64,000 nt of DNA, taken from NCBI GenBank assembly GCA_035545995.1, contig DASZXH010000044.1:1527-65526 (forward strand). The letters are read 5' to 3'. Each line of letters starts with the position of its first letter. Within the stretch, counting starts at the first letter, position 1. The translations under genes were made by a program, and so were the position numbers. Positions 1-64,000 of the stretch are shown here, piece after piece. The notes beneath the pieces were generated by a model. That model did not search any database and was not told where the DNA came from. It worked only from the letters and a program-made list of their open reading frames with translations. The stretch is from Verrucomicrobiia bacterium. Lineage in GTDB: Bacteria > Verrucomicrobiota > Verrucomicrobiia > Limisphaerales > UBA11358.

Positions 1-2
1 AC

Positions 3-284
3 CGGCTGGGCATGACGAAAACCAAACATCGCAACGCGGTTTTGATTTACGTCGCGCCGGCGGCGCAACAATTCGCCGTGATTGGCGACGAAGGCGTTCA
101 CCGTCAATGCGGTGACGCGTTTTGGCAATTGCTGACACAGGAAATGTCCAGCCATTTCAAGAAATCCGAATTTACGCCGGGCATTCTTCACGCCGTGCGC
201 AAAGCCGGCGAATTGCTGGCCGTGCATTTTCCACCCGAACCGGAAAACAATGATGAATTGCCGGACGGCGTGGCGCGCGATTGA
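3..284 (+). CDS. TPM-domain protein, C-terminal fragment (5' end outside window)
   Basis: The frame is open to the window edge. 'AVLIYVAPAAQQFAVIGDEGV' plus an acidic tail resembles the C-terminal half of TPM (TLP18.3/Psb32/MOLO-1) domains. The family call is from memory of the signature only. Confidence 0.4.
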   Translation, partial: RLGMTKTKHRNAVLIYVAPAAQQFAVIGDEGVHRQCGDAFWQLLTQEMSSHFKKSEFTPGILHAVRKAGELLAVHFPPEPENNDELPDGVARD

Positions 285-367
285 AATTTTGCCCGTGTTA
301 ATCTTTCTTCCCCGCACGCAATTTGAATTGAACCGGTGCGTTAACTTTTCCAAACTGACGGAATCCT

Positions 368-1090
368 ATGGGCGCACAATGGAAACAAGCCGGGCGCGAA
401 ATCAACGCGCAGAAAAAAGGCCAAATGGTCGCGAAACTCACGCGCGAAATCATGGTCGCCGCCAAACTCGGCGGGCCGGACCCCGATTACAATCCGCGCC
501 TGTATGTCGCCGTCGAAAAAGCGAAGAAAGCCAGCGTGTATAAAGACACGATTGAGCGCGCGATTAAAAAAGGCGCGGGCATCGGCGACGAAAAAATCGA
601 ATACGAGACGGTGATTTACGAAGGCTTCGCGCCGCACAAAGTGCCGGTCGTCGTGGAATGTCTCACGGACAATCGCAATCGCACCGCGCCGGAAATCCGC
701 AGCCTGTTTAAGGCCGGTTCGCTCGGCCAGCCGGGCAGCGTCGCCTTTTTCTTCAATCATCTTGGCGTCGTCGAGGCGACGCACACCGACACGAAGCGCG
801 ACGCGGAAGCGGACGCCATTGAAGCCGGCGCGCAGGAAATCGAACCGCTCGAACCGGAAGAAATTCCCGCCGGACAAACCGGCGCGCGTTTTCTGACGGA
901 AATCAAAGACCTCGACCATGTTTCCAAAGCGTTGAAAGCGGCGGGCTGGAACGTCATCGCGTCGGAAATCCGTTATCTCGCGAAAAATTTTGTCGAACTG
1001 TCCGACGCGCAACGCAAGGAAGTCATGGATTTTCTCAACGCGCTCGACGACCACGATGACGTGCATCGCGTTTACGCCGCGCTGAAATAA
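368..1090 (+). CDS. yebC: YebC/PmpR-family DNA-binding transcriptional regulator
   Basis: 240-aa ORF. 'KKGQMVAKLTREIMVAAKLGGPDPDYNPRL' and 'YEGFAPHKVPVVVECLTDNRNRT' match the YebC (DUF28) pattern. Confidence 0.9.
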   Translation: MGAQWKQAGREINAQKKGQMVAKLTREIMVAAKLGGPDPDYNPRLYVAVEKAKKASVYKDTIERAIKKGAGIGDEKIEYETVIYEGFAPHKVPVVVECLTDNRNRTAPEIRSLFKAGSLGQPGSVAFFFNHLGVVEATHTDTKRDAEADAIEAGAQEIEPLEPEEIPAGQTGARFLTEIKDLDHVSKALKAAGWNVIASEIRYLAKNFVELSDAQRKEVMDFLNALDDHDDVHRVYAALK

Positions 1091-1092
1091 AA

Positions 1093-1719
1093 TTATTTCG
1101 CGGACGAATTTGTCGAATTCGTGCTCGCCTTGACCAAACCCGCTTTCACGAACGGTTCGAGATATGCGCCGTAACCTTTCGCTTCCATTTCCGAAACGGG
1201 AATGAATTTCAGCGACGCGGAATTGATGCAATACCGCAAACCGCCTTTGTCCGCCGGGCCGTCGTCAAATACGTGGCCGAGATGCGAATCCGCGACGCTG
1301 GAACGGACTTCGGTGCGAACTCCATACGAATAATCAGCGTGTTCTGTGACATCTTTCGGGGAAAGCGGCTGAGTGAAACTCGGCCAGCCAGTGCCCGAAT
1401 CAAATTTATCCAGCGAACTGAACAGCGGCTGTCCCGAAACGATGTCCACGTAAATGCCGGGCTTGTGATTGTTCCAATAAGCATTGTTAAACGCTGGCTC
1501 AGTTCCGCACTGTTGCGTGATGGCGAATTGTTCGCGCGTCAGTTTCTTCTTCAATTCCGCTTCGTCGGGTTTCGTAAAATTTTTCATGTCGCTGATTTGA
1601 TTGGTTGAAATGTCTTCGTTATTCGTCGGCTGCGCGCGGCTGATGTTGTGTATCGCCGCAAAAAATCCCGCCGCCAATAATATCACCGCCACCATACCCG
1701 CAATTTTCATCGGTTGCAT
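1093..1719 (-). CDS. msrB: peptide-methionine (R)-S-oxide reductase MsrB with N-terminal signal/anchor
   Basis: 'GTGWPSF' and '[14 protein letters not shown]' are SelR/MsrB signatures with the catalytic Cys. The N-terminus '[19 protein letters not shown]' is hydrophobic. Confidence 0.9.
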
Positions 1720-1901
1720 ATTTGTTTGATGCGCCAGCGGAATTCTTATTCCGTGAAAAATCGCACGTTGATTTGGACTGTAAAAATGACAATGCGTTCA
1801 GGAGACAAATTAGGATAACTCTGGACAGAAATCTAATGCCAATTATAGTAAAATCGAACTACAAATGACGCCACCTAATTCGCGTTGGGCGCACAATCTT
1901 T

Positions 1902-2261
1902 ATGAACAGAAATGACATCATCATTTTGTTGGCACCTGCTCTCATGTTTGCGTTGGTTATTGCCGGCGTCATCGCAACGTCAGGTATGTTTCATAGAGAC
2001 TTGGCTGCATACGACTATGACCAACAAAAGATTGAAACGCTAATTAATAATGTTCAGAGCGGCAAATCGCATTTGACGACAAATGAATGGACATTCGTAA
2101 ACGCTTCTCAAAAATTTATTGAGGCAGACCGTGGCATGATTGAAGCCGCCGCAGAAGCGGTGCGAGCTTTCGCATGGTGCGCGCTGGTTGGAATCGGGCT
2201 GCAAATTGTTGCCATACTTCACATCAAAAAGAGATTGAAGAAAATGCCTCCCAACAATTGA
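1902..2261 (+). CDS. hypothetical small membrane protein
   Basis: 119-aa ORF with N- and C-terminal hydrophobic helices. It lies in a stretch that looks AT-rich by eye, and no family was recognised. Confidence 0.35.
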   Translation: MNRNDIIILLAPALMFALVIAGVIATSGMFHRDLAAYDYDQQKIETLINNVQSGKSHLTTNEWTFVNASQKFIEADRGMIEAAAEAVRAFAWCALVGIGLQIVAILHIKKRLKKMPPNN

Positions 2262-2266
2262 ACGGA

Positions 2267-2731
2267 TTACAAAAACTCCCACCGCTCAAACATCGCTGCC
2301 TGACCGCACGGCTGATTATCCGTCGTCAACAAATTCCAGACAATCGCGTTGCTGATGCGAAAACGTTTTCCGCTTTGGGAAATCCGCACGCCGGAATAAT
2401 TTTCAATGAAACCATTGCGCGAAACCGTTTCTAAAAACCGCGCGCGTTCCGCGCGTTCCGGCATTTCGGCGGTCAAACGCGACGGCGTGCGCGTGAATTC
2501 GTCCCACGACATTTCCCAAAGTTCGAGCGCGGCGCGATTGCCGTAATTCAAGACCGGATCGGCTTCCGTGCCGTGCGAAATGACGACGAACGGCGCTTCA
2601 AAAACATTTCGCGCCAGCCCCGCCGGATTAAACAGGCCGGGCAGCAAATCGCGTCCCGTCCATTTTTGGAAACTGCGCGCCAAAATTTGCGTGTGCGCGA
2701 TAATCGCGTCGCTTTGCCAGATTTCTTTCAC
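2267..2731 (-). CDS. MEKHLA-domain (PAS-like) protein
   Basis: 'FVVISHGTEADPVLNYGNRAALELWEMSWDEF' and 'YSGVRISQSGKRFRI' are typical of stand-alone bacterial MEKHLA proteins. Confidence 0.7.
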   Translation of the reverse strand: MKEIWQSDAIIAHTQILARSFQKWTGRDLLPGLFNPAGLARNVFEAPFVVISHGTEADPVLNYGNRAALELWEMSWDEFTRTPSRLTAEMPERAERARFLETVSRNGFIENYSGVRISQSGKRFRISNAIVWNLLTTDNQPCGQAAMFERWEFL

Positions 2732-2831
2732 CGGATGATTGTGAATTCTCCACCGACAACCGGCAATGTGTTTTACGGACTGGCGGAGAAAAAATCTTCT
2801 GGTAGGCTGTTATCAAATTTGGAAGCGGAAT

Positions 2832-3719
2832 ATGGCTGCAAAACCTCAAATTCCTGAAAGTCTCAAAGCGGAGTTGCCGCAGAACAAATGGGGCAAAATC
2901 CTCGCCGCCACGCCGGTCGTGATGGCGGTCGTTGCCACGATGCTCGCCGGTCTTGCGTCGGGCGAAATGACGAAGGCGCAATATGACCGCTCGTTCGCGG
3001 CGCAATTGCAATCGAAGGCCGGCGACCAATGGAGTTATTATCAGGCCAAAAAATTGCGCGGCGCGGAAGCGCGCAACACGCTCGATTTGCTCGCGGCCAC
3101 GGCTGAAATCCATCCGCTTGACGCAACCGTTTTGGCCAATACAGACGCAGCCACCATTGCCGCGTTCACGAGAGGCGAAATTCCAAAAATCGCGCCGGCC
3201 AAATTCAGCGACAATGTGCAGGCGGCATTGGACGCACTGGAAAATTCCGCGCCGGAACCGGAAATCGCCACGAAACTCGCCAACGTGAAAGACGCGGAAT
3301 TGACCGCCGCCTTGAACGACGCGAAGCAGGCCGCGACTGATTTCGACAACGCGACGAAGTCCATCAACAAAAATTCCGACAAGTTCGATGACGCATTGAT
3401 GTGCGGCGACAAAGACGTGTTTCGCGATTTCAGCGCGGCACGTTTGCGTTACACGGCGGCGCGTTACGACGCGGAATCGAAATTGAATTCAACCATCGCC
3501 GGCCTTTATGAATTGCAGGTGCGCAAAAGCAATCTGTCCGCCGAAAAGCATCACGCGCGCAGCGGAAAATTTTTCTACGGAATGCTCGCGGCGCAACTGG
3601 CGGTGATTATTTCCACCTTTGCGATTGCGGCGCGCAAACGGAATTTTTTGTGGTCGGTCGCGGCAGCGGCGGGACTCGCGGCGGTTTCGTTCTCGGTTTA
3701 CGTCTATCTTTGCGTTTAA
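2832..3719 (+). CDS. DUF4337-like membrane-anchored protein
   Basis: 'KAGDQWSYYQAKKLRG' follows an N-terminal TM helix, and there are C-terminal TM helices. The start was moved from 2766 to ATG 2832 (MAAKPQ...). Confidence 0.5.
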   Translation: MAAKPQIPESLKAELPQNKWGKILAATPVVMAVVATMLAGLASGEMTKAQYDRSFAAQLQSKAGDQWSYYQAKKLRGAEARNTLDLLAATAEIHPLDATVLANTDAATIAAFTRGEIPKIAPAKFSDNVQAALDALENSAPEPEIATKLANVKDAELTAALNDAKQAATDFDNATKSINKNSDKFDDALMCGDKDVFRDFSAARLRYTAARYDAESKLNSTIAGLYELQVRKSNLSAEKHHARSGKFFYGMLAAQLAVIISTFAIAARKRNFLWSVAAAAGLAAVSFSVYVYLCV

Positions 3720-4978
3720 GCAATTCGTGACGTCAGGCGGAATTTTCCCGAAGTCGCGGGCACCAAGACATCCGTCTTTTCAATTTTGATTGCGTTGCGC
3801 GATTGCAACAATGATTCCAAGCGTCGCCGCAAATCGTTCAATTCATTTTCTGTCGGCGCGTTCGTTTCGGGAACAAAACGCAACGTGCAATCGCCGTTTT
3901 CATTTTGTCGCAAACCGTAATGCGCAATGCCGTTTGTCTCCGCAAAACATTGGTCAATCTGCCAAACGGTCACGCGTGAACCGTCGCCGGCCAGCAGCGA
4001 ATCACGCGCACGACCATGAACGATGAAATAATTTCCGTAAGGCTCGGCGCATTTTTCCGCAAGGTCGCCGATGCGATAACGCAACAATGGCATGAAATCA
4101 TTGCTCAACGTCGTTACGACCAAATCGCCGATGCCGGAATTGTCCGCGTCCACAATTTCCAAAAACGCCGTGTCGTAGCTCGGCTTCATTTCGCCGCGTT
4201 CGTTTTCCATCAGCAAATGGCCGGTCTCGGTCGAGCCGTAAAGATTGAACACCGGCACGCCGAAAACGCGCGCCAGAATTTTTTTGTGGACGACGCTGAC
4301 GTATTCGTAGCTGCACAAAATGAATTTCAGCGACGGAAATTTGATTCCATGCTGTTCGCAATAAAACGCGAAGCGCGCGCCATGAACCGGGTCCAAATCC
4401 AGAAATTGCGGCGACCAGTTTGAAATCTCTTCGGCCATGCGCGCCAACTCCGTTTCGCTGACGAGAAACGGAATCCGTTGCAAATTGACGAATAATGTAT
4501 TGCCAACGGTTCGCTGCGCGACGGATTGCCAGACGGTCGGGCAGGTGAATCCGTTGCACGCGGGCGGAACAATCGTGGCGCGGCGCGCGTTCGGAAAGTC
4601 ATCAAGAATTTTCGCGACAAAGGAATTGAGCCGCAGCGCGCGTTCTTCCTGCGAGTTCCACCAGCCGCGACCGAAAATGACGGGCAACCGTTCCGCCGTC
4701 GTGCCGGAAGTGTGTTCCAGTTCAATCAGATTTTTTTCCAACAGCGAGTCGAGCGATTGCTCGCCGGAAAGGAAATTGCGCGGAAAGTCGTTTTGGATTT
4801 CGCGTTTGGCCAATGGCGGCAGGCGTTTGAAACATTCCAGATTTTGCCGGCGGCAGCGGCCAAGTGAATTGCGATACAGCGGCACGTTGCGCCAACGCGG
4901 CAGGAGTTCTTCCAATTGCGCGAGTTGACTCGTTTCGCGGATGAGTTCCGGCGTCGCAAGCATGGACGCAATATACAC
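3716..4978 (-). CDS. adenylate-forming enzyme, phenylacetate-CoA ligase / CapK / F390-synthetase family
   Basis: 'EHTSGTTAERLPV' is an AMP-binding P-loop-like motif. 'NLYGSTETGHL' and the C-terminal 'SGKFR' fit the PaaK-like family. Confidence 0.7.
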   Translation of the reverse strand: MYIASMLATPELIRETSQLAQLEELLPRWRNVPLYRNSLGRCRRQNLECFKRLPPLAKREIQNDFPRNFLSGEQSLDSLLEKNLIELEHTSGTTAERLPVIFGRGWWNSQEERALRLNSFVAKILDDFPNARRATIVPPACNGFTCPTVWQSVAQRTVGNTLFVNLQRIPFLVSETELARMAEEISNWSPQFLDLDPVHGARFAFYCEQHGIKFPSLKFILCSYEYVSVVHKKILARVFGVPVFNLYGSTETGHLLMENERGEMKPSYDTAFLEIVDADNSGIGDLVVTTLSNDFMPLLRYRIGDLAEKCAEPYGNYFIVHGRARDSLLAGDGSRVTVWQIDQCFAETNGIAHYGLRQNENGDCTLRFVPETNAPTENELNDLRRRLESLLQSRNAIKIEKTDVLVPATSGKFRLTSRIA

Positions 4979-5031
4979 GCAGTTGGATTTTGCTCAACTG
5001 CGGGAAAAATCTCTTTGGAATCAACCAAATG

Positions 5032-5772
5032 TTAGTTACTAATCGGTCGAACCTTGATGTTGCGAAATTCCACACTGCCGTGGTCGCCTTGCAAGCCGAT
5101 GTAGCCGATGTCCGATTTCGCAAAGGACGGCATCTTGGCAAATTTTGTGTGCGCGACTCGATTGGTGAAATCTTCGCTGCCTAAAACATATTCAAAATAT
5201 TTCACGCCGTTGATCCAATGCTCACATTTTTCGGGTGTGATGAGAAGGCGTACGTGATTCCATTGGCCAACCGGCTTGGTGGCATCGAGAATTTTCCCCG
5301 TCGCCGGGTCAATCGGTGGTTGATACAGCGCGTAAAGCCAGCCGCAACGTTGCGGGTCGGCGGCCTTTTCATTGTCTTCCAATTGAAATTCCGGGCCGGT
5401 TGCCCAAATGGCGTTGCCAGCGTCGGTGACGTGAAACATGATGCCGCTGTTGCCTGCCTCGGAGATGTTGTAATCCAACTGCAATTCAAACCAACTGAAT
5501 TGGTTCGACGTGACGATGTCGCCCGCGTTGTGCGGGTCGGCGCAAATCAACGCGCCGTCCTTCACCTGCCAGCCGGAACGGACGCCGTCTTTTTTGAAAT
5601 TATGCCAGCCGGAAAAATCTTTGCCGTTGAACAAAAGTTGCCAGCCTTCAGCTTGTTCTCGCGGCGTCAATGTATTGATGGGTGCATCGTCAGCGAATGT
5701 CGGGAGTGCGATGGCCAGTGCTAATGCCTGAAAAACGAATGCGAATTGTTTGATCATGAAAAATAAATACAA
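5032..5772 (-). CDS. secreted DUF1080 protein (3-keto-disaccharide hydrolase family)
   Basis: It has a signal peptide, then 'GWQLLFNGKDFSGWHNF...WQVKDGALI' and the C-terminal 'IGLQGDHGSVEFRNIKV'. An alternative start is at 5757. Confidence 0.8.
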   Translation of the reverse strand: MYLFFMIKQFAFVFQALALAIALPTFADDAPINTLTPREQAEGWQLLFNGKDFSGWHNFKKDGVRSGWQVKDGALICADPHNAGDIVTSNQFSWFELQLDYNISEAGNSGIMFHVTDAGNAIWATGPEFQLEDNEKAADPQRCGWLYALYQPPIDPATGKILDATKPVGQWNHVRLLITPEKCEHWINGVKYFEYVLGSEDFTNRVAHTKFAKMPSFAKSDIGYIGLQGDHGSVEFRNIKVRPISN

Positions 5773-5801
5773 GCGAACGAGCTTAAAGCCAATGCAAAAT
5801 T

Positions 5802-7061
5802 CTATGCCGATTTTACACCTTTGCAGATATTGCGATAAAATTCGCCGACGCGCGTCATTTTGCGCGGCAGATTTTCATCGGCAAAATCCACGGAAAACAA
5901 ACCGAATTTTTTGGTGTAACCGAATTGCCATTCAAAATTGTCGAGCAACGACCAATAAAAAAACCCGCGCACATCCACGCCGGCGTTCATCGCATCGCTC
6001 AATTCATGCAAATGAAGTTTGAGATCGCCGATGCGAAAATCTTCGTCCGTTGAAGCCGCGCCGTGTTCGGTGATGTAAACCGGCAAGTTGTATCTGCGAT
6101 AAAATTTTTTTAGCAACTCACCAAATCCGGCCGGATGCCGCTCAAACATGTCGTCACTGACGATGCCAAGTTTTTTTAATCTCTCCCGCGAAACGCCATT
6201 GGTCGGCACGAGTGCTTGAAAATGTTTCAGCCGCGCGCGTCCGTAATAATTCACGCCGAGAAATGTGGATGCCTTTTTGCGTTCGCCACCCAAAAACTCG
6301 TTCAACACAAAACGGTTGAAAGCGTGATGCGAAATTTCTGCGAGCAAATGATCCCAAAACGCATAAATCTCGAATGCGCCAAACGTCGTCCAATTTTTCG
6401 CGATGCCGATTTCAGGCAATTTCCCATTGGTATATTGCTGCCGGATTATTTCACTCGCGCGCGTGTGCGCTTGCGCCATGTGCTGGATCACTTTGCGATA
6501 CTTCAGGAATTTCCATTTTTCAAACGGCGGAAATCCGCCGAGCAGATACGTCAACGACGCGTAAGTGTCCGGCTCGTTGAACGTGTTCCAGATGTGAACG
6601 CGATCTTTCAAAGCCGAGACCAGTTTCGTCGCGTAATCCACAAACATAGAAATCGTTTCCGGGTTCAGCCAGCCGCCATTTTTTGTAATCCATAATGGAT
6701 TGGAAAAATGATGCAACACGACCATCGGCGTGATGTTCGCTGCTCTGAGCAAATCGAGCAGATGAACGTAGCGCGCCAATTCAGTTTGATTGAGCGGCGC
6801 AAACGGTTTGTCCTGCAATCGCGACCACTCGATGCCCATGCGATACGCGTTCACGCCCAAACCAGCCATCAATTCCACGTCCTTTGCGTAAAAATGATAA
6901 TGATTGCATGCGATGCGGCAATGTCCGCCGTCTGACGCGACGTAATCCGTCCATTCATTGATGACGTGACCTTCCACCTGCGTCGGCGAAGTCGCCGTGC
7001 CCCACAAAATTTTTTTTGGAAACTTAAAATCCTCGGACATTTTCGCGGATAATATATTCAA
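5802..7061 (-). CDS. glycoside hydrolase family 1 beta-glucosidase
   Basis: The motifs are 'WGTATSPTQVEG', 'TFNEP' (acid/base Glu) and 'YITEHG' (nucleophile Glu). An alternative start is at 7040. Confidence 0.9.
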   Translation of the reverse strand: MNILSAKMSEDFKFPKKILWGTATSPTQVEGHVINEWTDYVASDGGHCRIACNHYHFYAKDVELMAGLGVNAYRMGIEWSRLQDKPFAPLNQTELARYVHLLDLLRAANITPMVVLHHFSNPLWITKNGGWLNPETISMFVDYATKLVSALKDRVHIWNTFNEPDTYASLTYLLGGFPPFEKWKFLKYRKVIQHMAQAHTRASEIIRQQYTNGKLPEIGIAKNWTTFGAFEIYAFWDHLLAEISHHAFNRFVLNEFLGGERKKASTFLGVNYYGRARLKHFQALVPTNGVSRERLKKLGIVSDDMFERHPAGFGELLKKFYRRYNLPVYITEHGAASTDEDFRIGDLKLHLHELSDAMNAGVDVRGFFYWSLLDNFEWQFGYTKKFGLFSVDFADENLPRKMTRVGEFYRNICKGVKSA

Positions 7062-7101
7062 CCATAAATCAAACGACAGGATTCAATTGTTAAAATTTTG
7101 T

Positions 7102-8334
7102 TTAGAGTTTCCCGGCCATCGCACAACCGGCAATCCAACCAGTTGTCCACGCGGCTTGAAAGTTGAACCCGCCCGTGATGCCGTCAATATCCAGCACTTC
7201 ACCCGCGAAAAATAATCCCGGACAAATCTTGCTTTCCATCGTTTTGAAATTTACCTCGCTTAATTTTACTCCACCACAGGTCACAAATTCGTCCTTGTTC
7301 AAACTTTTGCCGGTCACAGCAAATTCTGTGCGTAACAATCGCTGAATCAATTGATGCTGCGTGGAGCGGGAGAAGTCTGCCCAACGCGCATCGGCAGCAA
7401 TTCCAGATGTCAGCACCAATTGTTCCCACAATCGCGTTGGCAATGCTGCAATGGGCGAATTGACAATCTGTTTTGCCGGTTGCAATTTCCGGCACGATTG
7501 AAATTCCGCTACCAACTTTCCCTCGTTCCAATCCGGCAACCAATTGATTTGCAGCGTGAAATGATAATCTTTTTCGTGCAAAATCCGCGCGCCCCAGGCT
7601 GACAATCGTAAAATCACCGGTCCGCTTAATCCCCAATGCGTGACCAGCAACGCGCCGCGCTCTCGAAGTTTGGTTTCAGGAACCGACACAACCACATTTT
7701 CAACCGAAATTCCAGCAAGCTGCCGCAACCATGTCGTTTCGATGTGCAATGTGAACAACGACGGCACGGGCGGTTCCAAAATGTGACCGAGCGAGACCGC
7801 CAGTTGTCCGAGCGCGGGCGTGCGACAGCCGCCCGTCGCCAAAAGCAATTTGTCGCACAATAATTTTTCGCCATTGGAAAGCATCAATCCAAATCCGCCA
7901 ACGGGATTTTTCACGGCATTTTCCACTCCGCAATTGGTTCTCAATTTCACGCCGGCATCACGCGCGGCCTTGAGCAAACATTCCACAATTGTTTGCGACG
8001 AATCGGTCACCGGAAACATCCGGCCATCGCTTTCGGTTTTGAGTTTCACGCCGCGCGCCGCAAACCACGCCGCGGTATCGCCCGCCTGAAATTGTTGGAA
8101 CAGCGCGATCAACGTGCGTTCGCCGCGCGGATAGCGAGTCGCGAATTCCCGTTCGTTGAAACAGGCGTGCGTCACGTTGCAACGGCCGCCGCCGGAAATG
8201 CGGACTTTGGAAAGAAATTGCGCGGTCTTTTCCAAAATGATGATTTCCGCGTCGCGATTTTTTTCAGCACAGGCGATGGCGGCGAAAAATCCCGCCGCGC
8301 CGCCGCCGACAATCACGATGCGTTCCGGATTCAT
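7102..8334 (-). CDS. NAD(P)/FAD-dependent oxidoreductase, HI0933/BaiN family
   Basis: '[15 protein letters not shown]' is a Rossmann motif. 'GGGRCNVTH' and the C-terminal 'FFAGEVLDIDGITGGFNFQ' also fit. The start was set at ATG 8334. Confidence 0.85.
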   Translation of the reverse strand: MNPERIVIVGGGAAGFFAAIACAEKNRDAEIIILEKTAQFLSKVRISGGGRCNVTHACFNEREFATRYPRGERTLIALFQQFQAGDTAAWFAARGVKLKTESDGRMFPVTDSSQTIVECLLKAARDAGVKLRTNCGVENAVKNPVGGFGLMLSNGEKLLCDKLLLATGGCRTPALGQLAVSLGHILEPPVPSLFTLHIETTWLRQLAGISVENVVVSVPETKLRERGALLVTHWGLSGPVILRLSAWGARILHEKDYHFTLQINWLPDWNEGKLVAEFQSCRKLQPAKQIVNSPIAALPTRLWEQLVLTSGIAADARWADFSRSTQHQLIQRLLRTEFAVTGKSLNKDEFVTCGGVKLSEVNFKTMESKICPGLFFAGEVLDIDGITGGFNFQAAWTTGWIAGCAMAGKL

Positions 8335-8426
8335 TGCGAAATGATACCAGAGACGCGCTGGCTTCAAATAATTTCGTAATTTGCTTCGGCATTGAAAACT
8401 TTCGCGTTCGTCTTATGATTTGATTC

Positions 8427-9560
8427 ATGCCCAAGAAAAACCTGCCCACTCACTTTGTGTTGTCCTGTACAATAATTGGTCTGTTGATTCAGATAAACCC
8501 GGCTACGGCTCAAACAGCCCGACCTCAGCCACCCACACGCAACCCGCACACACCGGGATACGTCACAGCTATAGAATTGCCTGACGGCACCGTTCCTTCG
8601 CCAACGGAAGACGGAAATTTCATCATCGGCCCCACACATCATCCCGCGCCGGAAATGGTGACGAACACCAACGCGCCGCAGGGAAAAATTTTTACTTTCA
8701 CGATGAATTCCGCTGACAGCAAAATTTATCCGGGTATCGCGCGCGAACCTGGCACATTTGGCACGCCCGACCTAATCGATCCGGCCAAGCTGATTGTGAC
8801 CACCAGTCATCTCGCGCCTTACACACGCCACGTTTCAGTTTTTGTTCCGGCGCAATATGTTCCCGGCACAATCGCGCCGTTCATCGTTGGCGCGGATGGT
8901 CCCGACCATGAATTGTTCACCGCCTTGAATAATTTGATCGCCGAGAAAAAATTGCCGGTGATAATCGGCATTTCCATCGGCAACGGCAGCGGCGACGCGC
9001 AAGGCAGCGAACGCGGATTGGAATACGACACGATGTCCGGCCGCTACGCTGAATTCGTCGAACAGGAAGTTTTGCCGCTCGTGGAAAAAAATTGCGGCGT
9101 GAAGCTGACCAAAGACCCTGATGCTCGCGCGACGATGGGCGGCAGTTCCGGCGGTTCCTGCGCCCTCATCATGGCGTGGTATCATCCCGAACTTTACCAT
9201 CGCGTGCTGACCTACTCCGGCACTTATGTGAACCAGCAATGGCCGTCGAATCCCGAAACACCGGGCGGCGCGTGGGAATTTCATAAGACCATCATCCCGA
9301 ACAATCCCGCCAAACCCATCCGCATCTGGATGGAAGTCGGTGACCGCGACCTTTTTAATCCGAACATCATGCGCGACAACATGCACGATTGGGTCGTCGC
9401 GAATGAAAACATGGCGCGCGTTCTTGCCGCAAAAAATTATCATTATCAATTTGTTTTCGCCCGCAACGCCGGCCATGTGGATGGTGCGGTGAAACGGCAA
9501 TCGCTGCCTGAAGCACTGGAATGGTTATGGCAGGATTACAAACCAAGTTTGCAGAATTGA
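8427..9560 (+). CDS. secreted esterase, enterochelin-esterase-like alpha/beta hydrolase
   Basis: It has a signal peptide. 'GGSSGGSCALIMAWYHPELY' is a nucleophile-elbow-like motif, and the protein has the length typical of the 'putative esterase' family. Confidence 0.65.
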   Translation: MPKKNLPTHFVLSCTIIGLLIQINPATAQTARPQPPTRNPHTPGYVTAIELPDGTVPSPTEDGNFIIGPTHHPAPEMVTNTNAPQGKIFTFTMNSADSKIYPGIAREPGTFGTPDLIDPAKLIVTTSHLAPYTRHVSVFVPAQYVPGTIAPFIVGADGPDHELFTALNNLIAEKKLPVIIGISIGNGSGDAQGSERGLEYDTMSGRYAEFVEQEVLPLVEKNCGVKLTKDPDARATMGGSSGGSCALIMAWYHPELYHRVLTYSGTYVNQQWPSNPETPGGAWEFHKTIIPNNPAKPIRIWMEVGDRDLFNPNIMRDNMHDWVVANENMARVLAAKNYHYQFVFARNAGHVDGAVKRQSLPEALEWLWQDYKPSLQN

Positions 9561-9590
9561 CATTCAACCATTGCGAACAATCACAACAAT

Positions 9591-10697
9591 ATGAACACCT
9601 ATTTACTCATCGCCATTTTGTTGATTTGCGCCGTGATTTTCGCAAAGACAGCGCGAGCGCAATCTTTGCCTGCGGACACAACTCAAGTATTGGAAATCAT
9701 CCGCAAGAAATATGATTTGCCCGCGCTCGCGGTCGTGGTGGTGAAAGATGGAAAAATTTGCGACCGCGCCGTTGTCGGTGTTCGCAAGTTGGGCGATTCA
9801 ACGCCTGTAACAATTGATGACCAATGGCACATCGGCTCCTGCACTAAATCCATGACGGCGACACTTGCGGTGATGTTCATTGAGGAAGGCAAATTGCGTT
9901 GGGATTCCACCATCGCGGAAGTGTTTCCAGAATTGAAGGGCAAGATGGACAAACAATACGAAACGGTCACGGTCGAACAATTACTGACACAGCGCAGCGG
10001 TGTTCCCGCGGAGCCGCCTGCCGATGCCTGGAAACGCGCCTGGGAACAAAAAGAAGCGCCAACGCAGCAGCGTTATGAATTTATTCAAGCCGTGCTGGCG
10101 CAATCATCCGCCGCCGTGCCCGGCACAAAATTTATTTATTCCAATCAAAACTACGCCATTGTCGGCGCGATGTTGGAAAAAATTTCCGGCAAAGCGTGGG
10201 AAGACCTCATCACCGAAAAACTATTTAAGCCGTTGCGCATGGGTTCCGCCGGTTTCGGTGCGCCGGGCACGATTGGGAAAGTTGACCAACCATGGGGACA
10301 TACTAAAAATTTACAGCCGACACAAAGCGACAATCCGCCCGCGATTGCGCCGGCTGGTCGCGTGCATTGTTCGCTCGACGACCTTGCGCGCTACACCATT
10401 TTTCAAATGGAAGGCGAACGCAAGGATGGTTTGTTAAAAGCTGAAACCATTCGCAAACTTCACACGCCGCCGCCGGGCGAAAATTATGCCTGCGGTTGGC
10501 GCGTTTTACAGCGTGGCTGGGCAGACGGACGCGCGTTGACACACAACGGTTCAAACAACATGTGGTATTTGGTTATGTGGCTCGCGCCGGAAAAAGATTT
10601 TTCCGTCATCGTTGCGACAAATATCCGCAAAGATGACATACCAAAGGGATGCGACGAAGTTGTCGGCGCGATGATTAAAAAGTGGCTCGCCAATTAG
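9591..10697 (+). CDS. serine hydrolase, beta-lactamase (class C / PBP4*) family
   Basis: It has a signal peptide, an SxxK motif ('GSCTKSMTA') and 'YSNQNY' (a YxN motif). Confidence 0.8.
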   Translation: MNTYLLIAILLICAVIFAKTARAQSLPADTTQVLEIIRKKYDLPALAVVVVKDGKICDRAVVGVRKLGDSTPVTIDDQWHIGSCTKSMTATLAVMFIEEGKLRWDSTIAEVFPELKGKMDKQYETVTVEQLLTQRSGVPAEPPADAWKRAWEQKEAPTQQRYEFIQAVLAQSSAAVPGTKFIYSNQNYAIVGAMLEKISGKAWEDLITEKLFKPLRMGSAGFGAPGTIGKVDQPWGHTKNLQPTQSDNPPAIAPAGRVHCSLDDLARYTIFQMEGERKDGLLKAETIRKLHTPPPGENYACGWRVLQRGWADGRALTHNGSNNMWYLVMWLAPEKDFSVIVATNIRKDDIPKGCDEVVGAMIKKWLAN

Positions 10698-10704
10698 TAG
10701 GCGC

Positions 10705-10796
10705 TCAATTCTTTATCATCGCCAATTCTTCTTCGAAATCCACAATCTCTTTTATCTGCACGAGAAACCAGTGGTCAATTTTGGTGGGATTGAAAA
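10705..10796. repeat. orphan copy of the last 92 bp of carB-N (direct repeat of 11384-11475)
   Basis: Aligned by eye at an offset of 679 bp. The 76-bp core 10721-10796 has 2 mismatches. The 7 positions 10714-10720 near the stop differ at 6, changing AAAKN* to AMIKN*. Confidence 0.85.
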
Positions 10797-10800
10797 AATT

Positions 10801-11349
10801 TCAACGCCTTTTCGCCTTTGGCTTGTCGTCGTCATATTTCACATGAAACCCAATTTCGCGGCGTTTGGGTTCCGGTGGAGACATTAACTGCCGGATGGCA
10901 TCGAAGACAACTTTGAATTGTTTGTCGTATTTCTTCTCCATCGCATCCAGTTTGCGGGCGAGTTCAGCGTTGGAGGCGAGCATCTGCCGCAATTTCACAA
11001 ACGCGCGCACCACCTGCACGCTGGTCTGCGCGGCGCGTTCGCTGTTCAGCACATTCGCCAGCATCAATGCGCCGTGCTCGGTGAAGGCATGGGGTAAATG
11101 AGGTGAAAATTTGAGCCGCACGAGGTTGTCACAATTTGTGATAACCTCGGTTTTCTCGGCTTCGGTAAGTTGAAACATGAAATCTGGCGGGAAACGGTTC
11201 AAATTGCGTTTGACGGCTTGGTTCAAGGACTTGGTGGAAACGCCATAAATGACGGCCAAATCCGAATCCAACATGACCTTCTCGCAGCGAATCAGCAGGA
11301 TGGCCCGCTCGATTCGTTCCATCGGAATCAGGTTTGCATTTTCGCTCAT
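10801..11349 (-). CDS. ORF6N-domain (KilA-N-related) DNA-binding protein
   Basis: 'IRCEKVMLDSDLAVIYGVSTKSLNQAVKRNLNRFPPDFMFQLTEAE' is the ORF6N signature. The start was moved to ATG 11349 so the gene no longer overlaps carB. Confidence 0.8.
   Translation of the reverse strand: MSENANLIPMERIERAILLIRCEKVMLDSDLAVIYGVSTKSLNQAVKRNLNRFPPDFMFQLTEAEKTEVITNCDNLVRLKFSPHLPHAFTEHGALMLANVLNSERAAQTSVQVVRAFVKLRQMLASNAELARKLDAMEKKYDKQFKVVFDAIRQLMSPPEPKRREIGFHVKYDDDKPKAKRR
11122..11148. promoter_or_regulatory. 27-bp palindrome GAGGTTGTCACAA-T-TTGTGATAACCTC inside the ORF6N gene
   Basis: Read directly: 12 of 13 arm positions pair. It shares the 13-mer GAGGTkGTCACAA with the site at 11357-11380. Confidence 0.5.
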
Positions 11350-11356
11350 GGGTTTG

Positions 11357-11380
11357 GAGGTGGTCACAAATTGTGACCGC
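11357..11380. promoter_or_regulatory. palindromic candidate operator GGTCACAA-A-TTGTGACC just upstream of the ORF6N start
   Basis: Perfect 8-1-8 inverted repeat at 11362-11378, ending 13 bp from the ATG at 11349. Confidence 0.5.
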
Positions 11381-11383
11381 CCT

Positions 11384-12889
11384 TTAATTCTTCGCCGCTG
11401 CCAATTCTTCTTCGAAATCCACAATCTCTTTTATCTGCACGAGAAACCAGCGGTCAATTTTGGTGAGATTGAAAATCTCCTCGATGCTGAATCCGGCGCG
11501 CAGAGCGTGGCGGATGAAGAAAATGCGCTCGGCGTTCGGGACGGACAGTTTTCGCGTGATTAAATCGCGCGGCAAAATGTCGCGGTCGCCATAAACGTCC
11601 GCACCGATGCGCCACGGTTTGCCGTCGCCGCCCAAACCGCTGCGGCCAATTTCCAGCGAACGCAGACATTTTTGCAGCGATTCCTTGAACGTGCGGCCAA
11701 TCGCCATCGCTTCGCCGACGGATTTCATCTGCGTCGTCAGCGTGGGGTCGGCTTGCGGGAATTTCTCGAACGCGAAGCGCGGAATTTTCGTGACGACGTA
11801 ATCAATCGTCGGCTCGAAACTCGCGGGCGTTTCACGCGTGATGTCGTTTTTGATTTCATCAAGCAAATAACCGACGGCAAGTTTGGCGGCAATTTTCGCG
11901 ATGGGAAATCCGGTGGCTTTTGACGCAAGCGCGGAGCTGCGCGAAACGCGCGGATTCATTTCGATGATGACCATGCGACCGTTTTCGGGATTGACTCCGA
12001 ATTGGATGTTCGAGCCGCCGGTCTCGACGCCGACGGCGCGAATCACGGCGAAACTTTGGTCGCGCATGATCTGAAATTCCTTGTCTGTGAGCGTTTGAAT
12101 CGGCGCGACGGTGATGGAATCGCCGGTGTGAACGCCCATCGGGTCGAAATTTTCGATGCTGCAAATGATGACGCAATTGTCCACGCGGTCGCGCATGACT
12201 TCCATTTCGTATTCCTTCCAGCCAAGCAGCGATTCTTCGATGAGAATTTCGTTCACGGGCGAGAGGTCAATGCCGTTTTTGGCGATGGCTTCAAATTCTT
12301 CCTGATTATAACCGATGCCGCCGCCGGTGCCGCCGAGCGTGAACGCGGGTCGAACGATAAGCGGAAAGCGTCCAATTTTTTTCGCGATGTCGCGGACTTC
12401 GTCCATGTTGTGCGCGACGCCGGAAATGGGAACGTCGAGGCCGATACTCAACATCAAATCTTTGAACGCGAGACGGTCTTCGCCTTTGTGAATCGCTTCG
12501 GGTTTTGCGCCAATCATTTCGACGCCGTGACGTTTGAGCGCGCCGTTTTTGTGCAACGCCATCGCGGTGTTGAGCGCGGTTTGTCCGCCGAGTGTGGGAA
12601 GCAAAACGAGTTTTCCTTTTGCACCAAGTTTTTGCATTTCCGCTTTTTCGCGCGCGATGATTTTTTCGACAGCTTCGGGTGTGATGGGTTCGATGTAAGT
12701 GCGGTCGGCAAATTCCGGGTCGGTCATAATCGTCGCGGGATTGGAATTGACGAGCACGACGCGGTAGCCTTCTTCCTTGAGGGCTTTGCAGGCTTGGGTG
12801 CCGGAATAATCAAATTCGCACGCCTGGCCGATGATGATCGGGCCGGCGCCGATGATGAGAACCGAGTGAATGTCCGTTCGTTTGGGCAT
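11384..12889 (-). CDS. carB: carbamoyl-phosphate synthase large subunit, stand-alone N-terminal half (501 aa)
   Basis: The N-terminus '[50 protein letters not shown]' is canonical CarB. The ORF stops in the oligomerisation domain at '[23 protein letters not shown]'. Confidence 0.9.
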
Positions 12890-12903
12890 GGCAAATTAAA
12901 CAG

Positions 12904-12924
12904 CCACAGATGAAACACGGATTG
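12904..12924. repeat. REP-like motif CCACAGATGAAACACGGATTG (inverted partner at 13638-13657)
   Basis: The reverse complement matches 13638-13657 (CAATCCGTGTTCATCCGTGG) except for one indel and one mismatch. Confidence 0.5.
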
Positions 12925-13001
12925 AGTGCGAAACGAAAGAAAATTCCCTTTGAACCTATTTCGTCTGACCGCCAATCATCCAAGCCGGTGACGATTTAAT
13001 T

Positions 13002-13541
13002 TTACTCTTTTAATTTTTTCACTTCGGTGAAGAAGGTGAAATAGCGCGAGGCCGTAAAACCAATCGGCAACAGCAAAATGGCGAGCACAAACCAATCGCG
13101 CCATTCCGGATGGCGGAACATTTCCGCCGCCAGAATCAAAACGGCCAGCAGCAGCAGCGTCAGTGAAATGCCGCGATGGAAGCGGCTCAATTCAGATTGC
13201 AGCCATGCGTCCATGCGGCTTTCCAAAACGCGGCCATGATGGGAATCGGTGCAGTTGCCTTTGAGGTGGCAGCCGTTGCAATGATGCGCCGGGGCGCGGT
13301 AGGTGGCGATTTTCCGCTGGAAATCCGTCTGTTCGCGCGTCAGGTGAATGCCGGTCGGACATTGCCAGACGTCCAGTCGCTTTTGGTAGGTGAAACCGGA
13401 ATGGCGAAAATGTTCCGAGCGGCGATGTGAATGACGCGCGATGAGTTCCAAAATCACCGCGACGCCGACGAGCAACAGCGCGTAGCCGCCGGCCAAAATC
13501 ACTTCGATATGGATGCCGTGAAACATTTTATTTTCAAACAC
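13002..13541 (-). CDS. hypothetical Cys/His-rich membrane protein
   Basis: 179 aa with hydrophobic helices at both ends. The central loop reads 'WQCPTGIHL...YRAPAHHCNGCHLKGNCTDSHHGR' and contains a CxxCH. Confidence 0.45.
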   Translation of the reverse strand: MFENKMFHGIHIEVILAGGYALLLVGVAVILELIARHSHRRSEHFRHSGFTYQKRLDVWQCPTGIHLTREQTDFQRKIATYRAPAHHCNGCHLKGNCTDSHHGRVLESRMDAWLQSELSRFHRGISLTLLLLAVLILAAEMFRHPEWRDWFVLAILLLPIGFTASRYFTFFTEVKKLKE

Positions 13542-13550
13542 AGATTCTTA

Positions 13551-13616
13551 ATCCGCAGATGACGCAGATTTTCGCAGATTTAATTTTAATCTGCGTTCAT
13601 CGGCGAAATCTGCGGT
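13551..13616. repeat. REP-like element: 3x CGCAGAT then 2x ATCTGCG (nested hairpin)
   Basis: Read directly: CGCAGATTTAATTTTAATCTGCG forms the core hairpin, flanked by CCGCAGAT ... ATCTGCGG. Confidence 0.6.
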
Positions 13617-13637
13617 TAAAAATCAAATCAAACAAAT

Positions 13638-13657
13638 CAATCCGTGTTCATCCGTGG
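13638..13657. repeat. REP-like motif CAATCCGTGTTCATCCGTGG
   Basis: Inverted partner of 12904-12924. Together the two bracket the 179-aa gene. Confidence 0.5.
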
Positions 13658-13665
13658 TTCATTTT

Positions 13666-15960
13666 TTATCCGCCAAAGTTTTTCGTTTCGTGAATTTCTT
13701 CAAACAGCGTGCCGTCGGGAATTTCGCGCGGGGTTTGTTTTTTCATGTGAACCAATCCGTGCCAGCAGAGCCATAAAAGCGGCAGCGTGCCGCCGACGAT
13801 GAACAGCGCGTCGCCGGGCAAACGCAGCCATTCAAACAACGAATTGGCGTGGCTGGAAATGAATTTCAACGACCGCGCGTCGTAATAACTGACGCTGACG
13901 GAGTGATAGAGTTGAATCAAACCGAGCGGAAACAGTGTGGCGAAAACCATCCACGCGAGGCCGAGGTTGAGCGACCAAAAACTGATTTTCGCGGCGCGGT
14001 CGCTCCACAATTTTTCGGGAATCATGTAGCGCAGACAAAAGAGCGCGAGGCCGACGGCCAGCATTCCATAAACGCCCATCATCGCGGCGTGGCCGTGATT
14101 GGCGGTGAGCGCGGTGCCGATTTCGTAATAGGAAACAATCGGCAGGTTGATGAGAAATCCGAAAATGCCCGCGCCGAGAAAGTTCCAAAAACCGACGGAC
14201 GCCAGAAACATCACCGACCAGAAATGCGGAAACGGCGTTTTCGCATTGGATTCCTGCTGCGCGCCGAGTTGGAGAAAGCTCCACGCTTCGACGGTCAGGA
14301 ACGTGAGCGGAATCACTTCCGCCGCCGAGAAAAACGCGCCCATCGCCATGTGCAACGCCGGTTCGCCGGAAAAATAAACGTGGTGCATCGTGCCGATGAC
14401 GCCGCCCGCCGAATACAAAACCACGTCGAGATAAATCAGCCGCAACGCGACGCGCTGATGGACGACGCTGAGCAGCACGAAAATGTAGGCGACCATGACC
14501 GTCGTGAACAATTCGAGAAAATCTTCGACCCACAAATGCACGACCCAAAACCGCCAGAAATCCGTCGTGGTGAAATTGGAATTGGTGTGCACGAGCAGCC
14601 CAACAGCGTAAAACGCGGGAATGGAAAGCGCGGCGAAGAAAAACAGCCACGGCATATTGCCCATGTGCTCGTCGCGCAGGCGATGGCGCAGACCGCGAAA
14701 AAGGATGACGACCCAAAACGTGAGGCCGACGGTCAGCAGGATTTGCCAGAAACGTCCCAAATCCAGAAACGTAAAACCTTGATTGCCGAACCACGACCAA
14801 CCGCGTTCAATCCAGTGAAACACGCCCGCGTATTCGCCCGCCATGCTGCCGAAAACGACGAGCGCGAGCGCGCCGAGCAGCAAATAAGACAGGACGTTTT
14901 GTCCGCGCGGTTCGCGTCCGGTGATCATCGGCGCGAGAAAAATTCCGGCGGCAAGATAAGATGTGGCCACCCAAAAAATCGCCAGTTGCAGATGCCACAT
15001 GCGCGCGAGGTTGAACGGCAAAATTTGCGCGAGGTCGAAGCCGAAGAAATTGGAAATTTCCGCGCGATAATGTTCCGCCGCGCCGCCGAACATCGTTTGC
15101 AGGAAAAACAGCAGCGCCATGACGAAGAAAAATCCTGCGCACGCGCGTTGCGCCGGCGTGAGCATGACTTGATCGGGCGGACGAAACGAAATGCGCTGTT
15201 CCTCGCGTCCGTGCCAGCCGAGAAAATTCCAGCGTCCAAACGCGGCGAACAACAGCCCGATGCCGCCGAGCAGCGCGGCGAGCGAAAGCATACTCCAGAC
15301 GACGGCTTCCGCCGTGGCGTGATTGTTCACGAGCGATTCCGGCGGCCAGTTGTTCGTGTAGGAATAATTTTTGTTTGGCCGCAGCGTCGAACCCGCCCAC
15401 GCGGACCAACTGAAAAACGCGGTGAGTTGCCGGATTTTTTCCGGGTCGGTGATAGCGTTTGGGCGCAAACCAAATTTTGTCGTGGGCGAACCAAAAAATT
15501 CGCCGTAGTAAGCGGTGAGTTTTTGAAACGCGTCGGCTTGCGCGTCGCTGTAAATCAAAACGCCGGTTGCGGCGTCGTAACGATTCGTTTTGAAATCGGC
15601 GACGGTTTTTTCATGCGCGACGTCCAAAGCGTTTCCGCCGTAAAAATCAATCGTCATTTCGGCGGCGCGATGCAAATAGCCCGCCGTGAAATCCGGGCCG
15701 AGCCACGCGCCGTGGCCGAAAATCGAGCCGTATTCCATCAACCCGTTTTGCAGAAAAACTTCCTGCCCGGCGGTGATATCCGCGCCGGTGAACAAAACTT
15801 TTCCGCTGGCGTCCGTGACTTTGGCGGGAATCGGCGGCTCGTCGGTGTAAGTGTAATACGCGAGCAGTCCCATGATGAAAAAACCGAACAGCATCACGAG
15901 CGCGACGGCTTGCAGCCAGCCTTTGGAAACGAGCAGGGTTTTATTCGGAGATTCGTTCAT
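13666..15960 (-). CDS. norZ: quinol-dependent nitric-oxide reductase (qNOR), single-subunit NorZ/NorB type
   Basis: 764 aa with an N-terminal TM helix and a periplasmic extension, followed by a 12-TM haem-copper-oxidase core ('HLWVEDFLELFTT', 'GTMHHVYFSG', 'NHGHAAMMGVYG'). Confidence 0.9.
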   Translation of the reverse strand: MNESPNKTLLVSKGWLQAVALVMLFGFFIMGLLAYYTYTDEPPIPAKVTDASGKVLFTGADITAGQEVFLQNGLMEYGSIFGHGAWLGPDFTAGYLHRAAEMTIDFYGGNALDVAHEKTVADFKTNRYDAATGVLIYSDAQADAFQKLTAYYGEFFGSPTTKFGLRPNAITDPEKIRQLTAFFSWSAWAGSTLRPNKNYSYTNNWPPESLVNNHATAEAVVWSMLSLAALLGGIGLLFAAFGRWNFLGWHGREEQRISFRPPDQVMLTPAQRACAGFFFVMALLFFLQTMFGGAAEHYRAEISNFFGFDLAQILPFNLARMWHLQLAIFWVATSYLAAGIFLAPMITGREPRGQNVLSYLLLGALALVVFGSMAGEYAGVFHWIERGWSWFGNQGFTFLDLGRFWQILLTVGLTFWVVILFRGLRHRLRDEHMGNMPWLFFFAALSIPAFYAVGLLVHTNSNFTTTDFWRFWVVHLWVEDFLELFTTVMVAYIFVLLSVVHQRVALRLIYLDVVLYSAGGVIGTMHHVYFSGEPALHMAMGAFFSAAEVIPLTFLTVEAWSFLQLGAQQESNAKTPFPHFWSVMFLASVGFWNFLGAGIFGFLINLPIVSYYEIGTALTANHGHAAMMGVYGMLAVGLALFCLRYMIPEKLWSDRAAKISFWSLNLGLAWMVFATLFPLGLIQLYHSVSVSYYDARSLKFISSHANSLFEWLRLPGDALFIVGGTLPLLWLCWHGLVHMKKQTPREIPDGTLFEEIHETKNFGG

Positions 15961-16053
15961 AATTTCTGTGGGTGAAATTTCGTTATTTTTTAGGTCAAGT
16001 TGCCGCGCTTGTCAAAACGGCAGTCAGTGTGTCGCAAAAGCGGCGGCAACTCC

Positions 16054-16067
16054 TTGACTTAAATCAA
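16054..16067. promoter_or_regulatory. FNR/Dnr-type box TTGACttaaATCAA upstream of norZ
   Basis: One mismatch to the TTGAT-N4-ATCAA consensus. It lies 94-107 bp upstream of the norZ ATG, in the 120-bp feoB-norZ spacer. Confidence 0.6.
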
Positions 16068-16080
16068 ATTCGGAAATGAA

Positions 16081-18117
16081 TTAAGCGAAGCCGAAATGTC
16101 GCAACGTTTGATAAACAATCAGCGCCGCAACGTAAGCCAGACCGCTCATGTAGGCGATTTGAAACAGCGGCCATTTCCACGAATTCGTCTCGCGGCGCAC
16201 GACAGCGGTCGTCGAAAGGCATTGCGCCGCCAGAATGTAAAACACGAGCAGGCTCGCGCACGTCGCCACGCTGAAAACGGGCGCGCCGTCCGAGCGCGTC
16301 GCGCGCCGCAGCGAATCGTAAAGCGAACCGCGATTGTTTTCCGCCGCGTCGCCGCCGACGCCATAAACAATGGCCAGCGTCGAAACAATCACTTCGCGCG
16401 CGGCGAACGAACTCACGATGCCGATGCCGATTTGCCAGTCGAAGCCAAGCGGACGGATGACCGGCTCAATGGTGCGGCCAATTTTTCCGGCGAAGGAATT
16501 TTGCAAGGAATTTTGCTGCGTCAGCCGGTCGGCGTTCGCGCGAATTTCATTTGCCTTTTGGGCGTCGCCGGATTTTTCAAGTTGCGCGGCCTGTTGCGTC
16601 ATGGCAATGGCCGGCGCGGGCGTCGCGGATTTGGGATAATACGACAGCGCCCAGAGAATCAGCGAAACGGCCAGAATGATCGTGCCCGCCTGTTTCACGA
16701 AAATTTTCGCGCGGTCGAACGTGTGCAGCAGCGCGACGCGCAGCGCGGGAATCCGGTATTGCGGCAGTTCAATCATGAGCGGTTTGCCGCCGCCGGGCAA
16801 AATCGTTTTGCGGAAAACCAGCGCGGCGACCAGCGCGGCGGCGACGCCCGTGGCGTAAGCGCCGGTAAAAATGGCGGCGGCCTTCAGCGGCGAATCGGGA
16901 AAAATCAGCGCCGTGACCATCGCATAGACCGGAATGCGCGCCGAGCACGTCAGCAGCGGCGTGATTAAAATGGTGACGAGCCGGTCGCGCGAATTTTCGA
17001 TGACGCGCGCGGACATGATGGCGGGAATCGCGCAGGCGTGCGCCGAAAGCATCGGCACGAACGCTTTTCCGGGAAGGCCAAACCGCCGCATGATTTTGTC
17101 CATCACAAACGCAGCACGCGCGAGGTAGCCGGTGTCTTCGAGCAGTGACAGCGCGAAAAACAAAATGCAAATCTGCGGCAGAAAAACAAGGATGCCGCCG
17201 ACGCCGCCGATGACGCCGTTGACCAGCAAACTTTGCAAATCGCCGGCGGAAATTTTTTCCGCGACGAATCCGCCGAGCGTGGCAAATAAATGGTCAATCA
17301 AATTCATCGGAATTTTCGCCGCCCAAAAAATCAGCGCGAACAGCGAAAGCATGACGGCCATGAAAACGGCGACACCGGCGACCGGATGCGTGAAGATTTT
17401 GTCCAATCTGTCCGTCCAAACGGAACGCCTGATGGCGCGCGCATCCAGAACGCGTGTGGAAATTTTCTCCGTCCAGTCGTAGCGCACCTGAAACGCGCAG
17501 CCGGAACAACCGGCGCAATTCAATTTGAAATTGCCAGCCGTTTCCGGCGTCGGAATTTTGGCGAGCCGCGCGATTTCATTTTTCAATTCGGAAACGCCCG
17601 AACCGTCGCGCGCGGAAATCGAAACGACGGCGCAGCCGAGTTCGTTTCGCAATTTGGGAACGTCAATCCAAATTCCGTCGCGCCGCGCCATGTCCATCAT
17701 GTTCAGCGCGACGATGACAGGACGGTTCAATTCGAGAATCTGACTGACGAGAAACAAATTGCGTTCGAGATTGGTCGCGTCCACGACGACGAGCGCGGCG
17801 TCCGGCGCAAGATTTTCCACGCCGCAACGCAAGGCGTCGCCGGCGATTTTTTCTTCCGGCGACAAACCATCCAAACTGTAAAGTCCGGGCAAATCCACGA
17901 CGACAATTTGCTCCCTGCCAATTTGAAAGCGTCCGGTTTTGCGCTCGACGGTCGTGCCGGGAAAATTCGCGGTTTTTGCGCGCAGGCCGGTGAGCGCGTT
18001 GAACAAGGTGGTTTTGCCCGCGTTGGGATTGCCGACGAGCGCGAGCATGAATTTTTTTTGCGCGCGCGATTTCGTTGGCGGTTCAATCACATTGTCGGAA
18101 TGGTGACAATTGCTCAT
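16081..18117 (-). CDS. feoB: ferrous iron transporter FeoB
   Basis: 'LVGNPNAGKTTLFNALTG' is the G1 motif of the G-domain. 'FPGTTVE' and 'DLPG' follow, and then a polytopic membrane domain. Confidence 0.9.
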   Translation of the reverse strand: MSNCHHSDNVIEPPTKSRAQKKFMLALVGNPNAGKTTLFNALTGLRAKTANFPGTTVERKTGRFQIGREQIVVVDLPGLYSLDGLSPEEKIAGDALRCGVENLAPDAALVVVDATNLERNLFLVSQILELNRPVIVALNMMDMARRDGIWIDVPKLRNELGCAVVSISARDGSGVSELKNEIARLAKIPTPETAGNFKLNCAGCSGCAFQVRYDWTEKISTRVLDARAIRRSVWTDRLDKIFTHPVAGVAVFMAVMLSLFALIFWAAKIPMNLIDHLFATLGGFVAEKISAGDLQSLLVNGVIGGVGGILVFLPQICILFFALSLLEDTGYLARAAFVMDKIMRRFGLPGKAFVPMLSAHACAIPAIMSARVIENSRDRLVTILITPLLTCSARIPVYAMVTALIFPDSPLKAAAIFTGAYATGVAAALVAALVFRKTILPGGGKPLMIELPQYRIPALRVALLHTFDRAKIFVKQAGTIILAVSLILWALSYYPKSATPAPAIAMTQQAAQLEKSGDAQKANEIRANADRLTQQNSLQNSFAGKIGRTIEPVIRPLGFDWQIGIGIVSSFAAREVIVSTLAIVYGVGGDAAENNRGSLYDSLRRATRSDGAPVFSVATCASLLVFYILAAQCLSTTAVVRRETNSWKWPLFQIAYMSGLAYVAALIVYQTLRHFGFA

Positions 18118-18124
18118 GGCGTTT

Positions 18125-18385
18125 TCAGGGTTGCGCGCAATGTTCCGGCGTGCAGATTTCGACGCGGACGCGCGCGGCCAGTTCCGCCGAGAGGCCGAGC
18201 CGCGAATTGAAAACCTTGAGAATCAGCGGATCGCCGCCGCGCACCAGTTCCACGCGGCGACCGGCGCAAACGCCGAGCGTCTTCAGCCGCTGGATTTCCT
18301 CGTCGTCCGTCGCGATGTCGCGGACGATGCCGCAAACGCGCGGCGGCAAATCGTTCAACCGGACGAATGAGCGTGTCGCTTTCAT
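18125..18385 (-). CDS. feoA: FeoA-domain protein
   Basis: 86 aa with 'LKTLGVCAGRRVELVRGGDPLILKV', an SH3-like FeoA pattern. It lies directly upstream of feoB. Confidence 0.8.
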   Translation of the reverse strand: MKATRSFVRLNDLPPRVCGIVRDIATDDEEIQRLKTLGVCAGRRVELVRGGDPLILKVFNSRLGLSAELAARVRVEICTPEHCAQP

Positions 18386-18491
18386 TTTTTAATCGAGTCT
18401 GGCAAATCGGCGGACCATCCGCTGTTGTTCGATTGCCAAAAGCCAGCCTCAAATTGCTCTGAAAATTTAACCGGTGGATTCGCCGATTTCT

Positions 18492-18505
18492 TTGATTTGA
18501 GTCAA
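18492..18505. promoter_or_regulatory. FNR/Dnr-type box TTGATttgaGTCAA in the feoA / cupin divergent region
   Basis: One mismatch to the consensus. The centre is 41.5 bp upstream of the cupin ATG (18540). CAGAAT at 18527-18532 is spaced as a -10 element for a class II promoter. Confidence 0.6.
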
Positions 18506-18539
18506 AACATTGGCGCGGCGCTTGTGTCAGAATTTCAAC

Positions 18540-18893
18540 ATGAGCGAAAAGCCCCTGATTGATTTGACGCAGGAAAAAATCCTTTCGCTGGCGGCGGAAA
18601 CGAAATTTGCCGCGAACGGAATTGTCAGCCGCACTTTGTTGCGCGCCGAAAATGCGCGCGCCGTGCTGTTCGGTTTTGCCGAGGGGCAGGAATTGACCGA
18701 GCACACTTCCACGCAACACGCGCTGATACAAATTTTGTCCGGCGAATGCGAATTTTTTCTCGCGGGCAAACCGCACGCGCTCAAGGCCGGCGATTTGCTT
18801 TACATGCCGCCGCATTTGCGCCACGCGGTAAAAGCCACGCAACCATTTTCCATGCTGCTGACGCTTTTCAAACCGGAGAATCAAAATGCCTGA
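18540..18893 (+). CDS. cupin-domain protein
   Basis: 'GQELTEHTSTQHALIQILSGECEF...GDLLYMPPHLRHAV' is a cupin_2 pattern. The start was moved from 18510 to 18540 because 18510 abuts the FNR-type box. Confidence 0.75.
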   Translation: MSEKPLIDLTQEKILSLAAETKFAANGIVSRTLLRAENARAVLFGFAEGQELTEHTSTQHALIQILSGECEFFLAGKPHALKAGDLLYMPPHLRHAVKATQPFSMLLTLFKPENQNA

Positions 18894-19407
18894 AAAAATT
18901 GTGACCCTTGACGTTCGCGAAGACATCCGCAACGGGCGCGAACCGTTCTCAAAAATCATGGCCGCCGTCGCGGAATTGCGCGCGGACGAAAACTTTTTGC
19001 TGCTCGCGCCGTTTGAACCAAAGCCACTGTTCGGCCTTTTAGCCCGGCAAGGTTTCAATCATTCGGCGCGTGAAATTGAAAACGGCGATTGGGAAATCAT
19101 TTTCGCCCGCAACGGAAACAATTTTGAATCAAACAACCACCAACATAAAGCGCCTGCGGTTGAAAAATCGGCGATCCGCAACCGGCCATCGAAAATGATT
19201 GAAGTGGATGTGCGCGGACTCGAACCGCCGCAGCCGATGGTGAAAATTCTCGAAGCGCTCACGGCGCTGCCCGATGGCGCGGAAGTCCGCGCCCGCACCG
19301 ACCGCCGCCCGATGCACCTTTACGCGCAACTCGAAGCGCGCGGCTTCACCGGCGAAACCGAGGAACAAAATGATGGCAGTTTTCTTACCCATATCCGCGC
19401 GCGTTGA
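18886..19407 (+). CDS. tandem DUF2249-domain protein
   Basis: Domain 1 ('LDVREDIRNGREPFSKIM...LLLAPFEPKPL') aligns by eye with the 27184 gene product. Domain 2 is 'VDVRGLEPPQPMVKILEAL...'. There is an 8-bp overlap with the cupin gene. Confidence 0.7.
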   Translation: MPEKIVTLDVREDIRNGREPFSKIMAAVAELRADENFLLLAPFEPKPLFGLLARQGFNHSAREIENGDWEIIFARNGNNFESNNHQHKAPAVEKSAIRNRPSKMIEVDVRGLEPPQPMVKILEALTALPDGAEVRARTDRRPMHLYAQLEARGFTGETEEQNDGSFLTHIRAR

Positions 19408-20767
19408 AGCGTTGAAACGAAATGCGTTAAAGCGGAACGCGTCTGGCAACGCTTCAACGCTTCAACCCTTCAATGTTTCAACGGCATCCATCGCCCTGCC
19501 GCTTTCGTTCATCGTCGCCGGCTTGTTCGCGCTTTTTGCCGGCGCAATCTGGCTGGTCGCGCAGCCGCAAATTCTCACGGCGTATCATTACAACGCCAGC
19601 GCCGTCGCCGCGATGCATTTGTTCGCGCTCGGCTGGCTTGGCAGCGTCGTCATAGGTGCGATGTATCAACTCGTGCCGGTCGCGCTGGAAACAAAACTAT
19701 TCAGCGAACAGCTCGCGAAAATTCAGTTCGCTTTTCACGTCGTTGGCTTCGTCGGAATGGTTTTAGCGTTTCGCGTTTGGAATATGAAATTTGTCGGCGC
19801 GTTCGGAACTGTTTTCACCATCGGCGTCGCCCTGTTCATTTACAACGTCGCGCGAACGCTGGTGCGGATTCCGAAATGGAATGTTATTGCCGCCGCCGTC
19901 GCGTCCGCGCTCGCGTGGATTTCGCTGGTGGTCGCCGCCGGACTTTTGATTGTGTCCGCGAAAACCGGCCACGCGAATTTCATGTTCCGTTTCAATCCCA
20001 TCGGCGCGATGCACGCGCACGCGCATTTGGGCGCGCTGGGATTTTTCATCATGCTCATCGTCGGCGTGTCTTACAAATTGATTCCGATGTTCACGTTGAG
20101 CGAAATTCAAAATCATCACCGCGCGCTGGCATCCGTGATTTTGCTCAATGCCGGACTCGCCGGTTCGTTCATTTCCATTTTATTGCAACTCGCGCTCAAA
20201 CCGCTGTTCGCGCTCATCATTGTCGCCGCGCTCGCGATTTATGGCTGGGAAATGATGGCGATTTTGCGCGCGCGAAAACGCCGCGCGCTGGATTGGGGCG
20301 TGAGATATTTTCTGACGGCCATTTCATTGCTCGCGCCGCTGTCAATTCTCGCGCTCGTTCTGTCGTGGCCGAAACTGCCGCTCAATCCGTTCACCGGCCA
20401 GCTTGAAAATGTTTATGGCTTCGTCGCGTTTGTCGGTGTCATTTCGTTCGCGGTCATCGGGATGCTTTACAAAATCATTCCGTTTCTCGTCTGGTTCGGA
20501 ACTTACAGCAAACACATTGGACGCGCGCAAGTGCCGGCGCTGGCGGAAATGGTTTCGGAAAAATGGCAAAGGCTCGGCTACTGGATTTTTCTCGCGGCGC
20601 TGGCCGTGACCATTTTCGGAATTTTATTTTCAAACGCGCTGGTCGCACGAATTGGTAGCGCATTTTTCGCCGCAAGCCTGGCGACGCTTGCGCTCAATGT
20701 CGGAAAAATTCTGTCGCATTGTTTTCAACCGAAACTTGCGCCGCTGGCCGCGCCAAAAAAATTATGA
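19370..20767 (+). CDS. 12-TM His-rich integral membrane protein of unknown function (possibly NnrS-like)
   Basis: About 12 hydrophobic helices. The motif G-x2-Y-[QK]-[LI]-[VI]-P occurs three times, and 'MHAHAHLG' is present. The start is uncertain: ATG 19370 overlaps the upstream gene, and TTG 19412 is an alternative. Confidence 0.5.
   Translation: MMAVFLPISARVEALKRNALKRNASGNASTLQPFNVSTASIALPLSFIVAGLFALFAGAIWLVAQPQILTAYHYNASAVAAMHLFALGWLGSVVIGAMYQLVPVALETKLFSEQLAKIQFAFHVVGFVGMVLAFRVWNMKFVGAFGTVFTIGVALFIYNVARTLVRIPKWNVIAAAVASALAWISLVVAAGLLIVSAKTGHANFMFRFNPIGAMHAHAHLGALGFFIMLIVGVSYKLIPMFTLSEIQNHHRALASVILLNAGLAGSFISILLQLALKPLFALIIVAALAIYGWEMMAILRARKRRALDWGVRYFLTAISLLAPLSILALVLSWPKLPLNPFTGQLENVYGFVAFVGVISFAVIGMLYKIIPFLVWFGTYSKHIGRAQVPALAEMVSEKWQRLGYWIFLAALAVTIFGILFSNALVARIGSAFFAASLATLALNVGKILSHCFQPKLAPLAAPKKL
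19402..19483. repeat. array of 8-mers CGTTGAAG (forward) then CTTCAACG (reverse), long imperfect hairpin
   Basis: Read directly: GTTGAAGCGTTG at 19403-19414 pairs with CAACGCTTCAAC at 19447-19458. The same 8-mer family occurs at 43244-43275. Confidence 0.6.
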
Positions 20768-21081
20768 CCGGAACAAAAATTGATGAAGCCGCCGTTCTCG
20801 AGACGCTGCGCCAAATCATTGACCCGGAAATCGGCGTCAACATCGTTGACCTCGGCTTGATTTACGGCGTGAGCATCGCGGACGGAATGGTGCGCGTGAA
20901 AATGACGCTGACCACGCCCGGTTGTCCGATGCACGACAGCATTTCGGGGGGCGTCAAAAACACGCTGCTCGAGCTTGAAGGCGTCACCGAGGCGGAAGTG
21001 GAAATTGTTTTCGAGCCGCCGTGGCATCTGTCGTTGATGAGCGAACAGGCGCGCATCGCCTTGCGCGTCGGAAATTTTTAA
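20764..21081 (+). CDS. DUF59 / MIP18-family metal-sulfur cluster assembly protein (SufT-like)
   Basis: 'IIDPEIGVNIVDLGLIY...MTLTTPGCPM' is the classic DUF59 motif. An ATGA overlap links it to the upstream gene. Confidence 0.85.
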   Translation: MTGTKIDEAAVLETLRQIIDPEIGVNIVDLGLIYGVSIADGMVRVKMTLTTPGCPMHDSISGGVKNTLLELEGVTEAEVEIVFEPPWHLSLMSEQARIALRVGNF

Positions 21082-21093
21082 CTGAAACAAAAC

Positions 21094-21399
21094 ATGAAAA
21101 ACACCAACCAAAATCAAATTCCCGCCGACAAAATCATGGACGTTCGTCCGATTCCGTGTTCCATCAAACACGGCCAGATCATCCAAAAATGGCTCGACCT
21201 CGCCGTCGGCGATTATTTCGTGCTGCTCAACGACCACGACCCGGTGCCATTGTATTATCAATTCGCCGCCGAATGGCCGCAGGCGTTTTCGTGGGAGCAT
21301 CTGGTCAAAGGACCGGACGAATTCCGCGTTAAAATCACCAAACTGAAATCCGGCGCGGAAAATGCCAAAACAGAAACCGCGTGTTGCGGCAGCCATTGA
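21094..21399 (+). CDS. DUF2249-domain protein
   Basis: 'DVRPIP...HGQIIQKWLDL..GDYFVLLNDHDPVPLYYQF...FSWEHL..GPDEFRVKITK' is the canonical DUF2249 pattern as recalled. Confidence 0.75.
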   Translation: MKNTNQNQIPADKIMDVRPIPCSIKHGQIIQKWLDLAVGDYFVLLNDHDPVPLYYQFAAEWPQAFSWEHLVKGPDEFRVKITKLKSGAENAKTETACCGSH

Positions 21400-21400
21400 A

Positions 21401-22210
21401 ATGAAAATGGCGGCGACCACTTCCGAGACTGTTTCCACGCGCAAAATCATCAAATTGATTTTGCCGAAAGAACACGGAAGCTGGTCGCTCGCGCTGGAGC
21501 CGGTTGCACTCGGATTGCTGACCGCGCCGACGGCGGCGGGCGGCGCGCTGGCCGTCGCCGCATTCGCGGGATTTTTCCTGCGGCGACCGCTGAAAATTTT
21601 TTTCCGCGAGGAAAATCGCGAACGATGGAAAACGGCGCGCGCCGCAATCTTTATTCTGGCAACCATTGCCATCGCCGGTTTGCTGTTGGCTATAAAATTT
21701 GGCGGCGCGAAAAATCTTTGGCCGCTGATTCCGGCGGCCGTTGCCGGAATGGCATTCGCGTTTTTCGATTTGCGCAATGAAGCGCGTGAAGGCGCGGCGG
21801 AAATTTCCGGCGCCATCACCTTTGGAATTTTGCCGGCCGCCTTTGCGACATTGGCCGGATGGAACTTTGTCGCGGCAATTTCTCTCGCGGCGGTGATGCT
21901 CGCGCGCTCCGTGCCGACGGTTTTATTCCTGCGAACGTATTTGCGAATCAAAAAAGGCAAAGGCGTAAAAATTTTTCCGGCGATTTTCGCGGCCATAATT
22001 GGATTTCTTCTCATCGTCTGGCTGGCCATTTCAAAATTTGCACCGTGGATTTCCGTCGTTTTTGTCCTGCTGATGGCCGCGCGAACAATTTATTTGCTCG
22101 CCAGCCGTCCGCGTTTCGCCGCCAAAACTCTCGGCATCACGGAAACAACTTTTGGCGCGACGATGGTTTTGACTTTGGCCGTTGCGTGGAGATTTTTTCA
22201 GCAACAATAG
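21401..22210 (+). CDS. YwiC-like membrane protein
   Basis: 'LPKEHGSWSLALEPVALGLL' starts a polytopic protein of about 270 aa. The start was set at ATG 21401, 2 nt after the upstream stop. Confidence 0.6.
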   Translation: MKMAATTSETVSTRKIIKLILPKEHGSWSLALEPVALGLLTAPTAAGGALAVAAFAGFFLRRPLKIFFREENRERWKTARAAIFILATIAIAGLLLAIKFGGAKNLWPLIPAAVAGMAFAFFDLRNEAREGAAEISGAITFGILPAAFATLAGWNFVAAISLAAVMLARSVPTVLFLRTYLRIKKGKGVKIFPAIFAAIIGFLLIVWLAISKFAPWISVVFVLLMAARTIYLLASRPRFAAKTLGITETTFGATMVLTLAVAWRFFQQQ

Positions 22211-22235
22211 GGCGCGTAAATTAGAAGAAATACTT

Positions 22236-22250
22236 AATCATTTAATGATT
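22236..22250. promoter_or_regulatory. 7-1-7 palindrome AATCATT-T-AATGATT upstream of the nirK-operon FNR-type box
   Basis: Read directly. It lies 19 bp upstream of the box and its function is unknown. Confidence 0.3.
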
Positions 22251-22268
22251 GATTAAAAGTTTAACTTA

Positions 22269-22282
22269 TTGACTTGGGTCAA
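22269..22282. promoter_or_regulatory. FNR/Dnr-type box TTGACttggGTCAA upstream of the DGC-porin-nirK operon
   Basis: A perfect palindrome with 2 mismatches to TTGAT-N4-ATCAA. GATAAT at 22305-22310 is spaced 22 bp from the box, as in class II promoters. Confidence 0.6.
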
Positions 22283-22314
22283 GTCTTCCTTCCGGTAGTC
22301 GTCCGATAATTCTA

Positions 22315-22333
22315 CTGCAATTAAAAATTGCAG
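22315..22333. promoter_or_regulatory. hairpin/palindrome CTGCAATT-AAA-AATTGCAG abutting the start codon at 22336
   Basis: Perfect 8-bp arms, read directly. It would occupy the whole predicted short 5' leader. Confidence 0.35.
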
Positions 22334-22335
22334 TT

Positions 22336-22770
22336 ATGAACAACGAAATTCTGCCATCGGACAAAACGGGAAAATCCAAGCCGTTGTCGGAAAAACCCGC
22401 CGTGGTTTATGCCTGCTCCGGCTGCTCGGACGCGGGCGAAATCGCCGACCGCGTCGCGCGGCAACTCACGCGCGAAGGCGCGGCACAAATGTCCTGCCTC
22501 GCCGGAATCGGCGGGCGCGTGAAAAGTTTGGTGATGAAAGCCGAAAACGCCGGACGCATTTTGGTTGTGGACGGCTGTCCGCTGAATTGCGCGGCGCACA
22601 CGCTTCGGCTCGCGGGGTTTCAACATTTCGAGCATCTCGAATTGCACAAAATCGGCATCCGCAAAGGCTCGTGCCCGGCGACGGATGAAAAAATTTCCGC
22701 CGGTGTCGCGGCGGCCAAAGAAATTCTTTCACGCCATCAAACCATCAATGAAATCTGTCCTGAAATATGA
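22336..22770 (+). CDS. DGC-domain putative zinc-binding protein
   Basis: 'VVYACSGCSDAGEIADR' and 'LVVDGCPLNCA' give the DGC motif plus four Cys. Confidence 0.7.
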   Translation: MNNEILPSDKTGKSKPLSEKPAVVYACSGCSDAGEIADRVARQLTREGAAQMSCLAGIGGRVKSLVMKAENAGRILVVDGCPLNCAAHTLRLAGFQHFEHLELHKIGIRKGSCPATDEKISAGVAAAKEILSRHQTINEICPEI

Positions 22771-24188
22771 AAAATAATTGCAACCGTAAAAAAGTTCTTG
22801 CCGGCGCGCTCGCGTTAAGCGCCGCTGCCGCGTTGGCGCAACAAAAACCATTCATACAGGCGGGCACGGCGCAGCCGCCGACGTTGCCGCCGCTGCAAAC
22901 GACGAACGCGCCCGCCGTTGCAATGGGCGCGAACACCAATGCGCCGTCGTTCAGCAATTTGTCCGACAAATTTTTCAACGGCGAAATTCCCGACGCCATC
23001 GCTAAAGGAAAATTTAATTTTGATGCGCGGCTCCATTACGAGCAGGCGGATGAAGAAGGCGTTTCCGGCGTCACCAAAAATTCCTACGCGCCGACGTTGC
23101 GCACGATGTTCGGTTACACGACCGCGCCGCTTTACGGATTTCAGGGGATGCTCGAAGGTTTGAACGTCACGGCGTTCGGCGGGCAAAATAATTACAACGC
23201 CGCCGGTTCAAACGGCCAAGGCAGCCGTCCAGTTGTGGCCGACCCACCGTTGACGCGACTCGACCAGGCATGGTTGAGCTGGAATTACACGAATTATTTT
23301 TCCATCAAGGGCGGGGAACAACGCATCAATCTGGACAATCAACGTTTCATCGGCGATTCCAATTGGCGTCAGAACATTCAGACGTTTGATGCCGTCAGCC
23401 TCGGCGGCGAGCCGGTTGCCGGACTGGATTTGTATTACGCCTACGTTTGGGACGTTCATCGCGTTTTCGGAAACGTGAGCGGATTGCCCGCAGCGAACAC
23501 GGATTTTGATTCGCGCTCGCATTTGATCAACGTCTCGTATTCCGGCTGGAAATACGGCACGTTCACCGGCTACGACTATTTGCTCGACTTGCGCAATTTG
23601 GCCGGCGACGCCAATTCCTGCGAAACATTCGGCGGCGCTTTCGCCGGCAACGCGCCCGTCACCGATAAAATCGCCGCCGATTATCGCGCGGAATTCGCGT
23701 ATCAAAAAAATTGGGCCGGCAGCCCGTTGCGCTACGACGCGACGTATTACAATCTCGAGGGTGGCTTGAACCTCAAACCGGTCGCGTTCGGCGGCGGCTA
23801 CGAAGTTCTCGGCAGCGGCGCAAATTCCGGCGCGGGCGGCGGACGCGCGTCATTTCGCACGCCGCTGGCCACGCTTCACGCGTTCAACGGCTGGGACGAT
23901 GTTTTTCTGACGACGCCCGCGAACGGACTCGACGATTTATACGGCTACCTTCAAGTCACTTTGCCCGCGCAAATTCCCGTGCGGTTTGTGTTTCACAAAT
24001 TCGACGCCGATTTCGGCAACGGCGATTACGGCAACGAGTTTGACATCATGGCGTCCAAAAAATTCGGCAAGCACTGGAGCGCGCTGGTCAAATACGCCTA
24101 TTTTCAGGGACAAGACGCGGCCTCGCCGTCCATCGCCAGCAATGTGGACATCCAAAAATTCTGGGCGCAGGTGGAATTTACTTTTTGA
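22767..24188 (+). CDS. outer-membrane beta-barrel porin (alginate-export-like)
   Basis: It has a signal peptide 'ALALSAAAALA', alternating amphipathic strands and a C-terminal '...WAQVEFTF'. An ATGA overlap links it to the DGC gene. Confidence 0.6.
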   Translation: MKNNCNRKKVLAGALALSAAAALAQQKPFIQAGTAQPPTLPPLQTTNAPAVAMGANTNAPSFSNLSDKFFNGEIPDAIAKGKFNFDARLHYEQADEEGVSGVTKNSYAPTLRTMFGYTTAPLYGFQGMLEGLNVTAFGGQNNYNAAGSNGQGSRPVVADPPLTRLDQAWLSWNYTNYFSIKGGEQRINLDNQRFIGDSNWRQNIQTFDAVSLGGEPVAGLDLYYAYVWDVHRVFGNVSGLPAANTDFDSRSHLINVSYSGWKYGTFTGYDYLLDLRNLAGDANSCETFGGAFAGNAPVTDKIAADYRAEFAYQKNWAGSPLRYDATYYNLEGGLNLKPVAFGGGYEVLGSGANSGAGGGRASFRTPLATLHAFNGWDDVFLTTPANGLDDLYGYLQVTLPAQIPVRFVFHKFDADFGNGDYGNEFDIMASKKFGKHWSALVKYAYFQGQDAASPSIASNVDIQKFWAQVEFTF

Positions 24189-24217
24189 ACCGGCAAAAAA
24201 TTGAACCGAAAAATTAT

Positions 24218-25720
24218 ATGAAAACGAATGTTCTGAAAATCAGCTTCGCAAGCCTTCTGTTGACGGTTGCGGCGATTTGTCCTTCAAAATCGGAAACGCA
24301 AGCCGCCGCAATTCCTGAAATTATTGGCAGCGAAAACGCCGTTTTGACCGACGCGCCAAACGTGCCGCCGCCCATCACGCGCACATACGCGACGAAAGTC
24401 ATTGTGAATCTCGAAGTCAAGGAAGTCACCCGGCGGCTCGCCGACGGCGTGGATTACACGTTTTGGACGTTTGGCGGCAGCGTGCCGGGAAAATTCATCC
24501 GCATCCGCGAAGGCGACGAAGTGGAATTTCATCTGGCCAACGCGCCCGACAGCAAAATGCCGCACAACATTGATTTGCACGCTGTCAGCGGGCCGGGTGG
24601 CGGCGCGGCGGCGTCATTTGTCGCACCGGGACACGAATCGCAATTTACTTTCACGGCGCTGAATCCGGGACTTTACGTTTATCACTGCGCGACCGCGCCG
24701 GTCGGAATGCACATCGCTAACGGAATGTATGGCTTGATTCTCGTCGAACCGGCCAACGGCCTGCCGAAAGTGGACAAGGAATTTTACATCGTGCAAGGCG
24801 AGTTTTACACCGCCGGAAAATTCGGCGATCCCGGCTTGCAACCGTTCGACTTGGACAAGGCGGTTGACGAGCGTCCGGCTTACGTCGTTTTCAACGGCGC
24901 GGTCGGTTCGCTCACGGACAGCAACGCGCTCACGGCGCGCGTCGGCGAAAAAATCCGTTTCTTCGTCGGCAACGGCGGACCGAATCTCGTCAGCTCATTT
25001 CACGTCATCGGAAATATTTTCGACACGGTTTATGACGAAGGCGGGACGACGCCGATCCACAACGTGCAAACGACGTTGATTCCGGCGGGCGGCGCGGCGA
25101 TGGTGGAATTCACGCCGAAAGTTCCCGGCACTTACACTTTTCTCGACCATTCCATTTTGCGCGCGTTCAACAAAGGTTGCATCGGGCAATTGAAAGTGAC
25201 CGGCGACGCGAACGGCGCGATTTTTTCCGGCAGGCAAAGCGACACCATTTTTACCGAACCGGAAACCAATTCTGTTCCGGCGGTCAAAGTTGAGCCGGTG
25301 GCCGCGAAGCCGGCGAAAAATTCCCAATCCGTTCCGGCAAACGCAACTCCAGCCGTTGCAGCGCAAATGGAATCGGGTAGACAAGTTTATCAACAAATTT
25401 GTTTCGTTTGCCATCAACCGAACGGCCTCGGCGTGCCGAATCAAATCCCGCCGCTGGCCGGCTCGGATTTTCTCGCGCATGAAAAAGTGGAATTGATCCG
25501 CACGTTGATTCAAGGACGTTCCGGCGAAATCGTCGTCAACGGGAAAAAATTCAGCGGCATCATGGTTCCGCAGGCCGATTTGACCGACGAGCAAATCGCC
25601 AACGTGCTGACGTTTGTGCGCAACAACTGGAACAATTCCGGCGACGCGGTGACGGCGGACGAAGTCCGCGCCGCGCGCGCCGGAGCGAAGCCCGTGGCCG
25701 CCGCAAATTCGTTTGAATGA
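24218..25720 (+). CDS. nirK: copper-containing nitrite reductase NirK with C-terminal cytochrome c domain
   Basis: 'HNIDLHAVSGPGGG' carries T2Cu/T1Cu His ligands. 'YVYHCATAPVGMHIANGM' gives T1Cu Cys-His-Met. The C-terminal 'CFVCHQPNG' is a CxxCH after a Pro/Ala linker. Confidence 0.9.
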   Translation: MKTNVLKISFASLLLTVAAICPSKSETQAAAIPEIIGSENAVLTDAPNVPPPITRTYATKVIVNLEVKEVTRRLADGVDYTFWTFGGSVPGKFIRIREGDEVEFHLANAPDSKMPHNIDLHAVSGPGGGAAASFVAPGHESQFTFTALNPGLYVYHCATAPVGMHIANGMYGLILVEPANGLPKVDKEFYIVQGEFYTAGKFGDPGLQPFDLDKAVDERPAYVVFNGAVGSLTDSNALTARVGEKIRFFVGNGGPNLVSSFHVIGNIFDTVYDEGGTTPIHNVQTTLIPAGGAAMVEFTPKVPGTYTFLDHSILRAFNKGCIGQLKVTGDANGAIFSGRQSDTIFTEPETNSVPAVKVEPVAAKPAKNSQSVPANATPAVAAQMESGRQVYQQICFVCHQPNGLGVPNQIPPLAGSDFLAHEKVELIRTLIQGRSGEIVVNGKKFSGIMVPQADLTDEQIANVLTFVRNNWNNSGDAVTADEVRAARAGAKPVAAANSFE

Positions 25721-25729
25721 AATCCGATT

Positions 25730-26563
25730 ATGAATTTTAACGCAAAAACGCAAAGACGCGACGGTGCCAGGATTGGGGAAATTTTCCTTTGCTGCGTCCT
25801 CGCCTCTTTGCGTTTTTGCGTTGATTCTTCCGCCGCCACCAACGCGAGCATCGCGCCCGCTGGCATGGTTCAAATTCCCGCCGGCGTTTATCGTCCGCTG
25901 CTTAAATCCAAAACCGACGCGGCGGAAATTGCCGTGAAAAGTTTTTATCTGGATGTCGAGCCGGTTTCCAACGGCGAATTTTTGGAATTCGTCCGCGCCC
26001 ATCCGCAATGGCAACGCTCAAACGTCGCGCGCCTTTTCGCCGACAAATCGTATTTGAAAAATTGGGCGGGTGATTTGGAGCCGGGGAAAAATGCGCCGTC
26101 GAACGCACCGGTCACATTCGTTTCCTGGTTCGCGGCGAAAGCCTACGCGCAATGGAAACACGAACGGCTGCCGACCATCGCCGAATGGGAACTCGCGGCA
26201 AATGCCAGCGCGACGCGCGCCGACGGCGAAAATGACCCGCAATTCAAGGCGGAAATCCTGAAGTGGTATTGCGAATCGTCCGCGACGGAATTTCTGCCGG
26301 TCGGCGTCGGCGGGAAAAATTTTTACGGCGTCCGCGATTTGCACGGCCTGGTTTGGGAATGGACCGCCGATTTCAATTCCGCAATTTTATCCGGCGATTC
26401 GCGCGATGACGGCGCCGACGCGAAATTGTTTTGCGGCGCGGGCGCGCAAAGCGCGCGCGCCGTGGACGATTATCCGGCGTTCATGCGATTTGCTTTTCGC
26501 AGTAGTCTCAAGGCGGATTATTGCATCCACAATTTGGGCTTTCGCTGCGCCAAAGATTTATGA
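25730..26563 (+). CDS. nirV: formylglycine-generating-enzyme (SUMF1) family protein, NirV-like
   Basis: The motifs are 'FYLDVEPVSNGEFLEFV', 'RLPTIAEWELAA', 'GLVWEWTADF' and 'NLGFRCAKD'. The start is ambiguous between 25730 (through the REP hairpin) and ATG 25865. Confidence 0.75.
   Translation: MNFNAKTQRRDGARIGEIFLCCVLASLRFCVDSSAATNASIAPAGMVQIPAGVYRPLLKSKTDAAEIAVKSFYLDVEPVSNGEFLEFVRAHPQWQRSNVARLFADKSYLKNWAGDLEPGKNAPSNAPVTFVSWFAAKAYAQWKHERLPTIAEWELAANASATRADGENDPQFKAEILKWYCESSATEFLPVGVGGKNFYGVRDLHGLVWEWTADFNSAILSGDSRDDGADAKLFCGAGAQSARAVDDYPAFMRFAFRSSLKADYCIHNLGFRCAKDL
25739..25822. repeat. REP-like hairpin: 22-bp arms AACGCAAAAACGCAAAGACGCG / CGCCTCTTTGCGTTTTTGCGTT
   Basis: Read directly: arms at 25739-25760 and 25801-25822 with 1 mismatch and a 40-nt loop. 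It sits between the nirK stop and the FGE domain. Confidence 0.8.
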
Positions 26564-27174
26564 AAACAAAACTCCCAACCGCCATCGTGGCCGCGCTCGT
26601 TTTCCAACTTGGAATTTCGGGCGCGACAGAAACCAATTTCATTCATCGCCCGTGCTGCGCGATGGATTTGCCCGCGAAAAAATTCACCGACAAATCGCTT
26701 TATCAAGTCGAATCGGTTTGGACGACGGACGCGCAAAAACAAATCAAGCTGGGCGCGCTCGCGGGAAAACCGCAGGTCGTTTTGATGTTTTACTCGCGCT
26801 GCACGACGGCCTGCCCGATTTTGGAAAATGAATTGCGACAAATTGAATCCGCGCTGACGTCGGAAACACGCGCGAAAACCGGTTTTACCTTGATTTCATT
26901 CGACAGCGAGCGCGACACACCGACGGCGCTCGCCGAATATCGCAAAGTTTGGAATTTGCCGGAAAATTGGACGCTGCTTTCCGGCCAGCCGGACGACGTT
27001 TTGGAATTGGCCGCGTTGCTCGGAATTCAATTCAAGAAATCCGGCGATGGCGAAATCGCGCACTCAAACGTCGTCACGCTTTTGAACGCGCAAGGCGAAA
27101 TTGTTTTTCAGCAAACCGGATTGAACGCTGGCGCAGATGAAATGGTTCGCCGGATTGAACAAATTGTGAAATGA
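26560..27174 (+). CDS. SCO1/SenC-family copper chaperone
   Basis: It has a signal peptide, 'VLMFYSRCTTACP' (CxxxC) and the downstream 'IAHSNVV'. An ATGA overlap links it to nirV. Confidence 0.85.
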   Translation: MKTKLPTAIVAALVFQLGISGATETNFIHRPCCAMDLPAKKFTDKSLYQVESVWTTDAQKQIKLGALAGKPQVVLMFYSRCTTACPILENELRQIESALTSETRAKTGFTLISFDSERDTPTALAEYRKVWNLPENWTLLSGQPDDVLELAALLGIQFKKSGDGEIAHSNVVTLLNAQGEIVFQQTGLNAGADEMVRRIEQIVK

Positions 27175-27183
27175 TCAATCGTT

Positions 27184-27438
27184 ATGCCGCCGCTGAGCCA
27201 GTTCAAACGCTTTGACGTTCGCGATTTGATTCGTCGCGGCATTGAGCCGTTTCCCGAAATCCGCCGGCGCGTGGACGCGCTCAAGCCGGACGAAGGATTG
27301 ATTGTCGTCGCGCCGTTTTTGCCGTCGCCGCTCGTGGAAATTTTGAGCAGCGAGGGATTTTCATCGAAAGTGGAACGCGGCGGCGGCGCGGACTGGCTGG
27401 TTTATTTTTGGCGCGAAACTGATTTGATCTCATCATGA
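27184..27438 (+). CDS. DUF2249-domain protein
   Basis: 'FDVRDLIRRGIEPFPEIRRRVDALKPDEGLIVVAPFLPSPL' parallels domain 1 of the 18886 gene. An ATGA overlap links it to the regulator gene. Confidence 0.7.
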   Translation: MPPLSQFKRFDVRDLIRRGIEPFPEIRRRVDALKPDEGLIVVAPFLPSPLVEILSSEGFSSKVERGGGADWLVYFWRETDLISS

Positions 27439-28151
27439 GCGCTGTCACGGATTACAAAACGATTGCGCTGATCAACACGTTGCGCAGTTGCCAGCTTTTC
27501 ACGGGCCTGCCGCAATCGGATTTGGAAAAAATCGCGGACGTGACGGTTTTGAAATCGCTGGAAAAGGACGATTATCTCTTTCACGAAGGCGATCCGGCGC
27601 ACGGCTTTTATGTCGTTCAACGCGGCGCGGTGAACGTGCATCGCGTCAGTGCCACGGGCAAGGAGCAGGTCATTCACGTTTTTCGCGCGGGCGACTCGTT
27701 TGCGGAGGTCGCGCTGGCTTCCGAACGCGGTTATCCCGCCGATGCGCGCGCCATCGAACCGACGCAGGTTTTGCTCGTGCAAAAGGGCGGCATTTTGGAA
27801 TTGCTCAAGTGCCAGCCGGAACTGGCGCTGCGGATGCTCGGCTCGATGAGCAGCCATTTGCGCGTGCTGGTCGGGCAGCTTGAAGATTTGACGTTGAAGG
27901 ACGTCGAAACACGGCTGGCGAACTGGCTGGTGAAGCGCTGCGCCAATCCGCAAGGCGAAACGCCGGCGAAAATCGAGTTGACCCTGACCAAGCGGATGCT
28001 CGCGGCGGAATTGGGCACGGTAAGCGAAACGTTTTCGCGGACGCTGGCGAAATTCCGCGCGCAAAAACTGATCGCCGTTAAAGGCAAAACCATCACCGTC
28101 CTGTCGCCCGCAAAATTGAGCGCGCTGTTGCGGCGCAATTTGGGGGAATGA
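27435..28151 (+). CDS. Crp/Fnr-family transcriptional regulator, Dnr/NnrR-like (no Fe-S Cys cluster)
   Basis: It has a cNMP-binding-like fold ('LFHEGDPAHGFYVVQRGAV') and a C-terminal HTH 'LAAELGTVSETFSRTLAKF' with the E--SR recognition motif. It lacks the N-terminal Cys cluster of FNR. Confidence 0.85.
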   Translation: MSAVTDYKTIALINTLRSCQLFTGLPQSDLEKIADVTVLKSLEKDDYLFHEGDPAHGFYVVQRGAVNVHRVSATGKEQVIHVFRAGDSFAEVALASERGYPADARAIEPTQVLLVQKGGILELLKCQPELALRMLGSMSSHLRVLVGQLEDLTLKDVETRLANWLVKRCANPQGETPAKIELTLTKRMLAAELGTVSETFSRTLAKFRAQKLIAVKGKTITVLSPAKLSALLRRNLGE

Positions 28152-28159
28152 CAGATGGA

Positions 28160-29176
28160 CTAAAAAAAATTCTGCTGGTTTCTGCCCGCCGGTTTCAATC
28201 CCAATTTTTTGTAGCTTAATTCCGTCGCCACGCGGCCTTGCGGCGTGCGATTGAGAAATCCTTCCATGATCAAATACGGTTCATAAACTTCCTCAATCGT
28301 GTCCGGCTCCTCGCCGACGGCGACGGCGAGGGAATTCACGCCGACCGGCCCGCCGCCGAACTTTGTGATGATAGCTTCAAGAATGCGTTTATCCATTTCG
28401 TCCAAACCGTTTTGGTCAATTTCCAGCATCGCCAGCGCACGGTCGGCAATTTCTGCGGAAATTTTTCCATCATGTTTCACTTGCGCGTAATCGCGCACGC
28501 GGCGGAGCAGATTGTTCACGATGCGTGGCGTGCCGCGGCTGCGTTTGGCGATTTCCAACGCACCGTCCGGTTCGATTTCCACACCAAGCAGATTTGCCGA
28601 GCGCAGGACAATTTTTTGCAAATCCTCGCCGACGTAGTAATCAAGGCGCTCGCGCATTCCAAAACGCGTCAGTAACGGCGCGCTCAACAAACCGCTACGG
28701 GTCGTCGCGCCAATCAAGGTGAAACGTGGCAGATTCAAGCGCACGCTGCGCGCGTTCGGGCCTTGGTCAATGATGATGTCCAATTTGAAATCTTCCATTG
28801 CGGGATATAGATATTCCTCAATGGTTTTTTGCAGGCGATGGATTTCGTCAATGAACAACACGTCGCCTTCTTCGAGATTCGTGAGCAAACCCGCGAGGTC
28901 ACCGGCTTTTTCAATCGTCGGGCCGCTCGTGGATTTCAAATTCGCACCCATTGATTTTGCCAAGATATTTGCCAATGTCGTTTTGCCCAAGCCGGGTGGG
29001 CCGTTCAACAAAATGTGGTCGAGCGGTTCCTTTCTTTTTTTTGCGGCGGCGACGGCGATTTCCAGTCGCTCCTTCACTTTTGGCTGGCCGGTGAATTCGG
29101 AAAAGAGCGACGGGCGCAGCGTTATTTCCAACGCCGCGTCCGGTTTGTTCAAGGTGGCAACCGCGCGTTCGGACAT
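28160..29176 (-). CDS. ruvB: Holliday junction branch-migration helicase RuvB
   Basis: '[19 protein letters not shown]', Walker A '[11 protein letters not shown]' and 'DEIHRL' are present. The start was set at ATG 29176. Confidence 0.95.
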
Positions 29177-29315
29177 CGCGTGAAAGATTGCGGAAACCGC
29201 GCGCAGCGGCAAGCTGCGATTCTGTGCGCCGTAGAAAAACACATGAAATAGCGCACTTTTTTCAATAAAAAATGCTGGAAAACCGGTTCGACATCAGGCA
29301 AGCTGCGCGCCCTTT

Positions 29316-31787
29316 ATGGGACGAAAGAAATCACTTATCTGCGGCGCCATCGCGTTGATTTTATGCTCTTGCGCGGCGAACGCGTTTGCGGGCGACGCGG
29401 ACATCAATTTGCCTTCGTTGCAGGACGCGTCCTTTTTCGGCGGCAGCTTGAGCGGACACGCGATTTTATATTTTGGCCTCGTCGTTTGCGTCATCGGCGC
29501 GCTGTTCGGGCTTTTTCAATACAAGCAAACCCGCGCGCTGCCGGTTCACAAAATGATGGCCGACGTTTCCAATATCATTTGGGAAACATGCAAAACGTAT
29601 CTGTGGCAACAGGGAAAATTCCTGCTCGCGCTGTGGATTCTCATCGCGGTGTGCATGATTTATTATTTCGCCGCGTTGCAGCACAAAACTTTCGCGAGCG
29701 TTTTGATCATTTTGGCGTCTTCGATTCTGGGAATTCTTGGCAGTTACGGCGTCGCGTGGTTTGGCATTCGCATCAACACCACGGCGAATTCACGCGCCGC
29801 GTTCGCCTCACTCAAGGGCAATTCACTCAAAACTCTTTTCATCCCGCTCAAAGCCGGCATGAGCATCGGCCTGCTGCTCGTCTGCGTGGAATTGTTTTGT
29901 ATGATTTGCATTCTCGCGTTTATTCCGCGCGAACTGGCCGGACCCTGTTTCATCGGCTTTGCGATTGGTGAATCCCTCGGCGCGGCGGCATTGCGCATCG
30001 GCGGCGGCATCTTCACGAAAATTGCCGACATCGGCAGCGATTTAATGAAAATCGTTTTCAACCTGCCGGAAGACGACCCGAAAAATCCCGGCGTCATTGC
30101 CGATTGCACCGGCGACAACGCAGGTGATTCCGTCGGCCCGACGGCGGACGGCTTTGAAACTTACGGTGTCACCAGCGTCGCGTTGATTGCCTTTCTCGCG
30201 CTCGCGCTCGTCGCCTCGCCGGTTCTTTGCGGCAAATTGATCGTCTGGCTGTTCGCGATTCAAAGTCTGATGGTGCTCGCGTCGTTGTTTTCTTATTACG
30301 CGAACCGCTTCATGAGCGGAATTCTTTTCGGCGACAAAAAACATTTCAACTGGGAATCGCCGCTGACCAATCTCGTTTGGACGAATTGTATCGTTGCGAT
30401 TGTCGTCGCGTTTGGCGCGAGCAAATTGCTGCTTGGCGATTTGACCGATGTGACCGGCGCGCCACTCGCAAATCTCTGGTGGTCGCTGGCCGGAATCATT
30501 TCCTGCGGCGTGCTGGCCGGCGCGCTCATCATGGAATTCACGAAAATTTTCGTCAGCACCTCATCCAAACACGTGCAGGAAGTCATGCGCTCGTCCGAAC
30601 AAGGCGGCGCGTCGCTGAACATTTTGTCCGGTTTCGTCGCTGGCAATTTTTCCGCGTTCTGGATGGGACTTGTGATTTTGTTCCTGATGTTCATCGCCTA
30701 TTTGTTTTCGCAAAACGGCGATTTGACGCGGCTCATGCCGCCGGAATTCGGCTTCGCCGCGCCGATTTTCGCGTTCGGCCTCGTCGCATTCGGTTTTCTG
30801 GCGATGGCGCCGGTGATTGTCGCCGTGGACAGTTTTGGCCCCGTCACTGACAACGCGCAATCGGTTTATGAATTGAGCCAAATCGAGCACGCGCCAAACA
30901 TCGCGGCGGAAATCGAAAAAGAATTCGGGTTCAAACCCGATTTCGACCACGCGAAATTGGAATTGGAAAAAGGCGACGGCGCGGGCAACACTTTCAAAGC
31001 GACGGCTAAGCCGGTGTTAATCGGCACCGCCGTCGTCGGCGCGACCACAATGATTTTCGGCATCATCATGCTGCTCCAAAACGCTTTCGGCAACGCCGCC
31101 AGCAGCTTGAGTTTGATTGAACCGCAGATTGTTTTCGGCCTGCTCATGGGCGGTTCGGTGATTTACTGGTTCACCGGCGCGAGCACGCAAGCCGTCGTCA
31201 CCGGCGCGTATCGCGCGGTCGTGTTCATCAAGAAAAATCTCAACCTCGAAAAAGCCGCCGCCTCGACCGAAGACAGCAAAAAAGTCGTCGAGATTTGCAC
31301 CATTTACGCGCAACGCGGCCTCATCAACATTTTCGTCGTCGTCTTTGCCTTCGCGCTTGGTCTGCCGTTCTTCAACCAATACTTTTTCATCGGCTATTTG
31401 ATTGGCATCGCGTTCTTCGGATTGTTTCAGGCGATTTTCATGGCCAACGCCGGCGGCGCGTGGGACAACGCCAAGAAAATTGTCGAAGTGGATTTGCGCC
31501 AGCGCGGAACGGAATTGCACGCGGCCACCGTCGTCGGCGACACCGTCGGCGACCCGTTCAAGGACACCAGCTCCGTCGCGATGAATCCAATCATCAAATT
31601 CACGACGCTCTTCGGCTTGCTGGCGACCGAAATCGCCGTGACAATGAAAAAAGCCGACGCCGATTCGCACACGCATTCGCATTTGTCTTACATCATCGGC
31701 GCGATTTGTTTTCTGATCGCGCTCATTTTCGTCTATCGCTCGTTCTACTGTATGAGGATTCCTGACGAAAAAACCGGCGCAAAATAA
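29316..31787 (+). CDS. hppA: membrane-bound proton-translocating pyrophosphatase
   Basis: The motifs are 'ADCTGDNAGDSVGPTADGFETY', 'GGAWDNAKK' and 'VVGDTVGDPFKDTS'. It is a polytopic protein of 823 aa. Confidence 0.9.
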   Translation: MGRKKSLICGAIALILCSCAANAFAGDADINLPSLQDASFFGGSLSGHAILYFGLVVCVIGALFGLFQYKQTRALPVHKMMADVSNIIWETCKTYLWQQGKFLLALWILIAVCMIYYFAALQHKTFASVLIILASSILGILGSYGVAWFGIRINTTANSRAAFASLKGNSLKTLFIPLKAGMSIGLLLVCVELFCMICILAFIPRELAGPCFIGFAIGESLGAAALRIGGGIFTKIADIGSDLMKIVFNLPEDDPKNPGVIADCTGDNAGDSVGPTADGFETYGVTSVALIAFLALALVASPVLCGKLIVWLFAIQSLMVLASLFSYYANRFMSGILFGDKKHFNWESPLTNLVWTNCIVAIVVAFGASKLLLGDLTDVTGAPLANLWWSLAGIISCGVLAGALIMEFTKIFVSTSSKHVQEVMRSSEQGGASLNILSGFVAGNFSAFWMGLVILFLMFIAYLFSQNGDLTRLMPPEFGFAAPIFAFGLVAFGFLAMAPVIVAVDSFGPVTDNAQSVYELSQIEHAPNIAAEIEKEFGFKPDFDHAKLELEKGDGAGNTFKATAKPVLIGTAVVGATTMIFGIIMLLQNAFGNAASSLSLIEPQIVFGLLMGGSVIYWFTGASTQAVVTGAYRAVVFIKKNLNLEKAAASTEDSKKVVEICTIYAQRGLINIFVVVFAFALGLPFFNQYFFIGYLIGIAFFGLFQAIFMANAGGAWDNAKKIVEVDLRQRGTELHAATVVGDTVGDPFKDTSSVAMNPIIKFTTLFGLLATEIAVTMKKADADSHTHSHLSYIIGAICFLIALIFVYRSFYCMRIPDEKTGAK

Positions 31788-31824
31788 AAGCTCGAAATTC
31801 CCGTCTAAATTCACAGACTGAAGC

Positions 31825-33009
31825 ATGGCTGTGCTTCAGCGCTCCATTCAAGTCGGCTGGCAATTGCGCGTCTTTTTCACCGAAGACGTTTTTGCCCCGG
31901 CTAATCTTACTTTGAGCAACGCGCTGTCCGACAACACGGTGCGCAAAGTGCTTGTTGTTTTGGATGAATCATTGGCCAACGCGCAACCTCATCTCGCGCA
32001 ACAGATTGAAAATTATTTCGCCGCGCACGACGACAAACTGCAACTCGTCTGCCCGCCAATTTCAATTGAAGGCGGCGAACGCGTGAAAAATTCCTACGCG
32101 CCCGTCGCCGAAATCCATTCGCATATTGACCGCCATCATATTGACCGTCACTCGTATCTGATTGCCATCGGTGGTGGCGCGATGCTTGATGCCGCCGGAC
32201 TTGCCGCCGCGACCGCGCATCGCGGTGTCCGTCACATCCGCGTTCCGACGACGACGCTCGCGCAGGCCGATTCCGGTGTCGGCGTCAAAAATGGCATCAA
32301 CGCCTTCGGCAAAAAAAATTTCATCGGCACCTTCGCGCCGCCGTTTGCAGTCATTAACGATTTCAACCTGCTCGCCACGCTCGACCCGTGCGACAAACGC
32401 GCCGGTTACGTCGAAGCCGTCAAAGTCGCCTGCATCCGCGACCAAAATTTCTTCGACGAAATCGAACGCGACGCAGACAAATTGATTTCATTTGAGCCTG
32501 CGGCGATGAAAAATCTGATTCGCCGCTGCGCCGAATTGCATTTGAATCACATCGCCACGAGTGGCGACCCGTTTGAAACCGGCTCTGCCCGTCCGCTCGA
32601 TTTCGGTCATTGGGCGGCGCATAAACTGGAGCAACTTTCCGATTTTCAGATTCGCCATGGCGAAGCCGTCGCCATCGGCATCGCGCTCGACGTGATTTAT
32701 TCGCAGAAGATTGATTTGATTGACACCAACTCCGCCGAACGGATTTTCAAGTTATTGGAGCGACTCGGTTTCAATTTGTTCGCCAACGAATTGCTGAATG
32801 TCGCCTGCGACGGAAATCTGCAAATCCTCGGCGGCCTGAATGAATTTCGCGAACATCTCGGCGGCGAATTGACGATTACACTTTTGCGCGAAATCGGAAC
32901 TGGCATTGAAGTCCACGAAATGAATTTGCCAAAAGTTGTCGAAGCGATTCACGAATTGCGCGAGCGCCACGCAAATCGCGCCCAAAACATTCTTCGCGCC
33001 AACGCCTGA
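31825..33009 (+). CDS. sugar-phosphate cyclase superfamily protein (3-dehydroquinate-synthase-like)
   Basis: 'AIGGGAMLDAAGLAAATAHRGVRHIRVPTTTLAQADSGVGVKNGIN' parallels the DHQS 'GGGVIGD...VPTTLLSQVDSSVGGKT' core. Confidence 0.7.
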   Translation: MAVLQRSIQVGWQLRVFFTEDVFAPANLTLSNALSDNTVRKVLVVLDESLANAQPHLAQQIENYFAAHDDKLQLVCPPISIEGGERVKNSYAPVAEIHSHIDRHHIDRHSYLIAIGGGAMLDAAGLAAATAHRGVRHIRVPTTTLAQADSGVGVKNGINAFGKKNFIGTFAPPFAVINDFNLLATLDPCDKRAGYVEAVKVACIRDQNFFDEIERDADKLISFEPAAMKNLIRRCAELHLNHIATSGDPFETGSARPLDFGHWAAHKLEQLSDFQIRHGEAVAIGIALDVIYSQKIDLIDTNSAERIFKLLERLGFNLFANELLNVACDGNLQILGGLNEFREHLGGELTITLLREIGTGIEVHEMNLPKVVEAIHELRERHANRAQNILRANA

Positions 33010-34499
33010 TGAATCGTCTCGCCGTCATCAACGTCGTCGGCCTGACCGAATCGCTCATCGGCGAACACACGCCGCGCATTGCGGCATTTGCGAAACGTGG
33101 TGCGCTCGCAAACATTTCTCCGGCATTCCCCGCCGTCACTTGCACCGCGCAATCCAATTATCTCACCGGAAAAAATCCGTCACAGCACGGCGTTGTCGGC
33201 AACGGCTGGTTCAACCGCGAATTATCCGAAGTTCAATTTTGGAAACAGTCAAACCACATTGTCACCGCACCAAAAATTTGGGACGAACTCCGCAAACAAT
33301 CCGAAATCATCAATCATCAATCATCAATCGCAAATTGCTTCTGGTGGTTCAACATGTATTCGAGCGTGGACTATTCCATCACGCCACGTCCGATGTATCC
33401 CGCCGATGGTCGCAAATTTTTCGACATTTATTCGTGGCCGTATTCCATCCGCACCGAAATCAAAAAAGATTTGGGCGAGTTTCCGTTCTTCGGATTTTGG
33501 GGGCCGGCGGCGGGTGTGAAAACCCCGCAAGGCGCGGCGGATTCCGCGACGCGCTGGATTGCCGAATCCGCGAAATGGATTGAAAATGAATTTTCGCCCA
33601 TGCTGAATCTGATTTACCTGCCGCATTTGGATTACAATTTGCAACGACACGGAACTTATATTTCAAATCTCCTCACCCGGCCCTTGGCCACCCTCTCCTC
33701 GCAAAACGGGGAGTGGGACGGGGTGAGGGGTTCGTCACAAATCAATCCCGCAATAATTCCTGATTTACAAATAATTGATTCCATCGTCGGCGATTTGATT
33801 GATTTTTTCCACAAACGCGATGTGCAAATCACTTTGCTTTCCGAATATGGAATTACGAACGTGGACACACCGATTTTTCTGAATCGCATTTTCCGCGAAC
33901 AAGGTTGGCTGACAATCAAAGACGAACTCGGTTTGGAAATTTTGGACGCGGGTGCGAGCAAAGTTTTTGCCGTCGCCGACCACCAAATCGCGCACGTTTA
34001 CGTGAACGACAAATCACTGGAAAAATCCGTGCGCGATGTTTTGGAGAAAACGTCCGGCGTGGGAAACGTCCTAGGTGAAACGGAGAAAATCACGGCGGGC
34101 ATTGACCATCCGCGCACGGGCGATTTGATTGCCGTCGCCGCCGAAAATGCGTGGTTCACTTATTGCTACTGGCGCGATGAAACGCGCGCGCCGGATTTTG
34201 CGCGCACGGTGGACATCCATCGCAAACCCGGCTACGACCCGGCGGAATTATTTCTCGACCCAAAAATTCCGCTGCCAAAATTGAAAATCGTGTGGCGGCT
34301 GTTGCAAAAAAAATTGGGCTTTCGGATGTTGATGGACGTGATTCCGCTCGACGCCCATTTGGTGAAAGGCTCGCACGGACGAAAACCGGCGGACAAAAAA
34401 GATTGGCCGATTCTAATTTCGCAGACAAATTTGAGCGCAACCAAAATCGAATCCACGGACGTCTATCAATTTTTGCTGCGGCAATTTCAGGCTGATTGA
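33009..34499 (+). CDS. alkaline-phosphatase-superfamily nucleotide pyrophosphatase/phosphodiesterase
   Basis: 'PAFPAVTCTAQSNYLTGKNPSQHGVVGNGWF' carries the catalytic Thr and the metal-site pattern. A TGATG overlap links it to the upstream gene. Confidence 0.75.
   Translation: MNRLAVINVVGLTESLIGEHTPRIAAFAKRGALANISPAFPAVTCTAQSNYLTGKNPSQHGVVGNGWFNRELSEVQFWKQSNHIVTAPKIWDELRKQSEIINHQSSIANCFWWFNMYSSVDYSITPRPMYPADGRKFFDIYSWPYSIRTEIKKDLGEFPFFGFWGPAAGVKTPQGAADSATRWIAESAKWIENEFSPMLNLIYLPHLDYNLQRHGTYISNLLTRPLATLSSQNGEWDGVRGSSQINPAIIPDLQIIDSIVGDLIDFFHKRDVQITLLSEYGITNVDTPIFLNRIFREQGWLTIKDELGLEILDAGASKVFAVADHQIAHVYVNDKSLEKSVRDVLEKTSGVGNVLGETEKITAGIDHPRTGDLIAVAAENAWFTYCYWRDETRAPDFARTVDIHRKPGYDPAELFLDPKIPLPKLKIVWRLLQKKLGFRMLMDVIPLDAHLVKGSHGRKPADKKDWPILISQTNLSATKIESTDVYQFLLRQFQAD
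33670..33737. repeat. REP/MITE-like GC-rich hairpin (CCTCACCCGGCCC ... GGGACGGGGTGAGG) inside the phosphodiesterase CDS
   Basis: Read directly: nested imperfect inverted repeats. It is translated in frame as 'LLTRPLATLSSQNGEWDGVRGS'. Confidence 0.6.
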
Positions 34500-34514
34500 T
34501 TCTGCGCAACAAAA

Positions 34515-34540
34515 AACCGGCTGGATTTCTCCAGCCGGTT
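34515..34540. terminator. bidirectional intrinsic-terminator-like hairpin between convergent genes
   Basis: AACCGGCTGG-atttct-CCAGCCGGTT has a perfect 10-bp stem. An A-run precedes it and 'TTTCACATTT' follows. Confidence 0.6.
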
Positions 34541-34559
34541 TCACATTTACAAAATGACT

Positions 34560-35969
34560 TCAACTAATCTGCCACGGCGCGCGATATTCGCGCGTTAATA
34601 ATTTACTCGCTTCAGCATCGCCGATGATTTTCTCGTGTTTGACGTCCCAATTGATTTTCCGCCCCACGCGCATGGAAATGAGTCCGAGATGGCCGGGAAT
34701 CGCCGAGTGATGTCCGACTTCCACCGGCGTAATCGTCGGCTTACGCGATTTCACACAATCCAAAAAGTTTTGCTGGTGATTATTTGAAACGTAAAGTTTG
34801 ATTTTACGCAATTCTTCCGGCAGCGATTTCCCTTTTTTCCAATCGGGGTTCGACGCGTCAAAACCACCGCGGTCCACCCAAACCCAACCTTCGGTGCCAA
34901 TCCATTTCACGCCGCTGCGAATGTCGGAATAGCCGCCGGCAATTGTCATCGTAATGTTCTTCGGATATTTCAGTTCAATCCGGTATTTGGGCGATGTGTT
35001 CCAGACGGCGTCCGGCGCGGGAAATTCTCCGTGGCCTTCGATTTCCGACGGGCCGGACAAATCAAAGCCCAAACCCCAGTGCGCGATGTCGCAATGATGG
35101 CCGATCCAATCCATCAATTGTCCGCCGCCGGTGTCGTAATTCCAGCGCCAGTTTTTGTGCAGGCGCGCGGTGATGTAAGCCTCCATTTGGGACGGGCCAA
35201 TCCATGTGTTGTAATCCAGTTCCGCCGGTGGTTGTTCGACGAGCGCGTTCCAGGCATCCGAGCCGGGCGTGATTTTCGTGAGGTCAAAGTCATCGGCATT
35301 CTTGTTGAACAATTTCGCCAGTTTTTCCTTCGCATTTTTGCCTTCGCCGGAAAAATCCGCCCAACCGGCGGGCAATCCGACTTCAACGTGCGTGACCTCA
35401 CCGATCAATCCGTTGCGAACGATTTCCGCCGCCTTGTGAAATGGCGCTTGCGAGCGCTGCCACGAACCCATCTGCCAGATAATTTTATTTTTTTCAACCG
35501 CGCGGACGATGGCTTGTTGTTCGGCAATCGTTTTCGCCAGCGGCTTTTCGCCATAAACATCTTTTTTGCGGCGCGCCGCTTCGGTTGCGACCAATTCATG
35601 CCAATGATCCGGCACGGCAATCATTACCGCGTCAATGTCATCGCGCGCCAGCAATTCGCGATAATCGTGGTAGCCCTTGCAATCCTTGTTACCGTAATGG
35701 TCGTTGACCATGTCGAGTGCGCTTTGCAGATGGTTCGCGTCAATGTCACACGCGGCGATGACCTGGCAATCATTCAATGCCAGAAATGCCTGCGTGTTGC
35801 CCGGCCCCTGCCAGCCCATGCCGATGACACCGAGATTGATGCGATTGGATGGACGCGGACGGCTTTGACCGGTGGCGCAACCCGGCAAAATCAAAGGCAA
35901 AACCATGGCCGCGCCGGTCGTGGCGATGAAATGACGACGATCCATTTTTTGAACAGAATTCTTTTTCAT
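34560..35969 (-). CDS. TAT-exported Gfo/Idh/MocA-family oxidoreductase
   Basis: It has the twin-arginine signal 'MDRRHFIATTGAAMV', a Rossmann motif 'INLGVIGMGWQG' and 'EKPLA'. The start was set at ATG 35969. Confidence 0.85.
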   Translation of the reverse strand: MKKNSVQKMDRRHFIATTGAAMVLPLILPGCATGQSRPRPSNRINLGVIGMGWQGPGNTQAFLALNDCQVIAACDIDANHLQSALDMVNDHYGNKDCKGYHDYRELLARDDIDAVMIAVPDHWHELVATEAARRKKDVYGEKPLAKTIAEQQAIVRAVEKNKIIWQMGSWQRSQAPFHKAAEIVRNGLIGEVTHVEVGLPAGWADFSGEGKNAKEKLAKLFNKNADDFDLTKITPGSDAWNALVEQPPAELDYNTWIGPSQMEAYITARLHKNWRWNYDTGGGQLMDWIGHHCDIAHWGLGFDLSGPSEIEGHGEFPAPDAVWNTSPKYRIELKYPKNITMTIAGGYSDIRSGVKWIGTEGWVWVDRGGFDASNPDWKKGKSLPEELRKIKLYVSNNHQQNFLDCVKSRKPTITPVEVGHHSAIPGHLGLISMRVGRKINWDVKHEKIIGDAEASKLLTREYRAPWQIS

Positions 35970-36185
35970 GACTGAATCAATTGATTGGTGAAACCTTAAT
36001 ATCCAAATAGCAGAGCCGAAAGCCAATCCGAAAGTTACGGAAACTTCATCCTCGTTTTCGGGGATGCGGAAACGTGCCAAATGTGCCAACGCGTGCGAAA
36101 AACTAATCATTGAAGGCCGGACTTTCCCGGGTCCAAGTTAAAAAACTTTGTCGGATTTCGCTGCCGACGGTTGTTTAATAAGTGA

Positions 36186-37736
36186 GTGAACGCGAAATCC
36201 GACGTCCAATTGCTGCGCGAATACGCCGCGCACGGCCACGAAGCCGCTTTCACCGAAATCGTCCGGCGACATTTGGATTTGGTTTATTCCGCCGCGTTAC
36301 GTCAGGTGGAATTGCCCGCTGCTGCCGACATCGCACAAAGTGTTTTTGTTGATCTCGCGCGCAAGGCAGCGTCCGTGAGTGAAAAATTTCCCGCCGACGC
36401 CGCGCTGACCGGCTGGTTGCATCGCAGCACGCGCTACGCCGCGCTCAATCATTTGCGCGACACACGCCGCCACCTCACAAATGAAAGGCAGGCCATGGAA
36501 CAACTTATCACCAATTCCGAATCCGACGCCGATTGGGAACAAATCCGTCCCGTGCTCGATGAAGCCCTCGACAACCTTGCCGACGAAGACCGCGAAGTTT
36601 TGCTGCTCCGCTATTTTGAAAATAAAAATCTGCGCGAAGTCGGCGAGCAATTGAAAATTTCCGATGCCGCCGCGCAAAAGCGAGTGAGCCGCGCCGTAGA
36701 AAAACTCCGTGAATTTTTCTCGAAACGAAAAATAACGATTGGCGCAAGCGGATTGACCATTTTGATTTCCGCCAACGCCGTCCAATCTGCGCCGATTGGA
36801 TTAGCTGCGACCATTTCTGCCGCCGCAGTTTTTACAGGAACGACGATTTCAACTTCAACGGCTATTGCCACAACCAAAGTGATTGCCATGACTACAATTC
36901 AAAAATCAATTATCGGAGCGACGCTCGCCATTGTCGCCGGAGCTGGAATTTTTGAGGCGCATCAAAATTCCAAGTTGCAAAACCAAATCCAAGCGCTCCA
37001 GCAACAGCAAACGCCGCTGAATGAACAAATTCAGCAATTGCAATCGGCATTGAACGAAGCGACGAATCAATTGGCTGCGTTACTTGCGGAGAACGCGCAG
37101 TTGAAATCCAATTCAAATGAAAATGAGCTTTTGAAATTGCGCGGCGAAGTGACGCAATTAAGGACAGCAAATTTACAAAAGGAAACTGACCCGACTGAAT
37201 CTGCCGCCAAAGTTTTGGTGGCCACAGTGAATCAACTTAAACAACGATTGGAACAAATGCCGTGGCAAAAGATTCCCGAACTTCAATTTCTAACAACTCA
37301 AGATTGGTTGAGAGAAGCTTCGCTTGTTGGCGACTTAAACACCGACGATGATTTTGACAGAGCGTTAGCTGAATTGCGGAGTAGTGCCAAACAAAGATTT
37401 GCGTATTCGATGGGCGCAGCTTTGGATGATTATATCGCAGCCAATAATGGACAGTTACCCAATGACATTTCAGACCTAAAATCTTACTTCAATCCGCCGG
37501 TGGATGACGCCATGCTTCAACGATACCAACTTCTACAGACAGGAAATTTGAATGATCTATCTACATCAGATTCATTGATCAAAGAAAAATCTCCCGTGAA
37601 TGACCAACATGACACGCTCATCACAATTGGAGCTTTTGGTTATCATTATGAGGGCGTTGGGGCGTGGGGCGGAAGCGGAACCGGCGGATTTGGAACAAAC
37701 ATAACGGCGAAAATAAAACCATTTGCAAAACAATGA
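36186..37736 (+). CDS. ECF-type sigma-70 factor fused to TM segments, a coiled coil and a C-terminal domain
   Basis: Region 2 is 'FTEIVRRHLDLVYSAALR'. The region 4 HTH is 'NLREVGEQLKISDAAAQKRVSRAVEKLR'. A hydrophobic stretch and a Gln/Leu heptad-rich segment follow. The start codon is GTG. Confidence 0.75.
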   Translation: MNAKSDVQLLREYAAHGHEAAFTEIVRRHLDLVYSAALRQVELPAAADIAQSVFVDLARKAASVSEKFPADAALTGWLHRSTRYAALNHLRDTRRHLTNERQAMEQLITNSESDADWEQIRPVLDEALDNLADEDREVLLLRYFENKNLREVGEQLKISDAAAQKRVSRAVEKLREFFSKRKITIGASGLTILISANAVQSAPIGLAATISAAAVFTGTTISTSTAIATTKVIAMTTIQKSIIGATLAIVAGAGIFEAHQNSKLQNQIQALQQQQTPLNEQIQQLQSALNEATNQLAALLAENAQLKSNSNENELLKLRGEVTQLRTANLQKETDPTESAAKVLVATVNQLKQRLEQMPWQKIPELQFLTTQDWLREASLVGDLNTDDDFDRALAELRSSAKQRFAYSMGAALDDYIAANNGQLPNDISDLKSYFNPPVDDAMLQRYQLLQTGNLNDLSTSDSLIKEKSPVNDQHDTLITIGAFGYHYEGVGAWGGSGTGGFGTNITAKIKPFAKQ

Positions 37737-37811
37737 ATCATTGTAACGCCTTCACCGCGATGTCGCGGCGGAAATGCGCGCCTACGGCACTCAAAATTTG
37801 TCTGACGAATT

Positions 37812-37977
37812 TTCACAAAAGGCAATGAAGGAAACGAAAATTTTGTAGGAGCCGACGTGAGGAGGCTTTGACCAAACATTTGAGCGATGACGTCATTTGG
37901 CTGGCAGAAACGCCTGCGGGCGTCCGTGGTCGATTTAGAACACCATCTTCGTTCCCTTTGTTTGCTTCTGTAAAAAC
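37812..37977. repeat. possible MITE-like element with imperfect ~28-bp terminal inverted repeats
   Basis: TTTCACAAAAGGCAATGAAGGAAACGAA matches the reverse complement of TTCGTTCCCTTTGTTTGCTTCTGTAAAA at about 20/28 positions by eye. The interior has ATGACGTCAT and ACGCCtgcgGGCGT palindromes. Confidence 0.3.
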
Positions 37978-37997
37978 TTTTCGCTAAATTTGTCGAA

Positions 37998-38378
37998 ATG
38001 AAAGTTGGCAAATTGCTGCACACGCGCTATCGCGTGAACGATTTGGAACGCACCGTGAAATTTTATCGCGACGTGCTTGGCCTTGAGGAAACCCGCCGTC
38101 ACAAATCGCCACGCGGATCGGAATTGGTTTTTCTCAAATCCGCCGGCAGCGCCGAAGAAATCGAGATTTGCTATTTTCCCAACAGCGAATCCGTCAAATG
38201 CCAGCCGGATTTAACGCATCTCGCGTTTGAAGTCGAAAGTCTCACGGAATTTGAAAAGCACCTTGCCAAACTCGGTATCAAATTTTCCGACGGCCCGACA
38301 ACAACTTCCAGCGGCAGCGTCATCGCTTTCGTGGATGCGCCCGAAGGCTATGAAATTGAATTGATTCAGAAGAAATAA
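37998..38378 (+). CDS. VOC-family protein, glyoxalase I-like
   Basis: 'LLHTRYRVNDLERTVKFYRDVLGL' and the C-terminal 'FVDAPEGYEIELIQ' are present. Confidence 0.8.
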   Translation: MKVGKLLHTRYRVNDLERTVKFYRDVLGLEETRRHKSPRGSELVFLKSAGSAEEIEICYFPNSESVKCQPDLTHLAFEVESLTEFEKHLAKLGIKFSDGPTTTSSGSVIAFVDAPEGYEIELIQKK

Positions 38379-38431
38379 TTACGTCAGAATTTTCCGACTT
38401 CCAACTCCAATCTCCCAACTGCTAAATCAAA

Positions 38432-39331
38432 ATGAGCGTTTTAATCGTCGGCTCCACGGCGCTGGACTCCATCAAAACTCCGCGCGCGGAAAATCCCAAA
38501 TTGCTCGGCGGCTCGGCCAGCCACGCGGCGGTCGCGGCCAGTTTTTTTTCGCCGGTCAAATTGATTGGCGTTGTCGGCGAGGATTTTCCGAAAAAATACA
38601 TTGAATTGTATCGCCGGCACAAAATTGACTTGAACGGATTGCAGATTCAGCCGGGAAAAACATTTCATTGGAGCGGCGAATACGAATTGAATATGAACAA
38701 TCGCCGCACGTTGTTGACCGAACTCGGCGTGTTCGAGAATTTCACGCCGCATTTGCCCGACGCGCACAAAAAATCCGAATTCGTCCTGCTCGCGAACATT
38801 GCGCCCGCGTTGCAACATCACGTGCTCGACCAAATGCAACGGCCAAAATTTGTCATCGCCGACACGATGGATTTGTGGCTGAACATCGCGCTCAACGATT
38901 TGCTGAAATTGCTGCCGCGCATTGACGGTTTCGTTTTGAACGACAGCGAAGCGCATCAACTTACAAAGAAAGACAACGTTTTTGCCGCGCTGAAAAAAAT
39001 CCACAAGCTCGGCCCGAAATACGTCATCATCAAAAAAGGTTCGCACGGCTCGATTTTATCCTCGCCCAAAGGACTTTTCATTTGTCCGGCGTATCCGCTC
39101 AACCAAGTCATTGACCCGACCGGCGCGGGTGATTCATTTGTCGGCGGCCTGATGGGATTTTTGGCGACGGCCAAAGGCTCGATTGAAAATAATTTCCGCC
39201 GCGCGATGATTTACGGCAGCGTCACCGCCAGTTTTTGCTGCGAAGGTTTTGGCTTGAACCGCACCACGAAAATCAAACGCGCCGACATTGAAAAGCGCGT
39301 GAAGGAATTGGAAAAGTTGACGAAGTTTTAA
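38432..39331 (+). CDS. PfkB-family carbohydrate kinase
   Basis: 'DPTGAGDSFVGG' is the ribokinase-family ATP/anion-hole motif. The N-terminus reads 'VLIVGSTALDSI'. Confidence 0.85.
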   Translation: MSVLIVGSTALDSIKTPRAENPKLLGGSASHAAVAASFFSPVKLIGVVGEDFPKKYIELYRRHKIDLNGLQIQPGKTFHWSGEYELNMNNRRTLLTELGVFENFTPHLPDAHKKSEFVLLANIAPALQHHVLDQMQRPKFVIADTMDLWLNIALNDLLKLLPRIDGFVLNDSEAHQLTKKDNVFAALKKIHKLGPKYVIIKKGSHGSILSSPKGLFICPAYPLNQVIDPTGAGDSFVGGLMGFLATAKGSIENNFRRAMIYGSVTASFCCEGFGLNRTTKIKRADIEKRVKELEKLTKF

Positions 39332-39390
39332 TCGAGGTCGAAGAAATCGTGTTAATTGAGTCTATCAAATCTAGCGATGACAATTGAAGA

Positions 39391-39778
39391 TTATCCTTCA
39401 ATTTTTCCGTTTACTGAAACAATGAAAGATGAACCGCGTTTGGCGTTTTCCGCTTTTTCAATAATTTGCGGAAAACATTTAGTAAATTTTTGTGCTTGAT
39501 CCCAAAATTTCATGTTTAACCATCCGGGCTTTAAGAAGAAAATAGTATGTCCTGCTTCTTTCCACGCAGCTATTTCATGCGGATTTTTCCCCAATCCGAA
39601 CATCAGCCGTCACAATAATCCAATCTTCTTGCTGTGCGAGTTGTCTCATCCAAACCGTATCTTCCGTATTTGCCGCAAATTGTTCTTTCAAATGAACAAC
39701 TTGATGGTCTGGAGAAACAAAACCATTTAGTCCTTTGGCAATTTTTGCAGCCAAATTGTTATCGAAGAAAAATTTCAC
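39391..39778 (-). pseudogene. DUF5615 / VapC45-like PIN-type toxin gene disrupted by a 1-nt frameshift
   Basis: Two ORFs (39778->39575 and 39603->39391) join into one ~130-aa protein if one base is removed from the G4/A5 run (plus strand T5C4, 39584-39592). The junction reads ...TADVRIG|KNPHEIAAW... Confidence 0.55.
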
Positions 39779-40467
39779 GCGGCGAGCGATTGCTCGTAGT
39801 CAATAGCCTCTTGGACAGATTTTGGACTAATTTCATACCACCTTGCGACTTCTTCCACCGAACCATTGGCTTGATAACTTTTTGCTAATGTTTGCGTAGG
39901 GATTCCATTTGTCACAATCGTTGGTTGTCCAAAATTTTTTCGCGGATCTACTACAATTGAATGGTCTGTTCCAAGCGGCCACCAACGTTCGAGAATCGTT
40001 CCGTCCTTAAATTCCAATTGCTTCAAAAATGGCTTTGTAATTTCAGTAAAAACACGCTGGTCAGTGGCAATTTCTTCAAGACAAGTCTCGCCAGTTTCTT
40101 CATGCACTTCTCGAAGTATCTGATGACCATCCGTAAAAAATTTCTGCGTGCAAAATGGATGGTCTGCTTCTGGATAAAGTTTTTGCGCCTTTTCGCGAAC
40201 TTTATGAATTATATGCCAAGAAACGCCCTGATTTAAGAAGGCATCAACGAATTTGATTTCAATCAAATCTAAAAAGCCAAGGGCAACTTTATTTTCCAGC
40301 GATGGCAGTTGGCTTTTCCAAAGCGGAGGGTAATTTTTCTTTCGCAAATCGGAGTGATAACCGCGCAACCAGCGACGAATACGATCTTTGGAAACACCGG
40401 TCAACCGCCATGCTTCGTTGACGGTGTAAATTCCAGTATTCAGATAAACTGTTTTCCTGTCCGTCAT
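39775..40467 (-). CDS. DUF433-domain protein with N-terminal HTH, VapB45-like antitoxin
   Basis: The C-terminal 'FGQPTIVTNGIPTQTLAKSYQANGSVEEVARWYEISPKSVQEAIDYE' is the DUF433 signature. A 4-bp overlap links it to the downstream toxin remnant. Confidence 0.7.
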   Translation of the reverse strand: MTDRKTVYLNTGIYTVNEAWRLTGVSKDRIRRWLRGYHSDLRKKNYPPLWKSQLPSLENKVALGFLDLIEIKFVDAFLNQGVSWHIIHKVREKAQKLYPEADHPFCTQKFFTDGHQILREVHEETGETCLEEIATDQRVFTEITKPFLKQLEFKDGTILERWWPLGTDHSIVVDPRKNFGQPTIVTNGIPTQTLAKSYQANGSVEEVARWYEISPKSVQEAIDYEQSLAA

Positions 40468-40541
40468 AAAGTTATTTACAGATTGTTCACAGCCAATTAA
40501 CAGTCAAAAACTGCGGCATTCAACTTAAATTTTAGGATAAT

Positions 40542-41783
40542 TTACCTTCTCCGTCTCGCCGGACCAAAATGATAACCGCCGTGAACGCGGACGGCGCGGG
40601 CTTTGCCGGGAAAACCGCCTTGTCTGCCGGGTTTATTTTCGTCGAAAAGCGTCGTGTATTTGTAGTCGAAATTTTCCAGTTTCACGCGCTCGATTTTCTT
40701 GCTGATGAACCGTTCGATGGCAAAAACGTGGCTGGCGTCCTCGGCGGTCATAATCGTGAAAGCGTCGCCGGTGGCTTCGGCGCGTCCGGTGCGCCCGATG
40801 CGGTGGATGTAATCTTCGGGATGTTGCGGCACGTCGTAGTTGACGACGTGGCTCACGTCGGCGATATCGAGTCCGCGCGCGGCGATATCCGTGGCGACAA
40901 GCACTTCAAATCGTCCGTCGCGAAAACCTTTGAGCGCCTGCTCGCGCTCGCGTTGGGTGCGATTGGAATGCAGCACGGCGACGGCGTGATTCGCGCGCTT
41001 GAGCGTGTGCGCGATGCGGTCGGCGCCGTATTTCGTGCGGCAAAAAACCAGCACGGAATTGTAATTTACGGAATCGAGCAACTTGAGCAGCAGATCGGTC
41101 TTTTGCGAATCGGCAACGGGATAAATGACGTGCTTCACCGTTTCGGCGGGCGAACGGCGCGCGCCGATTTCGACCGTTTCGGGACTGCGCATCGCCCATT
41201 TGATGAGCGTTTCGATTTGTGGCGGAATTGTCGCAGAAAAAAGCGCGGTGTGACGCGCGCGCGGACAGCGTTCGACAATTTTGCGAACGTCCGGCAGAAA
41301 TCCCATGTCCAGCATCCGGTCGGCTTCATCCAAAACCAGAAATTCAATTTTGTCCAGACGCACCGTGCCGTGTTCGAGGTGATCGAGCAACCGTCCGGGC
41401 GTGGCGACAATGATGTCCGTGCCGGCGCGCAGCGAATCGTTTTGCCGACCGTAACCGACGCCGCCGAAAACGACCGTGATGCGCAAATCGGTAAAACGCG
41501 CGTAATCGCGAAAAGACGTTTCCACTTGTGCGGCAAGTTCGCGCGTGGGTTCGAGCACGAGCGCGCGCGGAAATTTTTCCGGCGACCGTTTTTCGAGTTT
41601 GGAAAGAATCGGCAGGGCGAACGCCGCCGTTTTGCCTGTGCCGGTTTGCGCGCTGCCGATGACGTCTTTGCCAGACAAAATCAGCGGAATGGCGCGCAGT
41701 TGAATGGGCGTCGGCTCGACGTAACCCATCGCTTTCACGCCTTCAACGATTTTTTCGGAAAGGCCTAATTTGCCAAATGCCAT
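40542..41783 (-). CDS. rhlE: DEAD-box ATP-dependent RNA helicase (RhlE-like)
   Basis: The motifs are 'AQTGTGKTAAF', 'PTRELA', 'VLDEADRMLDMGF', 'SAT' and 'HRIGRTGRA'. Confidence 0.9.
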   Translation of the reverse strand: MAFGKLGLSEKIVEGVKAMGYVEPTPIQLRAIPLILSGKDVIGSAQTGTGKTAAFALPILSKLEKRSPEKFPRALVLEPTRELAAQVETSFRDYARFTDLRITVVFGGVGYGRQNDSLRAGTDIIVATPGRLLDHLEHGTVRLDKIEFLVLDEADRMLDMGFLPDVRKIVERCPRARHTALFSATIPPQIETLIKWAMRSPETVEIGARRSPAETVKHVIYPVADSQKTDLLLKLLDSVNYNSVLVFCRTKYGADRIAHTLKRANHAVAVLHSNRTQREREQALKGFRDGRFEVLVATDIAARGLDIADVSHVVNYDVPQHPEDYIHRIGRTGRAEATGDAFTIMTAEDASHVFAIERFISKKIERVKLENFDYKYTTLFDENKPGRQGGFPGKARAVRVHGGYHFGPARRRR

Positions 41784-41825
41784 GAGCTAATTTAGCAGAT
41801 TGGAAAATTAAGGGAAGCGGCGAAT

Positions 41826-43559
41826 TTACGACGGTGACGAAACTTCTTCCGCCGATTTAGACAAATTTGTTTCCGGCGTTTCCGCTGGCGACAAATTTTC
41901 CGGCGGAGTTGAAGCGGCAATTTCCGCCGTCGTTACCGCAACCGTTTCAGTTGTGCTTTCAGGCGTAACTTCCGTCGCGGATTTTTCTTCAACTTTTTCG
42001 TCAGATTTCTTTTCCACCTTTTCGGGCTTCGGCGGTTTGGGCAACGGTTTTTTCGCCGTTTCCATCCGGCCATCGGCAAATTCCAAAACGTGGCCTTGAT
42101 GAATCAGCCAGTGCAAATCGGAAATCACCGCCGTTTGTTCCGGCGTCGGTTCGACAGATTTCGGTTTTTGTTCCGCCGGTTTTGTTTCCGGCGCGGGCAC
42201 AGATGTGGCGGCTTGAGTTTCGCCTTCCGCTGTTGGTGCAGGAGCAGATTCTGCAACCGCTTCCGTTTTTGGCACGATTTCAATTTTCTCAACCTTCGGC
42301 ATGGGCGCGAGCGATTCAATCAATTTTTTGCGCGTGGTTTTTAGATTCGCGTTGAGAAATTCGACGATGCGTTTTACGCCATCCGAAACCGGCGTGGTTT
42401 CCAAATCCAAAAATTGCGGGCGCGCGACGCTGACATGCACGGCCATTTTATTGACCTTGAAAAATTGCAGGCCGTGCGCGGCGAATTGATGGCTCAATTT
42501 TGTCGCCACTTGCAGCGGAAAATGTTTTTGATGCTCCCATTCCTTGCGAATGAGACGATAAAGTCCGTCGCTGCGGAGATTACGACTGGCTGCGCCCGCG
42601 ACGATGTGCGATTCAACCGCTTTAATAATTGAATCTTTGTGCGTCGCGCGAAAATGTTTTTCGACTTCTTCGAGTGATGGCAACTTCAACGGCTCGGCGA
42701 TGTTCAACGCGGTGTATTCCGTTTTGAAGCTTTGCTCTTCCAGCCATTTTTTGACGACGGTTTCGTCCTTCACGATTTTCACGCGCGCTTTGAAAACGTC
42801 GAACGGCATCCGCGCAAATTTTTCCGCGTGCAATTTGCGCAGTTGATTTTGGTAATCGTGATAATTCGGCGGGCCGAGAATCACGCCGCTCATGCCGCAT
42901 TGTGCGACAAAAGTGTAAGTGCCCTTCGGCGGTTCGGTCGGCGTGCGGTCGGTCTGATAAAACGTGACGAAATGATTTTTGAGCACGTGCGCGACGGCTT
43001 CGTCCTCGGAAAGCCACGGCGTGTCGTCCAGCGCGCAAACGAAAATTTGTTGCGCAATCGTGCCGTCGGCTTTTTTCTTCGCCTTGAGTTGAACGGAATA
43101 ACGTTCCGCCTTTTGCAAAATCAATTCCGCGATTTGAAACAGCGGATACGCGCGACCCGTCACGCGGATTTGCCGCGCGAGTTGCTCGACGCCTTTTTCT
43201 TCGGGCAAAAACGCGACGTTCAATTCCGGCAATGGCTTTTCTTCGTTGGAGCGTTGAGGCGTTGAAGCGTTGAAGCGGTCGCCTTCGCGATTTCCACCGC
43301 GACGAAAATCGCGTTTGCCGCCCGGCTTGCCGCCGAATTTCTTTTCACCACGCGGACGGTCGCCGCCGCCAAATCCGCCGCCGGCATTTTCGCGACGCGG
43401 ACCACGGCGTTCGCCGCGCTGGCCACCACCGCGACGTTCGGGCTTCACGCCTTCGTTGCCGGTGAATTTTTCAAATTTGTTCGCCTCGGTTTTGCCCTGC
43501 GCCCAAGCGGGCTGGAACAGGGTGTCCAAATCGAGACCTAAATCAGGCACAGTGCTCAT
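41826..43559 (-). CDS. conserved hypothetical protein with N-terminal RGG/Gly-Arg-rich region and Pro/Glu/Lys-rich tail
   Basis: The start was set at ATG 43559 (MSTVPDLG...). 'RRGGGQRGERRGPRRENAGGGFGGGDRPRGEKKFGGKPGGKRDFRRGG' is followed by a globular core of about 330 aa. No family was recognised. Confidence 0.6.
   Translation of the reverse strand: MSTVPDLGLDLDTLFQPAWAQGKTEANKFEKFTGNEGVKPERRGGGQRGERRGPRRENAGGGFGGGDRPRGEKKFGGKPGGKRDFRRGGNREGDRFNASTPQRSNEEKPLPELNVAFLPEEKGVEQLARQIRVTGRAYPLFQIAELILQKAERYSVQLKAKKKADGTIAQQIFVCALDDTPWLSEDEAVAHVLKNHFVTFYQTDRTPTEPPKGTYTFVAQCGMSGVILGPPNYHDYQNQLRKLHAEKFARMPFDVFKARVKIVKDETVVKKWLEEQSFKTEYTALNIAEPLKLPSLEEVEKHFRATHKDSIIKAVESHIVAGAASRNLRSDGLYRLIRKEWEHQKHFPLQVATKLSHQFAAHGLQFFKVNKMAVHVSVARPQFLDLETTPVSDGVKRIVEFLNANLKTTRKKLIESLAPMPKVEKIEIVPKTEAVAESAPAPTAEGETQAATSVPAPETKPAEQKPKSVEPTPEQTAVISDLHWLIHQGHVLEFADGRMETAKKPLPKPPKPEKVEKKSDEKVEEKSATEVTPESTTETVAVTTAEIAASTPPENLSPAETPETNLSKSAEEVSSPS
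43244..43275. repeat. 4 tandem 8-mers CGTTGRRG inside the RGG-protein CDS
   Basis: Read directly: cgttggag cgttgagg cgttgaag cgttgaag. Same family as 19402-19483. It is translated as 'RFNASTPQRSNE'. Confidence 0.6.
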
Positions 43560-43683
43560 GTAAAAAATGCCCCGACACGCGGGGTTGAAATGGATGATTA
43601 TGATGGATTGACGCAGTGCAGAAAGCAAGCGCGGCTTCGGATGCTTTCTACAAAATTGACTTGGCAATTCTGAAACGTTGCCA

Positions 43684-43983
43684 TCAATCATCACCAGCCG
43701 AACGACTGATGAACCATATAATTCCTCGAATAAACGCGACGAGACCAATAGCTATCAACGGCAGAAACCAATGTAATTCTGGATAAAACCGTTTCAAAAT
43801 AATTACGGCGGTAATAACGATGCCGATAAAAATAACCTCAAGCCAAATGAGATTATGCCAATTAAGTATCAAGCCGACGTTATCTAATGCTTCGTCAGGA
43901 AAAATAATTACGATAGCAAGCCCAAGAAACATCCAATCATACCAAGTTGCGCCTTTTGAGCCGAGATAAATCCAAGCAATCAT
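43684..43983 (-). CDS. hypothetical small membrane protein (3 TM)
   Basis: 99-aa hydrophobic ORF in a stretch that looks AT-rich by eye. No family was recognised. Confidence 0.4.
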   Translation of the reverse strand: MIAWIYLGSKGATWYDWMFLGLAIVIIFPDEALDNVGLILNWHNLIWLEVIFIGIVITAVIILKRFYPELHWFLPLIAIGLVAFIRGIIWFISRSAGDD

Positions 43984-44017
43984 ATTTCATAGGCGACTAA
44001 CAATGGAGAAAATGTCG

Positions 44018-44581
44018 TTACTTTTTACGAGTCCACGTCATTGTTCCCTTTGTTTTATTGTGACCTCCGTTTGCAGTTATCGTGTAAACATCAATCTCAC
44101 AAATCAGTTCGTCGTTATTTACGCTAATAATTTTGTGCTGGTTTACGAATCCTCCATTCGCTAAGCCTTTTTTAAGATCGTCTCCGACTGCGCCTTGAGG
44201 GATTGGATTGGCTTTTGTGATGGTTGTTATCAAGATGCCATCTTTGATTTGCCACGTTCCCAAGCCTAGAAAATTATTTCGCTCTGTTTTATGAACCTCT
44301 ATGGTCTGCTTTGCATAGTTGCCGTTGGGAGCAAGGGTGAATGTGTTTTCGGAAATGATGCCAAATACTTTATTCGTTGAGCTATATTCCCAAACTCCAG
44401 TGACCTTTTGACGTAATTCTTCATCGCTCGGTGGTTGTTGAACCTCTTGATTTGTCAAAACTATGGCAGGTGCGGTGTTTGTTTGTGACGTAGGGTTGTT
44501 ATTTTGTGATGAATTATTTTTATTACAACCCATCAGCAAAACACAGACCGCAGTAATTCCAATGATACCGATGGCTTTCAT
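44018..44581 (-). CDS. hypothetical lipoprotein (lipocalin-like?)
   Basis: The lipobox 'LLMGC' follows a signal sequence, and the body is beta-rich. The region looks AT-rich by eye. Confidence 0.5.
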   Translation of the reverse strand: MKAIGIIGITAVCVLLMGCNKNNSSQNNNPTSQTNTAPAIVLTNQEVQQPPSDEELRQKVTGVWEYSSTNKVFGIISENTFTLAPNGNYAKQTIEVHKTERNNFLGLGTWQIKDGILITTITKANPIPQGAVGDDLKKGLANGGFVNQHKIISVNNDELICEIDVYTITANGGHNKTKGTMTWTRKK

Positions 44582-44589
44582 AAGGTTAA

Positions 44590-45642
44590 TTATTCAGTCG
44601 GAGTCGCGTTTCGCTTTTCCAAAATCGCATCCACGATTTTCTTTGCCAATTCCGGTTTTTCTTCGAGCGATTTTTTGGCGGCGTCCTTGCCTTGACCGAT
44701 GAGCGCGCCGTCGAATTGCAGCCACGCGCCTTTTTTCTCCACCACGCCGGTTTCGACGCCCACGTCCAAAATGCTGCCTTCCTTGTCTATGCCATGATTG
44801 TAAATGATGTCGAACTCGGCTTCGGCGAACGGCGGCGCAACTTTGTTCTTCACGATTTTCACGCGCGTATGGTTGCCAATCGCGTTGCCGGCGGAATCTT
44901 TCAGCGTGTCTTTGCGGCGGATATCAATACGCACGCTCGCGTAAAATTTCAACGCTTTGCCACCGGGCGTTGTTTCGGGATTGCCGAACATGACGCCGAC
45001 TTTTTCGCGCAACTGATTTGTGAAAACGCACGTCGTTTTCGACTTGTTCAAAATTGCGGTCAACTTGCGCAATGCCTGCGACATCAAGCGCGCTTGCATA
45101 CCCATCGTGGCCATGCCCATGTCGCCTTCGAGTTCGGCTTTCGGCACGAGCGCGGCGACGGAATCCACGACAATCACGTCGAGCGCGTTCGAGCGCGCGA
45201 GCGTTTCGCAAATCGTCAACGCTTCTTCGCCGGAATCCGGTTGCGAGACGAGCAAATCGTCCAGATTTACGCCGAGTTTTTTGGCGTAAGCGGGGTCAAG
45301 CGCGTGTTCGGCGTCAATGAACGCGGCAAGTCCGCCCGCTTTTTGCGCGTTGGCGATGACGTGAAGCATGAGCGTGGTTTTGCCGGAAGATTCGGGGCCG
45401 AAGATTTCGATGACACGACCGCGCGGCAAACCGCCGACGCCGAGCGCGAGGTCAATCGCCAATCCGCCGGTCGGAATGACTTCGATTTTCACCTGCGCGC
45501 GCGCGTCGCCGAGCCGCATGATCGCGCCTTCGCCGTAATTTTTCGTGATGTCGGAAATCGCGGATTCCAGCGCGCGGTCGCGGGCGGCGGAAGTTTTGGT
45601 TTCAGCGGAATTTTTTTCGGGTTTTTCAGCGGTTTTGGCCAT
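44590..45642 (-). CDS. recA: recombinase RecA
   Basis: The motifs are '[13 protein letters not shown]', 'FIDAEHALD' and 'VVDSVAAL'. Confidence 0.97.
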
Positions 45643-45745
45643 AGAATTTTCAGGATTTTGACGTTGAAAACGACGTTAACCAACCGTCGTAAAATGGTCA
45701 ATCGAATTGAATTGAAAACGGCGGGCATTTTCGCAAATTGTTCGT

Positions 45746-46261
45746 GTGAAATTTACTAATGTTTTTGTGTTGCTGCTGGCAGCAATGATTTTCGCCGGTT
45801 GTAAAAAGTCGGAATCCATCGCCGCGCCGCAAAGCAATGGAGATTCGCTGCCGACACAGGCGCAGCCGAAATTGCCGACGCTGAAAATTTATCTCGGCGC
45901 GGAAACGCTGGACACCGAACTGGCCACAACACGACAGCAAGAGGAAACCGGCATGATGTTTCGCACGAACATTTTAGAAACCGACGCGATGCTGTTCGTC
46001 TTTCCGTTTCCACAACGTGCGAATTTCTGGATGAAGAATTGTCCCGAATCTATTTCCGCCGCCTACATTTCGCCCGACGGCGTGATTCAGGAAATCCATC
46101 ATTTGGAGAAAGAGGATACGAACACGGTTTCGTCCGCCACGGAAAACATCGGCTACGTTTTGGAAACCAAAGACGGCTGGTTTGGCCGGCACAACGTCAG
46201 CACCGGCATGGTGATTCGCACGGAACGCGGTTCGTTGCACGACACATTTTTTGGGAAATAA
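45746..46261 (+). CDS. DUF192-domain lipoprotein
   Basis: 'GMMFRTNILETDAMLFVFP...FWMKNCPESISAAYISPDG' is the DUF192 pattern. The N-terminus has 'FAGC'. The start is a non-ATG codon in the ORF track. Confidence 0.75.
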   Translation: MKFTNVFVLLLAAMIFAGCKKSESIAAPQSNGDSLPTQAQPKLPTLKIYLGAETLDTELATTRQQEETGMMFRTNILETDAMLFVFPFPQRANFWMKNCPESISAAYISPDGVIQEIHHLEKEDTNTVSSATENIGYVLETKDGWFGRHNVSTGMVIRTERGSLHDTFFGK

Positions 46262-46263
46262 CT

Positions 46264-47373
46264 TTACGCAAGACGGACAGCTTTTCCGGTTTTGGCCGAT
46301 TCATAAATCGCCATCATAATTTTCACGTCGCGCAAACCTTCTTCGCCGGGAACACGCGTTGGGTGATTTTCCAAAATACACTGCGCGAAGTCATCCATTT
46401 CGGCGGCGAATTGATCAATCTGCGGAAGTTGAATCAATTCACCGTTGCTGCGCTGACCTTGAATGCCGCCATAACCGTAAGCCGGATCAAGGCCAAACCA
46501 ACCGCGATCGGCAAATGCTTTGAAGCCGGCGATGCCGGGAACTTTGTAGGAAGCGCTATTGTAAGAAATGATGCCGCTCGGAAATTTCATCTGCCACACG
46601 ACTGATTCTTCAACGTCTTTGAATTTCACCGGGTCGGTTACAGTAGTGATGCCGGAAACTTCAATCGGTTCTTCACCAGAAATGTAACGTGTCGCCTGCA
46701 ACGCATAAATGCCCACATCCATGAGCGGGCCGCCGCCGGCCAATTCCTTTTTCAAACGCCATTGCGTCGGGTCGCCAATGGGAAAACCGAATCCGGCGTC
46801 AATGATCCGCACATCGCCAAAAGTTTTTTCGCGCGCGAGCCGGACACATTCCAGATTGTTCGGTTCGAAATGCAAACGATAGCCGATGGCCAATTGCTTT
46901 CCGGCTTTTTTACATTCATCAATCATCTGCTGACATTTTTCCACGGACACTTCCATCGGTTTTTCACAAAGCACGTGTTTGCCCGCGCGCGCGGCTTTGA
47001 TGGTGTGCTCGGCGTGCAGCGCGTTGGGTGTGACGACATAAACGACATCAATGTCGGGATTGTCCGCCATTTGTTCCATGTTGTCATAGTTGTAAATGTT
47101 CTTGTCGGGAATGTCGTATTGCGCTTTCCATTTTTCGGCTTTCGCCGGATGGCCGGTGACGATGCCAGTGAGTTTGCAGAATTTTGTCTTTTGCAACGCA
47201 GGCGCGAGTTGATGTGTGCTCAAATTGCCGAGACCGGCGAGCGCGAAACCAATTTTGCGCGACGGCTCCGCGGATTGCGCGCAGGAATTTAACGCGCCGA
47301 TGAACGGCAAGCTCGCGGCGACGACAGAAGTAGCTTTGATAAAATCACGGCGGGATTGGAATTTGGTTTTCAT
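46264..47373 (-). CDS. TAT-exported Gfo/Idh/MocA-family oxidoreductase
   Basis: 'SRRDFIKATSVVAA' is a twin-arginine signal. 'IGFALAGLGNLS' and 'CEKPM' are also present. Confidence 0.85.
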   Translation of the reverse strand: MKTKFQSRRDFIKATSVVAASLPFIGALNSCAQSAEPSRKIGFALAGLGNLSTHQLAPALQKTKFCKLTGIVTGHPAKAEKWKAQYDIPDKNIYNYDNMEQMADNPDIDVVYVVTPNALHAEHTIKAARAGKHVLCEKPMEVSVEKCQQMIDECKKAGKQLAIGYRLHFEPNNLECVRLAREKTFGDVRIIDAGFGFPIGDPTQWRLKKELAGGGPLMDVGIYALQATRYISGEEPIEVSGITTVTDPVKFKDVEESVVWQMKFPSGIISYNSASYKVPGIAGFKAFADRGWFGLDPAYGYGGIQGQRSNGELIQLPQIDQFAAEMDDFAQCILENHPTRVPGEEGLRDVKIMMAIYESAKTGKAVRLA

Positions 47374-47447
47374 GGCGAAAATTCAGTTAGCTCGGACGAC
47401 TCAAAAAATGCTCGCCGTTTCACCGGAGCGCAAACTAAATTATTGCG

Positions 47448-48731
47448 ATGTCGCGCGTTGAATCTGAAAAACTTTTTGCCGAAGCGTTGAATTATATTCC
47501 CGGTGGCGTCAATTCACCCGTGCGCGCATTCCGCGCCGTCGGCGGCAATCCATTTTTTGTTCAACGCGCCAAAGGCTCAAAAATCTGGGACGTGGACGGC
47601 AATGAATTGATTGATTACGTCGGCACTTGGGGACCGGCGATTCTCGGCCACGCGCATCCGAAAATCATTGCCGCCGTCAAAACCGCCGCCGAATTAGGAA
47701 CGAGTTTCGGCATTCCCAATCCGCTCGAAGTGAAAATGGCGAAGTTGATTTGTGAATTTGTTCCGTCAATTCAAAAGGTGCGGATGGTGAATTCGGGAAC
47801 GGAAGCGTGCATGGGCGCAATCCGCCTCGCGCGCGGTTTCACGAAGCGCGACAAGATCATCAAATTCGACGGTTGCTATCATGGTCACGCCGATTCGCTT
47901 TTGGTCAAAGCTGGCAGTGGCGCGTTGACGTTTGGCAATCCCGACAGCGCGGGCGTGCCGGCGGCGTTCACGCAACACACCATCGTCGCGCCGTTCAACG
48001 ACGTGGACACGCTGAAACATATTTTTGCGGCGAACAAAAATGAAATCGCGGCAATCATCGTCGAACCGGTTCCGGGCAACGCTGGTTTATATTTGCCGAA
48101 ACCCGGCTATCTGGAATTTTTGCGCGAAATCACAAATTCAAATGGCGCGCTGTTGATTTTCGATGAAGTGATGACGGGTTTTCGTCTCGCACGCGGTGGC
48201 GCGCAGGAACGATTCAACATTTTGCCGGACTTGACGTGCCTCGGCAAAATCATCGGCGGCGGTTTGCCGGTCGGCGCATTCGGCGGACGCGCGGACATCA
48301 TGGATTGGCTCGCGCCGCTCGGGCCAGTTTATCAGGCGGGAACGTTGAGCGGCAATCCGGTGGCGATGGCGGCGGGAATCGCGGCGTTGGAGGAATTGAA
48401 TCGCGGAGATCAATATGCGTTGCTCGAAAAGTTCGGCGCGCAACTCGAAGCGGGAATTGGCGACGCAGCGCGCGCGGCGAAAATTCCAATTCAATTCAAT
48501 CGCTGTGGCTCGATGTTCTGCATTTATTTCACGAGCGAGCCGATTTGGAATTTATCCGACGCCATGAAGAGCGACCGCGAGCGGTTCAAGAAATTTTTTC
48601 ACGGAATGTTGGACGCAGGCATTTACCTTGCGCCGTCGCAGTTTGAGGCCGGCTTCATTTCCACTGCACACGCGGCGGCGGACATTGAAAAAACGGTGCA
48701 AGCGGCAATGAAAGTTTTGCGTGAACTGTAA
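47448..48731 (+). CDS. hemL: glutamate-1-semialdehyde 2,1-aminomutase
   Basis: The motifs are '[12 protein letters not shown]', '[16 protein letters not shown]' (PLP Lys) and '[10 protein letters not shown]'. Confidence 0.95.
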
Positions 48732-48811
48732 CCTTCGATTTTCACAAACGTCTGACCAGATAACTCCTCGGCATGATGCTGCGGAAAATTAACGTAAAAT
48801 CACGACAGTTT

Positions 48812-49234
48812 ATGAAAGCAAATAGAATAACACTCATCACGGCACTAGCCGTTGGCGGTTTGCTGGCCTTGGGCACGGCTTTGCACGCGGATGACAGCAC
48901 GAACACTCCGCCTGCCGCGCCGACGCCCAAAAGCAACTCCGGTGGACACGTGCGCGGGCCAAACATTGATCAAATTGCCAAGCGATTGGATTTGACCGAC
49001 GACCAGAAGCCGAAGGTCAAGACGATTCTTGACGAACGAAACGACAAGATGCGCGCGGTAATGCAGGATAAAGACGCGTCGCGCGATGACAAAATGGCCA
49101 AAATGAAAACGATCCGCGAGGATACCGATACGAAAATGAAAGCCGTTCTCACGGCGGATCAATTTGCGAAATGGCAAAAGATGCAGCCGCAACCGCGCCA
49201 ACACCGCGCGCCCAATGACGCGCCGCAAAATTAA
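48812..49234 (+). CDS. periplasmic LTXXQ/Spy-CpxP-like helical protein
   Basis: It has a signal peptide. The repeats 'LDLTDDQKPKVKTIL' and 'LTADQFAKWQKM' are present. Confidence 0.55.
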   Translation: MKANRITLITALAVGGLLALGTALHADDSTNTPPAAPTPKSNSGGHVRGPNIDQIAKRLDLTDDQKPKVKTILDERNDKMRAVMQDKDASRDDKMAKMKTIREDTDTKMKAVLTADQFAKWQKMQPQPRQHRAPNDAPQN

Positions 49235-49264
49235 GTTTTGCGCGAATCGGTAAAGTGATAATCA

Positions 49265-49290
49265 AGGACGGCCCGCGCCGTCCTTTTTTG
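49265..49290 (+). terminator. intrinsic terminator
   Basis: AGGACGG-cccgcg-CCGTCCT is followed by TTTTTT. Confidence 0.75.
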
Positions 49291-49386
49291 TTTTTCAGCG
49301 GCATTTATTTTTCCCGGTGGGTGTTGCGGCAAGAGCCGTGAAATTCATTTGAGCAAAGGCGTTGACGTCGTTATCGTGATGACATT

Positions 49387-49463
49387 GCGCGCGTAGCTCA
49401 ACTGGATAGAGCGTCGGCCTCCGGAGCCGAAGGTTGTGGGTTCAAATCCCGCCGCGCGCACCA
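49387..49463 (+). tRNA. tRNA-Arg (anticodon CCG)
   Basis: The cloverleaf was folded by eye. The acceptor stem is GCGCGCG/CGCGCGC, the D-loop is AGCTCAACTGGATAGAGC, the anticodon arm is TCGGC-CTCCGGA-GCCGA and the T-arm is GTGGGTTCAAATCCCGC. CCA is encoded. Confidence 0.9.
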
Positions 49464-49523
49464 TCTTTTGTTTTATCGGTGAATGGATGAATTACCGGTT
49501 TTGCAATTAAGAATTATTGTGTA

Positions 49524-52500
49524 ATGATGACCGTCATGTTCCGCAATGCTTTCTTTCTTTCCGCGTGGACGGCGTATTTTGTTTTTTTTAATTCACATCC
49601 GGCTTGTGCGGAAAGTTCAAATTGGTTTGCGCGTGTGTGGCAATCGGATGACGGGTTGCCGGACAACAATGTCACCGGCGTGGCGCAGACATCGGACGGT
49701 TATTTATGGGTGGCGACGCAAGGCGGTTTGGTGCGTTTTGACGGCATCCAGTTCAAAAGACTTTCGCTGCCGACAATTTTGGGAATGCCGGTGGGGATGA
49801 TTCGCGCATTGACGGTTTGCAACGGAGATCATTTGTGGCTGGCGTTGGAAGGCGGTGTGGTGATTTCCGTGAGTCCTTACGAAACCAAAATTTACACCAC
49901 GGCGCAGGGATTGCCGGGAGTCCGTCCGGCTTCCATCACCGAAGGCGCGGATGGTTCGGTTTGGGTGGGATATTGGGATGACTCCGCCTGTCGAATTGCA
50001 GACGGTGAAGTAAAGCGTTTCACCAACAAAGAAGGATTGCCCTATACCGGGTTTTGTTCATTGGCGACTGACGTTAAGAAACAACTGTGGTTTGCCGAGG
50101 GCAATCACGTTGGCATTTTCCGCGACGGCAGATTCGTCTCTTTGATAACCGCGCCCGGACGGCTGGCGGGCATTGCGGCAAAGGATGACGGAGGTATTTG
50201 GATTGTCGCCGGTCGGAAATTATTCAAATACGAAGCCGGTGAAATGTTGACGCAAGTGGCCGAACTGCCGGCGTCCGGTGAAAATATCGAGCCGCTGGCT
50301 CTGTTTGAGGACCGGACAAAGGCGGTTTGGATCGGCACCGCGGCAAACGGCCTGTTTCGTTTTGATGGCACGAATGTGTCTCATGTGCGCGCGTCCCGCG
50401 AAGAAATCAGAAGCATCACACAAGACAGCGAAGGCAACATTTGGGTTGGTTCAAGCGGCTCCGGCTTGAGCCGTTTGTCGCCGCATGTGTTGGAATTGTT
50501 TGGCGTGGAACGCGGTCTGCCTTTCGAGATGGTGCAATCGGTTTGCGAAGACGCGGACAGCAATTTGTGGGTTGTCGCGCCGAATGGTTCTTTGGTGCGC
50601 CAACAGGACAAGGACTGGCAATTGATGAATGGCAATCCCGAATGGCCCGGCGGACAGGCTTCCTGTGTCGCCGCGGACGGAGTTGGCAAAGTCTGGATTG
50701 GCACAGTGAACAACGGCTTATACGAATGGGATGACGGCCATTATTCTGTGATTCGCAAGACAAATGGTCTGGCCAGCGACAAAGTTTGGACATTGATGAC
50801 GGATTCTCAAAATGACATTTGGATTTCCTTGAGCAATCCCAATTGCGTGGAACGCCTGCACGATGGAAAATTTCAAAAATTTGATTTACCCGCCGGCAGT
50901 CATTTTGCGCGGGCGATGGTGGAAGACGCGGCGCACGTCATTTGGATGGGGACTGAAGATGGAAAATTGTTACGGGTGAAAGATGGCGTTTTGTTGGATG
51001 AAACCGCGCGCACGTTGACGAAGTTGGTGCCGATTCGATGTCTGCAAGCGACTGCTGATGGAAGTTTATGGATTGGATACGCCGGCGCGGGTTTGGGCCG
51101 GCTCAAGGACGGGCAGTTTGTGCAAATCAGCGCGGAACAAGGATTGCCCGATGATTTCATTTCTCAAATTCTACCGGATGATTTTGGCCGGCTGTGGATT
51201 GCCGGCAACAAAGGCATTTTTGAAGTGCAACAGCCGGAATTGGAAACCGCCGGCGAGCCGGTAAAAAATGTCCAGCCCATGCTCTTCGGAAAAAACGAAG
51301 GTTTGCCGAGTCTTCAAGCGAATTTTGGCTACGGGCCGAATTTCATACGGCTGCGGGATGGCCGGCTCTGTTTTTCCATGTTGACCGGTCTCGTGATGGT
51401 GAATCCGCAAAAAATTTCCATCCATCAACAAGCCGTTCCGGTTTTGATTGAGCGCGTGAGTGTGGACGGCAAAATTTTGCCGTTCCCCGGATACAATCAA
51501 CTGTTGGGAAACGAACTGACCGCGTCGAATGAATTTCAATCCGTCCGCGCGTTGGAGATTCCGCCCGAACATCGCGAATTGAAAATTGACTACAATGCGC
51601 TTGGCTTTGCCGCGCCGCAGAATGTCCGTATGCGCTATCAATTGCTCGGATACGACCAACAGCCGGTCGAGACGGCGCAGCGCAGCGTAACGTATTCGCA
51701 AATCCCGCCGGGGCGCTATCAATTTCAAGTCACCGCGTGCAACGATTCCGGCGTGTGGAATCAAACCGGCGCGCAATTGAATTTTATTGTGGAACCGTTT
51801 TTCTGGCAGACTTGGTGGTTTCGAATGGCGGCGTTGCTGGCATTTGCCGGCGCGATTGTCGTGGCGATTTATTATGTTTCCGTGCGCCGTTTGCACCGTA
51901 AAGTGTGGCGGCTTGAACAGGAGTCGGCAGTCGAAAAAGACCGCGCTCGCATCGCCAAGGATTTGCATGACGACTTGGGCGCGCATTTGAGTCAAATCGC
52001 GATGTTAAGCGAGCTGGCGCAGACGGATTTGGAGAAACCGGCGCAGGCAAGAAGTCACATTGACCAGATTTTTCGCAACGCACGATTGCTCACGCGTTCG
52101 CTCGATGAAATCGTCTGGGCGGTCAATCCCAAAAACGACACGTTGGAACGGTTCGTGGCGCACATCTGTCAATTCGCACCGGAATTTTTGCGAACGGCGG
52201 ACATTCGTTGCCGGTTGGACATGCCGATGGATTTGCCCTCGCTCCAACTTGCTTCCAATGTTCGGCATCAACTTTATCTCGGTTTCAAGGAATCATTGCA
52301 CAATATCGTCAAACACGCGGAAGCTACCGAAGTTTGGTTGCGGCTCAAATTGATGGACGGCACGATTGTTTTCACGATTGAAGACAACGGTCGGGGTTTT
52401 GAGACCAATAAAGTTTTCAAAAATGGCGAGGACGGATTGCTGAATTTGCATGACCGCATGACGGAAATCGGTGGACGTTTTGAACAGCAAAGCCAGCCGG

Positions 52501-52550
52501 GGCAGGGCACACGCACGATTTTTATCGCGCCGATTCATTCAAGACCGTGA
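49524..52550 (+). CDS. sensor histidine kinase with periplasmic beta-propeller/Y_Y_Y ligand-binding region (HisKA_3 type)
   Basis: It has repeated 'W(I/V)GT..GL' propeller blades and a Y_Y_Y segment ('RMRYQLLGYDQQ...YSQIPPGRYQFQV'). After a TM helix come 'IAKDLHDDLGAHLS' and 'EDNGRGF'. Confidence 0.85.
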   Translation: MMTVMFRNAFFLSAWTAYFVFFNSHPACAESSNWFARVWQSDDGLPDNNVTGVAQTSDGYLWVATQGGLVRFDGIQFKRLSLPTILGMPVGMIRALTVCNGDHLWLALEGGVVISVSPYETKIYTTAQGLPGVRPASITEGADGSVWVGYWDDSACRIADGEVKRFTNKEGLPYTGFCSLATDVKKQLWFAEGNHVGIFRDGRFVSLITAPGRLAGIAAKDDGGIWIVAGRKLFKYEAGEMLTQVAELPASGENIEPLALFEDRTKAVWIGTAANGLFRFDGTNVSHVRASREEIRSITQDSEGNIWVGSSGSGLSRLSPHVLELFGVERGLPFEMVQSVCEDADSNLWVVAPNGSLVRQQDKDWQLMNGNPEWPGGQASCVAADGVGKVWIGTVNNGLYEWDDGHYSVIRKTNGLASDKVWTLMTDSQNDIWISLSNPNCVERLHDGKFQKFDLPAGSHFARAMVEDAAHVIWMGTEDGKLLRVKDGVLLDETARTLTKLVPIRCLQATADGSLWIGYAGAGLGRLKDGQFVQISAEQGLPDDFISQILPDDFGRLWIAGNKGIFEVQQPELETAGEPVKNVQPMLFGKNEGLPSLQANFGYGPNFIRLRDGRLCFSMLTGLVMVNPQKISIHQQAVPVLIERVSVDGKILPFPGYNQLLGNELTASNEFQSVRALEIPPEHRELKIDYNALGFAAPQNVRMRYQLLGYDQQPVETAQRSVTYSQIPPGRYQFQVTACNDSGVWNQTGAQLNFIVEPFFWQTWWFRMAALLAFAGAIVVAIYYVSVRRLHRKVWRLEQESAVEKDRARIAKDLHDDLGAHLSQIAMLSELAQTDLEKPAQARSHIDQIFRNARLLTRSLDEIVWAVNPKNDTLERFVAHICQFAPEFLRTADIRCRLDMPMDLPSLQLASNVRHQLYLGFKESLHNIVKHAEATEVWLRLKLMDGTIVFTIEDNGRGFETNKVFKNGEDGLLNLHDRMTEIGGRFEQQSQPGQGTRTIFIAPIHSRP

Positions 52551-52621
52551 TGAAAACGAATTTCGACCTTCGGCAGAATTGCCGACTGTCAGCTTTTGGT
52601 TGGAACGCCTAACCTGAAAGA

Positions 52622-53266
52622 ATGATGGCCGTTAAACAAACACCGATAACCATCGCAATCATTGAAGACGACGCCGGATTGCGCGAAAGTCTGCGCGGCA
52701 TTGTGCAGCGCGCGCCGGATTGCCGTTGCGTCGGCGCTTTCGGCAGCGCCGAGGAAGCGTTGCAGGCCATTCCTGAATTGAATCCGACAGTGGTTTTAAT
52801 GGACATCAATTTGCCCGGCATGGATGGCGTGGAATGTGTGCGCCGGATGGTTGAATTGGAGCCGCATCCGCAAATCATCATGCTGACGGTCCACGAAGAC
52901 ACGGATTTCATTTTTGAATCATTGGCGGCGGGCGCGTCCGGTTATTTGCTCAAGCCGGTGCGCGCCGTTGAATTGCTGGCGGCGGTCAAGAATGTCCATG
53001 CCGGCGGCGCGCCGATGACCAGCAGCATTGCGCGCAAAGTGGTGCAGTCGTTCAAGCAGGCCAAGCCGTCGCAGAACGAAGTGGATGAATTGTCTCCGCG
53101 CGAGCAGGAAATACTGGATTATCTGGCCAAAGGTTACAGCTACAAGGAAACTTCGGAACAAATCGGCATCAGTTACAGCACGGTTCATACGCACATCGAA
53201 CACATTTATCACAAGTTGCACGTTCGTTCCCGCGCTCAAGCGGTGGCTAAATATCTGGGGGTTTGA
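52622..53266 (+). CDS. NarL/LuxR-family response regulator
   Basis: The receiver domain has 'VVLMDINLPGMDG'. The C-terminal HTH is 'KETSEQIGISYSTVHTHIEHIYHKLHV'. Confidence 0.9.
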   Translation: MMAVKQTPITIAIIEDDAGLRESLRGIVQRAPDCRCVGAFGSAEEALQAIPELNPTVVLMDINLPGMDGVECVRRMVELEPHPQIIMLTVHEDTDFIFESLAAGASGYLLKPVRAVELLAAVKNVHAGGAPMTSSIARKVVQSFKQAKPSQNEVDELSPREQEILDYLAKGYSYKETSEQIGISYSTVHTHIEHIYHKLHVRSRAQAVAKYLGV

Positions 53267-53319
53267 CGGTTAAGATAATTGCCGAGGCGAAACATCGGCA
53301 GTTTTGCTGACTTCACAAG

Positions 53320-54123
53320 ATGAAAAATCGCTCTAAATTGAAACCATACAAACACGCTAGATTTAATCCGTCCATGTTTACGTTTTTCATGACCCGGAAA
53401 AACCGGGGTTTTACGCTCATTGAATTGCTGGTGGTGATCGCGATTATCGCGATTCTGGCGGCTATGTTGTTGCCCGCTTTGGCCAGAGCGAAAGCGCGGG
53501 CGCAGGGAATCCAATGCGTCAGCAACGGCAAACAATTCATGCTCGCATGGCTGATGTATGCGGACGATTCCAACAACTATTTGGTTCCCAATCCGTCATC
53601 GGGAACTTCATCGGATTTGAACATAACGACCAACAATTCCTGGGCTGCCGGAAACATGGCCGAGCCGGAAGAAGCGACCAACGAAACGCTTATCGAAAAT
53701 GCGTTGCTTTTCCCTTATGTCAAGTCCATCGGTTTATACAAATGTCCTGGCAATCAAAAAGACATGGTTCGCGGCGTTTCGATGAACGGTTACATGGGAA
53801 CTACAAACGGCGGCGCAACTTTTGGCCCGAATTATCAAAATTATACCAGACTGGCTTCAATCCGAAAGCCGACAGACCGGTTTGTGATCATTGATGAAGA
53901 CGCGGGAACCATCAATGACGCCTGTTTCCGGGTAGATGCGCCCGCGAACACAGTGGATGACTGGCCAGCCGAATATCATTTAGGCTGCAGCGGCGTTTCC
54001 TTTGCCGATGGTCACGCTGAATTGCATCGCTGGAGATATATCAGGCCGCCGACCTTTGCCCCCACGTCGAGCCAATTAAGTGATTTGAATGATTTGATTA
54101 ATTTGGCCACTGAACACAAATAA
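53320..54123 (+). CDS. prepilin-type N-terminal cleavage/methylation protein with H-X9-DG motif
   Basis: '[25 protein letters not shown]' and the C-terminal '[13 protein letters not shown]' are present. The true start is probably ATG 53374 or 53389. Confidence 0.85.
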
Positions 54124-54145
54124 ACCCAACAACCAAGAATCCGTT

Positions 54146-57100
54146 ATGAAAAAATCCATCATGGTTTCCGTGCAAACAGCGGTGATTGCCGCGAGTTTTG
54201 CCTTGTCATTGCCCCTGCGCGCGACCGTCACCAACATCGTCTGCAATTCCGCCGACTACACCTGCCAGCCGACAAGCGGCGTCAACAATCCTGTGTCCAG
54301 CTCGACGGACGCGATTGGATTCGCCGGTTCGCCTGGTTCAAGCTGGTGCGCCATTTTGATGTTTCCGTTGCCCACGCTGCCGCCGGGGAAAATAGTCGGG
54401 CCGCAAACCACATTGTCGGTGACTTTAAGTTCCATCGGCGCCAGCACGACCATCAACGGCGACCTTTGGGGCGTGGCAAATTTTCGGAACACGTTGCCGG
54501 GAGCAACGCCTGATTCAACTTACTGGTATTATCTCGCCAACGATACCGGTCCGGGAAGTAATCCCACGCCGACCGACACGAAATTGATGGATAATTTTCT
54601 TACTCCAAGCCTGATTAACCAAGCCGGCGCGATTGTTTCGACGCCGACCGGGACGACCAATAATCTTCAGAATTACATCCAGAATTTTTATATCAACAAT
54701 CCCGGTTATGACGCTTCCGTGTCGCAAGCGTATGTCTGGGTGCGGATCAATCCTGATTCCGCTTCGACTTCAACGGCCAACCGGTATGTGATTATTGCCG
54801 GTGACAGCAGCACTTCCAAACCCACTTTGAATCTGGATATTGCGGATATTCCGACAAACACTTTAGTTTGGAACGGCAACGCATCGGCTGTTTGGGATGA
54901 TTCGACAGCGAATTGGAAATCCAACAATATCACCGGATTCGTTTATCAGGACGGAGCCAATGTGATTTTTGACGACACGTTCAGCGCCAATCCGGCAGTC
55001 ACATTGGACACGACGGTGTTGCCCACCAGCGTGACGGTGAACAATAGCGTGGCCAATTACTCCATCAGCGGCTCAGGGAATATCAGCGGCGCGGCATCGT
55101 TATTGAAATTGGGAACCGGCACTTTGGTTTTGGACACGGACAATGATTATTCCGGCGGAACCATTTTGGCGGGCGGTGTTTTGCAAATCGGCAACGGCGA
55201 CACGCACGGTTCAATTGGTTCCGGTCCGTTGACCAATAACATCAACGGAACGGCGCTGGTGTTCAATCGCACGGATGCCATCAGCGTGAATACCATTACC
55301 AGAAATTCTTCTTACAATGCCAGTATTGTCGTGAACTCAGGTTCAGTCAGTTTGGGCGGAACTGATGATAATTCCGGCACGCTGGCCACGGTTAACAGCG
55401 GCGGCACGTTGATTTTGGCCAAACCGAGCAGCAGTAGCGCGCACGCGCTGGGTTCTTCCAGCACCATCAATGCCGGTGGCGTTATGCAACTGGGCGGCAC
55501 AGGCGGCGACCAGATTTATCAAAGTGCTTATATCACCAACAACGGCACATTCGATTTGGCCGGATTGAGCGAAGGATTTAACGGCATGACCGGCAACGGA
55601 TTGGTGACCAATTCTGCCATTGGCAATTCAACACTGCAATTGGGCGATGGCGGCGGCACGGCTTCATTCGCCGGCTCGATTGTGGATGGCGCGGGAGCGG
55701 TCGCGTTGATTAAGACCGGCGCAGGAACTCAAACTTTGACCGGAACCAATACTTATTCGGGCGGAACCACGGTCAACGGCGGCAAATTGGTGGTTTTGAC
55801 CAGCGGCAACGGCGGCGATTATACAGTCACCAATTCTGCGACATTGGGCATCAACGTGGCGGCGATAAACGCGGCACTTGACATCAATACTTTGAATTTG
55901 GGAACGGCAAAAATTGAATTTCAAAGCATCAATAGCGCGACCGTAGCTCCGCTTCAGATTGGCAACCTGGTTCTCAACGGCACGGTTACGATAAATATCA
56001 CCAACAACAGCATTACCTATCTTCCCGGACAAAGTTATCCGTTGATTGCTTATACCAATTTGTCCGGTAGCGGCAGTTTCGTCATCGGCACGTTGCCGAC
56101 GGGCGTGTCCGGTAGTCTGGACACCAGTGCCAGCCCGATTAAGTTTGTCGTTTCAAATGTTCCGGTCACATGGAACGGCAATGTTTCGGGCGTTTGGGAC
56201 ATCAACACCACGCCCAATTGGAAATTCGGGACGCTGACCGGACTGGTTTATCCCGACAATGAGCCGGTGACGTTTGACGATACGTTGAGCGGCACTTCGT
56301 CCATTGATTTGGAAGCGTATGTCAATCCGATCAGTGTCACCTTTAGCAATTCCACCCATGCCTACATCGTCAGTGGCCCCGGCGATATTTCCGGGCCGGG
56401 CCTGTTTACCAAAACCGGCACGAACATTTTGATTCTGGACACGGACAATGATTATTATGGCGGAACTGTATTGTCCGGCGGCACGTTGCAAATCGGAAAC
56501 AACGATACGCATGGCAACCTCGGCACGGGGCCGCTCACTAATTTAGTGGGTGGAACCATTTTGGCCTTCAACCGGACGGATTCTATCACCGTTAATACAA
56601 TCACCAGAACCACAGTGGACAACAGCGCGCATATCGTGGTCAATTCCGGCATCGTGTCGTTGGGCGGAACCGGAGACAACGCCGGCACGTTGGCCACGGT
56701 CAATAGCGGCGCCACATTGATTCTGGCGAAGGACAGCAGCAGCACAGTCCACGCTCTTTCGGGCATCGGCGGACTGGTGATTAATCCCGGCGGCACTATG
56801 CAATTAGGCGGTTATGGCAATGACCAGATTTATACGAGTTCGATCCTCACCGACAACGGCACGTTTGACATGGCCGGTTACAATGAAGGTTTCGACGGCC
56901 TCAACGGCAATGGAATTGTCACCGATTCAGCCGGCGGCAGTTCTACGTTGCAGTTGGGCGAAAATAACGGCTCCTATACGTTCGACGGCGCCATCGTGAA
57001 CGGCAACGGAGTTTTGGGGTTAACCAAAGTTGGCGCGGGCACGTTGATTTTGACTGGCGCCAGCTCTTACAACGGAGACACAACCGTGAGCACCGGCAAG

Positions 57101-57691
57101 CTGGTTGCGACAACGGCCAGCACGGGCGGTGGTAATTACACCGTTGCGGACGCTGCGACTTTGGGTATCAACGTGGCCACAGCCAATGGTTCGCTCAATG
57201 TCTATTCATTGACGCTGGGCGCTTCGTCGCTTGAGTTTCAAAACTTGAACAGCACAACCACGGCGGCTATCAACGCTCAAGCGATTAACCAGACCGGCAA
57301 TGTGGTCATCAATGTGACCAGCGGTTCGTTGGTCGCGGGTCAGAGCTATCCACTTTTAAGCTATTCGAGTTCGTTTGGTAGCGGCGCTTTCACTCTCGGC
57401 ACATTGCCTGACGGCGTGACGGCCACGCTGAACACCAGTGCCAGCCCGATCACGCTGCAAGTTTCAAGCGTTGTGAACCCGACGCCGACCAATATCGTGA
57501 CGACATACACCAATGGCACGCTGACATTGCAATGGCCGGCGGATCATATCGGCTGGCTGTTGGAATCCAATTCCATTGATTTGGGTAACACCAACGATTG
57601 GTTTGTGATTCCAAATTCTTCCGGCACAAACGTTATAAATATCCAGGTTGACCCGAATTCACCGCACGTTTTCTATCGGATGAGCCATTGA
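54146..57691 (+). CDS. giant secreted autotransporter-associated beta-strand-repeat protein
   Basis: It has a signal peptide and repeated 'G.GTL.L...N.Y.GGT...GG.LQ.G' units. There are two ~434-aa tandem modules and a C-terminal 'LQWPADHIGWLLESN...VFYRM' domain. Confidence 0.8.
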   Translation: MKKSIMVSVQTAVIAASFALSLPLRATVTNIVCNSADYTCQPTSGVNNPVSSSTDAIGFAGSPGSSWCAILMFPLPTLPPGKIVGPQTTLSVTLSSIGASTTINGDLWGVANFRNTLPGATPDSTYWYYLANDTGPGSNPTPTDTKLMDNFLTPSLINQAGAIVSTPTGTTNNLQNYIQNFYINNPGYDASVSQAYVWVRINPDSASTSTANRYVIIAGDSSTSKPTLNLDIADIPTNTLVWNGNASAVWDDSTANWKSNNITGFVYQDGANVIFDDTFSANPAVTLDTTVLPTSVTVNNSVANYSISGSGNISGAASLLKLGTGTLVLDTDNDYSGGTILAGGVLQIGNGDTHGSIGSGPLTNNINGTALVFNRTDAISVNTITRNSSYNASIVVNSGSVSLGGTDDNSGTLATVNSGGTLILAKPSSSSAHALGSSSTINAGGVMQLGGTGGDQIYQSAYITNNGTFDLAGLSEGFNGMTGNGLVTNSAIGNSTLQLGDGGGTASFAGSIVDGAGAVALIKTGAGTQTLTGTNTYSGGTTVNGGKLVVLTSGNGGDYTVTNSATLGINVAAINAALDINTLNLGTAKIEFQSINSATVAPLQIGNLVLNGTVTINITNNSITYLPGQSYPLIAYTNLSGSGSFVIGTLPTGVSGSLDTSASPIKFVVSNVPVTWNGNVSGVWDINTTPNWKFGTLTGLVYPDNEPVTFDDTLSGTSSIDLEAYVNPISVTFSNSTHAYIVSGPGDISGPGLFTKTGTNILILDTDNDYYGGTVLSGGTLQIGNNDTHGNLGTGPLTNLVGGTILAFNRTDSITVNTITRTTVDNSAHIVVNSGIVSLGGTGDNAGTLATVNSGATLILAKDSSSTVHALSGIGGLVINPGGTMQLGGYGNDQIYTSSILTDNGTFDMAGYNEGFDGLNGNGIVTDSAGGSSTLQLGENNGSYTFDGAIVNGNGVLGLTKVGAGTLILTGASSYNGDTTVSTGKLVATTASTGGGNYTVADAATLGINVATANGSLNVYSLTLGASSLEFQNLNSTTTAAINAQAINQTGNVVINVTSGSLVAGQSYPLLSYSSSFGSGAFTLGTLPDGVTATLNTSASPITLQVSSVVNPTPTNIVTTYTNGTLTLQWPADHIGWLLESNSIDLGNTNDWFVIPNSSGTNVINIQVDPNSPHVFYRMSH

Positions 57692-57736
57692 AACGTGTCT
57701 TTGATTTGAATTTCAGACACGCCAAGGTTAATAAAA

Positions 57737-57768
57737 CGCCGTTTGCCGCAGTCGGGCGGCAAACGGCG
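57737..57768 (+). terminator. terminator-like hairpin after the giant gene
   Basis: CGCCGTTTGCCG-cagtcggg-CGGCAAACGGCG has a perfect 12-bp stem. The downstream T-tract is weak. Confidence 0.5.
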
Positions 57769-57795
57769 AAACTTTTCAGGATAAATCACAAATTC

Positions 57796-59964
57796 ATGCT
57801 GCTTAAAATTGTCCAAATCACGCTGATTTTTTTAGGTGTTCCCCTTGCAATGCTGGCTGTGGATTCTTCGCCGGAAAAATATCTCTCCCTGTTGCAAAAA
57901 CCCGGCACGCTGGAGCAAGCCGAAAATCAAGCCCGACAACTCATGCAGGCCATGACGCCCGAAGAACGGTTTGATTTCGTCTGTGGCAGCGGTTTTGGCG
58001 TTCGCGCAATTCCGCGGCTGGGCATTCCTGAATTGCGTTTTGGCGATGCCAGTTGCGGATTACGGATTGCCGCCGACCCGACCGGAAAACATGTGACCAC
58101 GGCATTTCCCTGCACGTTATTACTGGCGGCGACGTGGGACACCAACGCTTTTCAGGAATACGGAAAATCGGTGGCCGAGGAATTTCGCGCGGACGGGCGG
58201 CATTTCATTCTCGGTCCCGGCATGAATCTTTACCGGAATTCAAAAGACGGTCGTAATTTTGAATTTCTGGGCGAAGACCCATTTCTGGCGGGCGAAGCGG
58301 TTACGGCGTATGTTCGCGGAGCGCAAAGCGTCAATGTCGGCACGACATTGAAACATTTTATCGGCAATGAAACCGAAAACCGGCGGCGGGCGGAAAACAC
58401 CATCGTGGACGACCGGACGCTGCATGAAATTTACATGGCTCCATTCAAAGCCGGCATTGACGTGGGCGCGTGGGCGGTGATGACTTCCTACAATCTGGTC
58501 AACGGAGAATGGGCGGGACAAAGCAAATTTGTCAGCACCGAACTGTTGCGCCATCAACTTGGATTCCAATACCTGATTATGACGGATTGGAGCTCGACCT
58601 GGCATGGCGATTTGCTGGCACAATCGGGAAACGACCTCGAAGAACCAAACGGCTTCGCATTAAAACTGGATCGCGACAAGATTTTTGGCAGCGCCAACAT
58701 TGACCGCATGGCGGTAGATATTCTCAAAACCGGCATTGCGTCCGGCATTTACGAATTGGAGGCGAAAAAAGAATTTAAGAAACCTGAATGGCTGGCCAAA
58801 TATCCCGAACATGAAAAATTTGCCGGACAGGTCAACCGCGAAGGAATTGTGCTGCTCGCCAACAATGGGCTGTTACCGCTGGAATCCGAAATGGCAGGAA
58901 AAATTCTCGTCAGCGGAAACGCCGCGACGTTGAAGGAATTGGGCGGCGGCGGTTCGGGGCACGTCGTCGGCTACAACTTGAACACGTATCTTCAAGCGGT
59001 TCAAAAAACTTTTGGCGTCAACAATGTCATTTATTCCGAAAATCCAACCGATGACGAAATCCGTTCGGCCAAACTGGTTTTGTTGTTCGCCGGGCGAACG
59101 CCGCGCAGCGGCTACGAAGGCGAAGCATCCAATCACACCTTCGAGTTGCCCGACGACGCCTTGATTTCGCGTTGCACAACATTGAATTCCCAAACCGTCG
59201 TGAATTTAATTTGCGGCGGCGGCGCGCAAATGGATTGGGCGAATCAAGCCGCGGCCATTATCCTCGCATTTTATGGCGGGCAAACGGGAGCGGCCGCATT
59301 GTTGGATGTTCTGACCGGAAACACCAATCCATCCGGCAAACTGCCGTTCACAATTGAAAAACATTTTCAGGATTCCTGCGCCGCCGGCGATGATGATTTG
59401 GTGAAAACAGGCAAAATAATTGTTGATCCAAAGGAACTTGCCCGCCGCGCCGGAGCATCGCGTCACAGTGATTTTGTGTCCCGACAAGGAAGCAGCGAAT
59501 TTTACACTTACGACTTGGAATACAAGGAAGGCATTTTTGTCGGGTATCGTTGGTATGACGAAAAAAACATTCAGCCGCGTTTCCCTTTCGGGTTCGGGCT
59601 TTCATACACCAAATTCGCCTATTCTGATTTGAACGTTGTTACCAACGAGAAATCAGCATCGCTTTCGGTAGCTGTCAATTTCAAGATTGCCAACGTCGGG
59701 AAACGAGCCGGTGATGAAATTGCGGAGATTTACGTTGAATATCCGCAAACCGATGTGCCGCAACCGAAAAAACAACTCAAAGGATTTACCCGCGTGCACT
59801 TGTCTCCCGGTGAAACCGAGAACGTTTCAATTCATTTGGGCGCGGAAGCATTTTCGTATTGGCACCCGCAAAAAAAGGTTTGGATGCCGGCAACAGGCAC
59901 CTTCAAAATTGATGTCGGCGCGTCTGCTCAAGACCTCAAGCTGGCTCAAAATGTAAATTTTTGA
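57796..59964 (+). CDS. glycoside hydrolase family 3 beta-glucosidase with C-terminal Fn3-like domain
   Basis: 'KHFIGNETENRR' and 'LIMTDWSS' (nucleophile Asp region) are present, plus the C-terminal 'GFGLSYTKF'. The start was set at ATG 57796, which gives a signal peptide. Confidence 0.9.
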   Translation: MLLKIVQITLIFLGVPLAMLAVDSSPEKYLSLLQKPGTLEQAENQARQLMQAMTPEERFDFVCGSGFGVRAIPRLGIPELRFGDASCGLRIAADPTGKHVTTAFPCTLLLAATWDTNAFQEYGKSVAEEFRADGRHFILGPGMNLYRNSKDGRNFEFLGEDPFLAGEAVTAYVRGAQSVNVGTTLKHFIGNETENRRRAENTIVDDRTLHEIYMAPFKAGIDVGAWAVMTSYNLVNGEWAGQSKFVSTELLRHQLGFQYLIMTDWSSTWHGDLLAQSGNDLEEPNGFALKLDRDKIFGSANIDRMAVDILKTGIASGIYELEAKKEFKKPEWLAKYPEHEKFAGQVNREGIVLLANNGLLPLESEMAGKILVSGNAATLKELGGGGSGHVVGYNLNTYLQAVQKTFGVNNVIYSENPTDDEIRSAKLVLLFAGRTPRSGYEGEASNHTFELPDDALISRCTTLNSQTVVNLICGGGAQMDWANQAAAIILAFYGGQTGAAALLDVLTGNTNPSGKLPFTIEKHFQDSCAAGDDDLVKTGKIIVDPKELARRAGASRHSDFVSRQGSSEFYTYDLEYKEGIFVGYRWYDEKNIQPRFPFGFGLSYTKFAYSDLNVVTNEKSASLSVAVNFKIANVGKRAGDEIAEIYVEYPQTDVPQPKKQLKGFTRVHLSPGETENVSIHLGAEAFSYWHPQKKVWMPATGTFKIDVGASAQDLKLAQNVNF

Positions 59965-59969
59965 TTGGA

Positions 59970-62144
59970 TTATTTTGCCGGAGGAAGTTGAAAATCCGGC
60001 GCACCAAATTGCCACAGAAGAAAAGTCAGCATGTCGGCAAATTGTTCTTCGCTTTGTTTCTTGGTGTTGCCGATGCCGTGTCCGGCTTCGTAATCCACGC
60101 GCAATAAAACCGGTTTGCCGCTGGCGGTGGCGGCTTGCAAACGCGCGGCCATTTTTGCCGATTGCCACGGCTCGACACGCGGATCATTGATGCCGGTCGT
60201 CAGCAGCACAGCGGGATAATCCGTTTCATCCACAATGTGATGATACGCGCTCATTTCGTAAAGCGCCTTGAATCCGTTCTCGGTTTTCACGCTGCCGAAT
60301 TCGGGAATGTTCGGCACGCCGTTGGGCGTCGTTTCGATACGCAGCATATCCAGACAACCGACTTGGATGATGGCTGCACCAAATAAATCGGGACGTTCCG
60401 TGATGGCGCGGCCAATCAAAATGCCGCCCGCGCTGCCGCCGGTTCCAGCCAATTTGGCCGGCGAAGTGTATTGGTTTTGAACCAGATATTCCCCGCACGC
60501 GATGAAATCCTTCCATGTGTTCGGCTTGGTTTGTTTGTAGCCGGCTTTATACCAATCCTCGCCGTATTCGCCGCCGCCGCGCACGTGGGCGACGGCATAA
60601 ACGCCGCCTTTTTCATACCACGCCAGCAATGCAGGACTGAAACCGGGGTCGCGTGAAATGCCATACGCGCCATAGCCTGCCAGCAATGCGGGATTTGAAC
60701 CGTCCAATTTGATGCCGCGTTTGTAAATGATGGACAACGGAATCATCACGCCGTCGTGACTGCGCGCTTTGACCTCGACGGATTCCAAATCATCCGGCGC
60801 GTCGAATTTTCCCAGCGGCTGTAATTCCGTGTTCGTGATTTTTTTGGTTTGCGGGTCATAAGCGTAAATCTGCCCGGCCTTCGTCCACGTGGCCATGTCC
60901 AGCAAAGTTCCGCTAACCCGCGAATCCGTTGCCATGAGCGATAGTGAACCGTCAAACGGCAGCGCAACTTGTTCTGTTTTTCCGTCAAATGACACGCGCA
61001 AGAGCCGTCCAATGCCGCCGTCGCGCAATTGCACATACAGCGCGTCCTTCGCAACGGCCACGCCGGTAATCACCGCGTCGCCGGCGGCCACAATTGTTTT
61101 GGCCGTCGCCAAATCCGGTTTGGCCAGCGAAGTTTCGATGATTTCAAAGCGCGGCGAATTTTTGTGCGTCAGCAAATAAATTTCTTTTCCGTTCACGGCA
61201 AAATCCGTGGCGCCGTCCTCAACATCGCAAATTTTTTGCCACGGCGTATTGGTTTTGCCTACGGACGCGAGCGGCGCGGCGTATAAAGTCATTTCGCGCC
61301 GCGTTCCATGTTCAATGATTCCAAAGGCGTATTTGGAATTTGGCGCTGTGCTGACAAACGAATCATCTGCCGCGTCCATTTTCACGAGCGGCGAAACTTC
61401 GTAGCCGAAAACCGCCGCGTCCTTATCGGCGTCGCTGCCAATTGTATGCAAATAGACGCGGCTTTTCTGGTAACGCTCCGTTTCCGCCATGCCGGGTTCC
61501 AATTTTTGCAGGCGATTGTAGAAAAACGATTTTCCATCGGGACGCCAATTGACGCCGCCAAATTGCGCACGGTCAATCGGCGAATCCACTTCCTTGCCCG
61601 TCGCCGTTTCCAGCACGTGAATTGCCGCGTCTTCCGAACCGGCGGCGGAAAGTCCGCACGCGACGAATTTTCCGTTGGGCGACGGTTCATAATAATTGAT
61701 GGCAAACGGTTTGCCGGCGGCTTTCGCAAATTTCTCCGGGTCGAGCAACAAGGTTTCTTTTCCGTCCAAACCATCGCGCGCGTAAAGTTTGAACGTGTTG
61801 TCATGCGGCAATCGTTTTTCGTAAAAATACAAACCGTTCGGCAACCGGCGAACATCGCCGACGCGCTCGGCGACGGCGTTGTCCAATTCCTGAATCCGCG
61901 CGAGCAATTCTTTGCGCGCCGGAATCCCGTCCAACTGCGAGCGCGTGAAATCATTTTGCGCCTTTATCCATGCCGCGACGTTGGTGTCCGCCAGATTTTC
62001 CATGTAGCGATACGGGTCGTTCACGGCCACGCCGAAATAAACATTTGTTACATTTTCCACCGGCGCGACGGGCGGCATTGGCGCGGCAATCAAAGAATTC
62101 CAAACCAATTGCAGGCAAAAGCCCGCAGCCCACATTTTTTTCAT
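59970..62144 (-). CDS. prolyl oligopeptidase (S9A) family serine peptidase
   Basis: 'DPYRYMEN' lies at the N-terminus and 'GGSAGGILIG' is the catalytic Ser motif. The protein has a beta-propeller plus a hydrolase C-domain. The start is ATG 62144, with 62156 as an alternative. Confidence 0.9.
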   Translation of the reverse strand: MKKMWAAGFCLQLVWNSLIAAPMPPVAPVENVTNVYFGVAVNDPYRYMENLADTNVAAWIKAQNDFTRSQLDGIPARKELLARIQELDNAVAERVGDVRRLPNGLYFYEKRLPHDNTFKLYARDGLDGKETLLLDPEKFAKAAGKPFAINYYEPSPNGKFVACGLSAAGSEDAAIHVLETATGKEVDSPIDRAQFGGVNWRPDGKSFFYNRLQKLEPGMAETERYQKSRVYLHTIGSDADKDAAVFGYEVSPLVKMDAADDSFVSTAPNSKYAFGIIEHGTRREMTLYAAPLASVGKTNTPWQKICDVEDGATDFAVNGKEIYLLTHKNSPRFEIIETSLAKPDLATAKTIVAAGDAVITGVAVAKDALYVQLRDGGIGRLLRVSFDGKTEQVALPFDGSLSLMATDSRVSGTLLDMATWTKAGQIYAYDPQTKKITNTELQPLGKFDAPDDLESVEVKARSHDGVMIPLSIIYKRGIKLDGSNPALLAGYGAYGISRDPGFSPALLAWYEKGGVYAVAHVRGGGEYGEDWYKAGYKQTKPNTWKDFIACGEYLVQNQYTSPAKLAGTGGSAGGILIGRAITERPDLFGAAIIQVGCLDMLRIETTPNGVPNIPEFGSVKTENGFKALYEMSAYHHIVDETDYPAVLLTTGINDPRVEPWQSAKMAARLQAATASGKPVLLRVDYEAGHGIGNTKKQSEEQFADMLTFLLWQFGAPDFQLPPAK

Positions 62145-62278
62145 CGTCGCCGTCATAAGTTTAATTGTTGTGCTTCGACATTGTGCGGGATTGACCGGTT
62201 CAATTCCAGCAAACGCGTCTGCAAATTTTTGCGATTTCAATTGACGTGAAACGATGAAAGCGCGAAAACAAGTTCGCC

Positions 62279-62908
62279 GTGAAACCGAAAAACCTGTTTC
62301 TGGGACTGTGCGTGGCCGTGCTTCTGGTCAGCGAATTTTTTCTCTTCTCGGCCAACCGACAAAAGGACGCGGCGCAAAGCGCGTTGCAGGACGCAAAACA
62401 GCAGATCAGCCAATTGCAAAAAGAGTTGCAGCAGGCGACCAATTTCAACGCCACCGCCCGCAGCGTGGAATACTCGCGCCTGCGGGCGGAAAATCAGGAC
62501 TTGCCGCGTTTGCAGGGACAGCTTCAGCAATTGACGACGGCGAATCAGCAATTAAAACAGCAATTGGAGGAGGTGCGCACACAGGCGCAGCAGCAACAAC
62601 AGCAATTGCAACAGTTGCAGGCGCAAAATCAGCAACGGGAACAACAGGCGGAAATGGCGGCGCAGGAGCAATCCGAGACCGAAGATGAAAATGCCTGCCT
62701 CAATAATCTCCGCCAAATTGACGCGGCCAAGCAGCAATGGGCGTTGGAAAATAATAAAACTGCCGACGCCGTTCCGACCGAGCGGGATTTGTTGCCGTAT
62801 TTCAAAAATCAGACGTTTCCGGTTTGTCCTTCGGGTGGCGTTTATTCAATCAACGCGGTCAGTGTTTCCCCGTCTTGTTCCGTTCACGGGACATTGCCGT
62901 CACAATGA
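62279..62908 (+). CDS. TM-anchored Gln-rich coiled-coil protein with Cys-containing C-terminal domain
   Basis: An N-terminal TM helix is followed by a long 'QQLQ' heptad region. The C-terminus reads 'CLNNLRQIDAAKQQWALENNK...CPSGGVY...PSCSVHG'. Confidence 0.55.
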   Translation: MKPKNLFLGLCVAVLLVSEFFLFSANRQKDAAQSALQDAKQQISQLQKELQQATNFNATARSVEYSRLRAENQDLPRLQGQLQQLTTANQQLKQQLEEVRTQAQQQQQQLQQLQAQNQQREQQAEMAAQEQSETEDENACLNNLRQIDAAKQQWALENNKTADAVPTERDLLPYFKNQTFPVCPSGGVYSINAVSVSPSCSVHGTLPSQ

Positions 62909-62986
62909 TTGTAAAATTTTGACGGCCGGCGATTTGCTGATTTTCATTCTTGGCTTTCGTTGTTTCTCGCGTAAATTGTGCGCTCC

Positions 62987-64000
62987 ATGATTGAGACCGA
63001 CATCGAACTTTTGAAAGGCATCGCGAATCAACTGCGAATCCATTCCATCAACGCGACCACCGCGGCGGGCAGCGGACATCCCACCTCGTGCCTCTCGGCG
63101 GCGGACCTCGTGGCCACGCTGTTTTTCGGCCACACGAAATATGACCCGAAAAATCCGCGTTATTACAACAACGACCATTTTATTTTGTCAAAAGGTCATG
63201 CCGCGCCGTTGCTTTACGCGGTCTGGGCGGAAAACGGTTTCCTGCCGATTCCTGAATTGCTGACGCTCCGCCAGCTTAACAGCCCGCTCGAAGGTCATCC
63301 GACGCCGCGCCTCCCGTTTGTGGACGTCGCCACCGGTTCGCTCGGTCAGGGACTTGGCGTCGGGGTCGGCATCGCGCTGGCGGCGCGACTGGATAATCTG
63401 GATTACAACACTTACGTTTTACTCGGCGACGGCGAACTCGCCGAAGGCGCGGTTTGGGAAGCCGCCTCGCTTGCGGGCGTCAACAAGCTGAACAATTTGA
63501 TTGCCATCGTGGACGCCAATCGTCTCGGCCAAAGCGAAGCCACTGCGTTTGGCCATCACACTGAAGTGTATGCGGAACGCTTTGAAGCCTTCGGCTGGCG
63601 CGTGGAAACCGTGGACGGCCACGACATCGAAGAAATCGTCGAGGTTTTGAGCGGCATTGGATTGGATGACAAACCGCTCGCCATCATCGCCAAAACTTAC
63701 AAAGGCGCGGGCGTTTCTTTTTTGCAGGACAAGGACGGCTGGCACGGCAAACCGCTCAACAAGGAAGAGGCCGCGCGCGCCATTGCCGAACTGGCGCCCA
63801 CCGCAAAATCCGGCTTGAACGTTCCGATTCCTGCGCCGACGCCACTGCCCGAACCGCCAAACCCTGCGCCCGCGAGTTTCCCACCGCTCAATTACAAGCT
63901 GGGCGATTCAGTGGCGACGCGCGAAGCCTACGGCACGGCGCTCGAACGCATCGGCGGAGCCGACCAACGCATCGTTGCCGTGGACGGCGACACGAAAAAT
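62987..64000 (+). CDS. tkt: transketolase (3' end outside window)
   Basis: This gene is not in the ORF track because it has no stop within the window. Hand translation from ATG 62987 gives 'AAGSGHPTSCLSAADL', 'SKGHAAP', 'LLGDGELAEG' and then 'ATREAYGTALERIG'. So the TPP and Pyr domains are fused in a single ORF. Confidence 0.9.
   Translation, partial: MIETDIELLKGIANQLRIHSINATTAAGSGHPTSCLSAADLVATLFFGHTKYDPKNPRYYNNDHFILSKGHAAPLLYAVWAENGFLPIPELLTLRQLNSPLEGHPTPRLPFVDVATGSLGQGLGVGVGIALAARLDNLDYNTYVLLGDGELAEGAVWEAASLAGVNKLNNLIAIVDANRLGQSEATAFGHHTEVYAERFEAFGWRVETVDGHDIEEIVEVLSGIGLDDKPLAIIAKTYKGAGVSFLQDKDGWHGKPLNKEEAARAIAELAPTAKSGLNVPIPAPTPLPEPPNPAPASFPPLNYKLGDSVATREAYGTALERIGGADQRIVAVDGDTKN

Follow-up and report, generated by a model that had tools for sequence, protein, structure and literature searches.

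How does a single gene come to lie between two copies of the end of an essential enzyme gene when its insert holds no recombinase? The window analysed here, a stretch of 64,000 nucleotides from a metagenome-assembled draft genome in 91 contigs, raises this question at carB-N, the gene for the N-terminal half of a split carbamoyl-phosphate synthase large subunit. An earlier note, made from the sequence of the window, had drawn attention to an ORF6N gene bracketed at this locus by a direct duplication. Here, we describe the duplication, compare it with related genomes and metagenomes, and weigh the ways in which it could have arisen.

A duplicated carB-N tail around a single ORF6N gene

The features of the insert and its target are as follows.

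10705 to 10796, minus strand: orphan tail copy, 31 codons and a stop, ending ...EELAMIKN*; it starts right after the ORF6N stop
10801 to 11349, minus strand: ORF6N gene of 182 aa, carried as cargo; Pfam PF10543, 1.7e-27
11121 to 11149, no strand: second copy of the palindrome, inside ORF6N, where it encodes ...VITNCDN...
11359 to 11381, no strand: palindrome GGTGGTCACAAATTGTGACCGCC, between the end of carB-N and the start of ORF6N; presumably the operator of ORF6N
11384 to 11475, minus strand: functional tail copy, the last 30 codons and stop of carB-N, ending ...EELAAAKN*
11384 to 12889, minus strand: carB-N, 501 aa, the insertion target

A repeat search of the window returned a direct repeat of 90 nt (10707-10796 and 11386-11475) with 91% identity between the copies, a period of 679 bp, and a core of 76 nt in which identity rises to 97%. 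The repeat is the duplicated 3' end of carB-N on either side of ORF6N, as the earlier note had described: the functional copy ends carB-N and the orphan lies beyond ORF6N, with the reading frame kept in both on the minus strand and a terminal stop codon in each. The diverged patch that it had pointed out beside the stop was also found, with sharp divergence of the two copies confined to their last 16 nt, where the ending AAAKN of the attached copy is replaced by AMIKN in the orphan. The possibility that the repeated sequence is a dispersed genomic repeat, which the note had raised against its own account, is ruled out by a search of the whole 2.9-Mb genome, which contains exactly two copies. 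The target gene matches the Pfam families CPSase_L_D1, D2 and D3, its stop codon falls within the oligomerisation domain, and it is kept in 61 of 61 relatives. The insert between the tails measures 587 bp and has ORF6N as its sole gene; in agreement with the note, no integrase or transposase was found in it.

The ORF6N protein matches PF10543 with 95.9 bits, compared to a curated cut-off of 27.8, and also matches the PADLOC candidate defence family PDC-S05 (PDLC04856, 1.1e-54) and a PHROG anti-repressor (3.7e-21). Judged by its sequence, it is a candidate single-gene defence (anti-phage) protein. As a DNA-binding protein it probably regulates its own gene, and it is not the enzyme of insertion. 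The gene occurs in one copy in this genome, which rules out a multi-copy ORF6N element there. The palindrome GTCACAA(A/T)TTGTGA(C/T), also written GTCACAAATTGTGAC, occurs in the genome at window positions 11128 and 11363 only; the gene carries palindromic sites of its own, as had been claimed. The copy inside ORF6N is restricted to the window and the closest metagenomic cassette (L102), and 18 related cassettes have one to four copies of the palindrome 5' of ORF6N. An ORF6N homologue with 85% identity in another relative (G032) stands at a non-carB locus with three operator palindromes and no carB sequence. A read-through fusion of ORF6N and the orphan was also considered; it is in frame in the window and not in three other cassettes (G035, L108 and L120), and was taken as chance.

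An empty site in the closest relative

The closest relative, G019, has a carB-N that is about 90% identical at the DNA level, and no ORF6N was found anywhere in its genome. Its locus provides the empty-site comparison that the earlier note had asked for: a single carB-N tail is followed by 19 bp and then by the orthologue of a 377-aa gene, so that the insert is missing and the flanks are conserved. In the window, two genes lie beyond the orphan.

8427 to 9560, plus strand: conserved right flank, the 377-aa gene whose G019 orthologue lies 19 bp from the carB-N stop
9591 to 10697, plus strand: beta-lactamase-fold (serine hydrolase) gene, convergent with the orphan; Pfam PF00144, 1.5e-52

Relative to G019, the window contains about 1.85 kb of extra DNA (about 9540-11382), which consists of ORF6N, the orphan tail and the beta-lactamase-fold gene. 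The last of these is missing from the G019 locus, and its NCBIfam scores are far under the class C cut-offs. The orphan aligns to the G019 carB-N tail. In the 76-nt core, the two window copies have nine differences from G019 in common and two between themselves. The window copies are each other's closest relatives, a pattern that duplication or gene conversion in situ fits equally as well as import. A recombination boundary between the window genome (G000) and G019 within carB-N was also sought; none was detectable, and divergence is uniform (87-90%). Public metagenomes gave no match by exact 24-mer to the orphan/hydrolase junction, to an empty-site allele or to a sister allele.

carB-N scars across the order

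Duplicated carB-N ends are not confined to the window. A six-frame search of 61 relatives, an unbiased sample, with the last 200 residues of carB-N recovered orphan 3' fragments, one to three in each genome, 3' of carB-N in at least 15 of the 61, a figure that is a lower bound. A further sample, taken from 401 genomes in the order and biased to such loci because its members were picked for multiple matches, likewise contained one to three orphans per locus, each 18 to about 180 codons long. Across loci, the duplication ranges from 46 to about 510 nt. Some loci are arrays, as in G054, where the functional tail is followed by a PIN-like gene, an orphan, a RelB-like gene and a further orphan; arrays are likewise present in G010, G262, G150 and G173. 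Dozens of independent assemblies show this architecture, among them a contig of 2.3 Mb (G173) and separate metagenome contigs.

The cargo between the copies is varied. ORF6N is found there in five genomes (G035, G017, G112, G364 and G051), and other loci contain toxin-antitoxin-type genes (PIN, RelB/RelE), restriction or modification genes (Mrr, HNH, N6/N4 and Dam methylases), or remaining defence-type genes (AAA_21 with DUF4276, AAA with RloB). Restriction-modification cargo occupies the carB-N site in G020 and G070, and the insert in G010 contains metabolic genes of ordinary type (membrane, oxidoreductase). Three inserts are of 3-5 kb (G010, G020 and G040), and single-gene inserts recur across genomes. 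The genes 3' of the orphan vary from genome to genome. The earlier note had described the duplication around ORF6N, but it is not confined to that gene: carB-N tails also bracket PIN and RelB genes in relatives, and tails of other host genes bracket DUF559 and hicAB genes in the window genome.

Genes for mobility are rare at these loci. At the approximately 50 carB-N loci inspected, no tyrosine or serine recombinase was found inside a bracketed insert. A Pfam scan of 30 cargo proteins detected no integrase or transposase except for one IS630-type DDE_3 ORF, which lies within the insert of G150, and a few IS200-like Y1 genes. An IS630-like ORF, judged by sequence inspection, lies beyond the orphan in G035. 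No IntI gene was present within the regions read around carB-N.

Displaced tails and a swept 3' end

In genomes that are free of inserts, carB-N ends in ...EELAGAKN*. In genomes with inserts, it is usually the orphan that has this canonical ending (...AGAKN*), and the attached copy ends in AAAKN, ATAKN, AKAN or AGSTN. Identity to canonical carB-N is 90-98% for the orphans and 79-81% for the attached copies (G035, G054, G144, G070, G172 and G040). That the attached copy is divergent and the orphan canonical indicates that the incoming DNA supplies a replacement end and that the resident end is displaced. This supports the view, put forward in the earlier note, that the geometry is that of an element which regenerates the gene that it enters: the attached copy is the regenerated end, and the original end, now displaced, survives as the orphan next to the older DNA downstream.

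The gene itself is a mosaic. In comparisons between genomes labelled as different families, identity at third codon positions is 89-94% from -860 to -430 of carB-N and 73-90% in its last 430 nt, compared to 61-66% in the 5' part. The last 430 nt fall into two allele classes, each present in several families. High identity across families at the 3' end versus low identity at the 5' end suggests that the 3' part of carB-N travels with the cassettes. As read from these alignments, the swept 3' region of about 860 nt has the footprint that co-transfer of a homology arm with its cargo should leave. The window genome and G019 stand outside the sweep, with a uniform 73-74% at third codon positions.

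Recurring junction positions

The left ends of orphans cluster at about -60, -128, -435 and -508. Several junction classes were seen (-60, -72, -92, -128, -150, -435 and -508), with no single position for all. Five or more unrelated cargos have the -128 junction in common to within 3 nt. Cassettes are highly compact, and cargo stop codons lie 0-20 nt from the junctions. Clustering of left ends is not predicted by pure homologous or illegitimate recombination; together with the compactness it looks like, and favours, a precise, position-specific step. No motif common to the four breakpoint positions was seen by eye. The tail was also examined for an attC-like single-strand fold; none was found, and both strands fold no better than shuffled sequence (z = 0.3 and -1.1). 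The -60 orphans are always preceded by a conserved 40-nt heptad-repeat motif (CTCAACC...), seen at 12 loci, with an ATG in the frame of the tail.

A small conserved ORF (MNxQLxS...) precedes the -60 orphans.

Scars at other genes and other ORF6N loci

Comparison of the window genome with itself revealed two further tail-duplication scars, neither of which is present in G019. The tail of pepF, which encodes an M3 peptidase, is duplicated around a DUF559 gene (98 nt, 82%), and against G019 this locus is a textbook case of X-T-insert-T-Y versus X-T-Y. The tail of an rluA-type pseudouridine synthase gene is duplicated around a hicA/hicB pair (73 nt, 86%). Orphans of both targets also occur in a few other relatives. 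That unrelated genes show this geometry too speaks against an enzyme that is specific to carB.

In metagenomes, carB-N lies directly upstream of ORF6N at 12 of 24 loci with at least 70% protein identity, compared to 1 of 56 more distant loci, and most of the carB-N-linked loci have an orphan tail 3' of ORF6N. One contig (L116) contains three tandem ORF6N cassettes with a tail after each, and G014 has a permuted order. Among more distant ORF6N genes, repeats bracket a copy at ssb (L133) and copies at three other loci; no flanking repeats were found at 15 more distant paralogues in relatives. The question put in the earlier note, whether other ORF6N copies are flanked by duplicated host-gene ends, thus has a mixed answer: they are in the carB-N-linked subfamily, at the ssb locus and at the three others, and they are not at the 15 repeat-free paralogues.

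Relation to ILTD and other known systems

Insertion with long target duplication (ILTD) was reportedly described already by Nobusato and colleagues in 2000. ILTD of restriction-modification genes was analysed by Furuta, Abe and Kobayashi in 2010 (PMC2853133), who found repeats of 46-420 bp, often over the 3' end of a gene, that flank inserts without mobility genes. Their screen used direct repeats >30 bp that align to a single-copy target in an insert-free relative, and inserts <20 kb that contain both R and M genes and no integrase, transposase or prophage genes (PMC2853133). In the window, the repeat is 90 nt and G019 has a single tail; the 587-bp insert contains ORF6N only, and about 50 related loci are likewise free of such genes, bar the DDE_3 ORF (G150) and the Y1 genes. 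The repeat is not dispersed, with two copies in the 2.9-Mb genome. The window differs in the R and M genes, which were a screening criterion, in that its cargo is ORF6N.

The carB-N loci thus resemble ILTD in their short inserts without mobility genes, direct repeats >30 bp of varying length over a gene 3' end, a single-copy target in an insert-free relative, and selfish or defence cargo. They differ from it in that the cargo is ORF6N/PDC-S05, and elsewhere toxin-antitoxin or DUF559 genes, rather than a restriction-modification pair; in that one housekeeping gene serves as a hotspot across the order, where up to three orphans form arrays and junctions cluster; and in that the 3' part of carB-N is itself homogenised between lineages. 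The window element is an ordinary member of the ILTD kind. What is new is an order-wide hotspot at carB-N, with arrays, junction classes and a target gene that is swept horizontally.

Prophage e14 and phage 21 at icd bring a replacement 3' end, and the displaced end persists as a pseudogene fragment; these elements have an integrase of their own and one fixed core site. The replacement end at carB-N and the fragment of the original on the far side are alike, but the carB-N inserts contain no integrase and their duplication varies from 46 to about 510 nt. Integron cassettes are similar in being compact, co-oriented and mostly single-gene units, separated by repeats, in arrays behind a fixed point. 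In contrast to integrons, the repeated element at carB-N comes from a housekeeping gene and is not an attC hairpin, and there is no IntI gene at the locus.

Core defence hotspots, which are flanked by conserved genes, were described by Johnson et al. 2023 (PMC10250203). These authors propose that defence systems are transferred by homologous recombination through the conserved flanks, and call this an open question (PMC10250203). The carB-N loci share with such hotspots variable defence systems at a fixed position beside a core gene, and the lack of mobile-element genes. Unlike them, exchange at carB-N leaves scars, in the form of orphan tails and a swept arm, and uses the coding 3' end of the core gene as its flank, and the host is an uncultured soil Verrucomicrobium.

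Proposed origin of the unit

We propose, with a probability of roughly 0.6, that the 679-bp unit is an integrase-free ILTD cassette that was formed and has spread most likely by homologous recombination of the host. The unit would consist of a distal carB-N tail, the operator and ORF6N, and its insertion at the 3' end of carB-N would have duplicated a long stretch of the target. The incoming DNA would furnish the end of the functional gene, and the resident tail would be pushed downstream as the orphan. With the cargo between two tails, the homology arms could be carB-N on the left and the orphan tail on the right, which would permit entry to any genome with a similar carB-N by a double crossover, or by a single crossover of a circle. 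Unequal crossing-over between tails could amplify or delete the unit. The first capture of each cargo was probably an illegitimate join. The event may have taken place in the lineage of the window genome, or in the donor of an imported block comprising the whole 1.85 kb.

Spread by homologous recombination accounts for the absence of an integrase, for the mismatch in allele class between attached copies and orphans, for the swept 3' arm, for arrays and tandems, and for the varied genes beyond the orphan. It also agrees with the suggestion that conserved flanks mediate the exchange of core defence hotspots (PMC10250203). The authors of the ILTD study hypothesised a cycle of invasion, repeat-mediated amplification and release (PMC2853133). 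The earlier note had suggested that ORF6N cassettes might move by an unrecognised route; this is apt in that the unit is free of integrase, but the type of scar had already been described as ILTD (PMC2853133).

Several alternatives were considered. Site-specific recombination in trans, in which the units would be non-autonomous cassettes (CIME/IMEX or integron-like) with att sites in the carB-N tail, is suggested by the discrete junction classes common to unrelated cargos, by the compact, co-oriented cassettes in arrays, and by the 40-nt heptad motif directly upstream of the -60 orphans at 12 loci. We nevertheless regard it as unlikely: none of about 50 loci has a tyrosine or serine recombinase inside the insert, the length of the duplication varies between 46 and about 510 nt, this geometry is also seen at pepF, rluA and ssb, which have no sequence in common with the carB-N tail, and neither an attC-like fold of the tail nor an evident motif common to the four breakpoints was found. 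Alternatively, the target may have been duplicated in situ, by nuclease breaks staggered by about 90 nt, capture of foreign DNA and fill-in, a process like transposition with a long stagger. A double-strand-break origin was proposed as a hypothesis for the insertion of restriction-modification genes (PMC2853133), and many cargos at carB-N encode nucleases (HNH, Mrr, DUF559, PIN). Duplication in situ would also be consistent with the similarity of the window copies, which differ at 2 of 76 core positions and have nine differences from G019 in common, and with pepF, where the single tail of G019 aligns as well with the attached copy as with the orphan. However, on-the-spot copying cannot yield attached copies and orphans of different allele classes, as are found in many genomes (79% versus 90-98% identity to canonical), the last 16 nt of the two window copies are sharply different, and the ORF6N, RelB and HicAB cargos have no DNA nuclease. 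This origin, too, has a small probability in our estimate.

The earlier note had also offered that the insert is the stump of a larger island, whose integrase and most of whose genes would have been deleted to leave attL and attR around one gene. The geometry is like that of e14 and phage 21 at icd, and G010, G020 and G040 do have bracketed inserts of 3-5 kb, but these larger inserts contain no integrase, with ordinary genes in G010 and a restriction-modification system in G020. Moreover, many genomes and metagenomes have single-gene cassettes that share the junction, no tyrosine or serine recombinase lies inside the inserts at about 50 carB-N loci, and an intact, integrase-bearing island at the carB-N tail was seen in no relative, which makes an island remnant very improbable. 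Least credible is an artefact or chance event, with two strain alleles joined in a chimeric assembly, or a local duplication of unrelated origin. The genome is a metagenome-assembled draft in 91 contigs, as such an explanation would have it, but the architecture recurs in dozens of independent assemblies, including the 2.3-Mb contig of G173, and the repeat is in frame, terminated by stop codons and placed exactly at gene borders.

A further reading, which we offer as a tentative possibility, bears on the clustered junctions. The carB-N tail could provide the platform to which the cassettes of an undescribed system attach. Compact units of cargo and tail would be inserted at a few defined positions, about -60, -128, -435 and -508, and would cross between families. 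The cargo would be defence and toxin-antitoxin genes, expressed from the carB-N promoter, and movement would depend on an undescribed enzyme or on a self-sufficient homology-arm mechanism. Such a system would be a functional analogue of the integron without an integrase at the locus, and the small ORF (MNxQLxS...) before the -60 orphans could be one of its components.

Implications for defence-gene exchange

The assembly of defence islands at hotspots without mobile-element genes is an open question (PMC10250203), and the mechanism of ILTD has been unsolved since its first description (PMC2853133), a problem on which the carB-N series bears. It is a natural series, in which a single conserved gene has undergone dozens of events. 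The orphan tails, in which the succession of insertions is preserved, the swept homology arm and the recurring junction classes can all be measured at carB-N, and together they make the recombination model testable. The scars also carry a warning for annotation: short in-frame gene ends beside ORF6N, DUF559 or toxin-antitoxin genes are scars rather than genes. More broadly, part of the gene for an essential enzyme can move between lineages because of the genes that neighbour it, and carB-N is most likely a hotspot at which defence genes are swapped by recombination across this order of soil bacteria.

Sequence identity along carB-N

The gene carB-N encodes the N-terminal half of the split carbamoyl-phosphate synthase large subunit (window 11384..12889, - strand, 501 aa). 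Within its last ~860 nt (window 11384-12250), third-codon-position identity across different family labels reaches 89-94% (the -860 to -430 segment, counted in nucleotides upstream of the gene's end), against only 61-66% in the 5' part of the gene in the same between-family comparison (loci L055-L093). This high 3' identity was seen in many genomes of the order, with the exception of the genome studied here (G000) and its closest relative, G019. Across the same loci, identity changes sharply at about -860 and about -430, and the final 430 nt fall into two allele classes. Locus L064 (G051:C238) has carB-N residues 1-457, followed after ~860 nt by a second copy consisting of residues 325-501. 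Behind this second copy, which belongs to the divergent allele class, comes an ORF6N cassette whose presumed operator, the palindrome before ORF6N, is the one seen in the window.

Sequences adjoining the orphan tails

Orphans, the displaced duplicates of the gene's 3' tail beyond the cargo, that start near -60 always have a conserved ~40-nt heptad-repeat motif upstream, CTCAACC CTCAACC ATGAACY CTCAACC (L056 in G014, L057 in G017, L059 in G054, L074 in G402, L088 in G396, and L107, L109, L112 and L114-L116). In the five loci checked, the ATG of this motif starts a frame of 27-29 codons that continues into the tail (MNxQLx...). IS200-like Y1 (RAYT-type) genes adjoin long carB-N orphans in several islands, namely L062 (G003), L083 (G173) and L093 (G172), as well as L067, L068 and L078. 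These Y1 genes have the common upstream sequence ..GTGAACGCCGCGCTCCTGTCGC.., abutting the orphan.

In the window, ORF6N and the orphan tail share one reading frame and are separated solely by a TGA stop codon (10705-10803). Because this shared frame is not kept in related cassettes, the agreement is probably due to chance. Three or four ORF6N genes occur in tandem on the metagenome contigs L116 and L128, and in L116 a short piece of the carB-N tail comes after every copy.

Genes beside carB-N in the window

13002-13541, - strand: Cys/His-rich membrane protein, 179 aa, directly upstream of carB-N
9591-10697, + strand: beta-lactamase-fold hydrolase gene, a second difference from G019 at the carB-N locus

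The Cys/His-rich protein has a weak, sub-threshold match (3e-5) to the C-terminal part of the DDE transposase domain DDE_Tnp_1_6. The hydrolase was not found adjoining carB-N in any other relative examined, and its NCBIfam scores fall far short of the cut-offs that define a true class C beta-lactamase.

Tail duplications at other genes

G000:C2:45786-48349, outside the window: tail duplication of pepF (M3 oligoendopeptidase), 98 nt, 82%
G000:C84:25738-27134, outside the window: tail duplication of an rluA-type pseudouridine synthase gene, 73 nt, 86%

The cargo between the two pepF tails is a DUF559 gene (146 aa), a homologue of which occupies the same position in G003 and G004; the site is empty in G019. 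Between the rluA-type tails lies an inverted hicA/hicB toxin-antitoxin pair, an insertion that is likewise absent from G019, and orphans of this tail were also found in G017 and G012. On a metagenome contig (L133), a more distant ORF6N gene has the end of an ssb gene on one side and another copy of ssb on the other, with a repeat of 157 nt (77%). This arrangement is the carB-N-type geometry at another housekeeping gene.

Follow-up and report, generated by a model that had tools for sequence, protein, structure and literature searches.

The segment at 13666-28151 of a 64-kb window (the whole stretch of DNA that was analysed), from an uncultured soil Verrucomicrobium of the Verrucomicrobiae (subdivision 3), probably holds a chromosomal nitrite- and NO-reduction regulon under DNR-type control, with an uncharacterised core that would serve in NO protection or signalling. 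Judged from sequence the regulon is real, conserved and of a known kind, and its accessory genes are conserved but uncharacterised. Its point of interest is these helper genes, which relatives retain even without the nitrite enzyme.

Conservation and composition of the cluster

Comparison was made with 80 related loci (1.33 Mb), nearly all from metagenome-assembled genomes of Verrucomicrobia subdivision 3. The core operon is present in all 80, the regulator in 41, DUF2249c in 33, the NirK-NirV-SCO1 block in 22 of 80 and qNOR in 7 of 80, and in L002/L006 the cluster is present without NirK. The clade's constant core, as far as gene order tells, is thus the DUF2249/HCOH operon, usually with a DUF2249-regulator pair. 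The first-pass annotation had proposed a synteny survey, and the neighbourhood proves conserved across Verrucomicrobia subdivision 3, so that the objection of a neighbourhood without counterpart in any relative falls away.

All genes earlier listed were found at the coordinates given for them, and the packing is as tight as had been described, with four ATGA overlaps (20764, 22767, 26560, 27435) and one of 8 nt (18886). The remaining large ORFs of the 64-kb window, scanned with Pfam, include no nar, nap or nos genes, as had been reported, and such genes may be encoded elsewhere in the genome; the remainder of the window resembles that of an aerobic saccharolytic heterotroph. The term island stands as far as a gene cluster is meant, and no tRNA, integrase or Rfam element was found at its borders. 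The RuvB/H+-PPase right flank is common to the locus and its closest relative, the left flank differs between them, and the GC content of the cluster is slightly higher (0.55-0.58 against 0.50-0.54). Functionally the cluster extends on the left to 13002, beyond the limit first drawn, and it is a mosaic rather than a single unit, FeoAB and the porin being lineage-specific and NirK and qNOR optional in the clade.

The regulator and the boxes

The regulator gene (27435-28151, plus strand) encodes a Crp/Fnr-family protein (PF00027, PF13545) whose best PDB match is P. aeruginosa DNR (3DKW, 102.6 bits, residues 16-228). Its recognition helix SETFSR carries the E--SR motif and the FNR-type N-terminal Cys cluster is absent, and so a matching, DNR-type regulator does close the cluster as had been claimed; in itself it is an ordinary one. 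A single-domain DUF2249 gene (27184-27438, plus strand) precedes it with a 4-nt ATGA overlap, and such a gene adjoins 29 of the 41 related regulator copies.

Exact TTGAY-N4-RTCAA boxes occur three times in the cluster (16054, 18492, 22269), one at each of the three units for which a common regulator-type box had been noted, and they occupy the sole three sizeable intergenic gaps inside 13666-28151, some 370 nt in total. Window-wide, four matches were observed against 0.6 expected, a count reached in 0 of 100 shuffles; the fourth, at 40253, falls within an unrelated ORF. The idea of a shared regulon is strengthened by phylogenetic footprinting, since the related loci hold 186 boxes in 1.33 Mb, or 0.14 per kb against about 0.009 per kb expected by chance from the window shuffles. 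They lie upstream of the cupin gene (50), the tandem DUF2249 gene (32), the DGC gene (20), NirK (12) and qNOR (8), and fixed distances are kept in relatives ahead of the cupin/DUF2249 operon, DGC, NirK and qNOR. Boxes are also found in related loci without an adjacent regulator, which leaves room for their use by another FNR-type protein.

The box TTGACTTAAATCAA (16054-16067) lies upstream of qNOR, with a −10-like CACACT on the minus strand 22 nt past it, and six related loci (L006, L007, L011, L020, L071, L072) also have a box there. The divergent feoA/cupin gap contains TTGATTTGAGTCAA (18492-18505), from which TAAATT (the reverse complement of 18464-18469) is 22 nt off toward feoA on the minus strand. 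Toward the cupin gene, the ATG at 18540 comes exactly 41.5 nt after the centre of the box, a distance shared by 37 of 46 relatives, and a −10-like hexamer CAGAAT (18528-18533, plus strand), preceded by a TG at 18525-18526, spans −12 to −7 from the A of this ATG. The consensus of the 37 relatives is nAnnnT (A at −11, T at −7), with G at −14 and CATG from −1 to +3. By this geometry the promoter would be of class II and its mRNA leaderless. Upstream of the operon running from DGC to the regulator is TTGACTTGGGTCAA (22269-22282); the GATAAT at 22305-22310, 22 nt downstream, predicts a leader of about 19 nt, and an 8-bp hairpin or palindrome, CTGCAATT-aaa-AATTGCAG (22316-22334, plus strand), directly precedes the DGC start codon. 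The 22-nt box-to-hexamer spacing thus recurs at the qNOR, DGC and feoA promoters. A consensus scan found no sigma-70 promoter at the box sites, where the box stands in for the −35 and is paired with weak −10 elements.

The locus shares with the DNR/NnrR-type regulons, such as that of P. aeruginosa, the regulator family, a TTGAT-N4-ATCAA-type class II box before nir and nor, and an autoregulatory layout. Unlike in those regulons, the regulator is paired with an overlapping DUF2249 gene, the HCOH/DUF2249 operon, and not nir or nor, is the target that varies least, and the main promoter would give a leaderless mRNA.

The conserved core operon

The first gene of the core operon (all plus strand) encodes a Cupin_2 protein (18540-18893) predicted to be translated without a leader; ATG 18540 is its most likely start, with 18510 as the alternative, and the closest relative (L001/L004) showed no such gene. 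It is followed by a tandem DUF2249 protein of the TusA-like fold family (18886-19407) and by a COX1-like 12-TM heme-copper-oxidase homologue of the HCOH type (19373-20767, alternative start 19274), which matches PF00115 and ccoN weakly; its conserved N-terminus, M-x-V-x-L-P-I-S, points to ATG 19373 as the most likely start. Downstream lie a SufT-like DUF59/FeS_assembly_P protein (20764-21081; TIGR02945 at 111 bits, below the equivalog cutoff), a single-domain, DrpA-like DUF2249 protein (21094-21399) and a YwiC-like membrane protein (21401-22210, starting at 21362 or 21401). The last is found in just 5 of 80 related loci, and no relationship between it and the HCOH protein was detected.

The HCOH family has more than 1400 homologues and no dedicated Pfam or NCBIfam model, and its members often carry the label cbb3 oxidase subunit I. 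In the alignment the canonical CuB/FeB His set is absent and six His are invariant, among them those of an H-A-H-A-H run in TM6. The AF2 model (pLDDT 84, pTM 0.84) has 12 helices, Foldseek matches it to HCO subunit I, CcoN and NorB (9-15% identity) with query-normalised TM-scores mostly of 0.6-0.7, and hhalign aligns the protein with helix X of qNOR; on the model, then, it has the HCO fold. HCO-homology (HCOH) proteins, reportedly the subject of Pei et al. (2014, Protein Sci 23:1220; cited in PMC11218638), are said to include NnrS. Like these, the protein of the locus has a 12-TM HCO fold in which the catalytic His set is incomplete, and its gene lies among DUF2249 genes in a denitrification or NO context (PMC11218638); it differs in its six invariant His and in not matching the NnrS Pfam model. 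In V. cholerae nnrS belongs to the NO-responsive NorR regulon, which is critical for NO resistance (PMC3345576).

For the DUF2249 proteins the nearest known case is Thermus thermophilus, where DrpA (a single DUF2249) and DrpB (DUF1858 plus two tandem DUF2249 domains) are expressed under the Crp-family activator DnrT in nitrate respiration, and feed back on DnrS/DnrT-dependent promoters, modulating expression from them (PMC6282519). By domain description the locus is alike: of its three DUF2249 proteins, placed under a Dnr-type box, two are single-domain and one is tandem, the latter (18886-19407) corresponding to the two C-terminal domains of DrpB. It differs in that DUF1858 is absent, a cupin gene precedes, and linkage is to nirK, qNOR and HCOH and not to nar; moreover DrpA is reported to be a periplasmic nitrate sensor, which is not easily carried over to the cytoplasmic-looking DUF2249 proteins here. 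In Haloferax, DUF2249 genes adjoining nirK and nor are induced in denitrifying conditions (PMC11218638).

Nitrite and NO reduction

The step from nitrite to NO had been assigned to NirK, and judged from sequence this holds well. The gene (24218-25720, plus strand, alternative start 24185) encodes a three-domain copper nitrite reductase with a C-terminal class I cytochrome c (TIGR02376 at 353 bits, cutoff 296). It matches end to end the enzymes of Ralstonia pickettii (RpNiR, 3ZIY, about 600 bits) and Pseudoalteromonas haloplanktis (2ZOO, 577 bits), sharing with both the cupredoxin core, linker, cytochrome c, T1Cu/T2Cu ligand motifs and CxxCH. By this comparison it is a close homologue of the R. 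pickettii cytochrome-fused enzyme without material difference, save that in the operon a DGC protein and a porin come ahead of it. Verrucomicrobial NirK with such C-terminal heme extensions has already been reported (PMC4770552).

The DGC-domain, Cys-rich protein (22336-22770, plus strand) has no solved relative. The alginate-export-family outer-membrane barrel after it (22767-24188, plus strand; weak PF13372) has a signal peptide and a C-terminal Phe, and its homologues bear PF13372; the closest (71-75% identity) are located within nitrate/nitrite assimilation clusters, and the porin may be a nitrite/nitrate channel. Among the related loci it occurs only in the closest relative. Downstream of NirK, on the same strand, lie a NirV-like FGE-sulfatase-fold protein (25730-26563), found after NirK in 21 of 22 NirK-bearing relatives, and a SCO1/SenC copper chaperone with its CxxxC (26560-27174). 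The FGE-sulfatase-fold gene immediately follows nirK also in the nirK-nirV operons of Rhodobacter sphaeroides and others (survey in PMC4770552); unlike in those, NirV is here followed by SCO1/SenC and DUF2249, and the trio block is conserved in 21-22 relatives.

The onward step from NO to N2O, earlier assigned to a quinol NOR, is by sequence equally well founded. The qNOR/NorZ, a quinol-dependent nitric oxide reductase of 764 aa (13666-15960, minus strand; PF22085 at 176 bits, PF00115 at 171 bits), matches that of G. stearothermophilus (3AYF) at 542 bits and that of A. xylosoxidans at 525 bits, with the heme/FeB His and Glu motifs (HLQLAIFW, HLWVE, HH, HGHAAMMG) aligned. Its N-terminal domain has no CxxCH, and with a single polypeptide, a NorB core, all metal-ligand motifs and a heme-less cytochrome-c-like N-terminal domain it is an ordinary enzyme beside 3AYF, A. 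xylosoxidans 6QQ5 and N. meningitidis 6FWF.

What differs from these is that in the clade qNOR is followed by a conserved gene for a 3-helix membrane protein of about 174 aa with four invariant Cys (C-x26-C-x2-C-x5-C), a partner that to our knowledge is not familiar from characterised qNOR systems. Here it lies at 13002-13541 (minus strand), its start likely being the conserved Met at 13526. It has 914 homologues, which among the matches listed are 66-100% identical and nearly all 173-193 aa long. It is downstream of qNOR on the same strand in 6 of 7 qNOR-bearing loci, and in L084-L087, whose contexts are unrelated, it directly follows qNOR and overlaps it by 4 nt, an arrangement by which the two genes would be translationally coupled in relatives. 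At the site of that overlap the locus has a 124-nt spacer with an imperfect palindrome (13548-13620; 36-nt arms, 75% complementary). The ORF has weak C-terminal similarity to IS1182/DDE_Tnp_1_6; reading it as an IS1182 transposase fragment was rejected, as it is a conserved, qNOR-coupled protein without the transposase catalytic part. FeoB (16081-18117) and FeoA (18125-18385), both on the minus strand, make up a ferrous iron transport unit found among the related loci only in the closest relative (L001/L004).

Proposed activation scheme and alternatives

In the scheme proposed the DNR-type activator (27435-28151) would bind the three boxes as class II sites, the inducing signal probably being NO and/or low oxygen. 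It would switch on qNOR, the operon from cupin through tandem DUF2249, HCOH, DUF59 and DUF2249 to YwiC (presumably from a leaderless mRNA), probably the divergent feoAB, and the operon from DGC, porin, NirK, NirV and SCO1 to DUF2249 and the regulator; as the regulator is encoded within this box-controlled operon, positive autoregulation is proposed. Nitrite may enter across the outer membrane via the porin, to be reduced to NO by the periplasmic cytochrome c-fused NirK, and qNOR would then reduce NO to N2O with quinol. SCO1 and NirV would serve copper maturation of NirK, and FeoAB and DUF59 the supply or repair of iron centres. The HCOH/DUF2249/cupin genes would be the ancestral regulon core, most likely for NO protection or NO/N-oxide signalling, with the HCOH protein a putative heme-binding membrane protein analogous to NnrS and the DUF2249 proteins candidate DrpA/DrpB-like modulators of the Crp-family regulator.

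A purely defensive role against nitrosative stress, in which qNOR, HCOH, DUF59 and FeoAB detoxify NO and repair its damage and NirK just clears toxic nitrite with no energy conservation to speak of, is possible though on balance unlikely. It would explain why most related loci lack the NirK block, yet keep the HCOH operon and regulator, and it fits with the YgbA_NO family (Pfam: nitrous oxide-stimulated promoter) and ClC/MarR genes of the relatives' neighbourhood, the lack of nar, nap and nos in the window and the aerobic, saccharolytic look of its remainder. However, NirK produces NO, the opposite of detoxification, its fused cytochrome c ties it to the respiratory chain, and its maturation genes and a recruited porin in one operon suggest that nitrite is wanted as substrate; defence and respiration can in any case coexist.

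With regulated nitrite and NO reduction still the preferred reading, quite which protein acts at the boxes may be questioned, and we hold it rather improbable that a different, oxygen-sensing FNR-type regulator encoded elsewhere uses them and the adjacent Crp/Fnr protein has another role. A box precedes the core operon even where no regulator lies within 10 kb (L013 and L017, for example), and FNR and DNR boxes are indistinguishable by sequence; nonetheless, 22 of the 35 full-length loci hold the regulator along with the operon, and the regulator has a box ahead of it, either immediately or in front of DGC, and an E--SR helix of the kind that reads TTGAT half-sites, while FNR/DNR cross-talk at shared boxes is usual among known denitrifiers. 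Acquisition of the whole as a mobile genomic island, with a transposase remnant at its left end, seems very improbable. The IS1182-like ORF at 13002-13541, the slightly raised GC, the differing left flank in the closest relative and the lineage-specific insertion of FeoAB and porin would fit with it, but that ORF is the qNOR-coupled protein found in many genomes, no integrase, tRNA or direct repeats were found, the RuvB/PPase right flank is conserved, and the whole clade has the core operon.

Gene content of the cluster

The predicted Dnr-type regulon for converting nitrite to NO and on to N2O, with cofactor-supply and NO-related accessory genes, holds for the cluster at 13666-28151, and the enzymes, the regulator type and its DNA box are all of known kinds. 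What seems new or under-appreciated is that the constant and best-conserved target of the NO-type regulator appears to be an operon of uncharacterised function (cupin, DUF2249 proteins, DUF59 and HCOH, a COX1-like heme-copper-oxidase homologue) and not nir or nor, that a DUF2249 gene is apparently paired with the regulator gene, that the main promoter is predicted to be class II and leaderless, and that qNOR would have a conserved four-cysteine partner and NirK a recruited porin of the nitrate/nitrite type.

Every gene named by the first-pass annotation was recovered by the ORF map and by Pfam and NCBIfam scans. On the minus strand lie the quinol-dependent nitric oxide reductase (qNOR, 764 aa, 13666-15960), FeoB (16081-18117) and FeoA (18125-18385). 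On the plus strand come a cupin (18540-18893), a tandem DUF2249 protein (18886-19407), the 464-aa COX1-like membrane protein HCOH (19373-20767), DUF59/FeS_assembly_P (20764-21081), a single DUF2249 (21094-21399) and a YwiC-like protein (21401-22210), then a DGC-domain protein (22336-22770), an outer-membrane barrel (porin, 22767-24188), NirK with a C-terminal cytochrome c (24218-25720), an FGE-sulfatase/NirV-like protein (25730-26563), SCO1/SenC (26560-27174), a further DUF2249 gene (DUF2249c, 27184-27438) and the Crp/Fnr regulator (27435-28151). The five overlaps that had been counted are seen as four ATGA junctions and one overlap of 8 nt. Pfam scans of the other large ORFs in the 64-kb window gave glycosidases, oxidoreductases, RecA, RuvB, H+-PPase and similar, and no nar, nap or nos was found among them, in agreement with the earlier claim.

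Comparison with related loci

Homologues of HCOH number more than 1400, and the ones named by source come from Verrucomicrobia. Its alignment was scanned against 185,579 species genomes to give 277 relatives, and the best 80 loci, almost all from Verrucomicrobia subdivision 3, Limisphaerales or Pedosphaera MAGs, were compared by mapping the window proteins onto them with tblastn. HCOH being present in 80/80 by construction, DUF59 was found in 75/80, the tandem DUF2249 in 72/80, the second DUF2249 in 58/80 and the cupin in 47/80; the regulator was found in 41/80, with an adjacent DUF2249 gene in 29 of the 41, and DUF2249c in 33/80. NirK-NirV-SCO1 was found in 22/80, DGC in 16/80, qNOR in 7/80 and YwiC in 5/80, and among the 80 loci FeoAB and the porin were present in the closest relative only. 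That relative (L001/L004, GCA_035546095.1) has cluster proteins 63-96% identical to those of the window, mostly 86-96%, and the same RuvB/PPase right flank. The synteny survey proposed in the first-pass annotation thus finds the cluster conserved in its lineage.

A further related locus, L002/L006, holds qNOR, the core operon, DGC, DUF2249 and the regulator together with MarR, a ClC channel and a YgbA_NO gene, and is without NirK. From this and the variable presence of genes across loci the cluster is a mosaic, in which, as far as gene content tells, a nitrite-reductase block, qNOR, iron uptake and a porin are plugged by lineage into an NO-type core made of the HCOH operon and the DUF2249-regulator pair. 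In L002/L006 gene calling splits the qNOR at 3956-6037 into three ORFs in a row (190, 181 and 344 aa), which would be either a pseudogene or the result of assembly frameshift errors. Some single MAGs carry two to three separate DUF2249/HCOH/DUF59 operon copies on different contigs (L014/L019/L050, L013/L076, L030/L034, L056/L058 and L071/L082).

The regulator, the boxes and the promoters

The regulator has the cNMP-like sensor domain PF00027 and the Crp-type HTH PF13545, with an E--SR recognition helix in VSETFSRT. Its first 30 residues hold a single Cys, C19, and the N-terminal [4Fe-4S] Cys cluster of FNR is missing. DNR of P. aeruginosa (3DKW) is its best solved relative at 102.6 bits, FNR and NtcA reaching 66-69 bits, and FtrB is its best match in NCBIfam, below cutoff. 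It is predicted to be a DNR-type Crp/Fnr protein of the ordinary kind that would act as an activator at TTGAT-N4-ATCAA boxes, in line with the regulator that had been proposed as matching the boxes. The three boxes claimed for the cluster are exact copies of TTGAY-N4-RTCAA at 16054, 18492 and 22269, in the three sizeable intergenic gaps. In the whole window there are four exact boxes, a number reached by no shuffle, against 0.6 expected, and 83 loci (1.33 Mb) hold 186, around 15-fold the density that chance would give as estimated on the window. Boxes in the relatives are concentrated upstream of cupin, tandem DUF2249, DGC, NirK and qNOR. The fourth exact TTGAT-N4-ATCAA of the window (40253-40266) falls in a stretch of low GC, within an HTH/DUF433 ORF on the minus strand (39775-40467), and was left aside as a probable chance occurrence.

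The distance from the centre of the box to the cupin ATG is exactly 41.5 nt in the window, with the box upstream, and has the same value in 37 of 46 loci. The aligned cupin promoters share an A at −11 and a T at −7 (the −10 hexamer), a G at −14 and CATG at −1 to +3; in the window these features are CAGAAT at 18528-18533, TG at 18525-18526 and the ATG at 18540. Such box geometry is that of a class II Crp/Fnr promoter, placing the start of transcription at the start codon, and so we infer that the cupin mRNA is leaderless. The fixed spacing offers a precise and cheap prediction of leaderless transcription; a literature search on this subject in Verrucomicrobia gave nothing specific. The 22-nt distance from box to hexamer repeats at qNOR (CACACT), at DGC (GATAAT, 22305-22310) and on the opposite strand toward feoA (TAAATT), the DGC promoter being predicted to give a leader of ~19 nt. 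The DGC operon ends with the regulator gene, which is therefore probably autoregulated. A generic scan for sigma-70 promoters and terminators told little, with two promoter-like sites against seven expected, neither of them at the boxes.

Some relatives carry an extra FNR-type box within the cupin 3' end, 41-43 nt before the tandem-DUF2249 start codon (L006 9421, L007 8335, L008 522, L011 9409, L012 8375, L020 6275 and L062 9329), which would be an internal promoter, probably leaderless too; the window has no cupin-internal box. An 8-bp hairpin, CTGCAATT-aaa-AATTGCAG (22316-22334), ends 1 nt before the DGC start codon; its pairing is kept in the closest relative by G-U-compatible changes, and other relatives have other small hairpins there.

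Nitrite and nitric oxide reductases

NirK (ORF 24218-25720) scores 353.2 bits against TIGR02376, above the equivalog cutoff of 296.3, and has two cupredoxin domains in NCBIfam, followed at residues 393-482 by matches to PF00034 and PF13442 that mark a C-terminal class I cytochrome c. The three-domain NirK of Ralstonia pickettii (3ZIY, ~600 bits) and likewise 2ZOO align with it over the whole length, sharing the copper-ligand motifs and CxxCH. The motifs PHNIDLH, YHCATAPVGMHIANGM, SSFHVIG and DHSI are identical to those of RpNiR in the alignment, and CFVCH falls on the CSVCH of RpNiR. These four motifs we take to provide the T1Cu ligands (His, Cys, His, Met), the T2Cu ligands (three His) and the catalytic Asp and His. 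As judged from its sequence the protein is a cytochrome c-fused copper nitrite reductase, an ordinary enzyme by class; C-terminal heme extensions of NirK have already been described in Verrucomicrobia, and the nirK-nirV pairing is frequent (PMC4770552). A literature search on nirK of Pedosphaera gave nothing specific. The NirV-like and SCO1 genes follow NirK as a block in 21-22 relatives, SCO1/SenC itself matching PF02630 with 57 bits and having the CxxxC of its thioredoxin-like domain as CTTAC, which fits a role of the block in copper-centre maturation.

In qNOR, PF22085 (residues 45-207) and PF00115 (276-717) are joined in one polypeptide, and the sequence contains no CxxCH, so that the N-terminal NorC-like domain is without heme c. 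Its motifs HLQLAIFW, HLWVED, MHHVY and HGHAAMMG align with 3AYF and account for six His (heme b, heme b3 and FeB) and a conserved Glu. With full-length alignment to the qNOR structures of Geobacillus, Alcaligenes and Neisseria and the heme and FeB motifs kept, the protein is by sequence an ordinary quinol-dependent nitric oxide reductase.

The barrel protein carries a signal peptide and ends in Phe, and many of its homologues have an alginate-export Pfam domain. Beyond two sister genomes its nearest homologues (71-75% identity) are in nitrate/nitrite assimilation clusters (L088 5001-6521, L089 5001-6416) with FocA/NirC-type and NrtA/B-type transporters, a molybdopterin reductase and a NIR_SIR nitrite reductase. 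That setting suggests a channel for nitrate/nitrite, and so a nitrate/nitrite-selective outer-membrane channel recruited to feed NirK, belonging to what may be a Verrucomicrobia family of such channels. Verrucomicrobia subdivision 3 is abundant in soils and peat, and its members with NirK and qNOR and no linked nosZ would be sources of N2O.

A four-cysteine protein linked to qNOR

The minus-strand ORF 13002-13541, just left of qNOR, encodes a membrane protein of ~174 aa (also referred to as the 179-aa protein) whose residues 37-119 weakly match positions 345-426 of the 488-position IS1182 model in NCBIfam. Such a match could be read as a dead IS1182 transposase, and with it the cluster, likened to an island in the first-pass annotation, as a mobile one marked by a transposase scar. 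Against a dead transposase stand the missing catalytic domain, the linkage to qNOR and a uniform family of 914 homologues, nearly all 173-193 aa among the matches listed. No tRNA or Rfam element was found in or beside the cluster and no integrase at its flanks, so the mobile reading is poorly supported, and it was rejected in favour of a conserved qNOR-linked family. The central domain has four invariant Cys (C-x26-C-x2-C-x5-C), with one helix N-terminal and two C-terminal to it according to the alignment and a low-scoring AF2 model (pLDDT 59.5, poor). Of the seven loci having qNOR, six have the gene downstream of it on the same strand, and in L084-L087 (6001-6525), whose neighbourhoods are otherwise unrelated, it overlaps the qNOR end by 4 nt. 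The protein is therefore a candidate accessory subunit of qNOR that would derive from an IS1182-type transposase domain.

In the window the two genes are separated by a spacer of 124 nt, which relatives are without. Within it lies an imperfect palindrome with 36-nt arms (13548-13620) built of repeated CGCAGAT/ATCTGCG units; it may represent a terminator, or else a small repeat element that was inserted there.

HCOH, DUF2249 and the uncharacterised core

HCOH matches PF00115 with 39 bits, partially, over one third of the protein; no dedicated NCBIfam model was found in the NCBIfam scan, and the Pfam scan (E<=0.01) gave no match to NnrS (PF05940). Its AF2 model (pLDDT 84, pTM 0.84) has 12 long transmembrane helices, and Foldseek returned only HCO subunit I (aa3), CcoN (cbb3) and NorB structures, with query-normalised TM-scores mostly of 0.6-0.7 at 9-15% identity. 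The modelled protein thus has the 12-TM subunit I fold of the heme-copper oxidases and NOR. A canonical catalytic subunit of this superfamily would have the six-His set (helices II and VI, HH in VII, HxH in X), and this HCOH lacks: its invariant His are H59, H69, H109, H201, H203 and H205, besides one near the C-terminus, and alignment and model show no conserved His in predicted TM7 or TM10, so that it has neither the canonical CuB/FeB site nor that of helix X. The alignment has a threefold repeat, G-x-[MS]-Y-[QK]-[LI]-[VI]-P, in TM2, TM6 and TM10, with an equivalent His in TM2 and TM6 only, and the H-A-H of TM6 aligned weakly with the H-G-H heme ligands of qNOR helix X.

Pei et al. 2014 reportedly describe, as HCO homology proteins, HCO-related 12-TM proteins with three internal 4-TM units, a reduced His set and a DUF2249/denitrification context, and the modelled COX1-like protein fits that definition. 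The best-known member is nnrS. DUF2249 genes are neighbours of HCOH in 80/80 loci, and nothing meaningful was matched when the PDB was searched by sequence with the DGC protein and the tandem DUF2249 protein. YwiC as a further HCO homologue was rejected, since hhalign showed no relation. Several public records (P0006, P0030 and P0114, all homologues of HCOH) bear the name "cbb3-type cytochrome c oxidase subunit I", an annotation that could wrongly give MAGs extra high-affinity oxidases and inflate oxidase counts.

The DUF2249 domain has been linked to the HCO superfamily by Pei et al. 2014, as cited in PMC11218638. In Thermus, DrpA is a single DUF2249 domain and DrpB a DUF1858 with two DUF2249 domains, and both need DnrT, an activator of the Crp family, and in turn act back on promoters that depend on DnrS/DnrT (PMC6282519). 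The window has single and tandem DUF2249 domains in operons with FNR-type boxes, and these proteins may be DrpA/DrpB-like. Denitrifying conditions induce the DUF2249 genes that neighbour nirK/nor in Haloferax (PMC11218638), and nnrS of V. cholerae belongs to the NorR regulon, a regulon critical for NO resistance (PMC3345576). DUF2249 proteins being induced or regulatory in Thermus and haloarchaeal denitrification as well, they point to a missing component of N-oxide metabolism that is widespread. In the light of the HCO fold, these DUF2249 leads and nnrS, HCOH is best read as a heme protein of the membrane that would work with soluble partners to protect against NO or in NO signalling, and DUF59 (Fe-S) and FeoAB (Fe2+) would fit a repair of NO-damaged iron centres. 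A bolder joint reading is less likely than not in our view: the invariant core of cupin, tandem DUF2249, HCOH with its non-canonical six His, DUF59 and single DUF2249 would be an uncharacterised membrane heme(-metal) system acting directly on, or sensing, NO or NO-derived species, with DUF2249 partner sensors gating the DNR-type regulator, and separately the four-cysteine protein would serve qNOR as an unrecognised accessory subunit, having arisen by domestication of the C-terminal domain of a transposase of IS1182 type.

Other features of the window

The ORF for the carbamoyl-phosphate synthase large subunit (11384-12889, minus strand) overlaps a gene with an ORF6N domain (10801-11424, minus strand) and ends after ~500 aa, covering just the N-terminal half; it would be either a split or a truncated carB. 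Between 36000 and 41000 the GC content falls to 0.46-0.48 over a sigma-70-like/anti-sigma ORF, a PfkB kinase and the HTH/DUF433 ORF, and this low-GC stretch may be a foreign insert.

Follow-up and report, generated by a model that had tools for sequence, protein, structure and literature searches.

The window analysed here, a stretch of 64,000 nucleotides, belongs to a 2.9-Mb Limisphaerales MAG (Verrucomicrobiota) of a soil-type Verrucomicrobium, and it carries norZ, feoAB, a cupin operon and a nirK operon arranged around three exact copies of TTGAY-N4-RTCAA (Table 1). Three boxes with one or two mismatches to TTGAT-N4-ATCAA had been described from the sequence, and both their coordinates and the mismatch counts (one in box 1, one in box 2 and two in box 3) match what we found. 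According to Pfam, the cupin operon comprises genes for the cupin, a double DUF2249 protein, a 12-TM COX1-like protein, a DUF59/FeS_assembly_P protein, a DUF2249 protein and a YwiC-like protein. The nirK operon runs in the order DGC protein, porin-like barrel, NirK with a cytochrome c domain, FGE-sulfatase/NirV-like protein, SCO1/SenC, DUF2249 and regulator.

Table 1 Features of the nitrite/NO locus, in positions of the window
Feature	Position	Strand	Basis or remark
norZ/qNOR, quinol-type nitric oxide reductase	13666..15960	-	Pfam NorB_cytochrome_c-like E = 1e-51, COX1 4e-50
Promoter-like element, TTGACA (16010-16015), N17, TAAAAA (15987-15992)	15987..16015	-	between box 1 and norZ ATG
-10-like hexamer CACACT	16026..16031	-	norZ side of box 1, offset 22 nt; +1 predicted near 16019
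Box 1, TTGACTTAAATCAA	16054..16067	.	100.5 bp upstream of norZ ATG
feoB	16081..18117	-	Pfam FeoB_N, Gate, FeoB_C
feoA	18125..18385	-	Pfam FeoA; feoAB a possible fourth target, divergent from box 2
Mirrored -10-like hexamer TAAATT	18464..18469	-	22 nt from box 2, feoA side
Box 2, TTGATTTGAGTCAA	18492..18505	.	centre 41.5 bp from cupin ATG
Cupin -10 hexamer CAGAAT	18528..18533	+	at -12 to -7 from ATG 18540
Cupin operon, predicted leaderless	18540..22210	+	Pfam; predicted +1 is the A of ATG 18540
Box 3, TTGACTTGGGTCAA	22269..22282	.	centre 60.5 bp from DGC ATG
nirK-operon -10 hexamer GATAAT	22305..22310	+	predicted +1 at 22317 (G)
Palindrome CTGCAATT-AAA-AATTGCAG	22315..22333	+	in the 19-nt leader; 8-3-8 inverted repeat without mismatches, spanning the predicted +1
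nirK operon	22336..28151	+	Pfam; successive genes overlap or lie <=10 bp apart
Crp/Fnr-family regulator, Dnr type	27435..28151	+	last gene of nirK operon; cNMP_binding PF00027 + HTH_Crp_2 PF13545

The MAG encodes a single full-length Crp/Fnr protein, the regulator of this island, and its best match among solved structures is P. aeruginosa DNR (3dkw, E = 2e-28), with FNR at about 1e-17. The E--SR helix 'SETFSRTL' noticed in the sequence-only reading is indeed present; it aligns residue for residue with DNR 3dkw, and the ETFSR recognition helix is identical. FNR sensu stricto, the O2 sensor, was rejected as an identity, as the four-Cys [4Fe-4S] ligand set (three N-terminal, one central) is lacking: the protein has no FNR-type N-terminal CxxC-type Cys cluster, only three scattered Cys (19, 135, 167). 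Among the NCBIfam models, no equivalog was reached; FtrB came nearest, its score of 98 bits lying below the required 211. In a pairwise alignment to DNR, the position of His187, which we take to be a haem ligand of DNR, is occupied by Glu, so that an NO/haem signal is unproven for this regulator. If DNR is a guide, the protein probably responds to NO and/or low oxygen. The regulator occurs in 27 of the 28 genomes with a cupin ortholog, compared with 6 of the 33 without one (Fisher P = 3e-10).

All three island boxes are followed on the gene side, at an offset of exactly 22 nt, by an nAnnnT hexamer; outside the island, nAnnnT was found at this offset in 3/36 site-orientations. When we pooled 55 box-bearing promoters, the only informative, conserved positions downstream of the box were an A at +30.5 (89%) and a T at +34.5 (87%) from the box centre. 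These correspond to A-11 and T-7 of the -10 hexamer and thus place the predicted +1 at +41.5 from the box centre. The box is not followed by a TTGACA-like -35. CAGAAT and GATAAT, said to lie 21-22 bp from their boxes, each begin 22 nt after their own box, and the class II (-41.5) arrangement proposed for them is consistent with both the spacing in cupin orthologs and the pooled A-11/T-7 signal, measured against the predicted +1. The window's -10 hexamers CAGAAT and CACACT are weak, which counts against the explanation that we consider best.

The geometry is most constant at the cupin gene. The distance from box centre to cupin start codon is 41.5 bp (40.5-42.5) in 27/28 orthologous loci from many genera of the order, the cupins sharing 49-84% identity across these loci and the spacers between box and start having diverged in sequence. 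The predicted +1 falls on the A of ATG 18540, and the cupin mRNA is therefore predicted to be leaderless. The -10 hexamer ends 7 nt before the ATG and leaves no room for a ribosome-binding site, and the cupin orthologs have the same layout. In seven relatives, a divergent YgbA_NO gene is present together with a second box 55-56 bp upstream, whose distance to the YgbA_NO start codon is again 41.5 bp, and this second box is predicted to drive that gene. The genome as a whole fits such an arrangement: a TANNNT motif whose end lies exactly 7 nt from the start codon precedes 155/1878 genes (~8%, with ~1% at other offsets), and Shine-Dalgarno-like 4-mers precede 6.4% of starts versus 4.5% in a control window. 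The near-absence of Shine-Dalgarno sites and the TANNNT peak together suggest that leaderless mRNAs are common in this genome.

The other promoters are conserved more loosely. Among the close DGC orthologs, 16/17 have the box, at 59.5-67.5 bp from the ATG in twelve and at 42.5-46.5 bp in three. An exact box lies upstream of 10/15 close norZ orthologs, at 100-188 bp, and those that bear it have TACAAT, TAACGT, TAAAGT and similar hexamers at 21-22 nt; the closest relative has no box at norZ. It had also been suggested that box 2 may serve the divergent feoAB genes. The mirrored TAAATT is at the right distance for this and would give a feoA +1 near 18457 and a leader of ~72 nt, but the divergence of feoAB and cupin is seen only in this genome; nAnnnT occurs at the mirrored position in 2/26 cupin loci, and this locus alone has divergent feoAB. 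Control of feoAB from box 2 is plausible.

We consider it probable, at roughly 0.78 as judged from sequence comparison, that the three boxes are operators through which the Dnr-type regulator drives class II promoters of a nitrite/NO island. Bound as a dimer near -41.5, the regulator would bring RNA polymerase to promoters with an nAnnnT -10 and no recognisable -35, leading to co-induction of the 14.5-kb island, which consists of norZ, the cupin-DUF2249 operon and the DGC-porin-nirK-nirV-SCO1-DUF2249-regulator operon; feoAB, reading divergently from box 2, would probably be co-induced. Transcription would start at the A of the ATG for the leaderless cupin mRNA and ~19 nt before the ATG for the nirK operon. 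Because the regulator is the last gene of its own nirK operon, positive feedback would be expected. The sequences establish the sites, their constant spacing, their conservation at orthologous promoters and the joint occurrence and proximity of regulator and boxes; that the regulator binds them, that it activates and does not repress, where the RNAs begin and what it senses are inferred. The support for most of the sequence-only reading comes from related genomes and not from an enrichment across the genome.

That the boxes arose by chance in AT-rich intergenic DNA and regulate nothing is hardly credible, although the motif is short and the genome-wide counts lend this idea some weight. The whole 2.9-Mb genome has 21 exact boxes, 15 of them coding and 6 non-coding (binomial P = 0.06, a weak intergenic enrichment), and one-mismatch sites are 14.0% non-coding, the same as the genome's non-coding share. 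The genome-wide scan that had been proposed as a check thus gave a weak intergenic signal for exact sites and none at one mismatch; since the one-mismatch sites are not enriched, the regulon should be regarded as local, and the claim of a regulon holds for the three promoters here but not for a broad regulon. Against chance, three of the 21 boxes fall inside 6.3 kb (Poisson P ~1.5e-5 per such interval), and the window contains four exact boxes where 0.6 are expected, a number reached in 0/100 shuffles. In addition, dozens of genomes retain the boxes at the orthologous promoters and keep their geometry fixed, and 70 exact boxes occur in 528 kb around 51 regulator orthologs, an 18-fold enrichment over the 0.0072 per kb of the genome, so that the comparative data contradict a chance origin. 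The fourth exact box of the window, at 40253, had been missed earlier; it lies within a DUF433/HTH coding gene and lacks the promoter geometry. If the boxes are genuine, the cupin mRNA could still have a leader, with transcription starting further upstream or translation at another start codon, and the box acting as a repressor site or roadblock. The leaderless start is a prediction, an in-frame TTG at 18510 would lengthen the cupin ORF by 10 codons, and the missing Shine-Dalgarno sequence is uninformative because this genome hardly uses such sites. Nevertheless, we regard this alternative as improbable: the cupin orthologs align from Met-1, 11/28 have no in-frame alternative upstream start, and in seven the -10 hexamer itself supplies an in-frame stop, TAA or TAG, at -12. 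A distance of 41.5 bp fixed across 27 genomes would have no reason to persist unless the +1 were the cupin start codon, and the A-11 and T-7 kept in register also argue for the leaderless reading, as had originally been claimed.

At norZ, a different geometry deserves tentative consideration. Instead of forming a class II promoter of its own, box 1 may be a class I-like site, at about -80.5, acting on the TTGACA-N17-TAAAAA element, or there may be tandem promoters, the downstream one working without the regulator. Its centre is 45.5 bp upstream of the TTGACA -35 hexamer in the window, and, as noted, the class II -10 here is a weak one. Furthermore, the 14 aligned norZ upstream regions have an invariant TTGAC core, 12 of them with the full TTGACA hexamer; in 11/13 a TA-rich hexamer lies 17-18 nt further on, and the element is also present in norZ orthologs that have no box. 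However, the distance from box to TTGACA ranges from 45.5 to 127.5 bp in the relatives without keeping to whole turns of the helix, and every norZ box keeps a -10-like hexamer at 21-22 nt, as expected if a self-sufficient class II promoter precedes a second one. The palindrome at the nirK operon raises a separate question. The sequence-only reading took the ~19-nt leader to be entirely a perfect hairpin; leader length and palindrome were both borne out, but only 6 of the 8 bp would be transcribed from the predicted +1 at G22317, the resulting hairpin is weak (-4.2 kcal/mol, z ~0 in a 44-nt context), and it is kept in the nearest relative only, through two G.U changes, being absent in other relatives. 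The weakness of the RNA element means that it may have no function at all. The position of the perfect repeat across the predicted +1 would suit a DNA operator for some other regulator, such as an NsrR-like repressor, and one half of the repeat, TGCAATT, bears a loose resemblance to gATGyAT, the half-site given for NsrR (PMC1274295). We find this very improbable, as the two 3'-arm substitutions in the nearest relative break the DNA symmetry while keeping G.U pairs in the sense RNA, and neither the other two promoters nor the remaining relatives have a similar palindrome.

In E. coli, class II promoters dependent on FNR or CRP have the activator site centred at -41.5. The promoters described here resemble them in having a 14-bp inverted repeat 41.5 bp from the predicted +1, a -10 that begins 22 nt after the box and no match to a -35. 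The E. coli promoters give rise to leadered mRNAs with Shine-Dalgarno sites, whereas here the predicted +1 falls on the start codon itself (cupin, YgbA_NO) or is followed by an A-rich leader of ~20 nt without a Shine-Dalgarno sequence. Leaderless expression in which a -10 element adjoins the ORF is known from Actinobacteria and Deinococcus-Thermus (PMC3160421, PMC12340547, PMC3898074), and the TANNNT ending 7 nt before ATG or GTG is similar to it, although here a class II activator site accompanies this layout. Some Verrucomicrobia have been listed as Shine-Dalgarno-scarce (PMC10783764); within the searchable literature, we did not find the leaderless -10 pattern described for Verrucomicrobiota.

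With regard to the regulon itself, the consensus of HcpR from delta-proteobacteria and cyanobacteria, wyTTGACnnnnGTCAArw (PMC1274295), is the box form preferred in this lineage, and the local control of NO-related genes is also reminiscent of HcpR, whose target in Synechocystis is norB (PMC1274295). HcpR is defined by its control of hcp and frdX, whereas no hcp gene is found at the boxes here, and our comparison is one of box and gene content. Another model is the DNR regulon of Pseudomonas aeruginosa, P. stutzeri and denitrifying beta-proteobacteria, as reconstructed by comparative genomics (Rodionov et al. 2005, PMC1274295). In both, an FNR-family regulator has the E--SR helix and lacks the FNR Cys cluster, FNR-like boxes precede nirK, nor and accessory NO-response genes, and the regulator gene lies inside the denitrification cluster. 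The differences are that our host belongs to Verrucomicrobiota, that the preferred half-site is TTGAC/GTCAA (77%) rather than the CTTGAT/ATCAAG of DNR, that the targets include the cupin-DUF2249 operon and, in relatives, the YgbA_NO gene, and that at least one target is predicted to be leaderless. The sequence identity of the regulator to DNR is modest, and a DNR-type signal is assigned by analogy. The regulon of the island appears to be of a known type, encountered here in a lineage that is new for it.

The three TTGAY-N4-RTCAA boxes of the island lie exactly where the sequence-only reading had placed them, and their mismatches to TTGAT-N4-ATCAA (one each in boxes 1 and 2, two in box 3) fit the one or two that it had counted. 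From sequence comparison we favor, with a probability of roughly 0.78, a local regulon of DNR/HcpR type, made up of denitrification and NO-response genes, that would be driven by class II promoters. The window holds four exact matches to the motif against 0.6 expected, and three exact boxes inside 6.3 kb have a Poisson probability of about 1.5e-5 per interval. All three island boxes have an nAnnnT hexamer exactly 22 nt off on the gene side, which is found at only 3 of 36 site-orientations elsewhere. If CAGAAT is a -10 hexamer, transcription would start at the A of the cupin ATG (18540), 41.5 bp from the center of box 2; if GATAAT is one, the start would be G22317, 41.5 bp from the center of box 3 and 19 nt before the ATG (22336) of the DGC gene. 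The fourth exact match in the window (40253-40266) is a perfect FNR consensus, TTGATTTCAATCAA, but it occupies a coding position in a DUF433/HTH gene (39775-40467, minus strand) without promoter geometry and was treated as a chance occurrence. Scanning 12900-28400 for terminators and promoter consensus sequences gave output at noise level. A perfect 7-1-7 AT-rich palindrome, AATCATT-T-AATGATT, occupies 22236-22250 and ends 18 nt upstream of box 3; its composition is loosely Fur-box-like, and the nearest relative keeps only part of it.

Features of the regulatory island, in window coordinates
Feature	Position	Strand	Location or content	Basis
norZ/qNOR	13666-15960	minus		Pfam
TTGACA-N17-TAAAAA element	16010-16015 and 15987-15992	minus	conserved, between box 1 and norZ ATG	
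Hexamer CACACT	16026-16031	minus	same 22-nt distance, norZ side of box 1	
Box 1, TTGACTTAAATCAA	16054-16067		upstream of norZ	sequence read and motif scan
feoB and feoA	16081-18385	minus		Pfam
Hexamer TAAATT	18464-18469		feoA side of box 2, exactly 22 nt from it	
Box 2, TTGATTTGAGTCAA	18492-18505		between feoA and cupin gene	sequence read and motif scan
Hexamer CAGAAT	18528-18533	plus	begins 22 nt past box 2	
Cupin operon	18540-22210	plus	cupin, double DUF2249 protein, 12-TM COX1-like protein, DUF59, DUF2249, YwiC-like	Pfam
Box 3, TTGACTTGGGTCAA	22269-22282		upstream of DGC gene	sequence read and motif scan
Hexamer GATAAT	22305-22310	plus	begins 22 nt past box 3	
nirK operon	22336-28151	plus	DGC protein, porin-like barrel, NirK with cytochrome c domain, FGE-sulfatase/NirV-like, SCO1, DUF2249, Crp/Fnr regulator	Pfam

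The strongest evidence for this geometry comes from 60 related genomes, one per species, of which 36 belong to the same genus and 24 to other families of the order. The cupin gene has 28 orthologous loci including the window's own (49-84% identity to the window protein, with alignment from residue 1 in nearly all), and in 27 of them the box center lies 40.5-42.5 bp from the ATG or GTG (25 exact boxes and 2 with one mismatch; 41.5 bp in 20), while the spacer from box to start codon has otherwise diverged. The -41.5 class II spacing claimed for the cupin promoter is thus borne out, as a prediction, across the orthologs. Eleven cupin orthologs have no in-frame upstream start at all, and seven have an in-frame stop at -12 that is supplied by the putative -10 hexamer itself, as its TAA or TAG. 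The DGC gene has a box in 16 of 17 close orthologs, of which 12 lie at 59.5-67.5 bp from the ATG (predicted leaders of about 18-26 nt), 3 at 42.5-46.5 bp (predicted to be leaderless or nearly so) and 1 at 108.5 bp; norZ has an exact box in 10 of 15 close orthologs, 100-188 bp from the ATG. When 55 promoters were pooled and aligned on the box, the sole informative downstream positions were A at +30.5 (89%) and T at +34.5 (87%), together with A at +32.5 (65%), and the conserved A and T are the predicted A-11 and T-7 of a -10 hexamer with +1 at +41.5. The class II geometry emerges in the DGC and norZ sets independently of start codons. Seven relatives (loci L004, L006-L010 and L014) carry a second box 55-56 bp upstream of the DGC box, facing a divergent YgbA_NO gene (PF11756, 'nitrous oxide-stimulated promoter' protein, E = 7e-42), which is absent from the window's genome. 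The start codon of this gene lies 41.5 bp from its own box, with CATAAT, TAGAAT, GAAGAT and similar hexamers at 22 nt, and the gene is, as predicted from these distances, a second leaderless class II unit.

Intergenic enrichment across the genome, which the sequence-only reading had named as a check on its boxes, is weak for exact boxes and nil at one mismatch. The MAG (2.9 Mb in 91 contigs, 93% complete) contains 21 exact boxes, 6 of them in the non-coding 13.9% of the genome (binomial P = 0.06), which makes them 2.5-fold denser there than in coding DNA; among 705 one-mismatch sites, 99 (14.0%) are non-coding, against the 13.9% share. There is therefore no sign of a large regulon, and we reject a broad one, while the same data do not reject the sites themselves; the regulon is local. 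The other three non-coding exact boxes, on other contigs, were unconvincing: C53:127957 stands beside small DUF433-type genes and lacks an in-register -10, C78:18041 is flanked by convergent gene ends, and C82:9242 is probably within a gene missed by the crude caller. C53:127957, the only other intergenic exact box beyond the island, adjoins a DUF433 gene just as the 40253 box is inside one, and this link is probably a coincidence because neither box has -10 geometry.

The candidate regulator (27435-28151, plus strand) is a 238-aa protein of the Crp/Fnr family with cNMP-binding and HTH_Crp_2 domains, in whose sequence no FNR-type Cys cluster was found. Among solved structures it comes closest to the DNR of P. 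aeruginosa (3dkw, E = 2e-28), whose recognition helix, ETFSR, is identical, and it is the sole full-length Crp/Fnr protein in the 93% complete MAG, where two other matches cover the nucleotide-binding domain only. The 528 kb surrounding 51 regulator orthologs contain 70 exact boxes, or 0.132 per kb compared with 0.0072 per kb in the window's genome, an 18-fold difference. The regulator occurs in 27 of the 28 genomes with a cupin ortholog and in 6 of the 33 without one (Fisher P = 3e-10), and the relatives found through it carry the labels Verrucomicrobiia, 'subdivision 3' or Limisphaerales. In some relatives (G040:C30, G010:C174, G006:C39, G011:C3) a gap of only about 60-70 bp separates the end of the regulator gene from the cupin start, which just leaves room for one box and a -10. 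In G011 the regulator at this position is represented by no more than a C-terminal fragment (an open frame of 119 aa). The box favored in this lineage is TTGAC-N4-GTCAA (77% C/G at the fifth and tenth positions), which is the form of the HcpR box, while the DNR box is CTTGAT-N4-ATCAAG (Rodionov et al. 2005, PMC1274295). Against the NCBIfam profiles the regulator reaches no equivalog. In the alignment to DNR it has a Glu opposite the DNR histidine that we take to be a heme ligand. Its signal is probably NO and/or low oxygen, by analogy with DNR.

Neighboring genes in both plus-strand operons either overlap or leave gaps of no more than 10 bp, so the nirK operon probably ends with the regulator gene, and the regulator would then control itself, which implies positive autoregulation. 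The start of the regulator gene is overlapped (ATGA) by the 84-aa DUF2249 gene at 27184-27438. The island has four DUF2249 copies in three genes, one of which has two domains. The 12-TM protein (19400-20767) has a weak local match to COX1 (5.8e-10 over about 90 residues; ccoN 1.6e-6) and may be a divergent heme-copper-oxidase-like protein in an NO regulon.

The norZ promoter region admits more than one reading. The TTGACA-N17-TAAAAA element accompanies nearly every norZ ortholog, whether or not a box is there, and is probably a second promoter, so that norZ may be under tandem promoters. The -10 of this element is without the usual T at -7. Box 1 could instead act from about -80.5 on the element, but the box-to-element distance varies from 45.5 to 127.5 bp in relatives while a -10-like hexamer stays constant at 21-22 nt past every norZ box, which favors tandem promoters. 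On the other side of the cupin promoter, the proposal that box 2 also serves feoAB gains from TAAATT, whose distance from the box makes it plausible that one dimer drives both directions and predicts a feoAB start near 18457 with a leader of about 72 nt; this has a single-genome basis, as a mirrored nAnnnT occurs in 2 of 26 cupin loci and feoAB is there only in the window's genome.

The palindrome at 22315-22333 is real, but it would not make the whole nirK leader a hairpin as had been claimed, since transcription from the predicted +1 (22317) would leave six of its eight pairs. The RNA stem has -4.2 kcal/mol, with z about 0 in context. The hairpin survives in the nearest relative, where two substitutions leave G.U pairs in the sense RNA, and this single comparison hints at an RNA-level feature. 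Leaders in the other relatives are 18-26 nt, A-rich and unstructured, and a conserved RNA hairpin was rejected, being kept in the nearest relative only. No support was found for reading the palindrome as an NsrR-like operator.

The leaderless cupin mRNA is best judged against the genome as a whole. TANNNT ends exactly 7 nt before the predicted start in 155 of 1878 genes (8.3%; about 1% at other offsets), a fraction that is approximate because genes were called by a codon-usage ORF picker with longest-ORF starts, and it reaches 10% among genes with an upstream gap of at least 40 bp. Shine-Dalgarno-like 4-mers precede 6.4% of starts compared with 4.5% in a control window, and the organism hardly uses Shine-Dalgarno pairing. 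Together, these two signals indicate that many of its mRNAs are probably leaderless, which makes a leaderless cupin operon plausible and not exceptional within its own genome, and suggests widespread leaderless mRNAs in the Limisphaerales lineage (window example 18528-18542). Some Verrucomicrobia have been listed as Shine-Dalgarno-scarce (PMC10783764). Our literature searches, which extended to Planctomycetes, turned up no account of how prevalent leaderless mRNAs are in Verrucomicrobiota and none of a class II FNR promoter that yields a leaderless transcript. The 41.5-bp distance from box center to start codon recurs at the cupin gene, YgbA_NO and sometimes the DGC gene. We consider it rather unlikely, though conceivable, that in Limisphaerales and possibly more widely a Dnr-type NO/hypoxia regulon systematically uses promoters in which the activator site by itself sets the transcription and translation starts, and that leaderless or very short A-rich leaders share post-transcriptional behavior under NO or low oxygen; if true, selective translation or stability would be a second layer of co-regulation above the activator.

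The nitrite and NO reduction steps govern NO and N2O release, and this work offers a testable sequence-level model of their switch in uncultured, widespread soil and freshwater Verrucomicrobiota. It also assigns uncharacterized cupin, DUF2249, 12-TM heme-copper-oxidase-like, YwiC-like and DGC proteins to an NO-type regulon. A class II site locked to a leaderless start codon would be a natural example, and such locking is usable for annotating gene starts and promoters in MAGs of this type. As a mode of regulation, a class II local NO regulon is of a well-known kind. Compared with the known DNR/HcpR regulons, the host here belongs to Limisphaerales (Verrucomicrobiota), the predicted targets are the cupin-DUF2249 operon, the DGC-porin-nirK operon and, in relatives, YgbA_NO, and the box center is strictly coupled to the start codon at 41.5 bp, so that the activator site would also define the translation start.
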